Assembly: GCA_014860395.1 (NCBI GenBank)
Contig: JACZJU010000048.1
Coordinates: forward strand, 1,649 to 65,648
Direction: 5' to 3'
Source: Burkholderiales bacterium
GTDB lineage: Bacteria; Pseudomonadota; Gammaproteobacteria; Burkholderiales; SG8-39
DNA length: 64,000 bases
Part shown: positions 1-64,000 of the stretch, one piece after another
Layout of the letters: the number at the start of each line of letters is the position of its first letter
Position numbering within the stretch: position 1 is the first letter of the stretch
The notes under the pieces: model-generated
Databases searched by the model: none
What the model was told of the DNA's origin: nothing
What the model saw: the letters and a program-made list of their open reading frames with translations, nothing else
Made by a program: the position numbers and the translations under genes

Positions 1-1
1 G

Positions 2-100
2 CCCAACCAGGTGGTGGATGTGATGCAGAAGGGCTATCTGCTGCACGACCGGGTCATCCGCCCGGCCCTGGTGACGGTTTCGAAGGCAAAAGACGCTTGA
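2..100 (+). CDS. grpE: Nucleotide exchange factor GrpE, 3' end (truncated by window edge)
   Basis: Reads [28 protein letters not shown], the GrpE C-terminal motif; directly upstream of dnaK. Confidence 0.93.
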
Positions 101-123
101 AGCACAGCCATTTAACCCCATAT
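96..123 (+). promoter_or_regulatory. Sigma-32 (RpoH) heat-shock promoter of dnaK
   Basis: CTTGAA (96-101), 14-nt spacer, CCCCATAT (116-123); matches the sigma32 consensus. Confidence 0.85.
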
Positions 124-161
124 CTCTGATAAGTATTTCATTTTTTACCGAGGAACACACT

Positions 162-2087
<1,926 letters not shown>

Positions 2088-2182
2088 GGCGTGAGCAGCA
2101 AGGCGATGGGGGTGAGGAATGATAACCTCGCCCCTTTTGCCGTTGCCTCCCAGCTCCTAACCCATCACTGCTCTCGGAATTT

Positions 2183-3310
2183 ATGGCAAAGCGCGACTAC
2201 TACGAAATACTGGGCGTCAATCGCGACGCGGACGACAACGCGATCAAGAAAGCCTATCGCAAGCTCGCAATGAAACACCATCCGGACCGCAATCCGGATG
2301 ACAAGAGCAAAGGCGCCGATGAGAAGTTCAAGGAGGCGAAGGAAGCCTACGAGGTGCTCTCCGATGCCGACAAGCGCGCCGCCTACGACCGTTACGGCCA
2401 TGCGGGCGTTGACCCCTCCGTAGGGGCCGGGGCGCAGGGCGCCGGTTTTTCCAATTTCGCCGATGCATTCGGCGACATCTTCGGCGACATTTTCGGCCAG
2501 GCGCGCGGCGGGCGGTCGAACGTCTACCGCGGCGCCGATCTTCGTTACAACCTCGAGATCTCGCTGGAGTCAGCGGCGCACGGCACCGAGACCAAGATAC
2601 GCATTCCGACCATGGATGAATGCACGACCTGCCATGGCTCGGGGGCGAAGCCGGGAACGCAGCCGAAGATGTGCCCGACCTGCAACGGCCAGGGCCAAGT
2701 GCGCATGCAGCAGGGATTCTTCTCCATCCAGCAGGCCTGCCCCAAGTGCCACGGAACAGGGAAGGTCATATCCGACCCCTGCCCCACCTGTCAGGGCGCC
2801 GGGCGCGTGAAGCAACACAAGACCCTGTCGGTAAAAATACCGGCGGGCGTGGACGAAGGCGACCGCATTCGCTTGAGCGGCGAGGGAGAGCACGGTGTTA
2901 ATGGCGGTCCGCCGGGCGACCTGTACGTGCAGCTGCACCTGAAACCGCATGCGGTGTTCCAGCGCGATCACGACGACCTGCACTGCGAGATGCCTATCAG
3001 CTTCACCGTTGCTGCCCTGGGCGGGGAAATCGAAATCCCGACGCTGTCTGGCTCTGCCAGAATCAAGATTCCGGCCGAAACCCAGAGCGGCAAGATTTTT
3101 CGCCTGCGCGGCAAGGGCATCAAGGGGGTGCGCAGCCATGCCCATGGCGACCTCATGTGCCATGTGGTGGTCGAGACGCCGGTGCACCTGACGGAGCGGC
3201 AAAAGGAACTTTTGCGCGAGCTGGAAACGATCAACGTGACGGATTCCGACCGCCACAACCCGCGCGCCAAATCCTGGATGGACAAGGTCAAAGAATTCTT
3301 TGCGGAATAG
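2183..3310 (+). CDS. dnaJ: Chaperone DnaJ
   Basis: J-domain HPD motif and four CxxCxGxG repeats. Confidence 0.99.
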
Positions 3311-3360
3311 CAAGGAATTCGCGATGCGCGGGACGATACGTCGTGCTGCGGCGATAGAGC

Positions 3361-3545
3361 TTGCGCGGACGGCGGCCCGTCCGCGCGGATCATCGATTGT
3401 GCACGGATGAAAAGCGCATCCGTGCACAATCGATGATCTTGTATAAAAGCCCCGCAACCGCCTTTGCTTTTATCCATAACCGCGTTTTCTGTACGGATGC
3501 GTATTTATCCGTACAGAAAACGCGGTTGGCGCGCGCAGCGCGCAA
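3361..3545 (+). repeat. ~185-bp four-hairpin dispersed repeat (REP/REPIN- or MITE-like), copy 1
   Basis: TTGCGCG...CGCGCAA ends and two ~22-bp stems; homologous to four other copies in the window. Confidence 0.9.
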
Positions 3546-3580
3546 ATCCACCGGTTGAACTAAATAACGCCGGAAAAAAC

Positions 3581-5005
3581 TCAGGCCCGGCGCCAGGTCG
3601 TCCCCTGTGGTGTGTCCTCGAGAACGATGCCGCCGGCGAGCAACTCCTCCCTAATGCGGTCGGCTTCGGCGTAGTTCTTCGCTTTCTTTGCGGCTGCGCG
3701 CGCTTCAATCTGCTTGTGTATCTTCTCCTCCATCGGGCCTACCGCGGCTTGCTGCGCGCTTCCCTGCGCTATCGGCGCACCGGGCGCCGGGGCAACTGTC
3801 AGCGTGCGCCCTTGAAGGAATTCTGTCGGATTCCGGCCAAGCAGACCCAGTATCCCGCCCAGAGCTTGAAGCGAACCCGCGGCGTTCGCGGACTTCGTTC
3901 GATTTACTTCGGCCGCCAGCTCGAACAACACCGCGACGGCCTCCGGCGTATTGAAATCGTCGTCCATCGCAACACTGAAGCGGCCGGCGTGGTCCTCATT
4001 CCAGTCGATCGCCGTCGCCTGCGGCGGAACATTCTTGAGAGCCGTGTACAGGCGCGTAAGCGCGCCCTTTGCGTCGTCCAGGTGCTTGTCTGAATAGTTC
4101 AGCGGACTACGGTAATGCGCGCGCAGAATGAAAAACCGAACCACCTCGGCGTCGTACTGCTTCAGTACCTCGCGAATGGTGAAGAAGTTGCCGAGCGACT
4201 TGGACATCTTCTCGTCGTCGACGCGCACAAACCCATTGTGCATCCAGTAGTTCACGAAAGCATTGCCGTGCGCGCCCTCCGACTGCGCAATTTCGTTCTC
4301 GTGATGGGGGAACTGCAGGTCCTGGCCGCCGCCGTGGATGTCGAAATGCGCGCCGAGCAGCTTGCACGACATGGCCGAGCACTCGATGTGCCAGCCCGGC
4401 CGTCCTTCGCCCCATGGTGACGCCCATGCCGGCTCACCCGCCTTCGCGCGTTTCCAAAGAACGAAGTCGAGCGGGTCGTGCTTGCTCGGATCGGCTTCCA
4501 CGCGTTCGCCCGCGCGCAATTCGTCCAGCGTCTTGCCAGAGAGCTTGCCGTAGCCGGGAAATTTGCGCACGGCGTAATTGACGTCGCCGCTCCCCGCCTG
4601 GTAGGCCAGCCCCTTGGCCTGCAGCTTCTTGATCATATCCAGCATACCGTCAATATGCTGGGTGGCGCGCGGCTGGTAGTCGGGCTTTTGCACTCCCAGG
4701 GCCGCGGCATCCTCGTCCATGTACGCGATGAAGCGCGCGGTGAGTTCGCCAATGCTCTCGCCGTTTTCGACGGCGCGGCGGATGATCTTGTCGTCGATGT
4801 CGGTAATGTTGCGCACGTAGGTCACGCCAAACCCCGAGGCGCGCAGCCAGCGCTGCACCATGTCGAACACGACCAATACGCGCGCATGGCCCAGGTGGCA
4901 GTAGTCGTAAACGGTCATGCCGCATACGTACATGCGCACCTTGCCCGGCTCGATCGGGACAAAATCCTGCTTGCTGCGGGCAAGGGTGTTATATATCTTC
5001 AGCAT
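3581..5005 (-). CDS. cysS: Cysteine--tRNA ligase
   Basis: [13 protein letters not shown] and KMSKS motifs; start set at MLKIY. Confidence 0.98.
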
Positions 5006-5170
5006 GCGCAAAAAGCGGCCGGAATGCGTTCGGTTGCGCCGCGCATTCGGCGGGAAGGCGGCGACGCCGCCAAAGCTCCGGCAGGGGCCTTTATCGTCTC
5101 TATTGTGGAGGTTAGGGTGTTCTTGTTAGAATGCAAGGCTAACTTTAATGGCGTCAGAAAGTATATCACA

Positions 5171-6223
5171 ATGCACACCCTCGTTCTCCGCATCGCCTTC
5201 GCCTTCAGCCTTGCTTTGGCCGCTGCCGCCGTCCATGCCGACGAGCTGCAGGACATCAATCGCATGATGAAGCAGGGCCAGTTGCCGCAGTCCCTGGAAC
5301 GCGTCGACAAGTACCTCGCCGGCAAGCCGCGCGACGCGCAGGGACGCTTCCTGAAGGGCCTGATTCTGACGGAGATGAACCGCCCGAACGAGGCAATCCA
5401 GGTGTTTCAGAAGCTGTCGGAGGACTACCCCGAATTGCCCGAGCCGTACAACAATCTGGCGGTCCTGTACGCCTCGCAGGGCCAGTACGACAAGGCCAGA
5501 GCCGCGCTGGAGAGTTCCATACGCACGCATCCCAGCTACGCCACCGCGCACGAGAACCTGGGAGATATTTACGCCAAGCTCGCCAGCCAGGCTTACGACA
5601 AAGCCCTGCAACTCGACTCCTCGAACACAGGCGCCAAAACCAAGCTGGCCATGATAGGCGAATTGATCAGCGGCGGGACGCGCAGCCCCCGCACCGCCGC
5701 AAGCCCGGAACCAGCCAAGTCGGTGGAGGCCGCCCCGACCAAGGCAACCGATTCCGGCAAGACCAGCGTAGTTGCGAGCGCCAAATCGGGCGCGGAGACC
5801 AGCGCAACCGAACCTAAGACCGCAAAACCCCAGACTGCGGAGACCAAGGCTACCGAGCCCAAAGCCGCCGCAAGTAAGGACGCCGAAACCGACGAACTCA
5901 TCAAGACCGTGCAGGCCTGGGCCAGTGCCTGGTCGAAGCAAGATGTGCCCGGCTACCTCGCGCACTATGCCAAGGACTTCAAGACGCCCAAAGGCGAGTC
6001 GCGCGGCGACTGGGAAAAACTGCGCAAGCAGCGCGTCAGCGCGCCGAAGAAGATCGAAGTCGAGATAAAGTCACCCAAAGTCAGCATTAACGGCGACAAC
6101 ACGGCCACCGTAAGCTTCTACCAGGTCTACCGGTCCAATATAATCAAGGCCTCGGGAACTAAAACCCTGGACATGGTCAAAAGCAATGACAAGTGGCTAA
6201 TACGTGAAGAGCGAGTCAACTAA
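5171..6223 (+). CDS. Exported TPR protein with C-terminal NTF2/SnoaL-like domain
   Basis: Signal peptide, TPR motifs (PEPYNNLAVLY), Ala/Thr/Lys linker, WASAWSKQD domain. Confidence 0.8.
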   Translation: MHTLVLRIAFAFSLALAAAAVHADELQDINRMMKQGQLPQSLERVDKYLAGKPRDAQGRFLKGLILTEMNRPNEAIQVFQKLSEDYPELPEPYNNLAVLYASQGQYDKARAALESSIRTHPSYATAHENLGDIYAKLASQAYDKALQLDSSNTGAKTKLAMIGELISGGTRSPRTAASPEPAKSVEAAPTKATDSGKTSVVASAKSGAETSATEPKTAKPQTAETKATEPKAAASKDAETDELIKTVQAWASAWSKQDVPGYLAHYAKDFKTPKGESRGDWEKLRKQRVSAPKKIEVEIKSPKVSINGDNTATVSFYQVYRSNIIKASGTKTLDMVKSNDKWLIREERVN

Positions 6224-6226
6224 TTG

Positions 6227-7420
6227 ATGCAGTTGCGGCGCGGGTTATCGAATACATTACTTGCCGGAGCGCTGGGTCTCGCCAGCGCCGTCTTCATTTC
6301 ACCGCCGTCTGCTCAGGCAGACGAAAGCACTGACGATCAGCTGGGGAAGGTGTTCGAGGAAATCGAAAGCAACCACCTCGATCTGGCACTCAAGCACGTT
6401 GAGGCTTTGCTCCGGGCCAAACCCAATTTTCGCCTGGCCTACCTGATCAAAGGCGACCTGCTGCTGGCCCGTGGCCGTGCAATCAAGGCCTTCGGCAATG
6501 CCCCTCAAGGTACGAGCGCGCGGCTCGACGACCTGCGCGCCGAGGCGCTGGTCCGCCTGCACGCCTACCGCGACCGACCATCGCAGGACCGGGTGCCGCG
6601 CTACCTGATGCAGATGCGCCAAGATCAACGCTACGCCATCGTAGTCGACAACAAACGCTCGCGCCTGTACCTTTACCAGAATGAGAACGGCCGGCCGCGC
6701 TTCGTCGCCGATTATTACATCAGCATTGGCAAACGCGGCGGGGAGAAAACGCGCGAAGGCGATGACAAGACGCCAGTAGGCGTGTATCACGTCACGGCCA
6801 GCCTGCCGCGGAACAAACTCTCCGATCTATATGGCAGCGGCGCCTTTCCCATCAGCTATCCCAACGAATGGGATAAGCGCCACGGCAGGAACGGCCATGG
6901 CATTTGGCTGCACGGCACGCCCAGCGATACCTACAGCCGCGCCCCGCGCGCCAGCAACGGCTGCGTGGTACTGGCCAACGCAGACCTGGACGCATTGTCC
7001 AAGAAGCTGCAAATCGGGCTCACGCCGGTGATTATCAGCGAACAGATCGAATGGCTTTCGCTGGATGACTGGAATGCCGAGCGCAATGCGCTCAATGCGG
7101 AAATCGAGAGCTGGCGCAGCGACTGGGAAAGCCTGGATACCGAACGCTATCTGACCCACTACTCGAGCAAGTTTTCCGCCGACAATCAGAACTTCTCTGA
7201 ATGGGGAAGACACAAGCGCCTGGTCAACAGCGGCAAGAGCTGGATCAAGCTGAAACTGTCCAATTTCAGCATGTTCCGCAATCCCGGCAAGGAGGAACTG
7301 GTAGTCGTGACCTTCGACCAGGACTACCGCTCGAACAACTTGATCAACACGATGAAGAAACGCCAGTACTGGACCAAAGAAGGCGGCAAATGGCGCATCA
7401 TCTACGAGGGCGCGGGCTAG
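6227..7420 (+). CDS. L,D-transpeptidase (YkuD) family protein with NTF2-like C-terminus
   Basis: IWLHGTP...ASNGCVVL catalytic motif; GDDKTPVG. Confidence 0.88.
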   Translation: MQLRRGLSNTLLAGALGLASAVFISPPSAQADESTDDQLGKVFEEIESNHLDLALKHVEALLRAKPNFRLAYLIKGDLLLARGRAIKAFGNAPQGTSARLDDLRAEALVRLHAYRDRPSQDRVPRYLMQMRQDQRYAIVVDNKRSRLYLYQNENGRPRFVADYYISIGKRGGEKTREGDDKTPVGVYHVTASLPRNKLSDLYGSGAFPISYPNEWDKRHGRNGHGIWLHGTPSDTYSRAPRASNGCVVLANADLDALSKKLQIGLTPVIISEQIEWLSLDDWNAERNALNAEIESWRSDWESLDTERYLTHYSSKFSADNQNFSEWGRHKRLVNSGKSWIKLKLSNFSMFRNPGKEELVVVTFDQDYRSNNLINTMKKRQYWTKEGGKWRIIYEGAG

Positions 7421-7558
7421 TCGTCCCCGTCCACAGGCCGGTACAAACCAGTCAGCGCAAAACGCGCAGAAAACCGGACTTGGTCTTTTGTGCCCCCCTT
7501 CCGCGTTTGTCGCGGTCGTGACCGCTGTATATCCGAATTGAAAAGAAGGGCTAGAAAC

Positions 7559-8134
7559 ATGCGCTCGTTTCAGTTTCTGATTTTGGGCATCCTGCTTTGG
7601 TCGGCGCAGGCATTTGCCGCCAACCCGCTAGTCGAAATGAAGACCAGCGCCGGCGCCATACGCATCGAGCTCTATCCCGACAAGGCGCCGAAAACGGTGG
7701 CGAACTTCCTGCGATATGTAAAAGACGGCTACTATGACGGCCTGGTCTTTCACCGCGTCATCGACGGCTTCATGATCCAGGGCGGCGGCTTTTTTCCGGA
7801 TCTCAGTGAAAAGAAAGGCGCCCGCCCGCCGATCGAGAACGAGGCCGGCAACGGGCTGAAGAACGAGGTCGGCACTGTCGCGATGGCACGCACGCGCGAC
7901 CCAAATTCGGCCACAGCGCAGTTTTTCATCAATGTCGCCGACAACGCCCCCCTCAACTTTCGCGACCCCAGCCCAGACGGAATCGGCTACGCCGTTTTTG
8001 GCAAGGTGACCCAGGGCATGGAGGTGGTGATGCGCATCGCGCACACGCCTACCGGTCCGGGCGGCCCTTTTGCCAAGGACGTGCCGCGGCAGCCGGTCGT
8101 CATCCAATCCCTCACCCTCATTAACGACAAATAG
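7559..8134 (+). CDS. ppiA: Periplasmic cyclophilin-type PPIase
   Basis: Signal peptide; [14 protein letters not shown] and AQFFIN motifs. Confidence 0.9.
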
Positions 8135-8144
8135 CGAGCCCATC

Positions 8145-8636
8145 ATGGTCAAATTGCACACCAACCACGGCACTATCACCCTCGAACTCAACGCCGCCAA
8201 GGCCCCAAAAACGGTGGAGAATTTTCTCGCCTACGTGGCGAGCGGGCATTACGACAACACCGTGTTCCATCGCGTAATCGACGGTTTCATGATCCAGGGC
8301 GGAGGCTTCGAGCCGGGCATGAAGCAAAAGCCGACGCAGGCACAGATAGAGAACGAAGCGGCCAACGGCCTCAAGAACGAGCGCTACACCGTCGCCATGG
8401 CGCGAACTTCCGACCCGCACTCAGCCAGCGCCCAGTTTTTCATCAACGTCAAGGACAACAGCTTCCTCAACCATACCGCGCCGACGCCGCAGGGCTGGGG
8501 CTATTGCGTGTTCGGCAAAGTGGTCGAGGGCATGGACGTGGTGGACAAAATCAAGGCCGTCAAAACCGGCAGCCGCGGCGGTCATCAGGATGTCCCCGCC
8601 GAAGATGTGGTAGTGGAACGCGCCGAGGCGGTATGA
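8145..8636 (+). CDS. ppiB: Cytoplasmic cyclophilin-type PPIase
   Basis: [14 protein letters not shown] and WGYCVFG motifs; ppiB-lpxH synteny. Confidence 0.93.
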
Positions 8637-8736
8637 ACACGGGGACGGCGCGCAGCATCCAGGGCGCGCGTCCCCGGCAGGCTAGCTAGCTAGCGATCGA
8701 TTCTATCCGCGTTCTGCGCCCCGCCCGGCGGTCCGC

Positions 8737-9465
8737 TTGAGCACCCTCTTCATTTCCGACCTGCACCTTTGCTCCGGCCGCTCACAGAGTAACCGTTGCT
8801 TCTTCGGTTTTCTCGAAAGTGAGGCACACAGCGCGGACGCTCTTTACATCCTCGGCGACCTGTTCGAGTATTGGGTCGGCGACGACGATCTGGACGACCC
8901 GTTCAACTCCACTGTGGTCGCCGCCCTCGCCCGCCTGGTCGCAAGCGGAGTCCCAACTTACCTGATGCATGGCAACCGCGATTTCGTCATCGGCGAGGCG
9001 TTTGCGCGTGCCAGCGGGGTCACGCTGCTGCCGGATCCCACTTTGATCGAGCTGCACGGGCAAGCGGTGCTGCTGATGCACGGCGACACCCTGTGCACCC
9101 TCGATCTGGAATACCAGGCGTTCCGGCGCGAAGCGCGCAGCCAGACCTGGATCAGCAATCTCCTGCACCAACCCCTCGCGCAACGCAAGGCCGCGGTCGA
9201 AGCGCTGCGTCGTAAAAGCGAGCAGGAGAAGCGCGGCAAGCCGGCCGAAATCATGGACGTCGCGCCGGCCGAAGTCGAGGCTGTCTTGCGCCGCTACGGC
9301 TATCCGCGGCTGATCCACGGCCATACCCACCGTCCCGCCCGCCACGTACACAGAGTCGACGGCCATGTCTGCGAGCGCTGGGTGCTGGCGGATTGGTATC
9401 ATGGCGGCAGCTATCTCGTCTGCGACGAATCCGGCTGCCGCGCGGTGCAACTGAGCGGAACCTAA
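8737..9465 (+). CDS. lpxH: UDP-2,3-diacylglucosamine hydrolase
   Basis: DLH, GDLFE, HGNRD and HGHTH motifs. Confidence 0.95.
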   Translation: MSTLFISDLHLCSGRSQSNRCFFGFLESEAHSADALYILGDLFEYWVGDDDLDDPFNSTVVAALARLVASGVPTYLMHGNRDFVIGEAFARASGVTLLPDPTLIELHGQAVLLMHGDTLCTLDLEYQAFRREARSQTWISNLLHQPLAQRKAAVEALRRKSEQEKRGKPAEIMDVAPAEVEAVLRRYGYPRLIHGHTHRPARHVHRVDGHVCERWVLADWYHGGSYLVCDESGCRAVQLSGT

Positions 9466-9491
9466 GAACTCGTTGCATACGGCGAAAGACC

Positions 9492-9674
9492 TAGCGCGCT
9501 ACGCGCGCCAACCGTGTTTTCTGTACGGATGAAAAGCACATCCGTACAGAAAACACGGTTATGAGTTTAAGCTAGGACGGGGTTACCTTTATACGAGATC
9601 GCGAAATACGCACGGATACGCTTTTCATCCGTGCGTATTTCGCGATCCGCGCGGACGGCTTTTCGTCCGCGCAA
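9492..9674 (-). repeat. ~185-bp four-hairpin dispersed repeat, copy 2 (inverted)
   Basis: Reverse complement aligns with copy 1, with compensatory stem changes. Confidence 0.9.
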
Positions 9675-9744
9675 AGAAGACTCTGTAACGGACGCGATTC
9701 CAGTCGCACGTATGAAAGCCGCGGCGGCTTTCACTGTTACCATT

Positions 9745-10917
9745 TTAGCTTAGTCCGCGCTCGAGATCGGCTTGAATGTCGCCGAGCGACTCCAGGCCAA
9801 CAGCGACGCGCAACAACCCCTCGCCTATGCCCGCCGCCTTGCGCGCTTCGGCGCTGATACGGCCATGGGTGGTCGTGGCAGGATGGGTAATCGTGGTCTT
9901 GGTGTCGCCAAGATTGGCGGTGATCGAAATCATGCGCGTCTCATCAACCACCCGCCACGCCGTCTCCCTCCCCCCCTTGACCTCGAACGACACCACCGCG
10001 CCGCCGAGGCGCTGCTGCTTCTTCGCCAGTGCATATTGCGGATGCGAAGGCAGGCCGGGATAGTACACGCGCTCGATGCCGGTGTGCCGTTCCAGCCACT
10101 GCGCCAACTGCAGCGCAGCCTGCGACTGCGCGTCCATGCGTATGCGCAATGTTTCCAGCCCCTTCAGCAGCACCCAGGCATTGAACGGAGAAAGGCTCGG
10201 CCCGGCTGTACGCAAGAAGCCGTAAACGCCGTCCATTACCGCTCCCCGTGGTCCCACCACCGCTCCGCCCAGCACCCTGCCCTGACCGTCCAGATATTTG
10301 GTCGCCGAATGAATCACCAAGTCCGCTCCGAGTTTCAGCGGCTGCTGCAGTGCCGGTGTACAAAAACAATTGTCCACCGCCAGCAGCGCACCCGCGCTTC
10401 TGGCTACCGCCGCCAGCGCCGCGATATCCGCGATCTCGGTAAGCGGGTTGGACGGGGTCTCGACAAACAGCAGCTTGGTGTCCGGGCGCAACGCCCCCTC
10501 CCAGGCGGCGACACTGGCGCCGGCGACGAAGGTGGTCTCCACGCCGAATTTGCCCAGGATGTTGGAGAACAGTTGCACCGTAGAGCCGAATACACTGGCC
10601 GAGCACAGCACATGGTCGCCCGCCTTGAGCACGGTCATGGCCGTCGCCAGTATCGCGGACATGCCCGAGGCAGTGGCAACGCAGGCCTCGGCGCCTTCGA
10701 GGGCCGCGAGGCGCTCCTGGAAAGCGCTCACCGTGGGGTTGGTGAAGCGCGAATAAATATTGCCTTCCGCGCCGCCGGTGAATCGCGCCGCCGCCTGGGC
10801 TGCGTTCTCGAACACAAAACTCGAGGTGAGATACATCGCCTCGGAATGTTCGCCGAACTGGCTGCGGTGGATGCCGGTGCGCACCGCCAGGGTATCGAAT
10901 TCGCTTGTGTCTGCCAT
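9745..10917 (-). CDS. metZ: O-succinylhomoserine sulfhydrylase
   Basis: YSRFTNPT and HSATKYLDGQGR (PLP Lys); downstream of purF. Confidence 0.95.
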   Translation of the reverse strand: MADTSEFDTLAVRTGIHRSQFGEHSEAMYLTSSFVFENAAQAAARFTGGAEGNIYSRFTNPTVSAFQERLAALEGAEACVATASGMSAILATAMTVLKAGDHVLCSASVFGSTVQLFSNILGKFGVETTFVAGASVAAWEGALRPDTKLLFVETPSNPLTEIADIAALAAVARSAGALLAVDNCFCTPALQQPLKLGADLVIHSATKYLDGQGRVLGGAVVGPRGAVMDGVYGFLRTAGPSLSPFNAWVLLKGLETLRIRMDAQSQAALQLAQWLERHTGIERVYYPGLPSHPQYALAKKQQRLGGAVVSFEVKGGRETAWRVVDETRMISITANLGDTKTTITHPATTTHGRISAEARKAAGIGEGLLRVAVGLESLGDIQADLERGLS

Positions 10918-10938
10918 GATTCCGCCCGGTCAAAATGC

Positions 10939-10972
10939 AAAAAACCCGCCTAGCTTTGGCTAAGACGGGTTT
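10939..10972 (-). terminator. Intrinsic terminator in the metZ leader (riboswitch expression platform)
   Basis: Minus strand AAACCCGTCTTAGC-CAAA-GCTAGGCGGGTTTTTT. Confidence 0.75.
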
Positions 10973-10976
10973 CCCA

Positions 10977-11054
10977 CGCTTTAGCTGTATTTGTTTGCCG
11001 GTCGGTGAACCAGGAACCGGCTGCGCCCGCAAGCTATGCTTCAAATCGGCGCAG
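10977..11054 (-). ncRNA. SAM-II riboswitch (long-loop variant) upstream of metZ
   Basis: Minus strand CUGCGCC-GAUUUG...UUGC-GGGCGCAG-[GCCGGU..ACCGGC hairpin]-CAAAUACAGCUAAA; SAM-II pseudoknot consensus upstream of a Met gene. Confidence 0.88.
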
Positions 11055-11098
11055 CGCTACGTTACTACCGTAGCGCGAAGGTGTCAATCAACACCCTT

Positions 11099-12622
<1,524 letters not shown>

Positions 12623-12626
12623 GGTT

Positions 12627-13115
12627 TCACCTGTAACGGATGCGTTGCGCCAAATCTTTCGGTAGCGCCGGCCTCGCAGCCAGCACCGCAGTTTCAACCG
12701 GGCCGGACAGCGCGGCCTCGCGCCAGAACGACTCCTTCGGCAAGCTGGTCAACCCGGCGAACATTACACCGATGAACACAATCACCGCCCCGCGAACGAA
12801 CCCGAACAAGGCGCCTACGGCGCGGTCGGTAAAACCAAGGCCTGCCGCATGAAACAGCTTGGCCAGCAGTAAGCCGACCGTTCCAGACAGCAGCAGCACA
12901 CCGAGAAAAATCACCAGGTAAGCGATGACCACCCTCAGCATATGCGACAAACTCGCAGGCAGCCACTGCGCCAGTTCCTGTGCAAACAGCCCCGACAGTA
13001 TCAGCGCCGCTGCCCATCCCGCCAGCGCGGTGATTTCCCTCACCACCCCACGAAATAGCGCCAGCAGCATCGACAGACCGACGATGATGACTACGGCATA
13101 GTCAAACCATGTCAT
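12627..13115 (-). CDS. cvpA: Colicin V production protein CvpA
   Basis: Hydrophobic; RGVVRE and DRAVGALFG motifs; cvpA-purF synteny. Confidence 0.92.
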
Positions 13116-13726
13116 CGGCTTACGACGGCACCGGGCTTGAGTCCCATCTTCTCCAGCTTGGCACGCGCCTTCTCCGCAGCCTCCTTGCTCGCAAAAGGCC
13201 CGGCGCGCACGCGCGTCAGCTCGCCCTTGCTGGTCTTGACCGGCTCAGTATATGACTTAACCCCGGCCGCAGAAAGCTTGCTGCGCATCTGCTTTACGTT
13301 TGCCTCATCGGCGAATGCGTCGAGGGCCACGACCCAGGCCTGGTCATTAAGTGCCGCCCTTGCGCGCAACTCTTCGGCCTTGCTTTGCGACTTGGGCGCC
13401 TCCTTCGCTGGCGCCGGTTCTGCATTGGCCTCTAGCGTAGCCGCCTTGACCGCAGCAGGTGGCTCGGCTTTCACCGGCGCAGGCTTGGCTTTTGCCTCAG
13501 GGGCAGACGCGGCGGGCATGGCGGGGGCGGGCGAAACGACACCGGATTTGAAGCCGCTGGATTCCTGGTTGGGGATCTGCACGCTGAGCGGCGGGCCGGC
13601 CGGCCCCGGCTCCTTGTCCAGAATGAGCGGCAGTATGATGACGACGAAAGTCACCAAGGCGATGGCGCCGACCAGGCGGCGACGGGCTCGCCGTTTCAGC
13701 TGCAGGGCTTCTTCGCTTTCGGCCAT
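13112..13726 (-). CDS. dedD: SPOR-domain cell division protein DedD
   Basis: RRRLVGA plus TM helix, Pro/Ala linker, SPOR domain (RVRAGPF); folC-dedD-cvpA synteny. Confidence 0.88.
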   Translation of the reverse strand: MAESEEALQLKRRARRRLVGAIALVTFVVIILPLILDKEPGPAGPPLSVQIPNQESSGFKSGVVSPAPAMPAASAPEAKAKPAPVKAEPPAAVKAATLEANAEPAPAKEAPKSQSKAEELRARAALNDQAWVVALDAFADEANVKQMRSKLSAAGVKSYTEPVKTSKGELTRVRAGPFASKEAAEKARAKLEKMGLKPGAVVSR

Positions 13727-13833
13727 CTACGCCTTTGCATACATTGCTAATTCAGGGGGCCAAGGTGGCAAAGGACGGGCCCCTCCCGCCCTTCATGCTC
13801 CGCCAAGCCGCTTCGGCAACGCTGAAACGACCT

Positions 13834-15105
13834 CTAGCGCTTCCCCCGGGCAGCGATTACATCCGCCACGGTAAGGAAGGATCCGAACACAAGGATTCTA
13901 TCATTTTCGGCGGCGCCGCTGCGCGCAGCTGCATAGGCGGTCGCTGGATTTTCGAACTCGCGCACCGCGTTCACCCCCGCCTGACGCAGCGCCTGCGCCA
14001 ATTCGGCCGCCTGCGCGCCCCGCGGCGGTGGCAGGCTGCAGACGAACCAACGGTCTATGTACTTTGCCAGCACGCTCACCACACCGAGTATATCCTTGTC
14101 CCGCAGCATGCCGAATACAGCCGAGGTGCCGGAGCAGGGCTCTAGATCCGACAGATTTTGCGCGAGCACTGCGGCTGCCTGCGGGTTGTGCCCCACATCG
14201 AGCACCAGCGCGGGGTGTCCCGGCAGCAGCTGAAAACGCCCGGGCAATTCCACCTCGGCCAAACCCTGGCGCAGTTGGCGCTCGGACACGGGCAGACGCT
14301 CGCGCAGCGTGTCCAATGCCGCCAGCGCAGCGCTCGCGTTCTGCAGCTGTATCTTGCCGCGTAGCGCTGGGCAGGGCAAGCCGGACTTCCTGCCCGCCGG
14401 CCCCCGGAACGACCAGAGTTCGCCCTCGTCCTGGTAGCCGAAATCCTGCCCGATGCGCAGCAATCGGGCACCCACCGCCTGCGCCTGTGCCGCTACCGAC
14501 GGCGGCGCCGCCGGGTCGGCGAGCACGGCCGGTTTTTCGGCGCGGAAGATGCCTGCTTTTTCATGACCGATGGCTTCGAGCGTGGTGCCGAGGTAATCCA
14601 TGTGGTCCATGCCGATGCTGGTGATGATGGCGCAATCGGCATCAAAGGCATTCACCGCGTCCAGGCGCCCGCCCATACCGACCTCAAGCACCAGCACGCC
14701 CACGGCGCTGCGCAGAAAGAGATCCACTGCGGCGAGCGTGCCGAATTCGAAATAAGTTAGCCGATTATCGCCACTTTGCTCTGTCCTGGCAGCCTCCACC
14801 CGCGCGAACGCGGCAGCGAGCGCCGCATCATCGACCTCCCGCCGGGCGATGCGCACGCGCTCGTTGTAGCGCAGCAGATGTGGCGAAGTGTAGAGGCCGA
14901 CGCGATAGCCGGCCGCCGTGAGGATCGCCTCCAACATGGCGCAGGTCGAACCTTTGCCGTTGGTGCCGGCGACCGTGATAACAGGCACCGCAGGCGCGAG
15001 ACCCATCGCGACGCGCACGCGACCGACCCGCTCCAGCCCGAGGGCGATGGTCTGCGGATGCTGCCGCTCGATGTAGGCGAGCCAGCCGGCGAGGTCTTTG
15101 GGCAA
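13834..15105 (-). CDS. folC: Dihydrofolate/folylpolyglutamate synthase
   Basis: GTNGKGST, TSPHL and EVGMGGRLDAVN motifs. Confidence 0.97.
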   Translation of the reverse strand: MPKDLAGWLAYIERQHPQTIALGLERVGRVRVAMGLAPAVPVITVAGTNGKGSTCAMLEAILTAAGYRVGLYTSPHLLRYNERVRIARREVDDAALAAAFARVEAARTEQSGDNRLTYFEFGTLAAVDLFLRSAVGVLVLEVGMGGRLDAVNAFDADCAIITSIGMDHMDYLGTTLEAIGHEKAGIFRAEKPAVLADPAAPPSVAAQAQAVGARLLRIGQDFGYQDEGELWSFRGPAGRKSGLPCPALRGKIQLQNASAALAALDTLRERLPVSERQLRQGLAEVELPGRFQLLPGHPALVLDVGHNPQAAAVLAQNLSDLEPCSGTSAVFGMLRDKDILGVVSVLAKYIDRWFVCSLPPPRGAQAAELAQALRQAGVNAVREFENPATAYAAARSGAAENDRILVFGSFLTVADVIAARGKR

Positions 15106-15123
15106 ATTGAAACGCCGAGGAAT

Positions 15124-15993
15124 TCAGGCGCTCTCTGGCGCGATGCGCAGCAACAGCGTAATCAGCTGCGCCAACCGGTCGCGCATCTGGCGTCGGTCGA
15201 CGATCATGTCGATAGCGCCTTTTTCCAGCAGGAACTCGGCGCGCTGAAAACCTTCAGGCAATTTCTCGCGCACGGTCTGTTCGATCACGCGCGGGCCGGC
15301 GAATCCGATCAGCGCCTTGGGCTCAGCGATGATTACGTCGCCGAGCATGGCGAAACTCGCCGACACGCCGCCCATGGTGGGATCCGCAAGCACTGAAATG
15401 AAAGGCAGTCTGCGCGCGCTGAGCTGCGTCAGCGCCGCGGTGGTCTTGGCCATCTGCATCAGCGAGAGCAGCCCCTCCTGCATGCGTGCGCCGCCGGTGG
15501 CGGTGAAACATACGAACGGCAGGTTCTGCTCCACGCACACCTGCACGCCGCGCACGAAACGCTCGCCCACCACCGAACCCATCGATCCACCCATGAATTC
15601 AAACTCGAATACGGCCGCAACCAGGGGAACGGTTTTGATTGCGCCTTGCATCACCACCAATGCGTCAGTCTCGCCGGTCTGCCGCTGCGCATCCGCAAGG
15701 CGGTCGCCATAGCGCTTGCTGTCCTTGAACTTGAGGCTGTCCACCGGCAACACCTCGGCACCTATCTCGAACCGGCCCTCCGGATCGAGCAGCATGTCTA
15801 TGCGCGCGCGCGCGGAAAGCCGGTTATGGTAATTGCACTTCGGACAGACATTGAGGTTCTTTTCCAGATCGGTGGCGTACAGCACCGCGTCGCAGGACCC
15901 GCATTTGATCCATAGCCCCTCGGGCACGGCGCGCTTGCTCGGGCCGATCGAGCGCTTGATCTTGGGCGGCAGCAGTTTCTGCAACCAGCTCAT
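15124..15993 (-). CDS. accD: Acetyl-CoA carboxylase carboxyltransferase beta subunit
   Basis: Zn finger; [10 protein letters not shown] and GGARMQEG motifs. Confidence 0.98.
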
Positions 15994-16790
15994 TTTGCAT
16001 CCAGCGCTGCGCGTATGCCCTGCAGGAACCGGCTCGCGTACAGCACCTGTTCGCCCGCCGGAGCAGCTTCCATCTGCTGAATAATGGCACTGCCGATGAC
16101 CACCGCGTCGGCCAAGGCCGCGACAGCCTTGGCCGTGGCGGCGTCGCGGATACCGAACCCTACGCCCACCGGCAGCTTGGTCTCGCGCCGGATCCTAGGA
16201 ATCTTCTCGGCCACCTCGGTCAGATCGAGGTGCCCTGCCCCGGTAACGCCTTTCAGCGAAACGTAGTAGAGGTAGCCGCTGGCAAGCCGAGACACCTGCG
16301 CAATGCGTGCGTCGCTCGAGGTCGGTGCAAGCAGGAAGATCAGGTCCATGCCGTGGCTGCGCACGAGACCAGCGAAGGACTCGCACTCCTCCGGCGGATA
16401 GTCCACCACCAGTACGCCGTCCACGCCGGCTTGCTGCGCCTCTTCGACGAAGCGCTCCGCCCCCATCGCCTCAATCGGATTGGCATAGCCCATCAGCACC
16501 ACCGGCGTAGCCTTATTCGTGGCGCGAAACCCGCGCACGAATCCAAGCACCCCGTCCAATCCCACGCCGTGACGCAGAGCACGATCGCTGGCACGCTGGA
16601 CCACCGGGCCATCGGCCATGGGATCGGAGAACGGCACGCCGAGTTCGATTACGTCCGCGCCTGCTTCGACCAGCGCATGCATCAGCGGCACCGTCATGCC
16701 GGGCTCCGGATCGCCGGCGGTGACGAAGGGGATCAGCGCCTTTCGGTGGCTCCGGGCAAGTTGCTCGAATGTGGCCTGGATGCGCGACAT
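15990..16790 (-). CDS. trpA: Tryptophan synthase alpha chain
   Basis: [14 protein letters not shown] and VGFGI motifs. Confidence 0.98.
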
Positions 16791-16797
16791 TAGGATT

Positions 16798-17595
16798 TCA
16801 CAATACAGAAGTAAGACTTGCCGCCGCGCGCTTCACGCGTTGGTTGCCGTTCACTGCCTTGGCAACGCGCTTTTCCACAATGGCGAAATAGTCGGGGTTG
16901 AGTTCGAAACCGATGAAATTGCGTCCGTGGCGGATCGCCGCCGCCGCCGAAGTGCCGCTGCCCATGAACGGGTCGAGCACGACGCCGCGCGCCGGGCAGC
17001 TCGCCAGCACCATGCGCTCAATGATTTCCAGCGGCTTTTGCGTCGGATGGTCCTCACGCTCGGCATGTTGGCGATGCAGACGCGACACGCTCCACACGTC
17101 CTTGGGGTTATAGCCTTCTTCCAGCCATTTCTTGCCGACGAATATGGAGCGCGAGCGCGCCTTCTTGGTTTCGGCGTCATAAGGAATGCGCACGGCATCG
17201 ACATCGAAGTGGTAGTCGCGCGACTTGACGAAAAAGCCGATGTTGTCGTGCACCGAGGAAAATTTGCGCGTGCTGCCGCCCATGCTCGGGACCCTGCGGT
17301 CCCAGATGATTTCGTTCACCATGGCAAGCCGGGTCTTGAGATAGCTGAAGACTTCCGGGCTGTGCTGCCAGGTGAGAAACACGTACAGGCTGCCGTTCGC
17401 CTTCAACTTGGGCACAACGGCGTCGATCCAGCGCCGGCTCCAGGCGAGATACTCATCCGCGGCCAGACGATCGGAATCGTTGCCGTAGTCCTTGCCCAGG
17501 CCATAGGGCGGATCGGCAATAACCAGATCCACGGAGGCGTCGGCAACTTGGCCAATCCCGGCCACGGCATCCTCGTTGTAGAGCAGCGCGCTCAT
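16798..17595 (-). CDS. Orphan beta-class N6/N4 DNA methyltransferase
   Basis: [18 protein letters not shown] in beta order; start MSALLYNED; no nuclease partner nearby. Confidence 0.92.
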
Positions 17596-17606
17596 TCCGA
17601 TCCCGG

Positions 17607-18792
<1,186 letters not shown>

Positions 18793-18806
<14 letters not shown>

Positions 18807-19416
18807 TCTTTACTCCCGTTACGAAGGCCGCGATCTTCGCGGCGTCCTTGACCCCTTTTGCCGCTTCCACGCCACTGGACACGTCCACCGCCCAAGGCCG
18901 GGCTTGGCGCACGGCCGCGCCCACGTTGTCCGGCGTAAGCCCGCCCGAGAGTATGACGGGTCTGGCCAGATCGCGTGGGATCAACTTCCAGTCGAAAGAC
19001 TCGCCGGTGCCACCGTATAGCTGGTCATGGTAGGCGTCCAACAGCCAGCCCTGCGCCTCATGATAGGGCGACAGGTATTGTACCAAATCGGTCTCCGGCC
19101 TGACCCGCGCGGCCTTGATGTACGGCAGGCCGAAGCTGCCGCAGAAATCGGGCGCTTCGTCGCCATGGAACTGCAGCAGGCCGATAGGGCAGCCGCGCAG
19201 CACCGACTCGACTTGATCCCGCGTCGGATCGACGAACAGGCCGACCACGGTGACGAATGGCGGAACTGCCGCAGTAATCGCGCGCGCCTGATCGAGGCGC
19301 ACGCATCGCGGACTGCGTGCATAGAACACCAGTCCGATGGCGTCGGCGCCCAATTGCGCTGTGGCGCGCGCATCCTCCACCCGCGTGATGCCGCAAATTT
19401 TGACTCGTGTCCTCAC
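18793..19416 (-). CDS. trpF: Phosphoribosylanthranilate isomerase
   Basis: [14 protein letters not shown] and VDVSSGVE motifs; GTG start. Confidence 0.96.
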
Positions 19417-20210
19417 ACCAATACCTGCTCCGGAAAAGCAATTCGACTGGATTCGAAGGCGGGCAGCCCCCACCCGGGCGCGTATTCCACTCCCGCGAGA
19501 TACAACCCATCCGGGGAAAACGTCGGTGCCGCCCGACAGCGATCGCGGCCAGCCAGCACTTCGGCCATCCAGCCCGGAGGATACTTCCGCTTGCCCACGT
19601 ACACCAGGCAACCGACGATATTGCGCACCATGTGATGCAGAAAGCCGTTGGCGGTGAATTCGAAACGCAGGTGGGCGCCGCGTTGTTCCAGTGTCCAGGA
19701 GCGCAATGTGCGCACCGGGCTCTTCGCCTGGCACTCGCTGGAGCGAAATGCGCTGAAATCGTGCTCGCCGGCAAGATGGCCCAGCGCCGAGCGCATCGCA
19801 TCCGCATCCAGCGGCAGATGGAACCAACCCACCCGGCCGTGGTGCAGCGCCGGCCGCACCGGATGGTTGTAGAGCACATAGCGGTAGGTACGCGACACGG
19901 CCGAGTAGCGCGCATGAAAATCGTCGGCCACCGGCGCGGCCCATTGCACCGCCACAGCTTGCGTCAGCAGCGTGTTGACGCCGCGCACCCATGCCGACTC
20001 CGGGCGCACTGCGGCGGTCTCGAAATGCGCCACCTGCGCCAAGGCGTGCACACCGGCATCGGTGCGGCCGGCTGCTGCAAGGCGCACGCGCTCGCCGCCA
20101 ATGGACGCAAGCGCGCGCTCCAGGTGATCCTGGACGGTATCGCCGGAAGGCTGCGACTGCCAGCCGTGGAAACGGCTGCCGTCGTACTCTATGCCAATTG
20201 CGATTTTCAT
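19413..20210 (-). CDS. truA: tRNA pseudouridine(38-40) synthase
   Basis: YDGSRFHGWQ, AGRTDAGVHA and FLHHMVR motifs. Confidence 0.97.
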   Translation of the reverse strand: MKIAIGIEYDGSRFHGWQSQPSGDTVQDHLERALASIGGERVRLAAAGRTDAGVHALAQVAHFETAAVRPESAWVRGVNTLLTQAVAVQWAAPVADDFHARYSAVSRTYRYVLYNHPVRPALHHGRVGWFHLPLDADAMRSALGHLAGEHDFSAFRSSECQAKSPVRTLRSWTLEQRGAHLRFEFTANGFLHHMVRNIVGCLVYVGKRKYPPGWMAEVLAGRDRCRAAPTFSPDGLYLAGVEYAPGWGLPAFESSRIAFPEQVLV

Positions 20211-20303
20211 GATTCCCGGTTCAATCAGCGCTGGGCTTGAAGCACAATATGCAGCACCAGCCTTTCGAACAGCTTGCGCCAGGTCACGCGGGTCCATCAA
20301 AAA

Positions 20304-20330
20304 CAAAACCCCGGGACCAGCCCGGGGTTG
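20304..20330 (-). terminator. Putative intrinsic terminator after fimV
   Basis: AACCCCGGG-CTGGT-CCCGGGGTTTTGTTTTT on the minus strand. Confidence 0.6.
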
Positions 20331-20348
20331 ACTTATTCTTCCGAAGTG

Positions 20349-23300
20349 TCAGCCCAGGGCTGCGAGCATGTTTTGCGCTTGCTGCTGCTGGGCCGTGTCG
20401 CCTTCCTTCAGCACTTCGTCGAGCAGTTCGCGCGCGCCTTCCATGTCGCCCATCTCCTGATAGGCTTTGGCCAGATCGAGCTTGGTTGCCACCTCCTGCC
20501 AATGCGCGTCCGGCGATAGAGCCGCCTCGCCCGGCGCGCCGAGATCCAGGCTGATCGAAGACAGATCCAGTGGTGCCGATGTTGCCTCTTCTTTCTGCTC
20601 CGGCAGATTCAGATTGAAGTCGAAATCGACCCCACTCTCACCCGCGGCGGCCTCTGTGGCAGGAGATTTCGGGACTTCGATCGCCGGAACCTCCGTAGCC
20701 TCGGACGCGGGAACACCCTGCGCCTCGGGCGTGGAACCCGCCGGGAGCTCAAGCGCGGGGGGCTCCGGAGACTCAGGTTCAGGCACCGCCGGGAGTTCAA
20801 GGGCGGGCGTCTCAGAGGGCACCTCGGGTACGGCTGCTTCCGGAGTCTCCGAGGCAGGAGTCTCAGGGGCTTCGAGGGCGCTAGCCTCTGGGGACTCGGG
20901 CTCGGCGAAAGCCCTCGAAGGTGCAGACTCTTCCGCAGCATCGGGCAGTTCAAAATCGAAATCGATGGACGCAGTCGCGTCGGCCGGAGTATCAGCCGCC
21001 GCGTTCTCCGAACCGGGCGCGTCCGAGGACCGCTGCTCCGCTTCGGCAGACTCGGACTTCTTCTCCTCGCCACCGCCCAAGTCCAGATCGAAGCCAAGAT
21101 CGGCAGCCGCTTCCGGCTCGGCTTCCGCTGCAGGCTCCGACGGTGGGGCATCAGACTTCTCAGGTTCGCTCAGGCCTAGATCGAAATCCAATCCCGCGGA
21201 AACTTCCGTCTCGGCGGCACCTTCCGCTGCAGCCTCCGGCGGCTCGGTCTGCTCGGGCTCGCCCAAGCCGAGATCAAAATCCAACCCCGGCGAAGATTCC
21301 GCCTTCCCGCCCGTCTCGAGCACAATATCCGGAGCGCGCTCTGTCCCGGAAACAACTTGTGTATCGATGACAGCATGGGCCTCGGCTTGGCTGCCGCCAT
21401 AGAGCGGATTTCCCGGGTCAAGCTGAGCACCGAGGGCAGCAGCTTTATCCCAGTCTGCCCCCGCTCCCCCGGTGGCAGCTTGCAGCTCAGCCGCCACAAC
21501 CGCAAATGCCTTGGCATCTTTGCGGTTGGCGTAAATCTCCAGCAATTTGGCGCGTATCGGCTGACGCGACGGATCCTTGGCCAACGCCTCCTTGAGGATC
21601 TCCTCGGCCTGCATATCCCGGCCATAAGCCATGTAGACGTCGGCCTCGGCGATGGGATCGACTTCCTCGACGTCGCTCGCCGTTGCGGCGCCACTCGGGC
21701 CGAATTCGGTCTGACTCTCGCCAGCGCCCGTGTCGATCTTGGCGCCGGCGCCAAACACGGAGTCGGTTGCCAGGTCAGGCGCAACCATTACGCTGCTTTC
21801 CATTTTCTGCAGGCTCTTCTTGCGCCGCCAGGCGTAATAGAAATAGCCGGCGAACAGGAGCACCAGGAAACCCCCACCGCCGTAAAGGGCCAACTCGTTG
21901 CCGAGAATTTCATCGAGCAAGCTCGGTTCTGGCGCAGGCGGCGGCGGAGGCGGCGCAACCTTGCGTGGTGCCTGGGGTGCCGCAGGCTTAGGCGCAGGAG
22001 GAGTGGGCGCCGCCTTTGCTGCCTCTTCGACTTTGGCCGGTTCATCTGCTTTGGCCGGCTCCGGCGCCTTCTGCGCCTCCACCGGTTTCGCTGGCGCCGG
22101 TTCCGGCGCCTTGGCGGGCTCGACCGGTTTAGCCGCGCCGGCCTTGGCTGCCTGCTGCTGCAACTGCGCGCCGGGGGCGCTTTTGAGTTCTAGCAGTTTC
22201 TGCATGTCCTGCAGATTCTTCTCGAGCATCGCGATGCGCTCGTTCGCCTCCTTGATCTCCTTCTCTTTCGCGAACAAGTCTTCCTGCAACCCTTGCGGGC
22301 TGCGCTTGGCACCAGGCTTGCCCGCCTCCTCCGTCTGCGAAAGCTTGAGCTGGTCCTTGGCCTCCTTGGCCGCCGCCGGCTTGTCTTCTACCCTGGCCGT
22401 AATCTTGCCGCTCACGCTTTGGCGACGTTCGTCTGCGCGCTCGGGTGCTGCGGCCACGGCGGCGCCCAACTTGCGCCGATATTCGTTGAAATCGGCAGCC
22501 TGCGCCAGGATCGTTCGCGTAGCCTCTTCCTGATCGACTGAAGCGGCTACCTCCATGTCGGGAATATTGAGTATCTTTCCGGCACGAATGCGGTTGATGT
22601 TGTCGCCGTCGAATTGATCCGCATTACTGCGATACAACGCTATCAGCATTTGCTGCAAGCTGACACTGTCCGGTCTGTTGGCGTTCGCAATCTTGGTCAG
22701 GGTATCGCCGCGCTTCACCTGATAGCTTGCAACGGCCTTCGGTGCTGCCTCCTTCGGTGCAGCAGCGCTGGGGGCTGCTGCCTTCGGCGCTACCGGCTTC
22801 GGTGCTATTGCCTTCGGCGCTGCCGATTCTGGGACGCGGGCGGCGCGTGGCGCGGCCATGCCGGACGGGCGAGCGTCCGGCAGCGGTTGCTTTGGCATCT
22901 CCACAGACTTGATCTCTGGCGCCTCCGTAACCGGCGTAGCCATCGCGGGCGCGGCCTGCGGCGGCTTGTATTCGGGGGGGTCGAGCAGGAAGGTATATTC
23001 GCGCACCAGACGGCCAGTGGCCCAATCGAGCTCGACCATCAGGTCAAGGAACGGCTCGTTGATTGGCTGCCCCGAACTTAGGACGACGACATAACGATCT
23101 TCGCTGCGCTGTTCGATGCGGAATTTGACCGACAGCAGCGCGCCGCTATACTCGATGTTGGCTTTTCGAAATACGTCTGCAGGCGGCAGGCGCACGCTAA
23201 GATTATCTGCCTCGCCCTTTTGCAAAGCGAGCAGTTCGATCTCGGCCTTCAAAGGTTGTCCCAAGGCGGAAAATACAGTCAGCTTACCGAGGCCAGCGGC

Positions 23301-23369
23301 TGCTGCCAGCGACGGCAGCAACAGTAGTGCCAAAGCCAACGCGCTTGTTCTTATGACGGATTTACCCAC
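20349..23369 (-). CDS. fimV: Polar landmark protein FimV/HubP
   Basis: LGKLTVFSALGQPL N-domain, LysM, TM helix, acidic repeats, C-terminal TKLDLAKAY. Confidence 0.95.
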   Translation of the reverse strand: MGKSVIRTSALALALLLLPSLAAAAGLGKLTVFSALGQPLKAEIELLALQKGEADNLSVRLPPADVFRKANIEYSGALLSVKFRIEQRSEDRYVVVLSSGQPINEPFLDLMVELDWATGRLVREYTFLLDPPEYKPPQAAPAMATPVTEAPEIKSVEMPKQPLPDARPSGMAAPRAARVPESAAPKAIAPKPVAPKAAAPSAAAPKEAAPKAVASYQVKRGDTLTKIANANRPDSVSLQQMLIALYRSNADQFDGDNINRIRAGKILNIPDMEVAASVDQEEATRTILAQAADFNEYRRKLGAAVAAAPERADERRQSVSGKITARVEDKPAAAKEAKDQLKLSQTEEAGKPGAKRSPQGLQEDLFAKEKEIKEANERIAMLEKNLQDMQKLLELKSAPGAQLQQQAAKAGAAKPVEPAKAPEPAPAKPVEAQKAPEPAKADEPAKVEEAAKAAPTPPAPKPAAPQAPRKVAPPPPPPAPEPSLLDEILGNELALYGGGGFLVLLFAGYFYYAWRRKKSLQKMESSVMVAPDLATDSVFGAGAKIDTGAGESQTEFGPSGAATASDVEEVDPIAEADVYMAYGRDMQAEEILKEALAKDPSRQPIRAKLLEIYANRKDAKAFAVVAAELQAATGGAGADWDKAAALGAQLDPGNPLYGGSQAEAHAVIDTQVVSGTERAPDIVLETGGKAESSPGLDFDLGLGEPEQTEPPEAAAEGAAETEVSAGLDFDLGLSEPEKSDAPPSEPAAEAEPEAAADLGFDLDLGGGEEKKSESAEAEQRSSDAPGSENAAADTPADATASIDFDFELPDAAEESAPSRAFAEPESPEASALEAPETPASETPEAAVPEVPSETPALELPAVPEPESPEPPALELPAGSTPEAQGVPASEATEVPAIEVPKSPATEAAAGESGVDFDFNLNLPEQKEEATSAPLDLSSISLDLGAPGEAALSPDAHWQEVATKLDLAKAYQEMGDMEGARELLDEVLKEGDTAQQQQAQNMLAALG

Positions 23370-23495
23370 CTTCCACCCCTGCAGACGTTTGTGGATTAAC
23401 TAAATTAACATCATAGCCTTAGCCTTGCAAGCTAATCTTTCTTGTCATGAAAGTGCCTCAAGCCGGATATTTTTCAAACAAAAACCCGAACTCGG

Positions 23496-24662
23496 CTAGG
23501 CTTTTACCCCTGCCCTGGCGCTCGCCGCCGAGGTTTTCGGCTTCGCAGCAACCGCGTCCCTGGCAAGCAGGACACGCAGCATGCGCCGCAAAGGCTCCGC
23601 CGCACCCCACAGCAGCTGATCGCCGACCGTAAACGCGGATAGGTACTGTCCACCCATGTTTAGCTTACGCAGTCGCCCCACGGGCACGCTCAGGCTGCCG
23701 GTCACTCTCGCCGGCGTAAGCTCGCTAATGCTCGCATCACGCCTGTTCGGGATCACTTTCACCCAATCGTTGGCCGAGGCAAGTATGGCCTCGATCTCGG
23801 TTAACGGCAGATCGCGCGTAAGCTTGATCGTGAGCGCCTGGCTGTGGCAACGCATGGCGCCGATGCGCACACAAAGTCCGTCGATCGGGATCGGCCGGTC
23901 CTCGCGGCCGAGAATCTTGTTGCCCTCGGCCTGGCCTTTCCATTCCTCGCGGCTCTGGCCGTTATCCATTTCCTTGTCAATCCAGGGAATCAGGCTGCCG
24001 GCGAGCGCAACCCCGAAATTCTCCTTGGGTAGCGCATCGCCGCGCAGCGTGTCGGCCACCCGGCGGTCGATCTCCAGGATGGCGGACGCAGGATCGGCCA
24101 GCAACTCAGCGGCCGAAGCGTGAGCTGCACCCATCTGCGCGAGCAGCTCGCGCATGTTCTGTGCGCCCGCGCCCGAAGCCGCCTGATAGGTCATCGCCGT
24201 CATCCATTCGATCAGCCCTTCCTTGAACAGGCCGTGCAAGGCCATCAGCATCAGACTGACGGTGCAGTTGCCGCCGATGTAGTTCTTCACGCCGCGCGCC
24301 AGCGCATCCTCGATCACCTGCATGTTCACCGGATCCAGAATGATGACTGCGTCGCTTTTCATGCGCAGCGCGGAAGCCGCATCGATCCAGTAGCCATCCC
24401 AACCGACGGCACGCAGCTTCGGATAAACCTCATTGGTGTAATCGCCGCCCTGGCAGGTGACGACCGCATCCATCCGCTTCAAGTCCGCGATGGATGATGC
24501 GTCCTTGAGCGGCTCCTTGCTCTCGCCGGGACCTTTGCCACCCACATTGGAGGTGGTAAAAAACACCGGGTCGATAAGGGCGAAATCGTTTTCCGCGCGC
24601 ATGCGGTCCATCAGTACCGAACCCACCATGCCGCGCCAGCCGACAAAGCCTATTTTTTTCAT
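23496..24662 (-). CDS. asd: Aspartate-semialdehyde dehydrogenase
   Basis: [15 protein letters not shown] and [10 protein letters not shown] motifs. Confidence 0.97.
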
Positions 24663-24778
24663 GACAAGATTCCTGATGTAAATGTTTAGATTGTAGTCGC
24701 TAGGGAAAAAACAGCCAGGGGCTAGAAGACAGCGGACATGGGCATGACCTATAGCTTCGGAGGCTTCCTCTTCCCTGA

Positions 24779-25843
24779 TTACAGCGCCGCCACCACCGCA
24801 TCGCCCATTTTCACGGTGCCGACCTTTTCCGCTCCCGGCCGGTGAATATCGGCAGTACGCAGTCCGCGCTCCAGTACCTTGGCCACAGCGGCCTCGATGC
24901 GATTCGCCGCCTGGTCCTGGTTGAAACTGTAGCGCAGCATCATCGCCGCCGACAGGATGGTCGCCAGCGGATTCGCCACGTCCTTGCCGGCGATATCGGG
25001 CGCCGAGCCGTGGATGGGTTCGTACAGGCCCTTGTTGTTCGCATCGAGCGACGCCGAGGGCAGCATGCCGATCGAGCCGGTGAGCATGGACGCCTCGTCC
25101 GAAAGAATGTCGCCAAACATGTTGCCTGTGACAATGACGTCGAATTGCTTGGGGTCGCGCAAGAGCTGCATCGCCGCGTTGTCGACGTACATGTGCGACA
25201 GTTCCACACCCGCGTATTCCAGCGCAACTTCGGTCACAACCTCGCGCCACAGCTGCGACGTCTCGAGTACATTGCACTTGTCCACCGAACACAGTCTCTT
25301 CGTGCGTTTCATCGCCGCACGAAAGCCCGCATGGGCGATGCGCCGGATTTCGGATTCGCTATAGCGCATGGTGTCAAAACCCTCGCGCTCGCCGTTTTCC
25401 AGCTTGCGCATGCCACGAGGCTGACCAAAATAGATGTCGCCGGTGAGTTCGCGCAGAATGAGGATGTCCATCCCCGACACCACCTCCGGCCGCAGGCTGG
25501 AAGCTTCAACCAGTTGCGGAAAAACCTTGGCCGGGCGCAGATTGGCGAACAGGCCCAGTTCCTTGCGCAAGCCCAGAATGGCTTGCTCCGGACGCTTGGC
25601 GCGCGGCAACTGGTCGTATTGCCAACCGCCCACGGCGCCGAACAGGATGGCGTCGGCTTCGCGAGCCAGCTTCAGCGTGGCCGCGGGCAATGGATCACCC
25701 GCAACGTCGTAAGCAGCGCCGCCTACCGGCGCCTGCTCGATTTCCAGCTTGAGGCCGTCTTTGGCCAGCGCGCCCAGCACTTTGATCGCCTGCGCAACGA
25801 TTTCCGGGCCGATGCCGTCACCGGGGAGTACTGCAATTTTCAT
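24779..25843 (-). CDS. leuB: 3-isopropylmalate dehydrogenase
   Basis: [18 protein letters not shown] and HGSAPDIAG motifs. Confidence 0.98.
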
Positions 25844-25869
25844 TATTTCACTCGGAAGAATATCTAAGA

Positions 25870-26511
25870 TCAGCCGAACAGCCAGGGTTGCTCGGTGCGG
25901 CGGCGCGCCTCGAACGCGCGAATCTTGTCAGCGTGGCGCAACGACAATCCTATATCGTCAAGGCCGTTCAACAAGCAGTGCTTCCTGTGTGCATCGACGT
26001 CGAACGCGATCTGCGTGGCGCCGTCTGGCGTTATCACCATCTGCCGCTCCAGGTCGATGGTCAGCTTGTAGCCGGGGAAGGCATTCACCTCGTTGAACAG
26101 ATGGTCGATACGCATCTCGGTGAGCACGATCGGCAGCAAGCCATTCTTGAAGCAGTTGTTGTAGAAGATATCGGCGAACGAAGGCGCGATGACCGCGCGA
26201 AAGCCGTAATCGACCAGTGCCCATGGCGCGTGTTCGCGGCTGGAACCGCAACCGAAATTCTTGCGCGCGAGCAGTATGCTCGCCCCCTTGTAGCGCGGCT
26301 GGTTCAGCACGAAGTCCGGATTCAGCGGTCGCTTCGTGTTGTCCATGCCAGGTTCGCCCACGTCCTGATAGCGCCAGGCGTCGAACAGATTGGGGCCGAA
26401 GCCCGAGCGTTTGATCGACTTCAGAAACTGCTTCGGGATGATCGCATCGGTGTCGACGTTAGCGCGGTCGAGCGGCGCCACAATCCCGTTCAATACAGTA
26501 AATTTTTCCAT
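25870..26511 (-). CDS. leuD: 3-isopropylmalate dehydratase small subunit
   Basis: [11 protein letters not shown] and [11 protein letters not shown] motifs. Confidence 0.98.
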
Positions 26512-26513
26512 AC

Positions 26514-26594
26514 GAGCCTATTTCAAAATGAGAGGACACGTCCCCTCAAACTCCCCTAAATTGGGGGCCATTTCGGAAGCTCTGAAATGGCCTC
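26514..26594. mobile_element. Short MITE-like repeat, family 2, copy A
   Basis: GAGCCTATTTCA...TGAAATGGCCTC imperfect terminal inverted repeats; matches 51407-51514. Confidence 0.65.
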
Positions 26595-26598
26595 TAAG

Positions 26599-26730
26599 CT
26601 ATTTCTTCGCGGCGCGCTCGATCGCCTCGCCGCCCTGCTTCAGATCCTTGCCCACGCCTTGCATCGTATTGCAGCCGCTCAATACCAGCGCCGCGACCAG
26701 CGACAGCAAGACAATACTGCCCTTACGCAT
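26599..26730 (-). CDS. Entericidin EcnA/B family lipoprotein
   Basis: MRKGSIVLLSLVAALVLSGCNTMQGVGKDLKQGGEAIERAAKK; lipobox plus CNT..G.GKD motif; lies between leuC and leuD. Confidence 0.9.
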   Translation of the reverse strand: MRKGSIVLLSLVAALVLSGCNTMQGVGKDLKQGGEAIERAAKK

Positions 26731-26741
26731 AACCCTCTCCC

Positions 26742-28148
26742 CTATTTCCAATTTCGCACGTCGACAAAATGCCCGGCAATCGCGGCGCCCGCAGCCATTG
26801 CGGGGCTGACCAGATGCGTGCGCCCGCCGGCGCCCTGGCGGCCCTCGAAATTGCGATTCGAGGTCGATGCGCAACGCTCGCCTGCTTCGAGGCGATCGGC
26901 GTTCATCGCGAGGCACATGGAGCAACCCGGTTCGCGCCACTGGAAACCGGACTCCCGGAACACGCGGTCCAGCCCTTCTTGTTCGGCCTGTGCTTTGACC
27001 AAGCCCGATCCCGGCACCACCAGCGCAAGGCGGACGTTGGAGGCGACACGCTTGCCCCGCACCATCGCCGCCGCAGCGCGCAGGTCCTCGATGCGCGAGT
27101 TGGTGCACGAACCGATGAACACCTTGTCCAGGCGTATGTCTTCGATGCGCGTATTCGGTTTCAGCCCCATGTAGATCAGCGCGCGCTCCATGCCTTCGCG
27201 CCGGGTCGGATCTTTTTCCTTTTCCGGATCGGGTACCCGCCCATCCACCGGCACCACCATTTCCGGCGAAGTGCCCCAAGTAACCTGCGGGCTGATGTCG
27301 CGCGCGTCCAAGCGCACGACGCGGTCGAATTGCGCGCCGTCGTCGGATGTTAGCGTGCGCCAGTAGGCCACGGCGCGGTTCCAGTTCTCGCCTGTCGGCG
27401 CGAACGTCCGCCCCTTGAGATAGGCAATCGTGACGTCGTCCACCGCCACCATGCCGGCGCGGGCGCCGGCCTCGATGGCCATATTGCAAAGCGTCATGCG
27501 CCCTTCCATGCTCAGGGCGCGAATGCTGCTGCCCGCAAACTCGATCGCGCTCGCGGTCCCACCGGCGGTGCCGATTCTGCCGATGATCGCAAGCGCCACA
27601 TCCTTGGCGGTGACGCCGCGCGCGAGCGGGCCCTCCACCGAGACCAGCATGTTCTGCATCTTTTTTTGCACCAGGCACTGGGTCGCCAGCACATGCTCCA
27701 CTTCCGAAGTGCCGATGCCGTGCGCGAGACAGGCGAACGCGCCGTGAGTGCTGGTATGCGAATCGCCGCACACCACTGTCATGCCGGGCAGCGTCGCGCC
27801 CTGCTCCGGACCGATCACATGCACTATGCCCTGACGCCGGTCGAGGAAAGGGAAATATACCTTGGCGCCAAATTCGCGGATATTCGCGTCTAGCGTTTCG
27901 ACCTGCAATCGCGATATCGGGTCCTTGATGCCTTCGTTCCAGTCGGTGGTGGGGGTGTTGTGGTCGGCGGTCGCCACGATGGAATCGATGCGCCAGGGCT
28001 TGCGCCCGGCAAGTCGCAGGCCTTCGAATGCCTGCGGGCTGGTGACTTCGTGCACCAGATGGCGGTCGATATAAAGCAGCGCAGTGCCGTCGTCCTCGGC
28101 GTGGACTACGTGGCTCGCCCAAAGCTTGTCGTACAGGGTCTGCGGCAT
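26742..28148 (-). CDS. leuC: 3-isopropylmalate dehydratase large subunit
   Basis: [14 protein letters not shown] and PGCSMC motifs. Confidence 0.99.
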
Positions 28149-28268
28149 GATCTGGAACCGTGTTGAGTAGGATCGAATTATGCCACAGAAAACAGGGGTT
28201 TGGAGCGAGCAATGAAGCCAAAAAGGAGCGCGCGGCGGCGCTGGACGTGCCGAGACGCGAAGTTCAGT

Positions 28269-29411
28269 TCAGATATGCGCAGAGCGCACTTTCCAGTGCA
28301 GCAGCGCGTAACCGGCCAGCGCTGCAAACGCTGCGGTGCTGAAGGTCCATGCCGGGCCTATGCTGTCCCAGCCTAGACCGGAGAGCGCGCTGCCCAACAC
28401 GCCGCCCGCGCCGAAAGACACCGACAGATAGATCGCCTGCCCGCGCACTTGATGCGCGCCCTGAAACCAGCGGTGTATCACCGTGACCGCGGCCGCATGG
28501 TAGGCGCCGAAACTCAGTCCGTGCAACACCTGTGCCGCTAACAGGACCGGGGCGGAATCCACACCCCAGCCGATCATCAGGAAGCGTGCGGCCGCCGCGG
28601 CGAAACATACGCGCAGGATTAGCGCGAGCGAATAGCGCCGCATCAGCGCCGGCATCAGCAGGAACACGATGATTTCAGCGATCACGCCTATGCTCCACAT
28701 CCAGCCTACCGCCGCCTTGCTGTAGTCCTGCGCTACCAGGTAGATCGAGTAAAACGCATACAACGGCCCATGCGCAAGGCTCATCAAGAAACAAGCACCG
28801 AGCAGTGCCGCCACCTCCGGCCGCCGCAGAATGTTCCACACCGGTCCGGGCTCTGCGTGCTCGCTGCCGGCAGGCGCGTCCGGCACGACGAGCGCGCATG
28901 CCCAGCTCAACGCATAAGTCGCGAGCACCATCCACAACAGGCTCGCCACCGGCAGCACATCGAGCGCATAACCAACCAGCGTCACCGTGAGGATAAATCC
29001 GACCGACCCCCACAAACGGATGGATCCGTAGCTGCTGACCGCCCGACGCAGGTGCGACAAGGTCAACGACTCGGTGAGCGGCATTGACGCGCTGGTAAAG
29101 AAGCCGGTCGCAAGCAGCAAGGCGAACAGCCCCCAGAACGAGTGGACAAAGAAGAAGCCGGAGAAGCAGGCACCACCCAGCGCCAGCGTGATGACGATGA
29201 TGCGCGCGCGCCGCCGTGTGCGGTCGGCGACCCAGCCCCAGAAATTCGGCCCGATCACCCGCGTCAGCGAGCCGAGCGAAAGCAGCACGCCGATCTGTGC
29301 CGCAGCCAGCCCCAGAGACGCCAGATACAGGCTGAAATACGGGGCAACGGCGCCGACATAGGCGAAGTAGGCGAAATAGAAGCCGGAAAGGCGCCAGTAT
29401 GGAACGGACAT
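28269..29411 (-). CDS. MFS transporter (HcaT/MFS_1-like)
   Basis: About 12 hydrophobic segments; YGSIRLWGSVGF motif. Confidence 0.85.
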   Translation of the reverse strand: MSVPYWRLSGFYFAYFAYVGAVAPYFSLYLASLGLAAAQIGVLLSLGSLTRVIGPNFWGWVADRTRRRARIIVITLALGGACFSGFFFVHSFWGLFALLLATGFFTSASMPLTESLTLSHLRRAVSSYGSIRLWGSVGFILTVTLVGYALDVLPVASLLWMVLATYALSWACALVVPDAPAGSEHAEPGPVWNILRRPEVAALLGACFLMSLAHGPLYAFYSIYLVAQDYSKAAVGWMWSIGVIAEIIVFLLMPALMRRYSLALILRVCFAAAAARFLMIGWGVDSAPVLLAAQVLHGLSFGAYHAAAVTVIHRWFQGAHQVRGQAIYLSVSFGAGGVLGSALSGLGWDSIGPAWTFSTAAFAALAGYALLHWKVRSAHI

Positions 29412-29673
29412 CGGCAGCGACTTATGGGTAAAAGGATTCGGATGAAGGTGGCGCGCGATTGCAGGATAGGCAGGATAGCGTACTTCCCTGCCTCACTCAC
29501 TCGCCGCCGGCCATCCCTGCCGGCGGTGGGGCGAAATTAGCCCCATCGGCCTCGCTGATGCACAAACGCGCATCCGTGTACATCATCCATTTGGACGATG
29601 CCCTTTCTCGCCGCCAACCCCTAGTATGCTGGCTAACGTTGCGCGAGTTGCATTGAATCCGTTGCAGCCGGCC

Positions 29674-29852
29674 CAGGAACGAGCTCCGGGATTTCTCCGC
29701 CGAAGCGGGCCGGCGCGGTTTCGAAACGGCAGGGTACTCCTCCCTTCGCCGGATTAGAGTCCGCACCTCGGATCGGGTGGCGCGTCCCACGGATGCGCTG
29801 CGGCTAGCTCGTTTCTGCCCTTGGGGCCCCTGCGCTGCAGGGGCCTCTTTTT
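29674..29852 (+). ncRNA. Candidate structured small RNA with intrinsic terminator
   Basis: Closing stem CAGGAACGAGCT/AGCTCGTTTCTG, internal hairpins, CTCCTCC motif, terminator GGCCCCTGC-GCT-GCAGGGGCC-TCTTTTT. Confidence 0.45.
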
Positions 29853-29875
29853 GTTCACGCCCGGCGCAGTCGCGG

Positions 29876-30127
29876 CTAGGTATTTACCGCAAAATGAGGG
29901 GATACATCCCCTCATACTCCCCTAAGCCGGACAAGCTGGAACCAAGCACAGTGTCTCCGGCGGGGGAAAAGCCCTTATCCCACGAACAAGGGGGGATGCA
30001 TCCCCCCTTGTTGATCCCCCCGCGGATGCATCGTCCCGATTTATCGAAATCTGTGCCATTTCTGTCAACTCTTGACTGATAAGAGACTAAATTAGAGGCC
30101 ATTTCTTTTGTTCTGAAATGGCCTCTA
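29876..30127. repeat. Expanded or degenerate family-2 MITE-like repeat, copy B
   Basis: AAAATGAGGGGATACATCCCCTCATACTCCCCTAA and GAGGCCATTTC..TCTGAAATGGCCTCTA blocks shared with copies A and C. Confidence 0.55.
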
Positions 30128-31288
30128 AGCTTCTTCGGCATCGGGATCGTCTACCGACTTCGCCGCGTACTTCGCCGCGATCCTGGAATCCGCTACGCGC
30201 GCGGCGATTTTCGGCGTCGGCGTGTTTACATCCGCGTTCTGGGCGCGCTGCCTGAGCGCGTGGTCGGCCAGCACCAGCGCCAGCATTGCCTCTGCTATCG
30301 GCGTGGCGCGGATGCCGACGCAGGGATCGTGGCGGCCGTGGGTCTCTACGGTCACCGCCTCGCCTTTCTTGTTGATGGAACGGCGCGCGAGGCGAATGCT
30401 GGACGTCGGCTTGATCGCAAGGTTCACCAGCAGGTCCTGACCGGTGGAAATGCCGCCGAGCACGCCGCCGGCGTTGTTCGACAGGAATCCGTCGGGCGTG
30501 AGTTCGTCCGAATGCTCGCTGCCTTTTTGTTCGATCGATGCGAAGCCCGCGCCGATTTCCACGCCCTTCACCGCGTTGATGCCCATCATGGCGTAGGCGA
30601 TGTCGGCGTCGAGCCGATCGTAGACCGGCTCGCCCCAGCCCACCGGCACGCCTTCGGCGATGACGGAGATTTTCGCGCCGCAGGAATCCCCCGATTTGCG
30701 CAGCGCGTCCATGTAGGCTTCCAGCGCCGGCACCGCAGCCATGTCCGGCACGAAGAACGGATTCCTGTCGACCGCGCTCCAGTCCGCAAGCGCTATCTTG
30801 TTCGGCCCGAGCTGCGACAGATAGCCACGCACAAGGATGCCGTACTTTTCCCTGAGCCATTTCTTCGCGATGGCGCCCGCCGCGACCCGCACCAGCGTTT
30901 CGCGCGCCGAGGCACGCCCGCCCCCCCGATAATCGCGAATGCCGTATTTCTGCCAATAGGTGTAGTCGGCATGCCCCGGGCGAAAGCTCTCGGCGATATT
31001 GCCGTAATCCTTGCTCTTCTGGTCTTCGTTGCGCACCAGCAAACCGATTGCGGTGCCGGTAGTCCGGCCTTCGAAGACACCGGAGAGTATTTCCACTCGG
31101 TCCGCCTCGCGCCGCTGCGTCACATGGCGCGAAGTGCCGGGCTTCCTGCGATCGAGTTCCTGCTGGATGTCGGCCTCGGAGAGCTCCATACCGGGCGGGC
31201 AACCGTCGACCACGCAACCGTAGGCAGGGCCATGCGACTCGCCAAACGAGGTGACGCAAAACAGTCTTCCCAGAGTGTTGCCGGACAT
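30125..31288 (-). CDS. aroC: Chorismate synthase
   Basis: FGESHG, RPGHAD, RASARET and GRHDPC motifs. Confidence 0.98.
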
Positions 31289-31433
31289 TGTCTTCTCTCG
31301 CGGAATCGCCGTGTCGAGTTTAACATACCGCCTATTGCGGTCCGGCCGGCCGCGAGGAAGTCCGCTGAAGAAAATGTTTTGCAGCGGGCCGATTCAACAC
31401 GGCACGAGGAGAGGGGCTCCTCGTTTTGCGCAG

Positions 31434-31868
31434 CTATGCCGGCGCATCCTTGATATACCCCTTGAGCATGCGGTTCTCGAACGCCTGCTCTTCCAGCATC
31501 GCCCTGGCCACGTCGTGAAACGAAAGCACGCCTATCAGCGTGTCACCGTCCATCACCGGCATATAGCGGATGTGGTGTTCCAGCATGACGCTGCGCAGTT
31601 CGTCCACTTCCACCCCCAGCGCAATGGTCCGCGGATTCTTCACCATGACGGCGTCCACCCGCAGGCCCTGGATAGAACCTTTATTCTTGTGCAAAGCCTG
31701 CAAGACTTCGCGAAAGGTGAGCATGCCCACCAGACTCCCCTGACTCATCACCACCAGCGAGCCGATGTCCTTCTCCGACATGATGCTGACCCCGTCGCTC
31801 ACCATCTCGTCCGGGGCGGTAGTGATCAGCAGATTGCCTTTTATTCTGAGTATTTCCCGTAGTTGCAT
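31434..31868 (-). CDS. CBS-domain pair protein
   Basis: Tandem CBS motifs (IGSLVV..LVGMLT; IRYMPV..LIGVLS). Confidence 0.88.
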   Translation of the reverse strand: MQLREILRIKGNLLITTAPDEMVSDGVSIMSEKDIGSLVVMSQGSLVGMLTFREVLQALHKNKGSIQGLRVDAVMVKNPRTIALGVEVDELRSVMLEHHIRYMPVMDGDTLIGVLSFHDVARAMLEEQAFENRMLKGYIKDAPA

Positions 31869-31973
31869 GGCGTCCTCCTCCACAAAGGGCGGATCCCAGT
31901 TTAGCAGGGCGTCGAAAAAAAGGGGGGCTCGCCCGCATTCCCTTCGCGTTCGCCGGTGCCTGTCCCGAACGGG

Positions 31974-32867
31974 TTATTTCGCCGGCCGGTTTACCAGCGC
32001 GATACCCGCACCGACGAGCAGCGCCGCGGCGAGGAACACTGCGCTCAGCGGCTCTGACAGCAGGACCACGCCGAAGGCGACGCCGAACAGAGGCGTGAGA
32101 AACGAAAATACCGCCAGCCTGCCGGCAAGATAGCGCGTCAGCAGCCAGAACCAGGCGAGGTAGCTGGCGAAGGCGACGATTACGCTTTGGTAGGCGAGAC
32201 TCGCCACGACCTTGGGCGTGAGCGCGATGATTCCGGGTTCGCCCGCGAGCAGCGACGCGAGCGGCAGGGCCAGCGCCGAGATACCTAGCTGGTAGAACAG
32301 CGTCTTGGTGGCGCTGGCCGAAGTGAGCCGCGTCGAGCGGATCACCACCGTGGTCGCCGCCCAAAGCGCCGCTGCGATGGCGCCAAACGCATCGCCGATC
32401 AAGGTCGAGCCCTTGGCGGTGCTGAAACCATCGGCGAACGCGAGCGCCACGCCCAGGAACGCCAGCATCACGCCGGTCCACTGCCACGCGTTCAGGCGCT
32501 CGCCGGGCACAAACCACTGCAGCCCGAGCGCGGTGAGGCAGGGCGCGAGGTAGACGAACACCACCATGCGCGACGCTGCAGTGTGGGCAAGGCCGGCGTA
32601 AATGAATACGAATTCCGCGGCGAACAGCGCTCCTGCCGCCATGCCAGCGGCGAGCGTGCCATCGCGCCGGAACAGCGGGATGCCGCGCAGTTGCGCCCAG
32701 GCGAGCAGCAGCGCCGTGGCGATGATCGAGCGCAACCCGGCCTGCATGATGGGCGAAATGCCGGCCGCGGCGACTTTGATTGTGATCTGGTTGAAGCCCC
32801 AGCACATGCACAGCACGATCATCATCGACACGGCCAGCGCGTCTGCGGGTCTGCGCTCGGACGACAC
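31974..32867 (-). CDS. DMT/EamA family transporter
   Basis: About 10 TM segments in two EamA repeats. Confidence 0.88.
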   Translation of the reverse strand: MSSERRPADALAVSMMIVLCMCWGFNQITIKVAAAGISPIMQAGLRSIIATALLLAWAQLRGIPLFRRDGTLAAGMAAGALFAAEFVFIYAGLAHTAASRMVVFVYLAPCLTALGLQWFVPGERLNAWQWTGVMLAFLGVALAFADGFSTAKGSTLIGDAFGAIAAALWAATTVVIRSTRLTSASATKTLFYQLGISALALPLASLLAGEPGIIALTPKVVASLAYQSVIVAFASYLAWFWLLTRYLAGRLAVFSFLTPLFGVAFGVVLLSEPLSAVFLAAALLVGAGIALVNRPAK

Positions 32868-32910
32868 TAGCTGTTTCCTTGGGCGGGCGAAATTCGCGTT
32901 GTACGCCGGG

Positions 32911-33717
32911 TTATTTCAGGCCGAGCTGCACCTCGATCGGCTGGGCGGGATAGTGGAAGGGGATCGGCCCGTCCGGCTCGGCGTGCACGAACTGATGCAC
33001 TACCGGATTGTCGGAGGCAAGCATCTCCTCCGGCGTACCTTCGCCAACCACCACGCCGTCGGCGATGACGTACAGGTAGTCGACCAGCTTGAGCGACTCG
33101 CTGACGTCGTAGGTAACGATGATCGAAGTGGTGCCCAGCGCATCGTTCAGCCTGCGGATCAGGTCGGCAATGACGTTGAGAGAAATCGGATCCAGGCCTG
33201 CGAATGGCTCGTCGTACATTGCCAGCATAGGATCGTGCACGATGGCGCGAGCGAGCGCGACGCGGCGCGCCATGCCGCCGGAGAGCTCGCTCGGCATAAG
33301 ATTCCTCGCGCCGCGCAGCCCAACCACGTGCAGCTTCATCAGGATCAGGGAGCGAATCAGTTCCTCCGGCAGGTCGGCGTTTTCGCGCAGCGGAAAGGCG
33401 ATGTTTTCGTACACTGACAAATCGGTGAAAAGCCCGCCCGCCTGGAACATCATGCCCATCTTGCGCCGCAGCTGGTACAGGCTGTCCGTATCGAGTTCGT
33501 GCACCACCTGGCCGTCGAAGCTGACCGAACCTTGGGCCGGCTTCTCCTGCCCCCCGATCAGCCGCAGCAGGGTCGACTTGCCGCAGCCGCTCGCCCCCAG
33601 AATGGCGACCACCTTGCCGCGCGGTATCTTGAGGTTGAGTCCCTTGAGGACTTCGCGTTCGCCGTAATTGAACTTGACGTCGGTGATCTCGACCAAATTA
33701 TCTGTGGAGGGAGGCAT
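32911..33717 (-). CDS. ABC transporter ATP-binding protein, MlaF-like
   Basis: GASGCGKS, LSGGMARRVALARA and YDEPFAGLDP motifs. Confidence 0.88.
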   Translation of the reverse strand: MPPSTDNLVEITDVKFNYGEREVLKGLNLKIPRGKVVAILGASGCGKSTLLRLIGGQEKPAQGSVSFDGQVVHELDTDSLYQLRRKMGMMFQAGGLFTDLSVYENIAFPLRENADLPEELIRSLILMKLHVVGLRGARNLMPSELSGGMARRVALARAIVHDPMLAMYDEPFAGLDPISLNVIADLIRRLNDALGTTSIIVTYDVSESLKLVDYLYVIADGVVVGEGTPEEMLASDNPVVHQFVHAEPDGPIPFHYPAQPIEVQLGLK

Positions 33718-33860
33718 CAATTGGCTGCTTGGTTAAAGGGCTTTGCGCGATTTTACACGGCTTCCCGCAGGGACGAGGCGTGAACGAGGCCGCGGGTCGC
33801 CAGGCCGCGCCCCCAGGCGCCCACATCGCGTATAGTTTGACTTGGAAACGGGAGATGCAT

Positions 33861-34421
33861 ATGGATAGGCGCAACTGGCTCAGAATCTTGGCATTGACGC
33901 CCCTGGCGGGGCTGGGCGGGTCGTGGCTGGCGCGGCCGGCCTTGGCAAAAGGAGGAATATCCGTGGAAGAGCTGCAGAAGAACTGGAAATCGCTGCTCGC
34001 CGATGGCGCCGACATCGCCAGCAGCAATGCGCCACTCGTACTCTCGGACGCGGAATGGAAAAAACGCCTCTCTCCCGCGGCCTACGACGTGTTGCGGCAC
34101 GAAGGCACCGAGCCCCCCGGCTCAAGCCCGCTCGACCAGGAGAAGCGCCCCGGCGTGTTCGTGTGCGCGGGTTGCCGCCTGCCGCTGTTCACCTCGGCGA
34201 TGAAATTCGACAGCGGCACCGGCTGGCCCAGCTTTTTCACCACCATACCGGGCGCCTTCGGCACCAGCCGCGATTTCAAGCTCATTTTCCCGCGCACCGA
34301 ATACCACTGCGCGCGCTGCGGCGGACACCATGGCCACATATTCGAAGACGGGCCGAAACCGACCGGACTGCGCTACTGCAACAATGGTGTCGCGCTGGCT
34401 TTCATCCCCAAGAGCGGCTAG
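33861..34421 (+). CDS. msrB: Periplasmic (Tat-signal) methionine-R-sulfoxide reductase
   Basis: DRRNWL twin-arginine leader; two CxxC motifs, GTGWPSF and RYCNN. Confidence 0.92.
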   Translation: MDRRNWLRILALTPLAGLGGSWLARPALAKGGISVEELQKNWKSLLADGADIASSNAPLVLSDAEWKKRLSPAAYDVLRHEGTEPPGSSPLDQEKRPGVFVCAGCRLPLFTSAMKFDSGTGWPSFFTTIPGAFGTSRDFKLIFPRTEYHCARCGGHHGHIFEDGPKPTGLRYCNNGVALAFIPKSG

Positions 34422-34490
34422 GGTTCGCCGTAGGGCGCGCTGCCCGCCGGTCTTACAGCAGACCAGGACAGCACCTCGTACAATGGGTGC

Positions 34491-35525
34491 ATGTATACGA
34501 ACAAGAGCGGAACGCCCTACGCAGGGCTCACGCCGGATTGCGTGCTCGATGCGCTGGACAGCGTCGGATTGCGCGGCGACGGGCGCCTGCTCGGCCTCAA
34601 CAGCTACGAAAACCGCGTCTATCAAATCTGGCTGGAGGAAGGGCCGGATTTGACATCGGGTCCGGGCCCTGCATCCGTGGTCGTGGCCAAGTTCTACCGC
34701 CCGGAGCGCTGGACCGATGAGCAGATCGCCGAGGAGCACGAGTTCGTGCAGGAACTCGCCGAACGCGAACTCCCGGTCGTCGCCCCGCTTGCTCCCGGCG
34801 GCAGGACGCTGCACCACTTCGGCGGCTACCGCTTCGCGGTGTATCCCAAGCGCGGCGGCCGCGCACCTGAGCTGGAAGACCGCGACACCTTGGAATGGAT
34901 GGGCCGTTTCATCGGCCGCATCCACGCAGTCGGCGCGTTGCGGCCTTTCCTTGTACGCCCGGTGCTGAACCTTGCGAGCTTCGGCGTCGAGCCGCGCGAC
35001 TACCTCCTCGCCCATGGCTTCATTCCGCCCGATCTGGCGGCAGCCTGGACCAGCGTGGTGGCGCAGGCACTGGAAGGCGTGAGCCGCTGTTACGAGCGCG
35101 CAGGCGCGGTGCAAAACCTCAGGCTGCACGGCGACTGCCACGCCGGCAATGTGCTCTGGAGCGACAGCAGGGAGGCTCACGGCCCGCATTTCGTCGACTT
35201 CGACGACGCGCGCATGGGACCGGCAGTGCAGGACCTGTGGATGCTGCTCTCGGGCGAACGTTCAGCCATGATGCGCCAGCTGGCCGACCTGCTAGCCGGC
35301 TACGAGGATTTCCACGAATTCGATGCGCGCGAACTGCACCTGGTGGAGGCGCTGCGTACGCTACGCCTCGTCCACTATTCGGCCTGGATCGCGCGCCGCT
35401 GGGACGACCCCGCCTTCCCCGCCGCCTTCCCCTGGTTCAACACGCAGCGTTACTGGCAGGATCGGATTCTGGAGCTGCGTGAGCAGATCGCGCTCATGGA
35501 CGAGCCGCCGCTGTGGCAGGCGTGA
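34491..35525 (+). CDS. srkA: Stress response kinase SrkA/RdoA
   Basis: NSYENRVY, KFYRPERW, LHGDCHAGN and DFDD motifs. Confidence 0.93.
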   Translation: MYTNKSGTPYAGLTPDCVLDALDSVGLRGDGRLLGLNSYENRVYQIWLEEGPDLTSGPGPASVVVAKFYRPERWTDEQIAEEHEFVQELAERELPVVAPLAPGGRTLHHFGGYRFAVYPKRGGRAPELEDRDTLEWMGRFIGRIHAVGALRPFLVRPVLNLASFGVEPRDYLLAHGFIPPDLAAAWTSVVAQALEGVSRCYERAGAVQNLRLHGDCHAGNVLWSDSREAHGPHFVDFDDARMGPAVQDLWMLLSGERSAMMRQLADLLAGYEDFHEFDARELHLVEALRTLRLVHYSAWIARRWDDPAFPAAFPWFNTQRYWQDRILELREQIALMDEPPLWQA

Positions 35526-35583
35526 GGGCGCATGCGGGTTATCCCATGTGGAAACATGCCCGGACGCGGGGCGCTGACAGAAC

Positions 35584-35767
35584 TTGCGCGGACGGCGGCC
35601 CGTCCGCGCGGATCGTCGATTGAGCACGGTTGAAAACCACATCCGTGCTCAATCGACGATCATGGATAAGACCCCAAAGCTTTATTCCCTTCATCCAGAA
35701 CCCTGTTTTTCGGACGGATGTGCTTTTGATCCGTCCGAAAAACAGGGTTGGCGCGCGAAGCGCGCAA
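35584..35767 (+). repeat. ~185-bp four-hairpin dispersed repeat, copy 3
   Basis: Aligns with copy 1; covarying stems. Confidence 0.9.
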
Positions 35768-35826
35768 TAGCCGCGCACCGACGTTGGCGGAAATAGCGCG
35801 ATGCCCGGACGGGCGACAGTGATCTT

Positions 35827-37923
35827 CTAGAACTTGTACCTCACCGACAGCCTGACTACGTTTACGTGATACTGCGGCGCCTGCAGGCCCAGCGTCAATA
35901 CGTTCGGGATGGTGGCGGGGGCGACGCCGTCTAGCATCCAGTCCTTGCTGTCGTAGCGTTCATACCAATAGCCGGCCTGCAGCGACATGTTTTCCTTCAT
36001 GCGATACGTGGCGTAGAGCTTCAGGCTGTCGAGATTGGCGGAGATGCCCGGGAACGCCGGATTCGACGCACCCGTGTAGACACTGATTTCGCTGCGCGAG
36101 CGCGTAATGCCGTAATCGGCGCCGATGTCGAGCTTGTCCGGGATCGCTGCGTGCTTCACACCCAGGCCGTAGGTGTCAATCGTATCTTTGCTGTCGGCAG
36201 ACCAATCCGGGACCGAGTAGGTCTGGCTGCCGGCCTGTTTGGACTTGATCTCCTGGCGGTTCGCGAAAACGTGCATGCTGGTCCGCTCCGTCAGAACCAT
36301 AGACACATCGCCATTCAGGTTCAGATCCTTGCCGCTGGTCAGGCCGATGGTCGAATCCTTGTATTTGTCCTCGGACGAATCGAATCCCAGCCCGAGATTG
36401 ACGTTTTCCGCAAGGGCAATGTCGGCACGCAGTCCAACGGTTTCGCGCGTGCGGTTCGCCATATTGAATCTTCTCAGCAGCGGGTTCTCCGCAGGGGTGA
36501 TCTCCGGGTTCCACTGGATGGAACCCTGGTTCCTGCGCTCGCCATGCGCGAACTTGAACGTCAGGTCGATCTTGTCCGTAATGCGCGAACTGAGCTTGCC
36601 CCAGGCCGTATCCTCGCGGGTCTTCTCGATCTCCTGATAAGTGCGCTCATGCGCATCGAAATCCGCGCCGATCGAGCCCCGCAGCCGCGCCGAGGCCCGG
36701 TAATCGGCGCTTAGCTTCAATTTGTCCTGCTTGAAGCTGTAGGGCTGGTTGGTTCTGGGCAAGCCGACGAACATATCGGTCGCCACCGAAGGGTAGGCCG
36801 CCTGCGGTGTCTGATTGTCGCGATCGTTATGCAAGTATGCCGCGTTGAGGCGCAGCCGGTCGGTCACCGCGGAGCTCAGTTTCAGGTTCGCGTCCAGCGT
36901 GTTTGCGCGGGCGTTGAGCGACGCCCCCGGCAGGCCCGCGACAACCAGCGTGGCATTCTGCGTGGACGCGAGGAAGCTGTCGTTCTGCGTCATGCGGCCG
37001 AAAGCGATGTCGGCGCTGCCGCGCGTCTTGTCGCTGAACTGGTATCCCGCCGAGGCCGAGACCTGGTGAAACTGGTTGTCCGGCGGCAACGCGAGTTGGC
37101 CCAGCGTCTCGCCGTTGATCGCCGTATACGGATCCTGCCAGGTCAGCGCGTGATTGTCGTTGCGGAATTTCGATCCGTAATACGCGAGTTTCAGCTGAAA
37201 CTTCTTGCCGGCGTACGAGGCCGATGCGTCCACCTGGTCGGTAACGTAATCCACCGGCTCGACTAACTGTGCCGTGTTGACGAAGAACGCGCCGCCGGTG
37301 CGCAGTATGTTGCCCTCTTTGGTATCGTGGCGAAAGTTCACCGCGTATTCCCACTCCTTGCTGCGGTTCCAGGAAGCGCCCACGCCAAGCTGATTCCTTT
37401 GCGTGTACAGATCGACCTGCTGCAGCGTTCCAGCCACGGGCATTGCGTCCGTCGTCGCCGCGGGGAAGCCGGCCGGCAGGCTCAGCGACGCGCCGCCGCT
37501 CCCGCCGAAAGGCGTCAGCGCTCCGTCCCAGATACGATGCGGCGTCTCGTCGTACTTGAGGCGCAGCTTGTAGGTCCCCTGCTTTCCGCCTTCGACATTC
37601 AGGCCGCGCGAGTCCAGCCCGAGATCGGACGCATCGAGATTCCAGTAGGTCCCGTCTTCGCCGCGCGAGCGCACCGCGGCGTCGCCGATAGCGAAACCGC
37701 CTTTTTCGTAGAGCCCGTTGTATTGACCGAATTCGGCTGAGTTGTCCGAGACCGAACCGGCACCCACTTCCAGCGTGCCGCTGACCCCGGTCTCGAATTT
37801 GCAGGACTCGCATTTCCACTTCGAGGTATCGACGGCTGCGGGTCCGGCGCCGTCCGCCGCCGTCGCGGTCGCAGACAATGCCGACAGCATGCCGAGCAGA
37901 AGCAGTTGATTCGAAGTCTTCAT
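35827..37923 (-). CDS. mtrB: MtrB/PioB family decaheme-associated outer-membrane beta-barrel
   Basis: Signal peptide, N-terminal WKCESC (CxxC), LPPDNQFHQ, terminal Phe; adjacent to mtrA. Confidence 0.92.
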   Translation of the reverse strand: MKTSNQLLLLGMLSALSATATAADGAGPAAVDTSKWKCESCKFETGVSGTLEVGAGSVSDNSAEFGQYNGLYEKGGFAIGDAAVRSRGEDGTYWNLDASDLGLDSRGLNVEGGKQGTYKLRLKYDETPHRIWDGALTPFGGSGGASLSLPAGFPAATTDAMPVAGTLQQVDLYTQRNQLGVGASWNRSKEWEYAVNFRHDTKEGNILRTGGAFFVNTAQLVEPVDYVTDQVDASASYAGKKFQLKLAYYGSKFRNDNHALTWQDPYTAINGETLGQLALPPDNQFHQVSASAGYQFSDKTRGSADIAFGRMTQNDSFLASTQNATLVVAGLPGASLNARANTLDANLKLSSAVTDRLRLNAAYLHNDRDNQTPQAAYPSVATDMFVGLPRTNQPYSFKQDKLKLSADYRASARLRGSIGADFDAHERTYQEIEKTREDTAWGKLSSRITDKIDLTFKFAHGERRNQGSIQWNPEITPAENPLLRRFNMANRTRETVGLRADIALAENVNLGLGFDSSEDKYKDSTIGLTSGKDLNLNGDVSMVLTERTSMHVFANRQEIKSKQAGSQTYSVPDWSADSKDTIDTYGLGVKHAAIPDKLDIGADYGITRSRSEISVYTGASNPAFPGISANLDSLKLYATYRMKENMSLQAGYWYERYDSKDWMLDGVAPATIPNVLTLGLQAPQYHVNVVRLSVRYKF

Positions 37924-38009
37924 GTTTTGGTCCTGTATTGGTTCCGGCGCAATGTGCTACATGCATCGGCCGGCACTGAAACTTCCTTTTCGATCTTTCT
38001 CATCCCCGG

Positions 38010-38987
38010 CTAGCGCATCAGCTTGGCGCCAGACGGGTGGTTCGAGCCGTGAATCTGCGAATGGCAGTTCAGGCAACTACCCGCAAGCAGGAAGGCCTCC
38101 CCGCCGGCGCCGCCGCCCGGCAATCCGTCCGGAGTGCGCGCCACCGAAGGATGGCCCGCCACCGAATGGCATTGCTGGCACAAGAGCGGCGGCATCTTCT
38201 TCAACCTTGCCGGATTGACCGACCCGTGCGGGTGGTGGCACAAGGTGCAGTCCTCGGCCACCGGCGCATGCTCCCACAGGAACGGTCCGCGCTTTTCTGC
38301 GTGGCAGGTGTAGCAGGTCTGATTCACCGTCGGCTTGATCAGCATGCCGCTGCTGGTCGACCCATGCGGGCTGTGGCAGTCGCTGCACGCCATCTTGCCG
38401 AAGCGCACCGGGTGCGTGGACGGCTTGGAGAAGTCCGCGCGCTCCTTCCTGTGGCACTTGTAGCAAACCTCCGGCTGCGTGGCCGTCGCCAGAACCGGGT
38501 CGCGTTCGGCATGGATTTTGTGGCAATCGCTGCACGCCACATTGTTGGCATCGTGCGTGCTCGCATGCCAGCCGATGCGCGCATTGTTCTCGTGACACGC
38601 CAGGCAGAACTTGTTGCGCTGCTGCGGGGTCAGGAACGAGCTGGACTTGAAGCTGTTGATGCCGTCCGGGCCGCCGCCGTTGTCGGCGTGCTTTTTTCCG
38701 GGACCGTGGCAGGCCTCGCATTGCAGGTTTCCCGGCGCAAAGGGCGCGCGCTTGTCCGCGCGGTTGGCGTGCTTGGTCTTGAAAATCGCGAACACTGGAT
38801 AGCCGCCGCCTTCGACGTGGCACATCAGGCAGGTGTCCGCGCCTGTTTCGGTGTATTCCGTTCCCAGGCTGGGCGGGGGCGGCGGCGGCTCGGCAGCCTT
38901 GGCAGGTTCCGCGTCGGCTGCGGCAGCGCTGAACGAAACGCCCGACAACAGAAGCAGCGCGGCGAATAATGTTTTCTTGATAGTCAT
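38010..38987 (-). CDS. mtrA: Periplasmic decaheme cytochrome c, MtrA/DmsE family
   Basis: 10 CxxCH motifs; GPFLWEHAPV and C-terminal HGSNHPSG. Confidence 0.94.
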   Translation of the reverse strand: MTIKKTLFAALLLLSGVSFSAAAADAEPAKAAEPPPPPPSLGTEYTETGADTCLMCHVEGGGYPVFAIFKTKHANRADKRAPFAPGNLQCEACHGPGKKHADNGGGPDGINSFKSSSFLTPQQRNKFCLACHENNARIGWHASTHDANNVACSDCHKIHAERDPVLATATQPEVCYKCHRKERADFSKPSTHPVRFGKMACSDCHSPHGSTSSGMLIKPTVNQTCYTCHAEKRGPFLWEHAPVAEDCTLCHHPHGSVNPARLKKMPPLLCQQCHSVAGHPSVARTPDGLPGGGAGGEAFLLAGSCLNCHSQIHGSNHPSGAKLMR

Positions 38988-39052
38988 CGTTGTCTGTCCG
39001 TTAGCCATGGTTCTTGTTGATCCCTGATACCCGCGCGCATCAGCCCTGGCGC

Positions 39053-41419
39053 TTACTTCACGCCGTGCACCGTCTTGACATCCAGCACCTTGCCGGCCCC
39101 GTGGCAGAAAGCGCAAGCCTCCGGCACGGCTGCCGCGATTGCCGCCTGCGTCACAGAGAATTTCCCGGCGGGAAAGGTATCCTGCATATGCAGCTTCACC
39201 GATGCGCTGTCGTGGCAGGACGAGCACACCGCCGCGGTCGGCGAGATTCTGAGGTTGTCCGCGGGATCGGTCGCCGAGGCGCCGGTTCCGATCGTGGTCC
39301 CGAGAATGCCGTTGGCTGTCGGCGCGCTCCAAGTCCCCGTCAGCTGGTAGGAGGTGCCGGCATGGCAGGCCGAGCAGTCATTCAATTTTCCGGGGAAAAC
39401 CACGGCGCTGAAATCGTTCACGCTGCCGCCGAAGCCATACACCGTGATCCCGGTCGTGCGGAATCCGCCCTTGTCCGCCTGTCCCGCATGGATGGCATGG
39501 ATCATCGTCTTGAAGTCGATCGATTCTTCCAGCTTGCCGTCGGCGCCGCCGGTGAGCGCGCCGGGAGCACCCGGACGCCGGCTCGCATCGGTCGCGTCCG
39601 GATTGTGGCAAACCACGCAGACACCGGGTTCGTCGGTGCGGTTGTTGCCGTGCAAGCTCAGCACGTCATGGCAGACGTTGCACTTGGCCACGTCGACCAC
39701 CGTCCGTCTCGCAACGACGGTGCCGGTAATCGCGGCATCCTTGAACGCGCTCTTGACCTTCAGCCGGTCGGTAAACGTCCCCGCGGTGGTGACGTCTCCG
39801 GCGGGATGCCCATCGATCGTGACCCGCAGCGTGCCCGTTTGGGCGGTAGGGATGGCGACCGTCGAAGTGACGGTGTAAGTGCCGTCCCCGACCGCCACCG
39901 AATTCGCCAGGGCGTCGATGCTGACCGGCTGGCCGAAGCTTGCGCCGCTGCCCTCATTGCCTAAATCGAGCTTCCCGTTTTCGTTCCAGCCGATGCTGAC
40001 GGCCAGCCTGCTGCTGCCGTCCGCCGTTTGCGTGAAGTGCGGGTCGGTCTTGATGTCGTAGGGTGCATCCGCGTTGGTCGGGTCGGTGACGGAGAAGGTA
40101 ACGACCGGCTTCGCCCCCGCCGTCGTGGGCGTGACGCTGAGGACGCTGTACTTGAACTTGGCGGAGGCCGCTTTGAACCTTTCCGGGAAGTTGTGCGCGA
40201 GGGCAATATCCTTATTGTCAGGAAACTTCCCTGCCGCATGGCACACCACGCAGGCGCTGCTGTCGGTCATGACGCCGCCCGAATGCGGCTTCGTCTGATA
40301 CGGCTTGGCCGGATCGGAGCTTGCGCCGAAATACACGTCGTCGTGGCAGGCGCCGCAGGCATCCATGTTCGGCTGGGTCTTCCAGTTGTCGCCCTGGGCG
40401 GTGGCGTTCGACGCGCCCGGCGTGCCGTCGTGGCACTTGCTGCAGTTGCGCACATCCTGCGGGAAGGCAGCATTGGAAAAATCGGTGCCGTTGACCACGT
40501 AGGGCGTGCCCGCAAGCACGCTGGGCAACGCGGCGCCGTCATGAATCTTGTGGATCATCACCTTGAAATCCACAGTCGTGTTGGGCGTCCCGGCGACCCA
40601 GGACCCCGGGTTGTGGCAGGTGACGCATAACTTGGTGTCGACGCGCGTGCCATGCGCCTCGAGTTCGTTGTGGCAGGCGTTGCACTTGGCCGTGGCGACG
40701 ATATCGCGTTTGCTTGCGACCGCGCCGCCCCCCGGCACAAAATCATACACGCCGGCTGCCTTGGGATACGCGTTGTTGCCCTGCTGAATCGTGACGCGAT
40801 GGGTCAAGCCGGGCTGATAGCTGATATCGAGCGCTTTGCCGTTTGCGTCGGTACACGGCGCCGGGCAGGAATTCGCGGCGGGATTCGTGATGTCGGTGGC
40901 AAACGTATAGGTGTAGCTGCCGTCGCCGTGATTCGACAGCGAGCCGAAAGCGTAGCCGGTAGCCGAGCGCTCCTGGCTACCCTGCACCGCCCCGCTCCTG
41001 GCCCGGTTGATATAGTTCTGCCAGGCGCTGGGAGCGCCGTTCGACCCCGGCGAGAGCTTGGCGATGTTGAAGCGCAGGTCCGCGGCAACAAGGCCCGACA
41101 TGCCGGCGCCGGCCTGGTTGGTGACGGTGAAGTTCACCACCGGCGGGCTGTTGATGGTCACCGACGTGATGTTCACGTTCAGCGCGCTGGAGGCGGCCAG
41201 TGCTGCCGCACCAGCGGCAAGTCCGTCCGTCGCTCCGCCCGTTCCCGCGCCAGCCGAACCGCCACTGGATCCGCCACCGCAACCGGCCAATGCCAACACC
41301 AGCATGCCGGCCGCCAAACCCTGAATGAAGTTCCCGGTTCTCCGGATGGACCAGACCTTCGGCCTCCCACCTTGAAGTGCAAGGCCGGTCCAGCGAAACG
41401 ACAATCGATGCTCGGTCAT
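39053..41419 (-). CDS. mtrC: OmcA/MtrC family decaheme lipoprotein (paralog 1)
   Basis: Lipobox LAGC; 10 CxxCH in a 5+5 layout; MIHKIH and MIHAIH; directly upstream of mtrA. Confidence 0.88.
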   Translation of the reverse strand: MTEHRLSFRWTGLALQGGRPKVWSIRRTGNFIQGLAAGMLVLALAGCGGGSSGGSAGAGTGGATDGLAAGAAALAASSALNVNITSVTINSPPVVNFTVTNQAGAGMSGLVAADLRFNIAKLSPGSNGAPSAWQNYINRARSGAVQGSQERSATGYAFGSLSNHGDGSYTYTFATDITNPAANSCPAPCTDANGKALDISYQPGLTHRVTIQQGNNAYPKAAGVYDFVPGGGAVASKRDIVATAKCNACHNELEAHGTRVDTKLCVTCHNPGSWVAGTPNTTVDFKVMIHKIHDGAALPSVLAGTPYVVNGTDFSNAAFPQDVRNCSKCHDGTPGASNATAQGDNWKTQPNMDACGACHDDVYFGASSDPAKPYQTKPHSGGVMTDSSACVVCHAAGKFPDNKDIALAHNFPERFKAASAKFKYSVLSVTPTTAGAKPVVTFSVTDPTNADAPYDIKTDPHFTQTADGSSRLAVSIGWNENGKLDLGNEGSGASFGQPVSIDALANSVAVGDGTYTVTSTVAIPTAQTGTLRVTIDGHPAGDVTTAGTFTDRLKVKSAFKDAAITGTVVARRTVVDVAKCNVCHDVLSLHGNNRTDEPGVCVVCHNPDATDASRRPGAPGALTGGADGKLEESIDFKTMIHAIHAGQADKGGFRTTGITVYGFGGSVNDFSAVVFPGKLNDCSACHAGTSYQLTGTWSAPTANGILGTTIGTGASATDPADNLRISPTAAVCSSCHDSASVKLHMQDTFPAGKFSVTQAAIAAAVPEACAFCHGAGKVLDVKTVHGVK

Positions 41420-41583
41420 GATTACCCTTTGTTGGAGGACACATCGCTCCTCCGCTCGAACAACCCCGAAAAAGCACGGAGCGTTACGAAATTCACAGCG
41501 GCTACGCGACGTTGAAACCCGTTCCGAATCCTAATTCAGATCGGTTCATGTTGCAAATGCAAACCACCGTGTTTCCAGCCTTG

Positions 41584-41997
41584 TCATCGACTGGCGCCCG
41601 CCTTTTTCAGCTTCTCCAGTTTGGCCGCGCTGGCCGCATTCTGCTTCGCGATCACGCGTGATTTGAGCGCGTCGTAGCTCCCCGGCGACACGATGTTTTC
41701 AGTCAGCAGATCGGCCTTGCTGAGGTAAGGCCGGCCGGCGATGATCTTGTCGGCGTCCGCGTCCTTGATGCCCGGCAGCTTCTTCAGTTCTGCCTTGCCG
41801 GCGCTGTTGATATCGACGGGCTTGGCCCGTGCTTTGGCTTTGTTTGCCTTGGCGGCTTTGTCGTTGGACGCTTTGCCTTTGCTGATTGCTTTCGTTTCTG
41901 CGCCCGGTCCGGTCGTACTATCGGCTGCAAAGGAGGGGCTGGCGCACAGCAGCAGTGCTGCGGCTATGAATGCGGATGAGATGATGCTGCGTTGCAT
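41584..41997 (-). CDS. Exported helix-hairpin-helix (ComEA-like) protein
   Basis: Signal peptide; VDINSA..EL..LPGI..ADKIIAGRPY motif. Confidence 0.85.
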   Translation of the reverse strand: MQRSIISSAFIAAALLLCASPSFAADSTTGPGAETKAISKGKASNDKAAKANKAKARAKPVDINSAGKAELKKLPGIKDADADKIIAGRPYLSKADLLTENIVSPGSYDALKSRVIAKQNAASAAKLEKLKKAGASR

Positions 41998-42079
41998 AAA
42001 GAATCTCCGGGAATTGATTAGATGACAATCCTGTAGCAAACATGACCGGCGTGCCCGATATTCCGGACGCGCATAACAT

Positions 42080-42115
42080 GAAAAAAAGACCCGGAAGCGT
42101 TGCCGCCTCCGGGTC
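42080..42115 (-). terminator. Intrinsic terminator after MtrC paralog 2
   Basis: GACCCGGAGGCG-GCAA-CGCTTCCGGGTC-TTTTTTT on the minus strand. Confidence 0.75.
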
Positions 42116-42188
42116 ATCTTTTGCTTCAGTTGCCGGTGCTCGGAAAACCGTGCCCCGGCTTGCTTACCGTGACCAAACCTCGGTCACG

Positions 42189-44621
42189 CTATTTCGCGTG
42201 CTGGACCTTGATATCCACCAGCTTGCCGGAACCATGGCAGAACAGGCAGTTCTCAGTCTTCAACATCGCCGTCGAGCGAGCCTCGTAAATCGAACCGCCG
42301 CCGTCCTGGCTCATGTGCGTCTGCGCGGTGCTGCTGTCGTGGCAGGAGAAGCATGCCGCCGCGATCGGCGAGTTCACCAGGTTCGTGGCCGCAGCCGGCG
42401 TGGTAGGCGTCCAGCTGGCCCCATAGGCGGTACCCGCTGTCTGCGCGATGTACGGCGATGTGTCGAAGGTCGCAGTCACAGTCGTGCCCTCGGCCACAGT
42501 CCTGTACAAGCGATTGGGCACCGCAGCCGCATTGTCGGTCCCGCTGAAGTCATACGAGCCAGCCACGTGACAGGTTTCGCAGTTCTTCAAGATCCCCGGG
42601 TATGCAACCATGGAGTAGTTGTAAGCCGCAGACGACGCAGTCCAAGTGAACGGCACGGTGCGCTTGCTCGCGCCGTGGATGCCGTGAATGAACGCGCTCG
42701 AATCCCAGGACCAACCGCTGTTCGTGCCGGCATTGGGGTTGTGGCAGAACGCACAAATTGTTGCGTCGTTCCTGGCACCGCCGTGGAAGTTCGGGTCGAC
42801 CCCAAGCTGATCGTGGCACTTGCTGCACTTGGCGGTTTCCACGATAGCGCGACGGCCCGTATAGCCGGTCGCCACCTTGGTGACTATCGGCGTCGAAAGG
42901 CCCAGGCCAGCCGGATACGCAGCCAGGTTCATCTGCGTGAAAGAGTAACCCACGAACGCCGTGACCATCGACGCGTTGTCAGGAATCGTTGTCGTATGGG
43001 TCACAGAGTAATAGCCGTCAGCGTCAGGGCCAGTCAATCCGCCCGTTCTCCAAGGACCAGTGGTCGAATTCAAAGTCACACCGCTGGCGCTACCACCGGC
43101 GTTGTTGAAGTCGGCGGGAGCGGTGATGCCGTCCTGCGGCTGTGAATAGGCCAGGTAGATGCGCGGGCCGTCATTGAAGTCGGTGATCATCTGGGTCGCG
43201 CCCGTCGTGAACGGGTTAAGCGTCACCACAGCCCCGTCTTTCAGGATTCTGAACACGACAGTGGCTTTCTTCGCTCCGGAAGCACCGGCCACCGTGACAT
43301 CTTTGATTTCATAGCTGAACTTGGCTGCGCCCGCGGGCAGGTTGCTCTGTGACGTTTCGCCGCTTGCGACCGCGACGTGAACGGTTGGGATATTCGTCGC
43401 GGTGTGGCAGATATGGCAGGCGCTGTCATCCGTCTGAATGCCGCCTACGTGGCCGTAGGTCGACTCCGTGATGCCACCGGCTTCCGCATCGGCGATGGTC
43501 AGGCCTTTGCCGGTAGCAAAATTAATGCCGGCATGGCAGGAGCCGCAAGCGGCGCGGCTGGGAACGCTCTTCCAGTTGTCGGCCTGCGCTGCCTTGGTGT
43601 TGTCGTGGCACTTGGTGCAATTGGCAAGCGACTGCGGGAAACCGACTTCGGCGTAGTCGTTCTCGCCATCTCGGTAGCCCCAGATGGTGTAGTCCGTGCC
43701 GAACCATGATTTCAGGTGTTCTCCGGCATGGATCTTGTGCACCATGATGCGGAAGTCGAGGACGTTGCCGCTGTTCGCGTCGGTGGTGCCGGCGTTGTGG
43801 CACAGCACGCAGTACTGCGTATCGATGCGCCCGCCGCCGTGCAGCGCCAGTTTCTCGTGGCACTCGTTGCAGGACGTGATGTCGACCACCTTGTGGTCCA
43901 GGCTGGTGTCGGTGACCGCCACGGCTTTGCCGTCGGTGCCGATGGTGAAGTCGAAATAGGGATTGGCCAACACCGTGGCGCCAGCGGCGTTCGTATAGCT
44001 CAGCTGGATCGCGACGCGATGCGTTTTCGTCGGGTCATACCCCGTGGCCGCGGTGATGTCGGTGCTGAATGTGTACGTGTAGTAACCGGCGTCGTTATAG
44101 ACCAGAGAGCCCTCGGCCTCCGTGTCGGTCGTGGCCTGCGTGGCGGTTGCCAGAGCGGGCGTGCCGCCGGGGCCTACGCCAGCCGTGGCCGTTTCGGTGC
44201 GTGTGGTGTAGCTCACCCATTGGTCGGGAGTTCCGCTGGTCCCCTTGTCAAGCCTGGCGATGATGAAAGCCACGTTGCTCAAGGTCAGGTCTTTCTTTAC
44301 CGCGCCGTCGGAAATCACGGTGAAATTGACTTTGGGCGGGCTGTTGACGGTCACCGGCGCAATGCCGGCGTCCTGTACGACGGCGAATGCAGCGGTCGGT
44401 GTGGTTCCAGTGTCATTGGCGGCAACTGCAGCGGCCGCTGTGATTGCCGCAGCGGCAGTGGCGGGAGTACCGCCGCCAGTGGCAGGCGGCGGCGTCGTGG
44501 TGGTATCACTGCTGCTACTTCCGCCGCATCCGGCCAAGCCGAGCGCGAGCAAGCCCGCCGCGGCAAAATTGACCCAGCGATACGAAGTGCGGGTCTTACT
44601 TAACAGATTTGAGTACTTCAC
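42189..44621 (-). CDS. OmcA/MtrC family decaheme lipoprotein (paralog 2)
   Basis: Lipobox LAGC; 10 CxxCH (5+5); MVHKIH and FIHGIH; GTG start inferred. Confidence 0.88.
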   Translation of the reverse strand: MKYSNLLSKTRTSYRWVNFAAAGLLALGLAGCGGSSSSDTTTTPPPATGGGTPATAAAAITAAAAVAANDTGTTPTAAFAVVQDAGIAPVTVNSPPKVNFTVISDGAVKKDLTLSNVAFIIARLDKGTSGTPDQWVSYTTRTETATAGVGPGGTPALATATQATTDTEAEGSLVYNDAGYYTYTFSTDITAATGYDPTKTHRVAIQLSYTNAAGATVLANPYFDFTIGTDGKAVAVTDTSLDHKVVDITSCNECHEKLALHGGGRIDTQYCVLCHNAGTTDANSGNVLDFRIMVHKIHAGEHLKSWFGTDYTIWGYRDGENDYAEVGFPQSLANCTKCHDNTKAAQADNWKSVPSRAACGSCHAGINFATGKGLTIADAEAGGITESTYGHVGGIQTDDSACHICHTATNIPTVHVAVASGETSQSNLPAGAAKFSYEIKDVTVAGASGAKKATVVFRILKDGAVVTLNPFTTGATQMITDFNDGPRIYLAYSQPQDGITAPADFNNAGGSASGVTLNSTTGPWRTGGLTGPDADGYYSVTHTTTIPDNASMVTAFVGYSFTQMNLAAYPAGLGLSTPIVTKVATGYTGRRAIVETAKCSKCHDQLGVDPNFHGGARNDATICAFCHNPNAGTNSGWSWDSSAFIHGIHGASKRTVPFTWTASSAAYNYSMVAYPGILKNCETCHVAGSYDFSGTDNAAAVPNRLYRTVAEGTTVTATFDTSPYIAQTAGTAYGASWTPTTPAAATNLVNSPIAAACFSCHDSSTAQTHMSQDGGGSIYEARSTAMLKTENCLFCHGSGKLVDIKVQHAK

Positions 44622-44756
44622 TCTGGCCCCCTTTTCTTGCGAGTTAGCGTTATACGGCGATCGATCCAGATTCAGCGTGAATACGGGCCCCAACACTAAT
44701 GGCCTGCGCACTCATCCCGAAGTGTACGGAAATTACTCCCTTAAATAAAGGTCTAT

Positions 44757-44770
44757 TTGATCTAGATCAA
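44757..44770. promoter_or_regulatory. FNR/Anr box upstream of MtrC paralog 2
   Basis: Perfect TTGAT-CTAG-ATCAA; minus-strand TAATTT at 44735-44730 gives class II spacing. Confidence 0.85.
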
Positions 44771-44908
44771 AAGGAACCATTGAACCTTATTTCCGCCTCG
44801 CGATCCCCCGATCTTAGGATTACTCCTACGCATTGCGCGATCGAAGTTGCTGATGGCGCCCCTGCTGGAAACCGGCGCCGGACTGGCCACGGCATGCCGA
44901 GCCTGCAC

Positions 44909-44943
44909 GAAAAAAACCCGGAAGCGTCGCCGCTACCGGGTTG
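44909..44943 (-). terminator. Intrinsic terminator downstream of MtrC-like paralog 3
   Basis: AACCCGGTAGCG-GCGA-CGCTTCCGGGTTTTTTT on the minus strand. Confidence 0.7.
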
Positions 44944-45162
44944 TTAGGAGAAGCAGGGCGCCGCCAATGGCAACCTCCTTCAGGTTCGCCGATCATCTCT
45001 CCCTGGGCGACAGCCGCTTCCCGCCAAATACTCGTCTACACCAAATCTCTTACACCCCAAAAGAATAAGGCGAGCCGATCGGCTCGCCTTATCCCCAAGG
45101 AATCATGGGACCAAACTTCTGAAACAAGCGAGGCGGGCCTAGGGCCCGCCTCGCTCCTTTCC

Positions 45163-47631
45163 CTACTTGAAGACTGCCATCACCTTCGCAACCGTGGCAT
45201 CCCAAAGAGTATCTACGTTCTCCAGGAGATAACCATTCTGCTTCCAATGCTGGAACAGTGTTACCAGCCCACCCGCATCGTCAGCAATGATCTTGCTGCT
45301 ACGGTGGCACGCTCCGCACGCTGTTGCAGCAGGGCCGGTGACATACGAAGGTACGGTACCGATGTTCCTGGTCTTGCCCGTCAGCGAATCAGACGCCGAC
45401 AACAGACCCGGCAAGGACTTGGACTGGTCCGATACTCCATACATACCCGACACATGGCAGGATTCGCAGTCTGTCGTTCCCGCACCACCCGCGCCAAACC
45501 TCGGGAATTCGGTGCCGGTGTGATGCGTGTATTCCATCGCTTCGAACGTGTCGGCGAAATTGATGTCACCGATGTCGAAGTACTGGAACGTGTGGATCGC
45601 ATGCACATAGGAGTCGATCGAGCGCGACTGCATTTCCAGATGCGAGCCGCCAGAGGACTTCACGTGGCAGAGCCTGCAGACCTTGATGTTACCGCCCCTG
45701 TCTCCGGAATGGAAAGTGGTCGCAAGCTGGTCGTGGCAGGTGTTGCAGCCCTTGGTCGCCGCATAACCAGACGAGGTCGTTACGGCAGTCCCCGCCACGT
45801 TCACGATATCGCTGAAGTAGGTAACAAAAGCGTTCGTGGTCAGATCAAAGGTCTTGGAAGGCGCGTCGAGCCCAACGGTGTCGCCGTTGGCATCCTTCAG
45901 CGCAGGCATAACAGCGATCTCCGCGCGCTTGATCGTTTTGTCGGTAATCATGTCCGCCCACGCCGACAGGTCCGCCGTCACTTCCCAGCTGCCGCCCGCG
46001 GCCGAAACCGTCGTGAAACGCGGATTGGTAGCTCCAACGACATATTCCAGCAGCCTGTTGCCGTCGGCATCCCGACCGTGCGCCTGCACGATGAAGTCCT
46101 TCGTGTTGTAGCCATACAGGCCGACCATGACGGTAGGCGTGATGCTGCTTGCCGTAAGGCTTCCCACCGTACCGGTCGCGCTGAACTTGACGTCGAGCAC
46201 GTTGGTGGTGGCATCGAACGTTGCGCTGTCGATGGTTACCGGGAAGCTGGTGGAATACCTGACGCCAGCACTGGTATAGATCTTCGGATCATAGCCGCCG
46301 GTGTGTATCGTCTTGAACGAGGGAGCAGTCGCACCGTCATGACACAGGGTGCAATTCGCCGCAGTCAAAGTTGCCGCGTCCGTGACATAGCTGCTGTGGT
46401 TGTATGCAGCCGCTTTCATCTTGTCTGTTATGCCATTGAACGCGTGGCAGCTAATGCAGGTTTCTCCTCTGAAATTAGCAGACTTGAATATCCCCGTGGT
46501 TTCGTCCATCTTGCCTGCATGACAGGCTACGCAGTTTCTCATCGACTGCGGATAGGCGAATTCCATGGCGTGCGACATATGCACGTCGTTCATCAGCCTG
46601 GCTTTATAGCCATATTTGGTGTCTTCCGCGGCCGTAGTGGCGCCGCCATCGTTTACCGCGACAGCGCGATCGCGCAGAGCCTGGCCCGCGGCGGTCGTCG
46701 GATCGGCGTCTTTTGCTTCCTTCAAGAGCTGCCAGAATTCATGGCCGCCGGTACGGGCGTCAGAGTGACAGCCTTTGCAGACATAGAACTGCTGCGTGGT
46801 GTTCGCGGCAGCGCCCGGCGTCAGGTCGTTGACCGTGCCGTAGATGTAGGCATGCTTGAGGTAAGGTTGGGTGTGGCAGCTTTCGCAGCCCGAGACATTC
46901 GCGGCGGAGGTGTAAGGCGCCGTCGCAGCACCCATTTGCGGGCCTAGTCTGAGGACGGCCGCAAACGGGTACTTGCCTTTGTTCATGTGTTTCGCGGAGA
47001 TCGTTTCGACTATCTCGTCCACGCCATACAGCTGGATGATGCCATTCGCGGTAGCGATGCTGGCGTTTGCGGCTATGTCTGCCGCGGCGGTAAACGTCTT
47101 TTTCATCGTGCAGACGCCGGCCCCGACATAGGTCTTGGTACCTGCCAAACTCAGATAGCTGGGTTCCACTGCCGCTTGAAACCTGCTTGCAGTAGCGTCA
47201 TAAGCTGCCCAGTAGCTCCCGAGCGAGTCGGCTGCGGTGCAATCGAATGCTGCGCCACTCTTGGTCATGGTGAATGTCAGCGTGCTCGTGTCATTTGCCG
47301 TCGTGGTCGTGCTTACGGCGTACGACAAAGCCGTGACTTTGATGACGCCGTTTTGATAGAGCTCATTATAGCTTTCCTGGTGTCCCGGGCCTGAACGGGC
47401 GGTCGCCGCGGCCAAGGTGCCGGTATGGCACAGCGCGCAAGTCTCACCACCCGTTGCGGCGGCCAGCGCTACAGCTTCTGCCGTAGGCGGCGTCACAATA
47501 GCGGTAGACGCGGCTGGAACAGCAGGCGTGCCACTGTCGCTGCTACTGCTGCTTCCGCCGCAAGCGCCCAGCGTGCCGAGCATCAGCGCGGCAGCGCCCC
47601 ATCTAAACAATGTGGGTATCGTCATTTTCAT
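45163..47631 (-). CDS. Divergent MtrC/OmcA-like multiheme lipoprotein (paralog 3; 10 CxxCH, 1+5+4 layout)
   Basis: Lipobox LGAC; CALCH near the N-terminus, then 5 and 4 CxxCH; VHMSH and YVHAIH. Confidence 0.82.
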   Translation of the reverse strand: MKMTIPTLFRWGAAALMLGTLGACGGSSSSSDSGTPAVPAASTAIVTPPTAEAVALAAATGGETCALCHTGTLAAATARSGPGHQESYNELYQNGVIKVTALSYAVSTTTTANDTSTLTFTMTKSGAAFDCTAADSLGSYWAAYDATASRFQAAVEPSYLSLAGTKTYVGAGVCTMKKTFTAAADIAANASIATANGIIQLYGVDEIVETISAKHMNKGKYPFAAVLRLGPQMGAATAPYTSAANVSGCESCHTQPYLKHAYIYGTVNDLTPGAAANTTQQFYVCKGCHSDARTGGHEFWQLLKEAKDADPTTAAGQALRDRAVAVNDGGATTAAEDTKYGYKARLMNDVHMSHAMEFAYPQSMRNCVACHAGKMDETTGIFKSANFRGETCISCHAFNGITDKMKAAAYNHSSYVTDAATLTAANCTLCHDGATAPSFKTIHTGGYDPKIYTSAGVRYSTSFPVTIDSATFDATTNVLDVKFSATGTVGSLTASSITPTVMVGLYGYNTKDFIVQAHGRDADGNRLLEYVVGATNPRFTTVSAAGGSWEVTADLSAWADMITDKTIKRAEIAVMPALKDANGDTVGLDAPSKTFDLTTNAFVTYFSDIVNVAGTAVTTSSGYAATKGCNTCHDQLATTFHSGDRGGNIKVCRLCHVKSSGGSHLEMQSRSIDSYVHAIHTFQYFDIGDINFADTFEAMEYTHHTGTEFPRFGAGGAGTTDCESCHVSGMYGVSDQSKSLPGLLSASDSLTGKTRNIGTVPSYVTGPAATACGACHRSSKIIADDAGGLVTLFQHWKQNGYLLENVDTLWDATVAKVMAVFK

Positions 47632-47829
47632 ATATTGCTCCCCAGTTTTGAAAACCACCAACACGACTTCGAAATAAACCATGCGACCGGCAATGTTCCT
47701 CGTTATTTCCCTTTTTGCCTTGCCATTCAGTCGGTCTTGACGTCACGCCCGCGCCTGCCTATCTGCGCCTGAATACCGCTGGACGGACAACTTCCTTTCC
47801 GAAGGGTACCTATCGCAGCCAATAGCTTT

Positions 47830-47843
47830 TTGATCTATATCAA
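47830..47843. promoter_or_regulatory. FNR/Anr box upstream of paralog 3
   Basis: Perfect TTGAT-CTAT-ATCAA; minus-strand TACCCT at 47808-47803 at the same spacing as the 44757 box. Confidence 0.85.
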
Positions 47844-48060
47844 AGCCCCATTGATTCGCGTGGAACCATAGTCTTGCCAAATGGTCGCATATGCAATGTA
47901 TGTTGTCCATGCCTGCGCGCGCGCCGGCACCGGCCATAGTGCATCGAAGGCGTTGCACATGGACCGGCCCAGTCTGCCGTTGAGCTGGTCCCCGGTCCGG
48001 AAATAGCGGGATCTGAATCCTCAAGCTGCTGCCCACCACCGAGAAATGGAGCCCGCCGGT

Positions 48061-48357
48061 TCAGGACTCCTTCGATTCGAGCGCGATCTGCCGGCGCAAT
48101 TCGCGATAGCGCGCGTCGGGAGCCTCGCCGAACAGCGGATCGGCGCCGGGCGGGACCGCCGCCATGATCTCTTCCCAGTCCTGCGGCGTGAGCAGTTGTT
48201 CGGCGCGCGGCACGATATCGCGGTCTTCCAGCGCAAGGTGGCGGCGGTAGTACACGAGGTAGGTCGCGGCCGCGGCTTCCACTTTGGCGCGCTCCACCAC
48301 GACATCGTCGACCACCAGTTGGAGGTACTTGAGCAGTTTTAGCGTGAACACCCGCAT
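48061..48357 (-). pseudogene. Duplicated 3' half of the hemerythrin-domain gene (possibly translated from its own ATG)
   Basis: 48061-48338 is a diverged direct repeat of 49139-49416; in-frame ATG at 48357 preceded by AGGAGG. Confidence 0.75.
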
Positions 48358-48441
48358 GATATCCTCCTGCCCTGGGGAAAGACCGCTTACCGGAAAATCC
48401 CAAATAGCGCATGCGCAGCATAAATTGCCCAGGAAACAGCC

Positions 48442-48750
48442 ATGACAAACCTTATCGACCAGCATCGCGATGAAGTCGCCGCCCTGTGTCGACGCGCCGG
48501 CGCACGGCGGCTGGACGCCTTCGGCTCTGCTATCCGCGCCGACTTCAATCCGCAGGCTAGCGATCTGGATTTCCTGGTCGAATTCGACGACGTGCCGCCC
48601 GCCGTCTACGCAAAGGCCTATTTCGCGCTGAAGGAGGGGTTGGAATCGCTGTTCGGCCGACCCGTGGACCTTGTGACCGGGAGCAGCCTAGCCAACCCCT
48701 ATTTCCGGGAACGGATCCTTGCAGAACGTCAGAACGTCTATGCACGCTGA
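48442..48750 (+). CDS. MNT nucleotidyltransferase antitoxin (MntA-like)
   Basis: FGS..DF...SDLDFLV and LFGRPVDLV motifs; overlaps the HEPN gene. Confidence 0.9.
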   Translation: MTNLIDQHRDEVAALCRRAGARRLDAFGSAIRADFNPQASDLDFLVEFDDVPPAVYAKAYFALKEGLESLFGRPVDLVTGSSLANPYFRERILAERQNVYAR

Positions 48751-49081
48751 CGCACGCAAACTGCTTTGGGATGCGCGGCACGCCGCCGAGCGCATCGAAC
48801 GCTTCACCGCGGGCAAGACCTTCGCAGAACATGATGCGGACGAGTATTTGCGATCCGCGGTCGAACGCCAGTTTGAGATCGTCGGCGAGTCAATGAACCA
48901 ACTGCGACGCATCGATCCCGACTCCGCAACCGCGGTTCCCGAACTTACTCGTGTCATTGCGTTCCGCAATATCCTGGTTCACGGCTACGCCAATGTGGAC
49001 AACCGTCTGGTGTGGGGCGTAGTCGAAACCGATCTTCCGTCCCTGCGCGCCACGCTGGACCGTCTGCTAGAGAAACAGTAA
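48740..49081 (+). CDS. HEPN/DUF86 RNase toxin (HepT-like)
   Basis: AVERQFEIVGE and RNILVHGY (Rx4HxY) motifs. Confidence 0.9.
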   Translation: MHADARKLLWDARHAAERIERFTAGKTFAEHDADEYLRSAVERQFEIVGESMNQLRRIDPDSATAVPELTRVIAFRNILVHGYANVDNRLVWGVVETDLPSLRATLDRLLEKQ

Positions 49082-49138
49082 CCGGGCACGAGGGGTTCGC
49101 CACCTCGCCCACTCTACGTTGGTCCAGCGCGCACCGTA

Positions 49139-49693
49139 TCAGACTTCCTTCGATTCGAGCGCGATCTGCCGGCGCAATTCGCGATAGCGCTCGTCGGAGT
49201 CCTCGCCGAACAGCGGATCGGCACCGTGCGGGACCGCCGCCATGACCTCCTCCCAATCCTGGGGCGTCAGCAGCTGTTCCGCGCGCGGCACGATATCCCG
49301 GTCTTCCAACGCAAGGTGACGGCGGTAATACACCAGGTAGGTCGCAGCCGCGGCCTCCACTTTGGCGCGCTCGACCACGACATCGTCGACAACCTGTTGG
49401 AGGTATTTGAGCAGTTCGGTGCCGGCAGCGGCGATCACCCGATGCTCCTGCAGCAACTGCTCGATCATGGGTTTCACCTGCGGGTCGCGTTGGGCCATGC
49501 GGGCAAATGCCACGTCCTCGCGCGCGTGGTGATAACGATCCGGGAAATAGCGCAGATAACTGACAAGATCCAGCATCAGCTCGAAGTTTGGCTGGTCGTC
49601 GGCATGGAACGCGGCTACCTGCCGCTCCAGCAGATCGAGCAGCCGGGCAAAATGCCTGTGCTCGGTGTGCCACAGGGCGATCGAATCAGACAT
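49139..49693 (-). CDS. Hemerythrin/HHE-domain protein
   Basis: EHRH, YHHARED, QEHR and HLALED metal-ligand motifs. Confidence 0.88.
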   Translation of the reverse strand: MSDSIALWHTEHRHFARLLDLLERQVAAFHADDQPNFELMLDLVSYLRYFPDRYHHAREDVAFARMAQRDPQVKPMIEQLLQEHRVIAAAGTELLKYLQQVVDDVVVERAKVEAAAATYLVYYRRHLALEDRDIVPRAEQLLTPQDWEEVMAAVPHGADPLFGEDSDERYRELRRQIALESKEV

Positions 49694-49733
49694 GCAGCCT
49701 CCCAGGGGATATCAGTGCGAGCATGCGGTTTGA

Positions 49734-50174
49734 CTAGCGAACGCCGGAACCCGCCCCACCGCTGCCGCTGCTGCTGCCACCACCACCACCACTGCTTCGA
49801 CCGCCACCGCGACCGCCGCTGCGGCCGATATTCCTGCGGCCGCGGTTGCGCGGGGGATTGTGCGATTTTTCCGGCCGCGGCAACTGCTGCCCCCGCGGCC
49901 GTGCACTCCTGGTCATCGCACCTTGGCCTTTGCCGCCGGCCATGGATTGCACCCGCTTGATACCGTTCGCCACAGCTTCGACATTGATGGCGTGGATCGT
50001 GTCAGGTCCATGCAGCTGCAGGGCTTCTTTTTCCTGCGCCAGCAAAGCCTGCAATTTGCCCAGCGCCTCGCTGCATGCCACTGCGAGACCCGACTCCTGT
50101 TCGGTACCCTGTCGATGCATCTCGATAGCGGCGATGGCGTCGGTCACCTCGTCGCTTGCCATTCGTGTGCTCAT
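49734..50174 (-). CDS. Hypothetical protein with Arg/Gly-rich disordered C-tail
   Basis: ORF with GGAG upstream; helical N-half and an RGRR/GGRGGG tail. Confidence 0.55.
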   Translation of the reverse strand: MSTRMASDEVTDAIAAIEMHRQGTEQESGLAVACSEALGKLQALLAQEKEALQLHGPDTIHAINVEAVANGIKRVQSMAGGKGQGAMTRSARPRGQQLPRPEKSHNPPRNRGRRNIGRSGGRGGGRSSGGGGGSSSGSGGAGSGVR

Positions 50175-50426
50175 GCCAATAGCTCTCCGTATTTTCCCTT
50201 GGGATCGCGCTCAAACGCTGCGGTGGCACCAGGTGCCTGTATGCGGCGCGCGGCTTGCGCCGCGCCCTGTGCGGCGCCGTGCCGCTTCAGGACTCCGCTC
50301 TAGGCGCACACTTCGGCGCGCCTACGCCAGCTTCGTGGGGCGGGTCTGGGGCAGTGCCGCTCAGCGGCGGCGTAGTCCCCAGCCACGGATCATACTATAA
50401 ACTCCCCGCGGCTCGCGCCGCTGCAT

Positions 50427-50440
50427 TTGATCAAGGTCAA
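50427..50440. promoter_or_regulatory. FNR-like box upstream of the hypothetical/hemerythrin genes
   Basis: TTGAT-CAAG-GTCAA (one mismatch). Confidence 0.65.
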
Positions 50441-50493
50441 GCTTGGTGCGAACAGCGCGCTCCTGCAATCCGGTCCCGGCAACGGATCCGGTC

Positions 50494-51207
50494 CTAAACC
50501 GAAATAACCAGCTTCTGGTAAAGGCCGCCGTAGTAGGTCTCCTTGCGTATCTGCGCCGGTTTGATGCTTTCAGGCAACCATTGCGCGATTTCATGCTGCC
50601 AGAGATCGAGGGCGTAGGGCTCGAGCACGCGCAGAACCGGGCGAAACAGATAGCGCAAGGGGTGCAGACGGCGCGGCAGGTGATAATCCACCAGCACCAG
50701 CTTGCCGCCGGGCTTGACCACGCGCAAGGCTTCGCCCAGGGTCTGCCTGCGCGCCGCAGCCGGCTGCTCGTGCAGCAGAAAGAAGAGAATCGCCTGGTCA
50801 TAGCTCGCGTCCTCGAAACCAAGCGCGGTCGAATCGTGCTGATGCAGCGTCACCGGCGCCGCGGCCGGGAGCTTTTCGCGCAGATTGCGCAACTGGATCG
50901 GCAGCACGTCGACGACGTCGAGCGAGCCGCCCGGCGCGACGCGCGCGGCAAGGTGCTCGGAGAAATTACCGTAGACGCAGGCGACCTGCAGCGTGCGCCC
51001 CGGAACTTCGCGCCCGAGTTCGGCGAGCGCGGCGTCGCGCAGGCGCGCGAAGTTGCCCCATAGAATCAGATTGACCAGCCACTGCCGCTCGAAGAAGCTG
51101 ACGGCGTTCGGATGGACATAGGCCCACCAGTAAGTATCCTGCAGATAGCTCGGGATGGCCTGCGGCCGCGACAGTTCCAAAGTCTCTTGCTCGCCTTTGT
51201 GGCTCAT
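50494..51207 (-). CDS. rquA: Rhodoquinone biosynthesis protein RquA
   Basis: IPSYLQDTYWWAYVHP, FERQWLVNLILWGN, LQVACVYG, FFLLHEQP and GGLYQK, characteristic of RquA. Confidence 0.9.
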   Translation of the reverse strand: MSHKGEQETLELSRPQAIPSYLQDTYWWAYVHPNAVSFFERQWLVNLILWGNFARLRDAALAELGREVPGRTLQVACVYGNFSEHLAARVAPGGSLDVVDVLPIQLRNLREKLPAAAPVTLHQHDSTALGFEDASYDQAILFFLLHEQPAAARRQTLGEALRVVKPGGKLVLVDYHLPRRLHPLRYLFRPVLRVLEPYALDLWQHEIAQWLPESIKPAQIRKETYYGGLYQKLVISV

Positions 51208-51364
51208 GCGTCTGTTCTCGCTGTTGCTGTTGCCACCCGCGGGCGGAGGATAAAGACCGTTGCGTCTGACCGTGCGCGCTGCGACTGGCGCAAACACCGC
51301 GGCGGCTTGGCTCTGCCCGCAGACCGCAATATGCCATATTCGGCAGCGGCGCGGTGGCAAAGGC

Positions 51365-51378
51365 TTGATATTGCTCAA
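51365..51378. promoter_or_regulatory. FNR-like box upstream of rquA
   Basis: TTGAT-ATTG-CTCAA (one mismatch). Confidence 0.6.
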
Positions 51379-51406
51379 CCGGAGTTCATCCCTTCGGAGT
51401 AACTTG

Positions 51407-51514
51407 GAGCCTATTTCAAAACGAGGGGATATCCCCTGCGGGGACTTCTTTCAGGGCGCCTCCTCTCATACTCCCCTAAACCAGGGGCCATTTCGTTAAT
51501 TCTGAAATGGCCTC
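51407..51514. mobile_element. Short MITE-like repeat, family 2, copy C
   Basis: Same ends and internal blocks as 26514-26594, plus a ~27-bp insertion. Confidence 0.65.
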
Positions 51515-51548
51515 CTAGTCGACGCGTACTCTTCTTCAGGGAATAGCC

Positions 51549-53174
51549 TTGAACCCAGCCCGCGATCAGGATTCGACGCACGCAGCCGGCACCGGCGCCG
51601 CAGGCCTGGACCGTCTGATCGCGGCGCTGCGCCAGCCGGGGCGCTATGCGCACGCGGTCGGGCGCGTCGAACTGATGCAGACACACATCTCCTGCGTACT
51701 GCTCGCCGGCGACTACGCCTACAAGATCAAGAAACCGGTGAACCTCGGCTTTCTGGATTTCAGCACGCTCGCCGCGCGCAAGCACTATTGCGAAGAAGAA
51801 CTGCGGCTCAACCACCGCACCGCGCCGGCGCTGTATCTCGACGTGCTCGCCATCGGCGGCAGCGAGTCGGCGCCGGTGATCGGCGGCGGCGGACCGGCGA
51901 TCGAGTATGCGCTGCGCATGCGGCGCTTCGAACAGGACGATCTGCTCGACCGCATGGCGCGCCGCGGCGCGCTCACGCCGCTGCACATCGATGCGCTCGC
52001 GCACCGCCTCGCAGCGTTTCATGCCGAAATCGAGCGCGCTGGTGCAGAGCAAGCGTACGGAAGCCCGGAGCGCGTACTCGCACCGGCTCTACAGAACTTC
52101 GAGCAGATGCTGCCTCTGCTCAGTGCGAAAGCGGATATCGCGCAACTCGCGCGTCTGCGCGACTGGACTGCGCGCGAGCATGCCGCGCTTGCCCCGGTGT
52201 TCGCCGCGCGCAAGCGCGACGGCCGGGTGCGCGAATGCCACGGCGACCTGCACTTGGGCAACATCGCGCTGATCGAGGGCGTGCCCACGCCATTCGATGC
52301 CATCGAGTTCAATCCGGACTTTCGCTGGATCGACGTGATGAACGAAATCGCCTTTCTGGTGATGGACCTGGCCGATCACGGCCTGCCGCGGCTCGCGTTT
52401 CGCTTCCTCAACGCGTATCTGGAAATTACCGGCGACTACGCCGGCCTGCGTGTGCTGCGCTTCTACCTCGTCTATCGCGCCCTGGTGCGCGCCAAGGTGT
52501 CGTGCATGCGCGCGCACCAGACGGGCGTGGCGGCGCACGAAAAAAGCGAGGTGGAGCGCGAATACCGGCGGCATCTTCATCTGGCGGAGCGGCTGTCCGC
52601 CCCGGCGCACGCGGCCATGCTGATCATGCACGGCTTGTCGGGGTCGGGCAAGACCACCATCGCGCAAGGTTTGCTCGAAGCGCTCGGCGCGGTGCGCCTG
52701 CGCTCGGACGTGGAGCGAAAGCGCCTGTTCGGCGTGGCGGCCGAGGCGCGCTCCGGCTCGGGGATGGATGCGGGCCTGTACACGCCCGCCGCAAATGAGC
52801 ATACCTATGCACGACTGGACGAACTCGCGCGCGATGTGATTGCGGCTGGATACCCGGTCATCGTCGACGCAGCCTTCCTCAGACGCGACGAGCGCCAGCG
52901 CTTTGCAGCACTGGCGCGCGACGCGCGCGCGAGCTTTCTTATTGCCGCGTGCACCGCCTCCCCCGCCACGCTGCGCGCGCGCGTGGCCGCGCGCGAACGC
53001 GAGGCGCGCGACGCCTCCGAAGCCGGGCTCGCGGTGCTCGAACGCCAATTCGCGAGCGCGGAACCGCTGGGCGAGGACGAGGCCGCGCACACGATGACGC
53101 TTAGCGCTGAGCACGGCGCTGCCGCACCCGAAGCGGCGGTCCTGGCGCGGCGCCTGGCTCTGGAGCCGGCCTGA
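51549..53174 (+). CDS. Bifunctional aminoglycoside-phosphotransferase-like / AAA_33 P-loop protein
   Basis: THIS..YKIKKPV, ECHGDLHLGN, GLSGSGKT and RSDVERK motifs. Confidence 0.88.
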   Translation: MNPARDQDSTHAAGTGAAGLDRLIAALRQPGRYAHAVGRVELMQTHISCVLLAGDYAYKIKKPVNLGFLDFSTLAARKHYCEEELRLNHRTAPALYLDVLAIGGSESAPVIGGGGPAIEYALRMRRFEQDDLLDRMARRGALTPLHIDALAHRLAAFHAEIERAGAEQAYGSPERVLAPALQNFEQMLPLLSAKADIAQLARLRDWTAREHAALAPVFAARKRDGRVRECHGDLHLGNIALIEGVPTPFDAIEFNPDFRWIDVMNEIAFLVMDLADHGLPRLAFRFLNAYLEITGDYAGLRVLRFYLVYRALVRAKVSCMRAHQTGVAAHEKSEVEREYRRHLHLAERLSAPAHAAMLIMHGLSGSGKTTIAQGLLEALGAVRLRSDVERKRLFGVAAEARSGSGMDAGLYTPAANEHTYARLDELARDVIAAGYPVIVDAAFLRRDERQRFAALARDARASFLIAACTASPATLRARVAAREREARDASEAGLAVLERQFASAEPLGEDEAAHTMTLSAEHGAAAPEAAVLARRLALEPA

Positions 53175-53295
53175 ACATGCGCCTGTTTCATGACGCCGTC
53201 TGCGTCAACGATTATGTTTTTTGCGCGCGTTCGATTGACACCGCAAGCTTCAGTGCGCTTCAATGCGCGCTTACTCCAATTCCTCGCAAGGCAAC

Positions 53296-54378
53296 ATGAC
53301 GACCTCCCCCTTTCTTACGCTGCACGAGCTGGTCAAGAAAGCGCGGCAGAAACTCAATCACGACAACTGGGACTACATCGTCGGCGGCACCGAGACCGAG
53401 ACCACGGTCAGGCGCAACCGCCTCGCCCTCGATTCGATCGCGTTCCAGCCGCGGGTGCTGCGCGACGTCAGCCGTATCGATGCCTCGACCGAGTTTCTCG
53501 GGCACTCGCTGCGCCTGCCCGTTTTCCTTGCGCCGGTCGGAGGACTGGAGCATTTCGCCGCCGAAGCCGGCGCCGCGGCCGCCAAAGCGGCGGCGCAATT
53601 CGGTATTTCCCACATGCTGAGCTCGGTTTGCGAACCGGGCCTGGAAGCCGTGGCGCAGGCGGCGCCCGACGCCCTGCGCATCTATCAGCTGTATGTGCAT
53701 GGCGACGCGGACTGGGTCGACGCCATGGCCGCGCGCGCCATCGCTGCGGGCTATGACGCGTTCTGCCTCACGGTGGATTCGGCCTACTACAGCAGGCGCG
53801 AACGCGACCTGGCGAAGCGCAACATCCGCCGCGACAACGTGCCGGGCAGGGAATTCCAGGCGCGTTTTACCTGGAGCGACGTGGCCAGGCTCAAATCCAA
53901 ATTCGCGATTCCGCTGATCCTGAAAGGGATAGCGACAAAGGAAGACGCGGTGCTGGCGCTGGAGCATGGTGTCGACATGATCTATGTCTCAAACCACGGC
54001 GGGCGCCAGCTCGACCACTGCCGCGGAACCATGGAGGTGCTGCCGGAAATTGTCGCCGCGGTCGGCGGCCGTGCACCCATCATGATCGACGGCGGATTCA
54101 ATCGCGGCGCGGACATTGTCAAGGCCATCGCCGCCGGCGCCAGCCTGGTCGGCATCGGCCGCATGCAATGCATAGGCCTGGCCGCGGGCGGCGAGGCCGG
54201 CCTCACGCGCCTGCTCGAAATCCTGGAACAGGAGATCCGGCTTTGCCTGGGTTTGCTTGGTGTCAACACATGGGCGGAACTCGACCCGTCGTATCTGCAT
54301 CCTGCGCACCCGGTCGGCACGGGCGGGACGCTCGATGCATTCCCGCTGCTCGCGCTCGACGAGAAGTCTTTCTACTGA
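53296..54378 (+). CDS. FMN-dependent alpha-hydroxy-acid oxidase/dehydrogenase
   Basis: LTVD, ILKGI, VSNHGGRQLD and DGG motifs. Confidence 0.92.
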   Translation: MTTSPFLTLHELVKKARQKLNHDNWDYIVGGTETETTVRRNRLALDSIAFQPRVLRDVSRIDASTEFLGHSLRLPVFLAPVGGLEHFAAEAGAAAAKAAAQFGISHMLSSVCEPGLEAVAQAAPDALRIYQLYVHGDADWVDAMAARAIAAGYDAFCLTVDSAYYSRRERDLAKRNIRRDNVPGREFQARFTWSDVARLKSKFAIPLILKGIATKEDAVLALEHGVDMIYVSNHGGRQLDHCRGTMEVLPEIVAAVGGRAPIMIDGGFNRGADIVKAIAAGASLVGIGRMQCIGLAAGGEAGLTRLLEILEQEIRLCLGLLGVNTWAELDPSYLHPAHPVGTGGTLDAFPLLALDEKSFY

Positions 54379-54412
54379 ACTCCCGCATTATCCAACCGGA
54401 AAAAGGCACCCT

Positions 54413-55285
54413 ATGCGACGGACTGAACGACGCGAGCGTTTCCGCTCGATACTAGAAGGCAAGGTCTGCATACATCCGGCTTCGGTGTTCGATCCGGTTT
54501 CGGCGCGCATCGCCGAAGACCTCGGCTTCGAGCTCGGCATGTTCGCCGGATCGATAGCCTCGCTCACGGTGCTCGGCGCCCCCGACCTGACACTGATCAC
54601 GCTCACCGAATTCGCCGAACAGGCGCAGCGCATCTGCCGCGCCGGCGCCCTGCCGCTGCTGGTGGACGCGGACCACGGCTACGGCAATGCGCTCAACGTC
54701 ATGCGCACGGTGGAAGAACTGGAGACCGCGGGCATCGCAGGCCTCACCATCGAAGACACCGCCCTCCCCCAGGGTTTCGGTGCGGGCGCCGCGGCGAAAC
54801 TGATTTCCGTGGAAGAAGGCGTGGGCAAAATGAAGGCCGCGGTCGCGGCCAGGCGCGATCCGGGTCTGGCGATCGTCGGGCGCACCAGCGCCGTGGCGCT
54901 CACCAGCCTTGAAGACGCACTGGCCAGGGCCAGGGCCTACGCAGCGACGGGCGTCGATGCGCTGTTCTTCCTCGGCGTGCGCACGCGCGCGCAGCTCGAT
55001 GCGATTGCGGCCGAGTGTAAATTGCCCATCGTGCTCGGCGGCGTCGGCGCCGACGTCAACGATCGCGACTATCTTGGCGCCAAGGGCGTGCGCATCTGCC
55101 TGCAGGGGCACCAGCCATTCATGGCAGCAGTGGCAGCAGTCCATGCGACGATGAAAGCGCTGCGCGAAGGCACACCGCCGGCCAAGCTTGCAAATATCGC
55201 GTCGGCGCAACTGATGCAGCAACTGAGCCGCGACGCCGATTACGCGCGCTGGAGCGAAGACTTTCTCGGCGCCCCCAAGAACTGA
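54413..55285 (+). CDS. Isocitrate lyase/PEP mutase family enzyme (oxaloacetate decarboxylase-like)
   Basis: PASVFDP, DADHGYGN and IEDT motifs. Confidence 0.88.
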   Translation: MRRTERRERFRSILEGKVCIHPASVFDPVSARIAEDLGFELGMFAGSIASLTVLGAPDLTLITLTEFAEQAQRICRAGALPLLVDADHGYGNALNVMRTVEELETAGIAGLTIEDTALPQGFGAGAAAKLISVEEGVGKMKAAVAARRDPGLAIVGRTSAVALTSLEDALARARAYAATGVDALFFLGVRTRAQLDAIAAECKLPIVLGGVGADVNDRDYLGAKGVRICLQGHQPFMAAVAAVHATMKALREGTPPAKLANIASAQLMQQLSRDADYARWSEDFLGAPKN

Positions 55286-55332
55286 CCTGCCGGACGTGGC
55301 GCGCGGATTTCGAAAACTAAGGAGTCATACAC

Positions 55333-56130
55333 ATGGACCTACCCAGTTACCAAACCCTCAAGACCGAGACGCCCGAGCCGCATGTGCTGCTGGTGACGCT
55401 AAACCGGCCCGAGGTCGCGAATGCGTTCAATACCGAGATGGGCCGCGAATTTCTCGACCTGTGGACGCGCCTGACCGAGGACGCGGGCGAAGTGCGCTGC
55501 GTCGTGCTCACCGGCGCCGGCGACAAGATATTTTGCGCCGGTGCCGACCTGAAGGAGCGCAACGGCATGACGCGCGAGCAATGGCAGCGCCAGCACGAAC
55601 TGTTCGAGCGCCATTATTGGGCCTTGACCGACCTGCCCGTGCCTATCATCGCCGCGGTCAACGGCCACGCGTATGCCGGCGGCTTCGAAGCCGTGCTCTC
55701 CTGCGATTTCGCCTACGCCGTGAAGACCGCGCGCTTCGCGCTGACCGAAGTGACCCTGGGCATCATGCCCGGCGCCGGCGGCACGCAGAACCTGCCGCGC
55801 GCGGTGGGCGAGCGCCGCGCCAAGGAAATCATCATGACCGGGCGCCCGTTTTCCGCGCAGCAGGCGCTCGACTGGGGCGTGGTCAACGAAATATGCGAGC
55901 CGGGCGAACTCCTGCCGCGCGCGCTGGAGACCGCGCGCACCATCGCCGGCAACGCGCCCCTGTCCATCCGCCAGGTGAAGAAATCGGTGCGCTACGGCAT
56001 GCAGATGGAGCTGAAGACCGCCTACCGCTTCGAGGTCGAGGCCTACAACCACCTGGTGGAAACCGAGGATCGCTACGAAGGCATCAAGGCGTTCAACGAA
56101 AAGCGCAAGCCCGTGTTCAAAGGAAAGTAG
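55333..56130 (+). CDS. Enoyl-CoA hydratase/isomerase family protein
   Basis: FCAGADLKE, AAVNGHAYAGGFE and PGAGGTQ motifs. Confidence 0.92.
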   Translation: MDLPSYQTLKTETPEPHVLLVTLNRPEVANAFNTEMGREFLDLWTRLTEDAGEVRCVVLTGAGDKIFCAGADLKERNGMTREQWQRQHELFERHYWALTDLPVPIIAAVNGHAYAGGFEAVLSCDFAYAVKTARFALTEVTLGIMPGAGGTQNLPRAVGERRAKEIIMTGRPFSAQQALDWGVVNEICEPGELLPRALETARTIAGNAPLSIRQVKKSVRYGMQMELKTAYRFEVEAYNHLVETEDRYEGIKAFNEKRKPVFKGK

Positions 56131-56171
56131 CTTGATCCGGGCAACCGCGTGCAAACAGCGCGCCCGCGGGC

Positions 56172-58283
56172 TCAGCCGCGCGAGAACGCGGAGAAATCCT
56201 CAGCCGCAACCGGACTGCCGGCGAGATAGCCCTGGAATTCGTCGCAGCCGTGCTCGCGCAGGAATTCAAGCTGTTCCTGCCGTTCCACGCCTTCGGCCAG
56301 CGGCGTCAGCTTGAGCGTTTTCGCGAGATTGATAATGGCGACGGCGATGGCGCGCTCATCGGCATCGGTGCCCAGATCGTCGATGAATGACCGGTCGATC
56401 TTGAGTTTGTCGATCGGATAGCGTTTCAGGTAGCCTAGCGACGAATAGCCCGTGCCGAAATCGTCGATGGTGATCCTGACGCCGAGCGCGCGCAGCCCGG
56501 CGAGCGCATTGCCGACGATATCCTTGTCCATCAACAGGCTCTCGGTGAGTTCGAGATCTAGGTAGCGGCCTTCGAGCCCGGTATCGTCCAGCACCCGTTT
56601 CACCGCGGCCACCAGATCGCCGCGGCGGAACTGGACCGCGGACACGTTTACGGAAATTGGCAGCGCGGCATGGCCCGCGTCCTGCCACGCCTTGTTCTGG
56701 CGGCAGGCTTCGCGCAGGACATACTGGCCAATCTCGTCGATGAGACCGCGCGTCTCGGCGAATTCGATGAATTCGGATGGATCGATCAGGCCGCGCTCGG
56801 GATGGCGCCAGCGCACCAGTGCCTCGATGCCGGCCAGGCGCAGGTCGCTGACGCGCAGTTGCGGCTGATAAAAAACCACGAATTCCCCGCGCTGTACCGC
56901 CTGGCGCAGCCGCGACTCCCGCGCCAGGGTCGCGGCGCCCTCGTCCGAAAGCCCAGCGGTGTAGAAGCGGCTGTGGCCGCGGCCGTGATCCTTGGCGCTG
57001 TACATCGCCGCGTCGGCATTGCGGATCAGATCGTCCGCATTGTCGCCGTCGCGCGGGAACACGCTGATGCCGATGCTGGCGTTGGCGCAAAGCTCGCGGC
57101 CTTCGAGTTCGATCGGGGCGGAGATGACCTGCAGCAGCTTTTCCGCGACTTTGGCCGCATCCTCGGACGCGGCGAAATCGGCGAGGATCACCAGAAACTC
57201 ATCGCCGCCGAGGCGCGACACCATGTCCGCCTCGCGCAGCACCTCCTTGATGCGCCCGGCCACCTGCTTGAGCAGTACGTCGCCCACGTGATGGCCGAGC
57301 GAATCGTTGACGGTCTTGAAATTATCCAGGTCGATGAACATGATCGCCACCAGCGTGCCATGGCGGCGCGCCAGCGCGAGTATCGTGGTCAGGCGCTCGG
57401 TCAGGTAGGCGCGGTTGGGCAGGCCGGTGAGCATGTCATGGTGGGCCAGGTACTGGATGCGCGCCTCGGCGTGCCGGCGCGCGGTGATGTCGCGCAGCGC
57501 GCCCAGCCGGTGCGCCTCGCCCCGCAGGACTATCGTCTTGCCCACCAATTCCACTGCGATCCTGTGGCCGTTCTTGTGCACCACCTCGGCCTCGAATGTA
57601 TCCTCGCGCCCCTCGCGCATGTAATCGCTCATCGTCTGGTGCCACTCGCCCGGGACGAACTCCCACAGCGCGTGCCCTATTACCTCCTCGCGCTTGTAGC
57701 CGCCGATCGCGAGCAGCGCGTCGTTGACGTCGGTGAGGATGCCGTCCTTGTGGAAGAAAATGCCTTCGTTGGTGGCAGCGGCGAACTTGCGCATGCGCTC
57801 TTCGCTGTCGCGGATCTCCTGCTCGGCGCGATGGTGCCGGGTGATGTCGGTGATCAGGACGAACGCGCCCAGCATCTGCGAGCGCTCGTCGAAATGCGGA
57901 ATCAGGTGGACCTCGACGATGCGCTGCTCGCCGTTGGGAAGCATCAGCGGACGGGTGTACTCGACCTTCTCCCCCTTCAACACGCGCTCGACCTGCGGCT
58001 CGATGATGTGCCAGGCCTCTTCGCCGATGGCTTCGCGCACGGTCTTGCCGATGATGGAATCCACAGTCCACCCGTTCGCTTCGGCATACGCTTTGTTGGC
58101 GAACACGCAACGCAGGGTCTGGGGCTCGTAATACGCGATCAGCGCCGGCACGCTGTCGGCGACCAGTCGCAGCAGGGTGTCCTCGCCGTACCTTCCGGCA
58201 TCGTCCGGCGCAACCGCGCTCATGGCGCCAAGCGCAGGGTCCGTTTCGGTGTCGCCGAAATGGACCCTGATTTTGGGGAGCAT
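56172..58283 (-). CDS. PAS-PAS-GGDEF-EAL c-di-GMP turnover protein
   Basis: Two PAS/PAC domains; GGDEF, EALVRW and DDFGTGYSS motifs intact. Confidence 0.95.
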   Translation of the reverse strand: MLPKIRVHFGDTETDPALGAMSAVAPDDAGRYGEDTLLRLVADSVPALIAYYEPQTLRCVFANKAYAEANGWTVDSIIGKTVREAIGEEAWHIIEPQVERVLKGEKVEYTRPLMLPNGEQRIVEVHLIPHFDERSQMLGAFVLITDITRHHRAEQEIRDSEERMRKFAAATNEGIFFHKDGILTDVNDALLAIGGYKREEVIGHALWEFVPGEWHQTMSDYMREGREDTFEAEVVHKNGHRIAVELVGKTIVLRGEAHRLGALRDITARRHAEARIQYLAHHDMLTGLPNRAYLTERLTTILALARRHGTLVAIMFIDLDNFKTVNDSLGHHVGDVLLKQVAGRIKEVLREADMVSRLGGDEFLVILADFAASEDAAKVAEKLLQVISAPIELEGRELCANASIGISVFPRDGDNADDLIRNADAAMYSAKDHGRGHSRFYTAGLSDEGAATLARESRLRQAVQRGEFVVFYQPQLRVSDLRLAGIEALVRWRHPERGLIDPSEFIEFAETRGLIDEIGQYVLREACRQNKAWQDAGHAALPISVNVSAVQFRRGDLVAAVKRVLDDTGLEGRYLDLELTESLLMDKDIVGNALAGLRALGVRITIDDFGTGYSSLGYLKRYPIDKLKIDRSFIDDLGTDADERAIAVAIINLAKTLKLTPLAEGVERQEQLEFLREHGCDEFQGYLAGSPVAAEDFSAFSRG

Positions 58284-58317
58284 GAGGGGAGAGGTCCCCG
58301 CATCTTGAAATTAACGC

Positions 58318-59094
58318 TCACAGCCAGGGTTTCAACCAGCCCAGCCCGGCACTGGTGCCGGCTTTGGGCCGGTACTCGCAGCCGACCCAGCCGGCATAGC
58401 CCAACTCATCCATCAGCCGGAACAGGTAAGGATAGTTGATCTCGCCCAGGTCGGGCTCATGGCGTTCGGGCACGCCCGCGATCTGGATATGGCCGACGCC
58501 GGCGATGTACTTGCGAAGCTTCACCGCGAGATCGCCCTCTACGATCTGGCAGTGATAGAAATCCATCTGCACCTTGAGATTGGGTGCGCCGACTTCGGCG
58601 CAGACGGCGTGCGCTTCGTCCTGACGGTTGAGGAAGAAACCCGGAATATCGCGCGTGTTGATCGGCTCGATCACGACGGTGACGCCGGCCGAGGCGGCCT
58701 CCTTCGCCGCAAAGGCCAGGTTGTGCACGTACGTCTCACGGTGGCGCGCACGGTCCTCGCCCGGGCGGATCAGGCCGGCCATCATGTGCACGCGCTCGTT
58801 GCCGAGCACGCGCGCATACTCAAGCGCAGTCTCAACACTTTTCTTGAACTCGCCTTCGCGCCCGGGCAGCGACGCGAGACCGCGCTCGCCCGCATCCCAG
58901 TTGCCCGGTGGCCCGTTGAACAGCGCCTGCGTGAGGCCGCTCCCGGTAAGGCGCGCGCGGAGGTCCGCCGCCGGGTAAGCATAGGGAAACAGGAATTCGA
59001 CCCCCTTGAAGCCGTCCTTCGCGGCGGCGCCGAAGCGATCGAGGAAATCGTGCTCCTGGTACATCATCGACAGGTTGGCGGCGAATCTTGGCAT
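58318..59094 (-). CDS. otnI: 2-oxo-tetronate isomerase (Hyi family)
   Basis: FAANLS, EPIN, DFYHCQ and RHEPD motifs; in the otn cluster. Confidence 0.85.
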
Positions 59095-59128
59095 GGTATG
59101 GTTCCCGATAGTCTGGCTGGCAATCGTT

Positions 59129-59764
59129 TCAGCCGGCAGGATAGCGGCGGCGGATGTCGGCGACCTGTTCCGGCGTGAGCGGACGCGGGCGCTGCCCCTG
59201 CAGCAACAAGTACAGGCGCGCCGTGGCCTCGAGCTCCTCCACCGCATCGGCGGCGGCCGCGAGGCTGGTGCCCGCGACCACGGGGCCGTGGTTGGCGAGC
59301 AGCATCGCATGGTGCTTTCCGGCGAAACCACGCACCGCCTGCGCCAGCTGCATATCGCCCGGCGCGAAATACGGCACCAGCGGCAGGCTGCCTATACGCA
59401 TCAGGTAATAGGCGGTAAGCGGCGGCAGCACGTCGGCCGGGTCAACGTCCTGCAACACCGACACCGCTACCGAATGGGTGGAATGCAGGTGGACAACCGC
59501 CTGGTTGCGCGCGCGCTCCTGGTACATCGCTAGGTGCAGAAAGTTTTCTTTTGAGGGCTGCTCGCCCGAGACCAGTTTTCCCTGCCAGTCGAGTTTCGAC
59601 AGGCGCGCCGGATCGAGCTTGCCCAGGCTGGATCCGGTGGGCGTGAGCAGCCAGCCGCCCTCGCAGCGCGCGCTGATGTTGCCGGTGCTGCCGTGCGTGA
59701 GGCCGCGCTCGAAAATGGAGCGGCCGAGTTCACAGATCTGTTCGCGTAGCGCGCTTTCGTTCAT
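59129..59764 (-). CDS. otnC: 3-oxo-tetronate 4-phosphate decarboxylase (class II aldolase family)
   Basis: [15 protein letters not shown] and LANHGP motifs; in the otn cluster. Confidence 0.85.
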
Positions 59765-59814
59765 ACCAACTCCAGATACTGCGAATTGATACTGCCGCAT
59801 GCCAAGAGAAACCT

Positions 59815-60000
59815 TTGCGCGCTGCGCGCGCCAACCGTGTTTTTGGTACGGATAGAAACCATCCGTACCAAAAACACGGTTATGGATAAAAACGAAGGCG
59901 GCTTGGGGTGATTTTTATCCAAGATCGTTGATTGTGTGTGGACGTGCTTTTCATCCGCACACAATCGACGATCCGCGCGGACGCGGCGCCGTCCGCGCAA
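59815..60000 (-). repeat. ~185-bp four-hairpin dispersed repeat, copy 4 (inverted)
   Basis: Reverse complement aligns with copy 1; sits between otnK and otnC. Confidence 0.9.
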
Positions 60001-60074
60001 GTGCCAACGATCCTTCGCCGCCACATCGCAACGTCGCAATAACGGGAGACATCGATTTAAGTCGCCAAGCATCA

Positions 60075-61340
60075 TCATGCATCAAGCTGCGCAAGGGACT
60101 TCGCAAAGAAATCGCGGCTGCCGAAGTTGCCCGACTTGAGCGCGAGCAGGATAGGATGCGCCCCCTGCGTCGCCGTCCAGGGCACGCCGGGATCGATCTG
60201 CGGCCCGATCTTCAAGGCGACGATATCGAGCGCCTGCACCACCGCGCCCGCGGTCTCGCCGCCCGCCACCACCAGTCGCGTGACGCCGCGCTCTATCAGG
60301 CCCCGCGCAATGCGCGCAAGCGCCTCTTCGACCATGGCGCCGGCCTCGGCCACGCCCAGCTTGGCCTGCACGGATTTCACGTCTTCCGGTGCGGCCGTGG
60401 CGTAGAACAGCACCGGGCCCGATGCGAGCACGGATGCGGCCTGCTGCAGCGCACTTGCGGCGACGTCGTTGCCGCGGGCGATTTCGAACGGGTCGATGCG
60501 GATCGCCGGGCGGCCGGACTCGACCCAGTGCGCGACCTGGCCATTGGTGGCCTGGGAGCACGAGCCCGAGATCACCGCGGCGAGCCCCGGCACTTGCGGC
60601 AATGCGGCCGCGTCCGCTCGCTGCGGCAACAGGCCGGCGCTGCGGAAGTTCTGCGGCAGACCGATGGCGACGCCGGAGCCGGCGGTAATCAGCGGATGCT
60701 CGGCGCAGGCAGCGGCGATCGCATGCAGGTCGGCATCGGTAATCGCATCGACCACGGCAAGGCGCACGCCCTCGGCGGCCAGCGCAGCGAAGCGCGCGCG
60801 TATCGCCGCCTCGCCTGCGGCCACGGCGGACCAGGCCACGAGGCCGACCTTGCTGCGCGACTGCGCCTGCAGCACACGCACCAGGTTGGCGTCGGTCATC
60901 GGCGTGAGCGGATGATGGCGCATGCCGGACTCCGACAGCGGCACCTCGCCCACGAACAGGTTGCCCAGGTAGATGGTGCGCGCATTGGTCGGGAATGCTG
61001 GACAGGCTATGGCGATTTTTGCGTCCAGCGCATCCATCAGCGCTTCCGCCACCGGCCCGATATTGCCCTGCGGCGTCGAGTCGAACGTCGAACAGTATTT
61101 GAAATAGAACTGGCGGCAGCCTGAGCGTTTGAGCCATTCGAGCGCGGCGAGCGACTGCGCCACCGCTTCGTTCGCGGCGATGGTGCGCGACTTCAGCGCG
61201 ACCACCACGGCATCGAACTCCCCGTCCAGCGGCGCCGCAGGCACGCCTATGGTCTGCAGCGTGCGCATGCCGCTGCGCACCAGGTTGTTGGCGAGGTCGG
61301 TGGCGCCGGTGAAATCGTCGGCGATGCAGCCTAGCAGCAT
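60075..61340 (-). CDS. otnK: 3-oxo-tetronate kinase (DUF1537 family)
   Basis: IADDFTGATD, KYCSTFDST and LKSGNFG motifs. Confidence 0.9.
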   Translation of the reverse strand: MLLGCIADDFTGATDLANNLVRSGMRTLQTIGVPAAPLDGEFDAVVVALKSRTIAANEAVAQSLAALEWLKRSGCRQFYFKYCSTFDSTPQGNIGPVAEALMDALDAKIAIACPAFPTNARTIYLGNLFVGEVPLSESGMRHHPLTPMTDANLVRVLQAQSRSKVGLVAWSAVAAGEAAIRARFAALAAEGVRLAVVDAITDADLHAIAAACAEHPLITAGSGVAIGLPQNFRSAGLLPQRADAAALPQVPGLAAVISGSCSQATNGQVAHWVESGRPAIRIDPFEIARGNDVAASALQQAASVLASGPVLFYATAAPEDVKSVQAKLGVAEAGAMVEEALARIARGLIERGVTRLVVAGGETAGAVVQALDIVALKIGPQIDPGVPWTATQGAHPILLALKSGNFGSRDFFAKSLAQLDA

Positions 61341-61343
61341 GGT

Positions 61344-62237
61344 TCAGGCTTTCTTGGTTGGCAATTGGATGCCTGGATAGTTCTTGATCACCGCGGAATC
61401 GTCCTCGCCGCCGCGCCCAGCGGCTGCGGCAGCGAGAAATACCTGGTGCGCAGTCGCAGTGAGCGGCAGCGGAAATGTCGACTTCTTCGCCGTGTCCAGA
61501 ACGATGCCCAGGTCCTTGACGAAGATATTCACCGCCGACAGCGGCGTGTAATCCCCGGCCAGGATGTGTGGCACCCGATTCTGGAACATCCACGACGAGC
61601 CGGCGCTGTTCGATATCACTTCATACAGCACCGCCGGGTCGGCGCCTGCGCGTATGCCCATGGCCATGGCTTCGGCCGCTGCGGCGATGTGCACGCCGGC
61701 CAGCAGCTGGTTGATCATCTTCACCTTGGAGCCGGCGCCGGGCGCATCGCCCAGCCGATACACTTTCTGCGCGATCGCGTTGAACACGTCCTCGACCTTG
61801 GCGAAATTTTCCGGCGCGCCCGCGCCCATGACGGTCATCTGCCCGCTGGCCGCCTTGGCCGCCCCCCCGGATACGGGCGCATCGATCATGCCCAGTCCCA
61901 TCACCGCGAGCCGGGCCGCGAGCGATTCGGCAAACTCGGGGGCGACTGTGGCGCTGGCAATCACCACCGATCCGGCGCGCATCGCGCCGGCTGCGCCTTG
62001 CTCGCCCAGCAGGACCGCCTCGGTCTGCTGCGCGTTTACCACCAGCGTCAACACCACCTCGCAAGCCGCGCCCAGTTCCGAAGGCGTGGCGCAGGCGATG
62101 CCGCCTTCCGCGGCAAAGGCGTCGAGCACCTCGCGCCGCACATCGCAGGCGTGGGTGCGAAAACCCGCGCGCAACAGCGACCGGGCGACGCCCAAACCCA
62201 TCGCACCCAGGCCGATGACTCCGACATTCTTGGTCAT
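61344..62237 (-). CDS. ltnD: L-threonate dehydrogenase
   Basis: GLGAMG, DAPVSGG, KMINQLLAGVH and SAVNIFVKD motifs; in the otn cluster. Confidence 0.88.
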   Translation of the reverse strand: MTKNVGVIGLGAMGLGVARSLLRAGFRTHACDVRREVLDAFAAEGGIACATPSELGAACEVVLTLVVNAQQTEAVLLGEQGAAGAMRAGSVVIASATVAPEFAESLAARLAVMGLGMIDAPVSGGAAKAASGQMTVMGAGAPENFAKVEDVFNAIAQKVYRLGDAPGAGSKVKMINQLLAGVHIAAAAEAMAMGIRAGADPAVLYEVISNSAGSSWMFQNRVPHILAGDYTPLSAVNIFVKDLGIVLDTAKKSTFPLPLTATAHQVFLAAAAAGRGGEDDSAVIKNYPGIQLPTKKA

Positions 62238-62309
62238 GCTGTTTCCTTCCATTCTATGACCTGGCGATCTGATCTGTATTGCGCGCTCTACCTCCGCGGG
62301 CTTGTGCTG

Positions 62310-62491
62310 TTGCGCGGACGAGAAACTGTCCGCGCGGATCGTCAATTGCGCGCGGATGAAAAGCACATCCGCGCGCAATTGACGATCTGGTATAACCCCA
62401 ATCCGTTCTTGCCTTTAACAATAACCGTGATTTCCGGGGGGATGCGCTTTTCATCCGCCCCGAAATCACGGTTGGCGCGCGCAGCGCGCAA
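62310..62491 (+). repeat. ~185-bp four-hairpin dispersed repeat, copy 5
   Basis: Aligns with copy 1; covarying stems. Confidence 0.9.
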
Positions 62492-62531
62492 GTCCTCTCT
62501 TGGCATTTCAGACGCTGTAAGCTGCCCGACT

Positions 62532-63821
62532 TCACTTAGTCAGCCTCGAATTGGCCAGGTCGAGCCGGTCCACGAGGTTACGCACCAGGGCGCGGGTGAG
62601 CTGCAACTGCGCACCCAGGCTCATCAGAGCCAGGGCCGCAGGCTCGAATTCGGCGAGCAGGATCCCGGTCATGGTCTCCACCGTCGCGTGCCGCGGCATT
62701 TCGCCGCCGCGGATGTAGGCCATCTCGCCGAAACACTCCCCTTCGCTGATGGTGTTGAGCAAGTGTCCGCCCAGCGTGACCTTGACCTGCCCCTGCGCCA
62801 GAAAGAAAAAGCTCTTTCCCGGCTCGTTCTCGCGCACGATGGCCTGTTTCGCCGCGACGCGCGTCCAGCGTCCCGCATGCGTCAGCTCCCACAACTCCGC
62901 GTCGGAGAGGCCAGCGAGCATGTCCACGCGCTTCAACGCAACGTATTTTTCGCTGTCGATGATGGCATCGGGCGGCAGCACGAGTTTGCATACGTTGGAG
63001 AGCTCGAGCGAGAAATCGGCCCAGGCCGCGTGACGGAACTCCGGCTTCTTCGCCAGCGCGCGCAACACGACGCGGTCGATTTCCTTCGGCAAAGTAGGCC
63101 GCAGGCTGCTCGGCGGTGCGGGCGCCTGATGCAGAATTCTGTCCACCAGCAGTTCCAGGCTGTCGGCGGTAAACGGCCTTTGTCCCGTCAGCAGCTCGTA
63201 CAGCACCACGCCGAGGCAATACATGTCGCTGTGGTGCGTGAGCGGCGCCTCCTCCAGCTGCTCCGGCGACATGTAGTAAGGCGAGCCTATGCTGGCTGTC
63301 TGCACCGAATGCACCTTGCGCAGGAAGGCGGCGCCGAAATCGGCGATCTTCACCTCGGTACCCTGCGCGATCATGATGTTCGCCGGCTTGATGTCGCGGT
63401 GGACGATACCCTCGTTGAACGCGTAAGCGAGCGCGCCGCAGCACTTGAAGCCGATCTGCAGCACGTCGGCGACGGGCAGCAGCGAGTCGGCGCTGACGTG
63501 CTGCGACAGGTCGCCGCCGCTTACCACTTCCATCGCGATGTGGCCGGAGTCCTCGAGCACGACCGCGTCGAGGATCCCCACGATATGCGGGTGCTTCAGC
63601 TTGCCCGCGAGCGAGGCTTCGTTCAGGAACTGCGAGCGGTAAACGGTGCCGAACTCCGGATCCCGGAACACCTCGGGCTCGATCACCTTCAGTGCGACCT
63701 CGTTGCCCGAGAACGTGTCCACGGCGAGATAGACCGTCCCCGTTGCCCCTTTGCCAAGCTGCCTGCGGATGTCGTACTTGCCGATCTGCAGGCTCAGATC
63801 CATTTCGAAGGGTTGTTCCAT
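62532..63821 (-). CDS. Hanks-type Ser/Thr kinase with C-terminal cyclic-nucleotide-binding domain
   Basis: LGKGATG, VALK, HRDIKPAN, DFG; then GECFGEMAY..PRHATV. Confidence 0.9.
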   Translation of the reverse strand: MEQPFEMDLSLQIGKYDIRRQLGKGATGTVYLAVDTFSGNEVALKVIEPEVFRDPEFGTVYRSQFLNEASLAGKLKHPHIVGILDAVVLEDSGHIAMEVVSGGDLSQHVSADSLLPVADVLQIGFKCCGALAYAFNEGIVHRDIKPANIMIAQGTEVKIADFGAAFLRKVHSVQTASIGSPYYMSPEQLEEAPLTHHSDMYCLGVVLYELLTGQRPFTADSLELLVDRILHQAPAPPSSLRPTLPKEIDRVVLRALAKKPEFRHAAWADFSLELSNVCKLVLPPDAIIDSEKYVALKRVDMLAGLSDAELWELTHAGRWTRVAAKQAIVRENEPGKSFFFLAQGQVKVTLGGHLLNTISEGECFGEMAYIRGGEMPRHATVETMTGILLAEFEPAALALMSLGAQLQLTRALVRNLVDRLDLANSRLTK

Positions 63822-64000
63822 CAGGCGATCGCTCCTTCGCGGCCACGACGATTCCCAGCACCGCGTGGGTCCGGATCGCAATGGTCATTGACCGACGCAA
63901 TACGCGGCTTTGCGGCTAGTAGAAAAGGCGCAGAGGTGTACCACATGATGCCATTCTAACCTTAGGCATCCCTCTTAGGGTATGAGCACGTTTGCGCGCC

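Follow-up and report, generated by a model that had tools for sequence, protein, structure and literature searches.

The elements of about 185 nt dispersed through the window (the whole 64,000-nucleotide stretch analyzed here) probably represent, at a rough probability of 75%, a genus-specific, non-coding and non-autonomous palindromic repeat family of the REP/BIME/REPIN kind. The family itself is new; its general kind (REP, BIME, REPIN) is already known. A sequence-only reading of the window had proposed a REPIN-like non-autonomous element, and this proposal is upheld by the covariation of the stems, the inverted doublet, the intergenic multi-copy occurrence, the restriction to one genus and the presence or absence of copies at orthologous sites. 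That reading had not recognized the element as a named family, in agreement with our Rfam search of the whole window, which returned 0 matches at gathering thresholds; a permissive search produced generic long-hairpin matches only, far below thresholds.

The five copies that had been described in the window were all found in the positions and on the strands assigned to them, and full copies reach nhmmer scores of E = 1e-44 to 1e-53, far beyond chance. The main features are as follows.

3361..3545, plus strand: copy 1, a full head-to-head doublet (nhmmer model positions 1-186, E 1.8e-53) between convergent genes at 2183-3310 (plus) and 3581-5011 (minus)
3335..3360, plus strand: left flanking module E of copy 1, from the comparison of the flanks of 43 full copies
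3363..3386, plus strand: hairpin A of copy 1, short, GC-rich and sequence-conserved
3388..3438, plus strand: hairpin B of copy 1, with a 22-bp stem and a 7-nt loop; the lower 16 pairs covary
3439..3477, plus strand: variable spacer of copy 1, whose ends consist of the two units' leads in inverted orientation
3478..3527, plus strand: hairpin C of copy 1, with a 21-22-bp stem; the lower stem covaries
3529..3543, plus strand: hairpin D of copy 1, a short, sequence-conserved GC hairpin followed by AA
9492..9674, minus strand: copy 2, a full doublet (nhmmer E 7e-47)
35584..35767, plus strand: copy 3, a full doublet at a convergent gene pair (nhmmer E 7e-47)
59815..60000, minus strand: copy 4, a full doublet at the junction of two co-directional minus-strand genes
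59765..59814, minus strand: right flanking module F of copy 4, missing from empty sites
62310..62491, plus strand: copy 5, a full doublet with two minus-strand genes on either side
62492..62517, plus strand: right flanking module F of copy 5, resembling that of copy 4

The layout given earlier is accurate: a GC hairpin, a 22-bp GATC..GATC stem, a variable spacer with a C run, a 21-22-bp AACC..GGTT stem and a GC hairpin, with the stem interiors correctly quoted and with apical units in inverted orientation, as the 19-nt apex of hairpin C is the reverse complement of that of hairpin B. The ends of the element had been set too narrowly, since many copies run further through additional flanking modules, which are optional and add to the mosaic appearance of the element in the comparison of the 43 full copies. 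Module E also accompanies many further copies and forms the end of the 58-nt array linker, and it is kept at the copy 1 site of genome G018 although the first half-unit is missing there. Module F of copy 4 carries a GGAG immediately upstream of the ATG of the downstream gene. The four hairpins fold independently of one another in the consensus; no complementarity links the lower stem of B to that of C.

The element is built from two homologous units of ~90 nt arranged head-to-head. The first half, once reverse-complemented, aligns collinearly with the second in all 5 copies of the window; over the 95 columns of this alignment, identity averages 71%. The element is thus an inverted doublet of related units. 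Each unit measures ~85-90 nt and forms two hairpins, and only its 19-nt tip is REP-sized. Along the sense strand, it starts with a T-rich lead, followed by a 22-bp hairpin, an invariant short GC hairpin and a GCGCAA tail; the 22-bp hairpin has six fixed apical pairs and a 7-nt loop above a lower stem that is free in sequence yet paired. Among the 43 full copies, ~20 carry the common tip variant in both halves, 12 carry a second type in both and 11 are mixed. Units also occur singly, tail-to-tail across a 58-nt linker, or in alternating arrays with a 243-nt period, in which 38-nt spacers lie between head-to-head units and the 58-nt linker joins them tail-to-tail. Three such arrays were located.

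C298:21854-22450: array with 243-nt spacing
C184:10417-11064: array with 243-nt spacing
C47:4891-5474: array with 243-nt spacing

We considered and rejected an integron attC array, as the array pieces between units are 38 and 58 nt long, non-coding and devoid of cassettes.

The 4.4-Mb draft genome to which the window belongs contains 99 non-overlapping nhmmer hits (43 full and 56 partial) at 63 loci, every hit falling within short non-coding loci. The claim of a multi-copy, intergenic element is thus correct, and the anticipated number, hundreds genome-wide, was about a threefold overestimate because the window is unusually copy-rich. The commonest 16-mer of the genome, with 40 copies, is one of the element's, and the element is the most frequent short repeat of this uncultured betaproteobacterium. 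Public contigs end at element edges; the element breaks short-read assemblies.

The arms of the long stems change together, as had been reported for the window, and they do so far above both controls. We aligned 72 copies (5 from the window and 67 from other genomes) and compared them with 500 shuffles and with pairings in which the partner was slid by 1-3 columns. Of 4247 cells, 97.6% are paired, against 91.5 ± 0.2% in shuffles; both-side (compensatory) changes affect 26 of 59 consensus pairs (13.9 ± 1.8 in shuffles) and 270 cells (66 ± 7 in shuffles). None of the 500 shuffles matched any observed value, and sliding the partner left only 16-28 cells with both-side changes. Covariation is confined to the two long stems, with both-side changes at 14/23 pairs in stem B and 12/21 in stem C. 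The six apical pairs and the loop of hairpin B are conserved in sequence, and so are the short GC hairpins: 7 of the 9 pairs of hairpin A are invariant and none shows a both-side change, and 5 of the 6 pairs of hairpin D are invariant. The proposal that the element is structure- rather than sequence-constrained therefore describes the covarying lower stems well and does not extend to the short hairpins and stem tips.

The remaining transition mismatches, counted over 110 copies in the lower 16 pairs of each long stem, show a strand bias that reverses from one half of the element to the other, which answers the suggestion that wobble pairs be examined for a strand preference. In stem B, A:C outnumbers G:T by 70 to 20, with A:C ahead in 11 columns and G:T in 1; in stem C, G:T outnumbers A:C by 40 to 14, with G:T ahead in 8 columns and A:C in 1. 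At least one mismatch is present in 86/110 B stems and 58/110 C stems. These counts, like the genome counts below, are drawn from related sequences, and p-values overstate the case. As the bias flips between halves, the wobble-tolerant strand is the YGCTTTT-loop strand in both, and only one of the two strands seems to be the working hairpin strand of each unit. We infer that this strand acts as a hairpin while single-stranded, most likely as DNA.

A different account, which we consider improbable, is that the element is kept mainly for an RNA-level job, as a bidirectional terminator or a 3'-end protector against exonucleases, its sites lying between convergent genes and inside operons and its function outweighing its spread. 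The genomic context offers some support: with genes taken from a crude purpose-made caller covering 79% of the genome, convergent pairs flank 26/45 loci versus 378/2131 background intergenic regions (18%), and divergent pairs flank 2/45 loci versus 20% of the background. Very stable 22-bp stems are maintained, a moderately T-rich tail follows each long hairpin on the incoming strand, and a simple scan finds 4 terminator-like sites in copy 1 versus 0.6 in shuffles. Copies 4 and 5 each stand between two genes read in the same direction, with which they must be transcribed, and one published view places many REPs downstream of genes, where they act as RNA elements (PMC3733652). On the incoming strand, however, the proximal long stem has destabilizing A:C rather than G:U mismatches, the tails are not canonical U runs, and element-free congeners cope with 11-48 nt at the same junctions. 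The missing Rfam match also weighs against such a role, and the mosaic of half units, arrays and decayed copies has the look of a population of repeats rather than of a tuned regulatory site. The structured RNA family that the sequence-only reading had put forward as an alternative is likewise unsupported, as the orientation of the element agrees with that of flanking genes in 9 cases and opposes it in 11, and the wobble bias flips inside it.

Within the genomes searched, the family is specific to one genus of uncultured Burkholderiales. The element is present in 19/22 other genomes of the genus, 0/2 other genera of the family and 0/16 other families, and among 185,579 species genomes a pattern search gave 116 hits, 113 of which bear the element; the records of these 113 are all titled uncultured Betaproteobacteria, Burkholderiales or Proteobacteria MAGs. 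At the site of copy 1, the core modules are found in 6/17 genomes and only 16-64 nt remain in 8; the site of copy 4 is filled in 9/16 related genomes and reduced to a junction of just 11-40 nt in 7; and the core is present at the site of copy 5 in 5 of the 13-14 genomes compared. The filled and empty states form a mosaic across genomes. The empty-site comparison that had been proposed thus reveals presence and absence at orthologous sites, and the insertion ends and target features are unreadable in it, the divergence between empty and filled sites being too great. Copies share a median of 87% identity, and never more than 93%, with their nearest neighbor at another locus, which indicates that they are old, with no recent movement visible.

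A classical MITE, with short terminal inverted repeats (TTGCGCG ... CGCGCAA) recognized by an IS DDE transposase, would account for the 7-8-nt inverted repeat at the start and end of the core, the approximate size and the presence or absence at orthologous sites. We regard this as very unlikely: the 43 full copies (whose true ends are uncertain) lack flanking direct repeats, half units, dimers of either phase and ordered arrays are not what a MITE would show, no longer parent with these ends occurs among the nhmmer hits of the genome, and the sole gene between two partial units encodes, by sequence, a DnaB-type helicase.

Orthologous copies at the copy 1 site in genomes G000 and G009 are 94% identical, versus 84-89% for the flanking genes, and, of the three pairs that differ between their B stems, two are compensated and one is not. 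Compensation could come from hairpin-templated correction instead of selection. It is hardly credible, nevertheless, that pairing stems from a mutational process alone (arm-to-arm copying by hairpin-templated repair or strand switching) acting on passive repeats or on nucleoid-protein binding sites at conserved tips: the arms do co-change even between orthologous copies, tips and short hairpins are conserved like protein sites and the same tip variant tends to occupy both halves of one element, but templated correction predicts neither an A:C versus G:T preference nor its flip, and most B stems and more than half of the C stems retain uncorrected mismatches.

For the REP-like repeat family that we favor, the candidate partner is a RAYT-like Y1 transposase. 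RAYT-like genes are present in 14/17 element-rich genomes, the remaining three being 89, 73 and 59% complete, and in 2/6 element-poor genomes. Four genomes with 0-1 element, which are 93, 96, 87 and 99% complete and fall on three or more distinct branches of a tree built from four genes, have no Y1_Tnp match. The association has exceptions: the element-rich, 89% complete genome G005 has no Y1 match, and G017 is without the ~200-aa paralogue. All 8 aligned proteins keep the HUH histidines and the catalytic tyrosine. The candidate proteins score 66 and 53 bits, versus a cut-off of 80 for the NCBIfam model of REP-associated transposases, and a search for sequence relatives among solved structures found none.

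An earlier suggestion was a RAYT gene flanked by the palindrome. No element unit was detected by nhmmer (E up to 1) within ~1.5 kb of Y1 genes at 15 loci of 12 genomes, and 16-mers within 600 nt of the Y1 genes of the window's own genome occur at most 2-3 times, versus a background median of 3. With neither the element nor an abundant 16-mer beside the Y1 genes, the usual REP-RAYT hallmark is missing. The longer type of RAYT-like gene has close homologues (52-60% identity) in other genera and families without the element and is flanked by private short inverted repeats. We tentatively propose, from the co-occurrence across genomes, that copies may be made or maintained by a trans-acting RAYT-like Y1 (HUH) transposase encoded elsewhere in the genome. 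That the repeats are substrates of such an unlinked protein, recognizing one strand of the ~90-nt two-hairpin unit, is more doubtful, and the same caution applies to the protein belonging to a RAYT-like type regarded in the literature as having no association with REPs.

Two diverged units, set head to head, make up the 185-nt element. In the corresponding scenario, elements would have settled in intergenic DNA at numerous positions as the genus evolved, tight operon junctions included, surviving mostly at gene 3' ends, where they would do the least harm, and decaying by deletion of hairpin interiors. The unit would act as a single-strand hairpin, copied or maintained in trans by a RAYT-like Y1 (HUH) transposase, and any effect as a bidirectional transcript-end hairpin would be secondary.

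If the repeats are indeed substrates of an unlinked Y1 protein, no earlier REP-like population would have had a transposase lying outside its own repeats, and the flipped A:C/G:T bias would read out, from sequence, the strand used by such enzymes. The family also allows one to ask, in a natural setting, whether repeats can rely on a Y1 transposase that is not adjacent to them; repeats and Y1 genes are jointly missing from three or more branches within the genus. The mismatch bias that flips from half to half is also a cheap strand test that could serve other palindromic families. The host genus comprises uncultured Burkholderiales of groundwater, soil and bioreactors known only as metagenome bins; the element could be used as a genus marker and for strain typing.

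Among known systems, ERIC/IRU of enterobacteria and Correia of Neisseria are intergenic elements of 100-200 nt with long hairpins, co-transcribed with their neighbors; they are single long palindromes or TIR-bounded MITEs. As generally described, they share with the present family its location, size range and long hairpins but not its unit/dimer/array grammar. In the outline of enterobacterial BIMEs that we draw from general background and part of PMC2817692, they too alternate regularly spaced palindromic units with a few linker motifs, have head-to-head and tail-to-tail junctions of distinct characteristic lengths and lie at gene ends, whereas the units described here are two to three times longer, of unrelated origin and repeated with a period of 243 nt, and are not known to bind IHF, gyrase or polymerase I.

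CGTC-tagged REPs (Di Nocera et al. 2013, PMC3733652), in the part of that study used here, are likewise mostly head-to-head dimers, often heterodimers, with no transposase gene beside the repeats even in Y1-encoding genomes; the same part describes RAYT genes with private inverted repeats, as in our longer RAYT-like genes. Their stems of 8-9 bp with 4-5-nt loops and a terminal CGTC (PMC3733652) differ from the 22-bp main stem of our unit, in which CGTC occurs only inside the short hairpin A and not at an end.

The REPIN/RAYT system of Pseudomonas fluorescens SBW25 also consists of inverted palindromic doublets with a less conserved spacer, according to the sections of PMC3116915 and PMC5581495 that we draw on. 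Sections of the first report document hairpin-keeping compensatory changes and tandem clusters (PMC3116915); clusters that include flanks, and singlets resembling remnants, are further likenesses to the present family. Both are extragenic, multi-copy, old and slowly evolving populations inherited within a lineage (parts of PMC5581495 and bioRxiv 10.1101/2021.07.10.451892). In REPINs, the inverted two-unit form is the common and better conserved one; here it is represented by 43 full head-to-head doublets. REPINs are absent without a Y1 transposase and decay after RAYT loss (bioRxiv 10.1101/2021.07.10.451892), a pattern that our four genomes with 0-1 element may parallel. The differences lie in the unit and its genes: a REP is a 20-40-bp imperfect palindrome that pairs with another REP, whereas the ~85-90-nt unit self-folds into two hairpins, our alignments contain no GTAG at any stem foot, and the RAYT-like genes are not repeat-flanked and encode proteins below the curated REP-transposase threshold. 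The family thereby extends the REP/BIME grammar of unit, dimer and array to a much larger, two-hairpin unit.

The repeat consists of four successive hairpins around a central spacer. When its five copies in the window were read on their respective strands and aligned, this layout, proposed from the sequence alone, was borne out, and the interiors quoted for the long stems proved correct.

Copies of the element in the window:
3361-3545, plus strand: copy 1
9492-9674, minus strand: copy 2
35584-35767, plus strand: copy 3
59815-60000, minus strand: copy 4
62310-62491, plus strand: copy 5

Parts of the element in order:
Hairpin A, first part: short, GC-rich
Hairpin B, after A: 22-bp stem bounded by GATC, apical CGGATG, 7-nt loop and CATCCG
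Spacer, between B and C: variable, about 38 nt, carries a C run
Hairpin C, after the spacer: 21-22-bp stem bounded by AACC/GGTT, apical unit the reverse complement of that of B
Hairpin D, last part: short, GC-rich, ends in GCGCAA

In all five copies, the reverse complement of A-B and half of the spacer is collinear with the other spacer half and C-D, with a mean column identity of 71% over 95 columns and a short hairpin that is 9 nt longer in A as the sole large difference. The element is an inverted heterodimer of two related units, each of which reads, on its "sense" strand, as a T-rich lead, a long hairpin with a YGCTTTT loop, a short GC hairpin and GCGCAA. At least two variants of the 19-nt tip occur in this genome, one of them an imperfect palindrome; as classified by hand, the variant is usually identical in both halves of an element and mixed in about 11 of 43. 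Kissing-loop pairing between the complementary B and C loops was considered and dropped because of these mixed elements. The ends first assigned to the repeat hold in the five-way alignment, where similarity stops within a few bases of them, whereas wider comparison shows optional modules beyond.

We assessed covariation on 72 copies, comprising the five of the window and 67 full copies of other genomes extracted by nhmmer from pattern-scan loci. RNAalifold yielded 59 pairs arranged in four hairpins, 26 of which show compensatory changes, and pair counts were tested against 500 shuffles and against controls with slid partners. Over the 72 copies, 97.6% of cells are pairing (91.5 ± 0.2% shuffled), 26 pairs changed on both sides (13.9 ± 1.8 shuffled) and 270 cells carry both-sided changes (66 ± 7 shuffled). 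None of the 500 shuffles attained any of these observed values, a significance that is overstated because the copies are related. This weakness is absent from the slid control, which gave 16-28 cells with both-sided changes versus the 270 observed. Both controls thus uphold the claim that the long stems covary between copies (14 of 23 pairs in B and 12 of 21 in C). Covariation is confined to these two stems, A and D being nearly invariant among the 72 copies. Orthologous copies of the window's genome, hereafter G000, and of its congener G009 are 94% identical (84-89% for the flanking genes), and their differences in stem B amount to two compensated pairs and one uncompensated pair.

The test for G-U wobble strand bias suggested by the sequence-only reading detected a bias that is opposite in the two long stems. 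Mismatches were counted on the element plus strand in the 16 lower pairs of each long stem, using 110 full copies (43 own and 67 foreign). Stem B has 70 A:C cells versus 20 G:T cells, with A:C leading in 11 columns and G:T in 1, whereas stem C has 14 A:C versus 40 G:T cells, with A:C leading in 1 column and G:T in 8. As A:C on one strand is G:T on the other, the tolerable wobble falls on the YGCTTTT-loop strand in both halves. This flip, which we treat as a lead since mismatch cells are not independent events, fits a hairpin acting single-stranded on one defined strand per unit. IS200/IS605 and RAYT enzymes read their substrates in this manner, as single-stranded hairpins on one strand, according to the accessible text of Di Nocera et al. 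2013 (PMC3733652). A strand-specific C-to-T mutation bias running outward from the spacer would produce the flip as well, but a scan returned 0 promoter-like sites that could drive such a bias. Divergent spacer promoters would match the direction of the bias and were rejected on the same result, their would-be -35 regions also lying inside the variable stems. Neither a single read-through RNA nor a symmetric cruciform can explain opposite biases in B and C.

The G000 assembly is a draft of 336 contigs (4.42 Mb, 63% G+C) with the window on contig C93. Two nhmmer rounds seeded with the five window copies returned 196 matches, counting both strands, which both match because the element reads nearly alike on either strand. 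Once overlaps are removed, 99 matches remain, 43 of full length and 56 partial, in 63 loci after merging at 150 nt; only two matches touch contig ends, and copy number from the draft is a lower bound. The most frequent 16-mers of the genome are those of the element, at 40 copies. With five copies in 64 kb the window is unusually rich, so that the extrapolation to hundreds of copies genome-wide was about threefold too high.

Many loci are ordered arrays, as at C298:21854-22450, where starts lie 243 nt apart. Within them C-D and A-B alternate, with a 58-nt linker after each C-D and a 38-nt spacer after each A-B, and most arrays open with C-D and close with A-B. Several loci consist of one isolated tail-to-tail dimer (C-D, linker, A-B) or of a single half, and what decayed copies have mostly lost is the inside of a long hairpin. 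Three modules recur in the flanks of the 43 full copies, making the element a mosaic.

Flanking modules of the full copies:
Module E, left flank: also the end of the array linker
Module F, right flank: resembles the reverse complement of E
Module H, left flank

Public contigs from four DNA runs, covering window positions 1-20000, break off at the borders of the element, for instance at 3386 and at 3518, leaving no junction of excision or insertion readable for strain variants. In three runs of one study, summed contig depth in the bins of copies 1 and 2 (3336-4002 and 9339-10005) exceeds that of neighboring bins by a factor of 4-10, as expected for a collapsed multi-copy repeat.

The window also contains a second small repeat family unrelated to the element, whose unit of about 75 nt has two short hairpins. 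With 36 occurrences in G000, its 16-mer AGGGGAGCACGAGGGG is nearly as frequent as the element.

Copies of the second repeat family in the window:
26515-26590, minus strand
29890-29930, minus strand
51462-51477, minus strand
58240-58310, plus strand

A perfect 24-nt palindrome, CAAGGGGGGATGCATCCCCCCTTG, lies at about 29985-30012; its 16-mers occur 16-17 times in the genome and it may represent a third REP-like family.

Genomic context was evaluated with a crude gene caller that looks for ORFs of high third-position G+C and called 3408 genes over 79% of the genome. The counts use the 45 of 63 loci that have a called gene no more than 400 nt away on each side. The flanking genes converge at 26 of these 45 loci versus 378 of 2131 background intergenic regions (18%), and diverge at 2 of 45 versus 20% in the background. 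Where they are co-directional, a hand count found the element oriented with the genes 9 times and against them 11 times, giving no sign of a strand-specific RNA role. Three of the window sites were compared across the genus.

Orthologous sites:
Copy 1 site, convergent genes: 17 genomes, core in 6, short or empty in 8 (16-64 nt), remnants in the others
Copy 4 site, two co-directional genes: 16 genomes, core in 9 (217-445 nt), short or empty in 7 (11-40 nt between anchors)
Copy 5 site, two co-directional genes: 14 genomes, core in 5, remnant in 1, short or empty in 8

At the copy 1 site, module E is joined straight to the spacer and C-D in G018, with A-B missing, both long-stem interiors are lost in G016, and the other dimer phase is present in G022 and G011. 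At the copy 4 site (59765-60074), about 300 nt of repeat are inserted in a tight operon junction, and in G000 the flanking module of the repeat supplies the GGAG just upstream of the ATG of the downstream gene. Occupancy varies by site: G009 carries the element at site 1 but not at sites 4 and 5, and G021 is the other way round at sites 1 and 4, which indicates several gains or losses. Exact insertion ends and target features are unreadable because intergenic DNA is too diverged between species. Within G000 the mean pairwise identity of copies is 76%, the nearest neighbor at another locus has a median identity of 87% (maximum 93%), and 26 of 43 copies are closer to another G000 copy than to any of the 67 foreign ones. 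By sequence, the copies are old.

A scan of the hairpin-A pattern over one genome per species (185,579 species) found at least 116 loci. Among the matches listed, nhmmer detects the element in 113, all in records titled uncultured Betaproteobacteria, Burkholderiales or Proteobacteria MAGs, and the 3 loci with no nhmmer match include a Streptomyces and a Phycisphaerales record. Within the genus, 19 of 22 other genomes carry it, most with 27-46 scored matches; G020, G007 and G013 have one, two and five, and the search returned none in G001, G002 and G010. The element was found in 0 of 2 other genera of the family and 0 of 16 other families of the order.

G000 has three matches to Y1_Tnp, the family model of HUH-type transposases.

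Y1_Tnp matches in G000:
C130:30841-31368, minus strand: IS200-type transposase gene interrupted by an in-frame TGA; its surroundings look less G+C-rich than the genome at large
C23:3331-3854: RAYT-like gene, cut by the contig end
C126:1150-1767: RAYT-like gene

Both RAYT-like genes exceed the Pfam Y1_Tnp cut-off, and their best NCBIfam model is that of REP-associated tyrosine transposases, at 66 and 53 bits, below its cut-off of 80. An alignment of 8 proteins covering both paralogue types shows the HUH histidines and the tyrosine unchanged in all 8, and a sequence search of solved structures gave 0 matches to the 205-residue Y1 protein. A RAYT-like gene is present in 14 of 17 element-rich genomes, counting G000 (the three others are 89, 73 and 59% complete), and in 2 of 6 element-poor ones. 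The Y1_Tnp model has no match in the four genomes with at most one element, which are 93, 96, 87 and 99% complete. On an unrooted FastTree phylogeny of four gene fragments (17 genomes, 3699 columns), these four occupy three places: G020 groups with the element-rich G004 as its sister (support 1.0), G002 and G010 form a pair (1.0), and G021 is the sister of G001 (0.98). The joint absence of element and Y1 genes agrees with the decay of REPINs once their RAYT is lost, as described in the available text of bioRxiv 10.1101/2021.07.10.451892.

The proposed search for a RAYT bordered by the palindrome of the element came up empty, none of 15 Y1 loci in 12 genomes containing an element unit. No abundant 16-mers were found in the flanks of these genes in G000, the longer paralogue has relatives of 52-60% identity outside the genus, in genera and families devoid of the element, and the shorter one was not found in G017. 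For these reasons, we hold only tentatively, at a probability of roughly 0.4, that the element is mobilized by these RAYT-like proteins, which would act on it while encoded elsewhere in the genome. The longer RAYT-like genes, of 241-250 residues in G009, G014, G017 and G007, each lie between private inverted repeats of about 20 nt that vary by genome, which likewise speaks against the link; RAYT genes with such private repeats form a class in the accessible text of PMC3733652. In G009, a direct repeat of about 95 nt also lies upstream. A transposase lying between split units was also considered and rejected, as the only gene between two partial units (C169:4021-5433) is by sequence a replicative helicase.

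Rfam returned no match at gathering thresholds, and a permissive search gave generic long-hairpin matches far below threshold. The REPIN, RAYT and REP literature, as far as its accessible text goes, yielded no prior description of the family. We conclude that the element is real and statistically well supported, and that it forms a new family within a familiar kind of bacterial repeat. Its nearest counterparts are REPINs with their RAYTs, the enterobacterial BIME mosaics and the CGTC-class REPs, the last of which have no neighboring transposase according to the text available. With these it shares inverted doublets, hairpins with compensatory changes, singlet remnants, clusters in a set order, an extragenic location at gene 3' ends and restriction to a lineage. 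It differs from REPs and REPINs in several of their defining features: in unit size, in that no single long hairpin forms across its two units, in carrying neither a GTAG nor a CGTC end tag, and in having no flanking RAYT gene. As neither a target duplication nor a parent element was found, it is not a classical MITE. Three features exceed what is known of such repeats: a large unit built of two hairpins, a mismatch bias of opposite direction in the two halves, and several branches on which the repeats are missing together with unlinked Y1 genes.

Follow-up and report, generated by a model that had tools for sequence, protein, structure and literature searches.

The locus analysed here resembles several described systems. 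CymA-MtrCAB of Shewanella oneidensis is a menaquinol-dependent pathway, used anaerobically, that includes an MtrB porin, a decahaem MtrA and decahaem lipoproteins of the MtrC/OmcA family encoded in the order mtrC-mtrA-mtrB. The Group 3/4 mtrCAB clusters of Betaproteobacteria are mobile-looking, with a conserved helix-hairpin-helix (HhH) coding sequence between two mtrC genes (PMC8805035), and are found together with MtrH, of the CbcL family, and fumarate reductase in the genome; in the available sections of these sources, Rhodoferax/Albidoferax ferrireducens T118 is described with two cymA genes and mtrH (PMC8805035, PMC6295460). For rquA, proteobacterial frdABCD-rquA modules are known, which occur in an anaerobic context and often behind an FNR-type box, and linkage of the gene to respiratory and cytochrome genes has been listed (Stairs et al. 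2018, PMC5953543). In the supplementary table of that paper, MtrB_PioB occupies position -1 relative to rquA in one genome, and two others have a NapC/NirT-type gene at -2; in the available part of the supplement these neighbours are labelled only 'Cytochrome c', with no reading in terms of extracellular electron transfer.

Our literature search found no paper joining rhodoquinone to extracellular electron transfer, and full-text searches combining 'rhodoquinone' with 'MtrC' or with 'CymA' returned none; the word is therefore absent from PMC8805035 and PMC6295460, and 'ubiquinone' is absent from the main text of both. An earlier note on this DNA had held that such a coupling was undescribed. 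This stands for the idea in the literature searched but not for the linkage, part of which is in print in the available sections of PMC5953543 and of PMC8805035, where mtr beside frdABCD has already been published. The rquA-headed Mtr island is made of known parts, the proposed coupling is new within the literature searched, and the first reading of the locus is partly supported.

The window, by which we mean the whole stretch of 64,000 nucleotides that was analysed, comes from an uncultured bacterium in the Burkholderiales, an order taken here as broadly as in the genome collection. Its minus strand carries, between 35827 and 51378, rquA, orf146, a hemerythrin gene, genes for three decahaem MtrC-type lipoproteins, an HhH gene, mtrA and mtrB, with the following features.

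35827..37923, minus strand: mtrB, outer-membrane porin of the conduit (PF11854, 590 bits; TIGR03509, 530.5 bits)
38010..39008, minus strand: mtrA, periplasmic decahaem cytochrome, 332 aa (TIGR03508, 304.9 bits; 10 CXXCH; signal peptide)
39053..41419, minus strand: mtrC1, core decahaem MtrC lipoprotein (TIGR03507, 518 bits; 10 CXXCH; lipobox)
41584..41997, minus strand: HhH protein with signal peptide, corresponding to the HhH coding sequence conserved in betaproteobacterial mtr clusters (PF12836, 35 bits; start MQRSII)
42088..42115, minus strand: terminator-like hairpin after mtrC2, 12-bp stem and T run (consensus scan only)
42189..44711, minus strand: mtrC2, decahaem MtrC/OmcA-family lipoprotein (TIGR03507, 503 bits; 10 CXXCH; lipobox)
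44757..44770, unstranded: perfect FNR-type box upstream of mtrC2 (pattern scan)
45163..47631, minus strand: mtrC3, divergent decahaem MtrC/OmcA-type lipoprotein (PF22113, 84 bits; 10 CXXCH; lipobox)
47830..47843, unstranded: perfect FNR-type box upstream of mtrC3 (pattern scan)
48061..48357, minus strand: duplicated 3' fragment of the hemerythrin gene (92% identity over 91 aa to hemerythrin residues 93-183)
48442..49081, plus strand: inserted MNT (nucleotidyltransferase)/HepT toxin-antitoxin pair (PF01909, PF01934)
49139..49693, minus strand: hemerythrin-like protein, 184 aa (PF01814, 57.6 bits)
49734..50174, minus strand: orf146, small protein of 146 aa with a Gly/Arg/Ser-rich tail (no family assigned)
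50427..50440, unstranded: FNR-type box with 1 mismatch between rquA and orf146 (pattern scan)
50494..51207, minus strand: rquA, rhodoquinone biosynthesis enzyme, 237 aa from the ATG at 51207 (NF038261 equivalog, 308.3 bits, cut-off 175)
51365..51378, unstranded: FNR-type box TTGATATTGCTCAA, 1 mismatch, 158 nt upstream of the rquA ATG (pattern scan)

Profile matches confirmed every gene that the earlier note had placed on this strand (mtrB, mtrA, three MtrC-like genes, hemerythrin and rquA), but its series had overlooked orf146, the HhH gene and the inserted plus-strand toxin-antitoxin pair. The mtrB gene is the sole MtrB/PioB of its genome. Each of the three MtrC-type proteins has a lipobox of the form L-x-G/A-C, and mtrC3 scored 134.7 bits against TIGR03507, below the cut-off of 209.3. 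RquA has class I methyltransferase domains and is 83-93% identical to its counterparts in 12 relatives. No Pfam or NCBIfam match was obtained for orf146, and an ESM Atlas search gave no usable match; copies 70-83% identical are present in L001-L012, where the gene keeps a clade-wide place between rquA and hemerythrin, and hemerythrin follows it in relatives too. The island departs from the Shewanella oneidensis pathway in its HhH gene and in encoding three paralogues of MtrC. It differs from the Group 3/4 clusters, as available sources describe them, in that rquA heads the Mtr genes together with orf146 and hemerythrin, frdABCD and mtrH lie on other contigs and cymA is absent; it differs from the frdABCD-rquA modules in that rquA does not adjoin frdABCD in the window or in its clade.

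A scan of the window for TTGAT-N4-ATCAA with at most one mismatch returned five matches where 0.83 were expected, a number reached by none of 100 shuffles, and all four boxes listed in the earlier note (44757, 47830, 50427 and 51365) were among them. The box between rquA and orf146 occupies the same place in all 12 closest relatives, that upstream of rquA has an equivalent in nine of the 12, and boxes upstream of MtrC genes were present in the six of these loci that reach that far (L003, L005, L006, L007, L008 and L012). The genome encodes two Crp/FNR-family regulators, each with Cys residues clustered at the N-terminus and E--SR in the recognition helix. Judging from sequence, FNR probably controls several units of the island. 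Directly upstream of HhH-mtrC1-mtrA-mtrB there is no FNR-type box with at most one mismatch, which we count against the explanation favoured below.

The potential of ubiquinone is about +100 mV and those of rhodoquinone and menaquinone are about -60 to -80 mV, the haems of Mtr lying mostly below 0 mV. Profile searches of the genome carrying the window (100% complete by markers, 4.24% contamination, 336 contigs) detected UbiA (336 bits) but no MenA, no MenD over the cut-off and no MqnA/D. Nor was a CymA/NapC-type gene found in this genome, in which the best PF03264 match scored 22.2 bits (cut-off 24.1) and three CymA-type proteins of relatives, used as tblastn queries, gave no match. In contrast to menaquinol-dependent Shewanella oneidensis, rhodoquinone is the only low-potential quinone predicted here, with CbcL/MtrH-type proteins as the candidate quinol oxidases. 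The absence of CymA/NapC-type genes, claimed by the earlier note for the cluster, therefore extends to the genome; its wider statement that no inner-membrane quinol dehydrogenase is present holds for the cluster but probably not for the genome, where contigs C222 and C279 encode candidates. The C222 protein has nine CXXCH motifs followed by hydrophobic segments with weak FdnI-like matches, resembling Geobacter CbcL in its nine c-haem motifs and b-type membrane domain, and is 54% identical over 662 aa to a multihaem protein encoded directly upstream of frdABCD-rquA in Rhodoferax-type loci. On both sides of its gene lie cytochromes that match the model of Vibrio-Aeromonas PdsA (136 and 107 bits, both below the cut-off). 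The C279 candidate is a split nine-haem and cytochrome-b561 pair, 41% and 59% identical to the pair situated between mtr and frdABCD-rquA in L059. MtrH-like and PdsA-like assignments combine below-cut-off scores with similarity to relatives' genes; all C222 matches fall below curated cut-offs, the genes lie outside the window, and quinol oxidation by the C222 candidate is putative. The quinol dehydrogenase serving the island is probably encoded elsewhere in the genome. An E. coli-type frdABCD is present on contig C234, and a classical rhodoquinone sink is therefore also available.

The combination of a genome in which menaquinone appears not to be makeable and an rquA gene beside a cytochrome conduit suggests that rhodoquinone supplies low-potential electrons for external mineral respiration. 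We lean towards reading the locus as a low-oxygen respiration island in which rhodoquinone feeds the Mtr conduit outward and is shared with fumarate reductase. Under anoxia, FNR-type regulators would switch on rquA, orf146-hemerythrin, mtrC3 and mtrC2 from separate boxed promoters, HhH-mtrC1-mtrA-mtrB coming after these units. RquA converts ubiquinone to rhodoquinone, and rhodoquinol would be oxidised at the inner membrane by the CbcL/MtrH-type candidates, the C222 fusion of a nine-haem part with a b-type membrane domain and the C279 split pair. The PdsA-like periplasmic cytochromes encoded beside the C222 gene may pass electrons to MtrA within MtrB, from which the final transfer, to humic substances, electrodes, Fe(III) or Mn(IV), may be made by the three MtrC-type lipoproteins. 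The C234 fumarate reductase would draw on this rhodoquinol pool as well; if true, rhodoquinone would be a shared anaerobic quinone, doing for Mtr respiration what menaquinone does in Shewanella. We infer this flow from rhodoquinol to Mtr, together with its outward direction, the transfer from rhodoquinol to MtrH and the relay by PdsA-like cytochromes.

Linkage of rquA and mtr recurred in relatives and in other lineages. Of 80 rquA loci, 17 had MtrA/B/C-type genes within 10 kb and 34 had some extracellular-electron-transfer gene (Mtr/Mto, MtrH-like, split pair or CymA-type), while among 72 MtrC-anchored loci rquA lay in the flank of nine and on the same contig just beyond the flank in three more. 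Rhodoferax-type loci L033 and L065 read MtrC-HhH-cytc-cymA-cymA-mtrH-frdABCD-rquA, and a Steroidobacteraceae MAG (locus L028, genome G410) has mtrC-mtrA-mtrB-pdsA-like-cymA-rquA on one strand. Most genomes compared are MAGs of no established completeness, some oddly labelled and perhaps chimeric. Of the 72 MtrC-bearing genomes, which were picked by likeness to the window's MtrC, RquA was found in 29, MenA in 16, both in none and neither in 27 (Fisher p = 8e-5 for non-co-occurrence, uncorrected for phylogeny). An MtrB tree of 62 rows requires a minimum of 13 changes in the RquA state and 11 in the MenA state, and closely related conduits therefore reside in hosts with either quinone. The 29/72 frequency of RquA compares with 39/401 in an order sample, by statistics that ignore relatedness. 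Counting against the favoured explanation, RquA in that even, order-wide sample was not enriched with MtrB/PioB (6/56 bearing genomes vs 33/345 others, relatedness again ignored) and was present in only two of seven MtrC genomes; in the window's own family, MtrB occurs in 7/10 genomes and RquA in 0/10. Not every MtrC-bearing genome has a low-potential quinone marker, since 27 of the 72, including the cultured Colwellia-type isolates L172 and L173, matched none of RquA, MenA and MqnA/D.

It is possible, though in our view unlikely, that rquA and the Mtr genes are co-regulated neighbours only, rquA serving fumarate reductase and Mtr being fed by ubiquinol via MtrH-type proteins or otherwise without rhodoquinone; the adjacency would then reflect the gathering of anaerobic respiration genes in FNR-controlled, horizontally moving islands. 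The commonest rquA neighbour is frdABCD (46/80 loci), which counts against the favoured explanation; as frdABCD is also present in the window's genome, its classical role alone could explain the presence and FNR control of rquA, and a rhodoquinone dedicated to Mtr is unlikely. Fumarate reductase accompanies RquA and MtrC in 21 of 29 genomes (FrdC is absent from the other eight, the Frd-independent cases), RquA of the window's clade branches within the frd-linked RquAs in the tree, and betaproteobacterial mtrCAB clusters often carry frdABCD as a passenger (PMC8805035). The genomes lacking both quinone markers point the same way, as does sister-genus genome G363, which has the same MtrC-HhH-MtrC-MtrA-MtrB cluster and an FNR-type box without adjacent rquA or hemerythrin. 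However, own-clade rquA is separated from frdABCD and accompanied by Mtr genes instead, FrdC lying ~75 kb away on the same contig in G416 and on a separate contig in G000, and in L028 rquA directly follows cymA within the mtr string of a genome in which FrdC gave no match. The either-or pattern of RquA and MenA would moreover be hard to explain if Mtr were indifferent to quinone type, and the potential of ubiquinol is too high for efficient reduction of Mtr haems. The earlier proposal that rhodoquinol may replace menaquinol for Mtr draws strength from the missing men, mqn and CymA genes, the recurring linkage and the RquA/MenA counts, and is weakened by the resident frdABCD, the 27 marker-free genomes and the sister-genus cluster.

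We regard as improbable an inward flow, in which Fe(II), Mn(II), reduced humics or a cathode would be the electron source of the conduit and MtrH-type proteins would pass the electrons to the quinone pool, rhodoquinone then connecting uptake to fumarate reduction or reverse electron transport. MtoAB/PioAB-like pairs without MtrC are linked to rquA in L017, L019, L054, L068, L072, G102 and G191, G102 having cytc-mtoA-mtoB-frdABCD-rquA on one strand, and a PccH-like cytochrome adjoins rquA in L074. In the available text of two papers, Fe(III) reducers and Fe(II) oxidisers alike are stated to have homologues of CbcL/MtrH/MtoC and CymA (PMC6295460), and some MtrCAB-encoding Betaproteobacteria are implicated in oxidative electron transfer (PMC8805035). 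Outward flow is nevertheless favoured by the three surface MtrC-type lipoproteins, a component tied to reduction of insoluble acceptors, and by the RquA/MenA pattern, which would be expected if a donor pool of low potential is required; the FNR-type boxes indicate anoxic expression, under which an Fe(II)-type donor would need another acceptor. Reduction of rhodoquinone by Fe(II) at neutral pH is also less favourable than that of ubiquinone.

The MNT/HepT pair breaks the minus-strand series between direct repeats of 288 nt, 89% identical, that duplicate the 3' end of the hemerythrin gene. Although this repeat separates the rquA side from the Mtr side in an assembly of 336 contigs, it is very improbable that the adjacency arose by chance or through misassembly at the duplicated segment, given that the order rquA-orf146-hemerythrin-MtrC was found in five relatives that were assembled independently and have sufficient sequence (L003, L005, L006, L008 and L012), as well as in L110, and that one public contig piece covers 48083-49175 with zero mismatches in two runs and no conflicting joints reported.

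The genes that the earlier note had placed on the minus strand of the window, namely rquA, a hemerythrin gene, three genes for MtrC-like lipoproteins, mtrA and mtrB, were confirmed by profile scores and are arranged as follows.

Genes of the rquA-Mtr cluster (window positions, strand, product and profile scores)
35827-37923, minus strand: mtrB (PF11854, 590 bits)
38010-39008, minus strand: mtrA (TIGR03508, 305 bits; 10 CXXCH)
39053-41419, minus strand: mtrC1 (TIGR03507, 518 bits)
41584-41997, minus strand: helix-hairpin-helix (HhH) gene (PF12836)
42189-44711, minus strand: mtrC2 (TIGR03507, 503 bits)
45163-47631, minus strand: mtrC3 (TIGR03507, 134.7 bits, below the cut-off of 209.3; PF22113, 10 CXXCH, lipobox)
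49139-49693, minus strand: hemerythrin gene (PF01814)
49734-50174, minus strand: orf146, no family
50494-51207, minus strand: rquA (NF038261 equivalog, 308.3 bits against 175)

The RquA match spans positions 1-216 of the 218 in the NF038261 model and exceeds its equivalog cut-off. The Mtr genes encode the components of an MtrCAB conduit, an MtrB/PioB barrel, a DmsE/MtrA-family decahaem cytochrome and an OmcA/MtrC-family decahaem lipoprotein in the order C-A-B, with ten CXXCH motifs in each Mtr cytochrome and lipoboxes in all three MtrC-type proteins. The 146-aa product of orf146 matched no Pfam or NCBIfam family and had no usable match in the ESM Atlas.

Scanning the 64-kb window for FNR-type boxes (TTGAT-N4-ATCAA palindromes with at most one mismatch) revealed five, against 0.83 expected, and four of these coincide with the boxes listed earlier at 44757, 47830, 50427 and 51365. 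In the 12 closest relatives, the box was kept in the gap between rquA and orf146 in all 12 and upstream of rquA in nine, and boxes were also present upstream of the MtrC genes wherever the relatives' contigs reach these. The genome encodes two FNR-type (Crp-family) regulators, each with a Cys cluster and an E--SR helix. On the strength of these conserved upstream palindromes and regulators, the cluster is predicted to form part of an FNR/ANR regulon. No FNR-type box lay directly upstream of HhH-mtrC1AB, and none there was convincing even at two mismatches. A strong terminator-like hairpin is located 3′ of mtrC2; apart from it, terminator-like sites were near chance (21 against 16 expected), and a sigma-70 promoter scan was uninformative (2 sites against 4.2 expected). 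From this arrangement, the genes for rhodoquinone synthesis and those for the Mtr conduit are probably co-expressed at low oxygen.

Quinone synthesis was then analyzed in the genome of the organism (336 contigs, 100% complete by markers, 4.24% contamination). To judge from UbiA (TIGR01474, 336 bits against 275), the sole step of the ubiquinone pathway checked, ubiquinone, the substrate of RquA, can be made by the organism. The search for men and mqn pathways that the earlier note had called for gave nothing over cut-off: MenA and MqnA/D had no match, and the best MenD score was 73 bits against a cut-off of 244. A MenB-like protein (324.6 bits against 342.7) was taken as a crotonase relative and not as evidence of menaquinone synthesis. 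These searches predict no low-potential quinone other than rhodoquinone for the organism. A UbiE-family paralogue on another contig (C82:6346-7137, locus L109) scored 119 bits with the RquA model, below cut-off, and was not counted as RquA; its context is unrelated, with acyl-CoA dehydrogenase and transporter genes as neighbours, and second matches of 110-121 bits to this model recur in many related genomes.

The lack of a CymA/NapC-type quinol dehydrogenase, noted earlier for the cluster, extended to the whole genome, where the best PF03264 score was 22.2 bits against 24.1 and tblastn with three CymA-type proteins gave no match; an all-frame haem-motif scan of the genome nevertheless revealed quinol dehydrogenase candidates of CbcL/MtrH type outside the cluster, on contigs C222 and C279. 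The C222 candidate is a protein of 679 aa with nine CXXCH motifs followed by at least three hydrophobic segments, a weak FdnI-like match (only 25 bits) and two flanking cytochromes that match the model of PdsA, a periplasmic dihaem shuttle, below its cut-off. Over 662 aa it shares 54% identity with a multihaem protein encoded between cymA and frdA in the Rhodoferax-type locus L033, and in loci of this type the homologue lies directly upstream of frdABCD-rquA. According to PMC6295460, Rhodoferax ferrireducens carries mtrABC plus two cymA and mtrH, and from that gene order we infer that the L033 protein is MtrH, of the CbcL/MtrH/MtoC family. The C279 candidate is split over two proteins; its nine-haem cytochrome shares 41% and its cytochrome b561 59% identity with the members of a pair located between mtr and frdABCD-rquA in locus L059. 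At the start of contig C279, the first 24-34 codons of an open frame (C279:55-156) match eight other contigs at 88-100% identity, and this dispersed repeat is the probable cause of an assembly break immediately upstream of the nine-haem/b561 genes. The genome also encodes two octahaem cytochromes of the tetrathionate-reductase family TIGR04315, on C131 (L094:214-1932, 622 bits) and C133 (L095:213-1817, 618 bits), which would be further periplasmic reductases likewise in need of a quinol dehydrogenase. An E. coli-type frdABCD is present on C234 and not on the window's contig.

The suggested survey of rquA-mtr synteny bore out the linkage. Among 80 loci gathered around RquA homologues, MtrA/B/C-type genes were found in 17, in the close clade and in other lineages, MtrH-like genes in 18, a split pair in two and CymA-type genes in nine, so that 34 loci had at least one gene of these electron-transfer kinds. 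In the 12 closest loci (RquA 83-93% identical), rquA-orf146 was kept throughout and hemerythrin came next in 11, wherever the contig extends that far. MtrC genes followed further along in five of the six close loci with at least 3 kb downstream, the exception, L010, having other genes there; in L003 the series extends to MtrA and MtrB. Farther afield, a Steroidobacteraceae MAG (L028) carries mtrC-mtrA-mtrB-PdsA-like-CymA-rquA on a single strand, two Rhodoferax-type loci (L033 and L065) read MtrC-HhH-cytc-cymA-cymA-mtrH-frdABCD-rquA, and genome G102 has an FNR-type regulator divergent from cytc-mtoA-mtoB-frdABCD-rquA, the gap between the two holding a pair of FNR-type boxes. In two Polaromonas/Rhodoferax-type MAGs (L074, 8158-9726, and L080), rquA is divergent from cytochrome c and CymA-type genes and is followed by the cytochrome-maturation genes ccmABC; a PccH-like cytochrome gene (PF22297) was detected in the L074 array and not in L080. 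A hemerythrin 54% identical to that of the window lies beside MtoAB-CymA-rquA-frdABCD in a different RquA lineage (L019:2137-2679), and the hemerythrin association may extend beyond the clade of the window.

An explanation in which rquA works for fumarate reductase alone, and shares no more than its location with the Mtr genes, can point to frdABCD as the dominant neighbour of rquA (46 of the 80 loci). In contrast to the frdABCD-rquA module, the window's rquA has no adjacent frdABCD, and frd genes lay within the flank of none of its 12 clade relatives; overall we consider this explanation unlikely. In the RquA tree, the clade of the window (13 rows, support 96) branches from within frd-linked sequences, which suggests that rquA left frdABCD in this clade and came to adjoin Mtr genes.

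We next considered 72 MtrC loci, one per genome, chosen by similarity to the window's MtrC. The rquA gene lay within 10 kb of the MtrC anchor in nine and, by coordinates, slightly farther out on the anchor's contig in three more. Whole-genome searches of these 72, mostly MAGs of unknown completeness of which some may be chimeric, detected RquA in 29 and MenA in 16, never the two together; 27 genomes had neither marker, and MqnA/D was also absent from these 27. The non-overlap of RquA and MenA gave a Fisher p = 8e-5, relatedness ignored. A 62-row MtrB tree implies no fewer than 13 switches in the state of RquA and no fewer than 11 in that of MenA. FrdC was not found in eight of the 29 genomes with RquA and MtrC, that of L028 among them.

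In an order-wide sample of 401 genomes, RquA was over cut-off in 39, MtrB/PioB matched in 56, MtrC in seven, and MenA was over cut-off in 41. MenA was chosen as the menaquinone marker because MenD was absent at E ≤ 1e-30 from all 11 genomes searched, including two with a MenA-MenE-MenB cluster; G332, for instance, has menA-menE-menB without MenD at that threshold. MenA-like matches below cut-off in G153, G337 (ruv region) and G363 (beside a V-ATPase-like gene) were not counted as menaquinone synthesis. MenA was enriched with MtrB/PioB (18/56 against 23/345 in the others), and RquA was not (6/56 against 33/345). Even without the eight rows of the window's clade, RquA was more frequent in the MtrC-anchored set than in the order sample (21/64 against 38/400, relatedness ignored). 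Six genomes combined RquA with MtrB; their genes were within 13 kb of each other in three (G000, the window's own, G102 and G191), megabases apart in the complete G312 and on separate contigs in two. Within the window's own family, MtrB occurred in seven of ten genomes and RquA in none. Genome G363 has MtrC-HhH-MtrC-MtrA-MtrB with an FNR-type box and neither rquA nor hemerythrin. MenA and RquA occurred together in two genomes of one family, G130 and G216.

The mechanism that these comparisons support best, and to which we give somewhat better than even chances, is that rhodoquinol would act as a common anaerobic donor, shared by fumarate reductase and the Mtr route. Electrons would pass from rhodoquinol to MtrH/CbcL-type cytochromes, through PdsA-like shuttles to MtrAB and on to the three surface cytochromes. 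Heterologous expression of RquA in E. coli produces rhodoquinone. The proposal of the earlier note that rhodoquinol, instead of menaquinol, feeds this conduit is partly supported by the sequence comparisons: the linkage, the lack of men, mqn and CymA genes and the mutual exclusion of RquA and MenA in the 72 genomes speak for it, whereas frdABCD in the genome and as the dominant rquA neighbour, the 27 genomes with neither marker, an rquA-less sister genus and the lack of enrichment with MtrB/PioB count against it. More tentatively, and with chances that we put somewhat below even, rhodoquinone may replace menaquinone in the Mtr respiration of menaquinone-less Beta- and Gammaproteobacteria, rquA being an accessory of mobile mtr islands; a conduit would then become established and function as a reductase only where the host has one of these two low-potential quinones. 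Such a requirement would explain why RquA and MenA never occur together in the 72 genomes despite more than ten changes of each on the MtrB tree. A conduit that works inward we regard as quite improbable.

Among the routes by which bacteria reduce Fe/Mn minerals and produce current, Mtr-type conduits have been studied best, and the accepted Mtr model requires menaquinol. In the classical view, Betaproteobacteria make ubiquinone only. The cluster's parts are known families. In contrast to the Shewanella-type pathway, in which CymA and menaquinol feed Mtr, neither CymA nor menaquinone biosynthesis was found in the present genome. PMC8805035 describes an HhH gene with an mtrC gene on either side and reports that frdABCD often neighbours betaproteobacterial mtrCAB. 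The paper assumes menaquinone and holds that an mtr cluster, once transferred, is functional only where genes for menaquinone biosynthesis were present in the recipient beforehand; its main text mentions no methyltransferase, ubiquinone, FNR or hemerythrin. The main text of PMC12911419 contains neither rquA nor rhodoquinone. According to PMC5953543, rquA is linked to respiratory-complex, cytochrome and haem genes; in supplementary file 1 of that paper, MtrB_PioB occupies the -1 position relative to rquA in one genome, and two others have NapC/NirT-type genes at -2, all labelled simply 'Cytochrome c'. In full-text searches of the openly accessible literature, no publication was found to connect rhodoquinone with extracellular electron transfer, and there was no account of how menaquinone-less carriers such as R. 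ferrireducens drive a low-potential conduit. The earlier view that the coupling is undescribed thus held in this literature for the reading, the either/or pattern of RquA and MenA and the frd-less arrangement, whereas the raw linkage is partly in print (PMC5953543). The hypothesis, built throughout on comparative genomics, bears on this gap in the Mtr model. If true, rhodoquinone would have a second major physiological function besides fumarate respiration, the patchy spread of mtr islands would be partly explained, and rquA would offer a one-gene adaptation of ubiquinone-only chassis strains for bioelectrochemistry.

That the adjacency of rquA and the Mtr genes is an artefact is highly improbable; short public contig pieces from three DNA runs, which do not span the island, support continuity across an MNT/HepT toxin-antitoxin pair (48442-49081, plus strand) inserted downstream of hemerythrin and before the Mtr genes. 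On both sides of the pair lies a 288-nt direct repeat (89% identity) that duplicates the 3′ end of the hemerythrin gene (window 48051-49416). The same gap is occupied by other such genes in relatives, L005 having a HipA-like kinase and L010 an HTH_3 protein, and looks like a recurrent insertion site. Elsewhere in the window, a DNA methylase gene (PF01555, 177 bits; 16798-18405) lies between trpA and trpB of the tryptophan operon.
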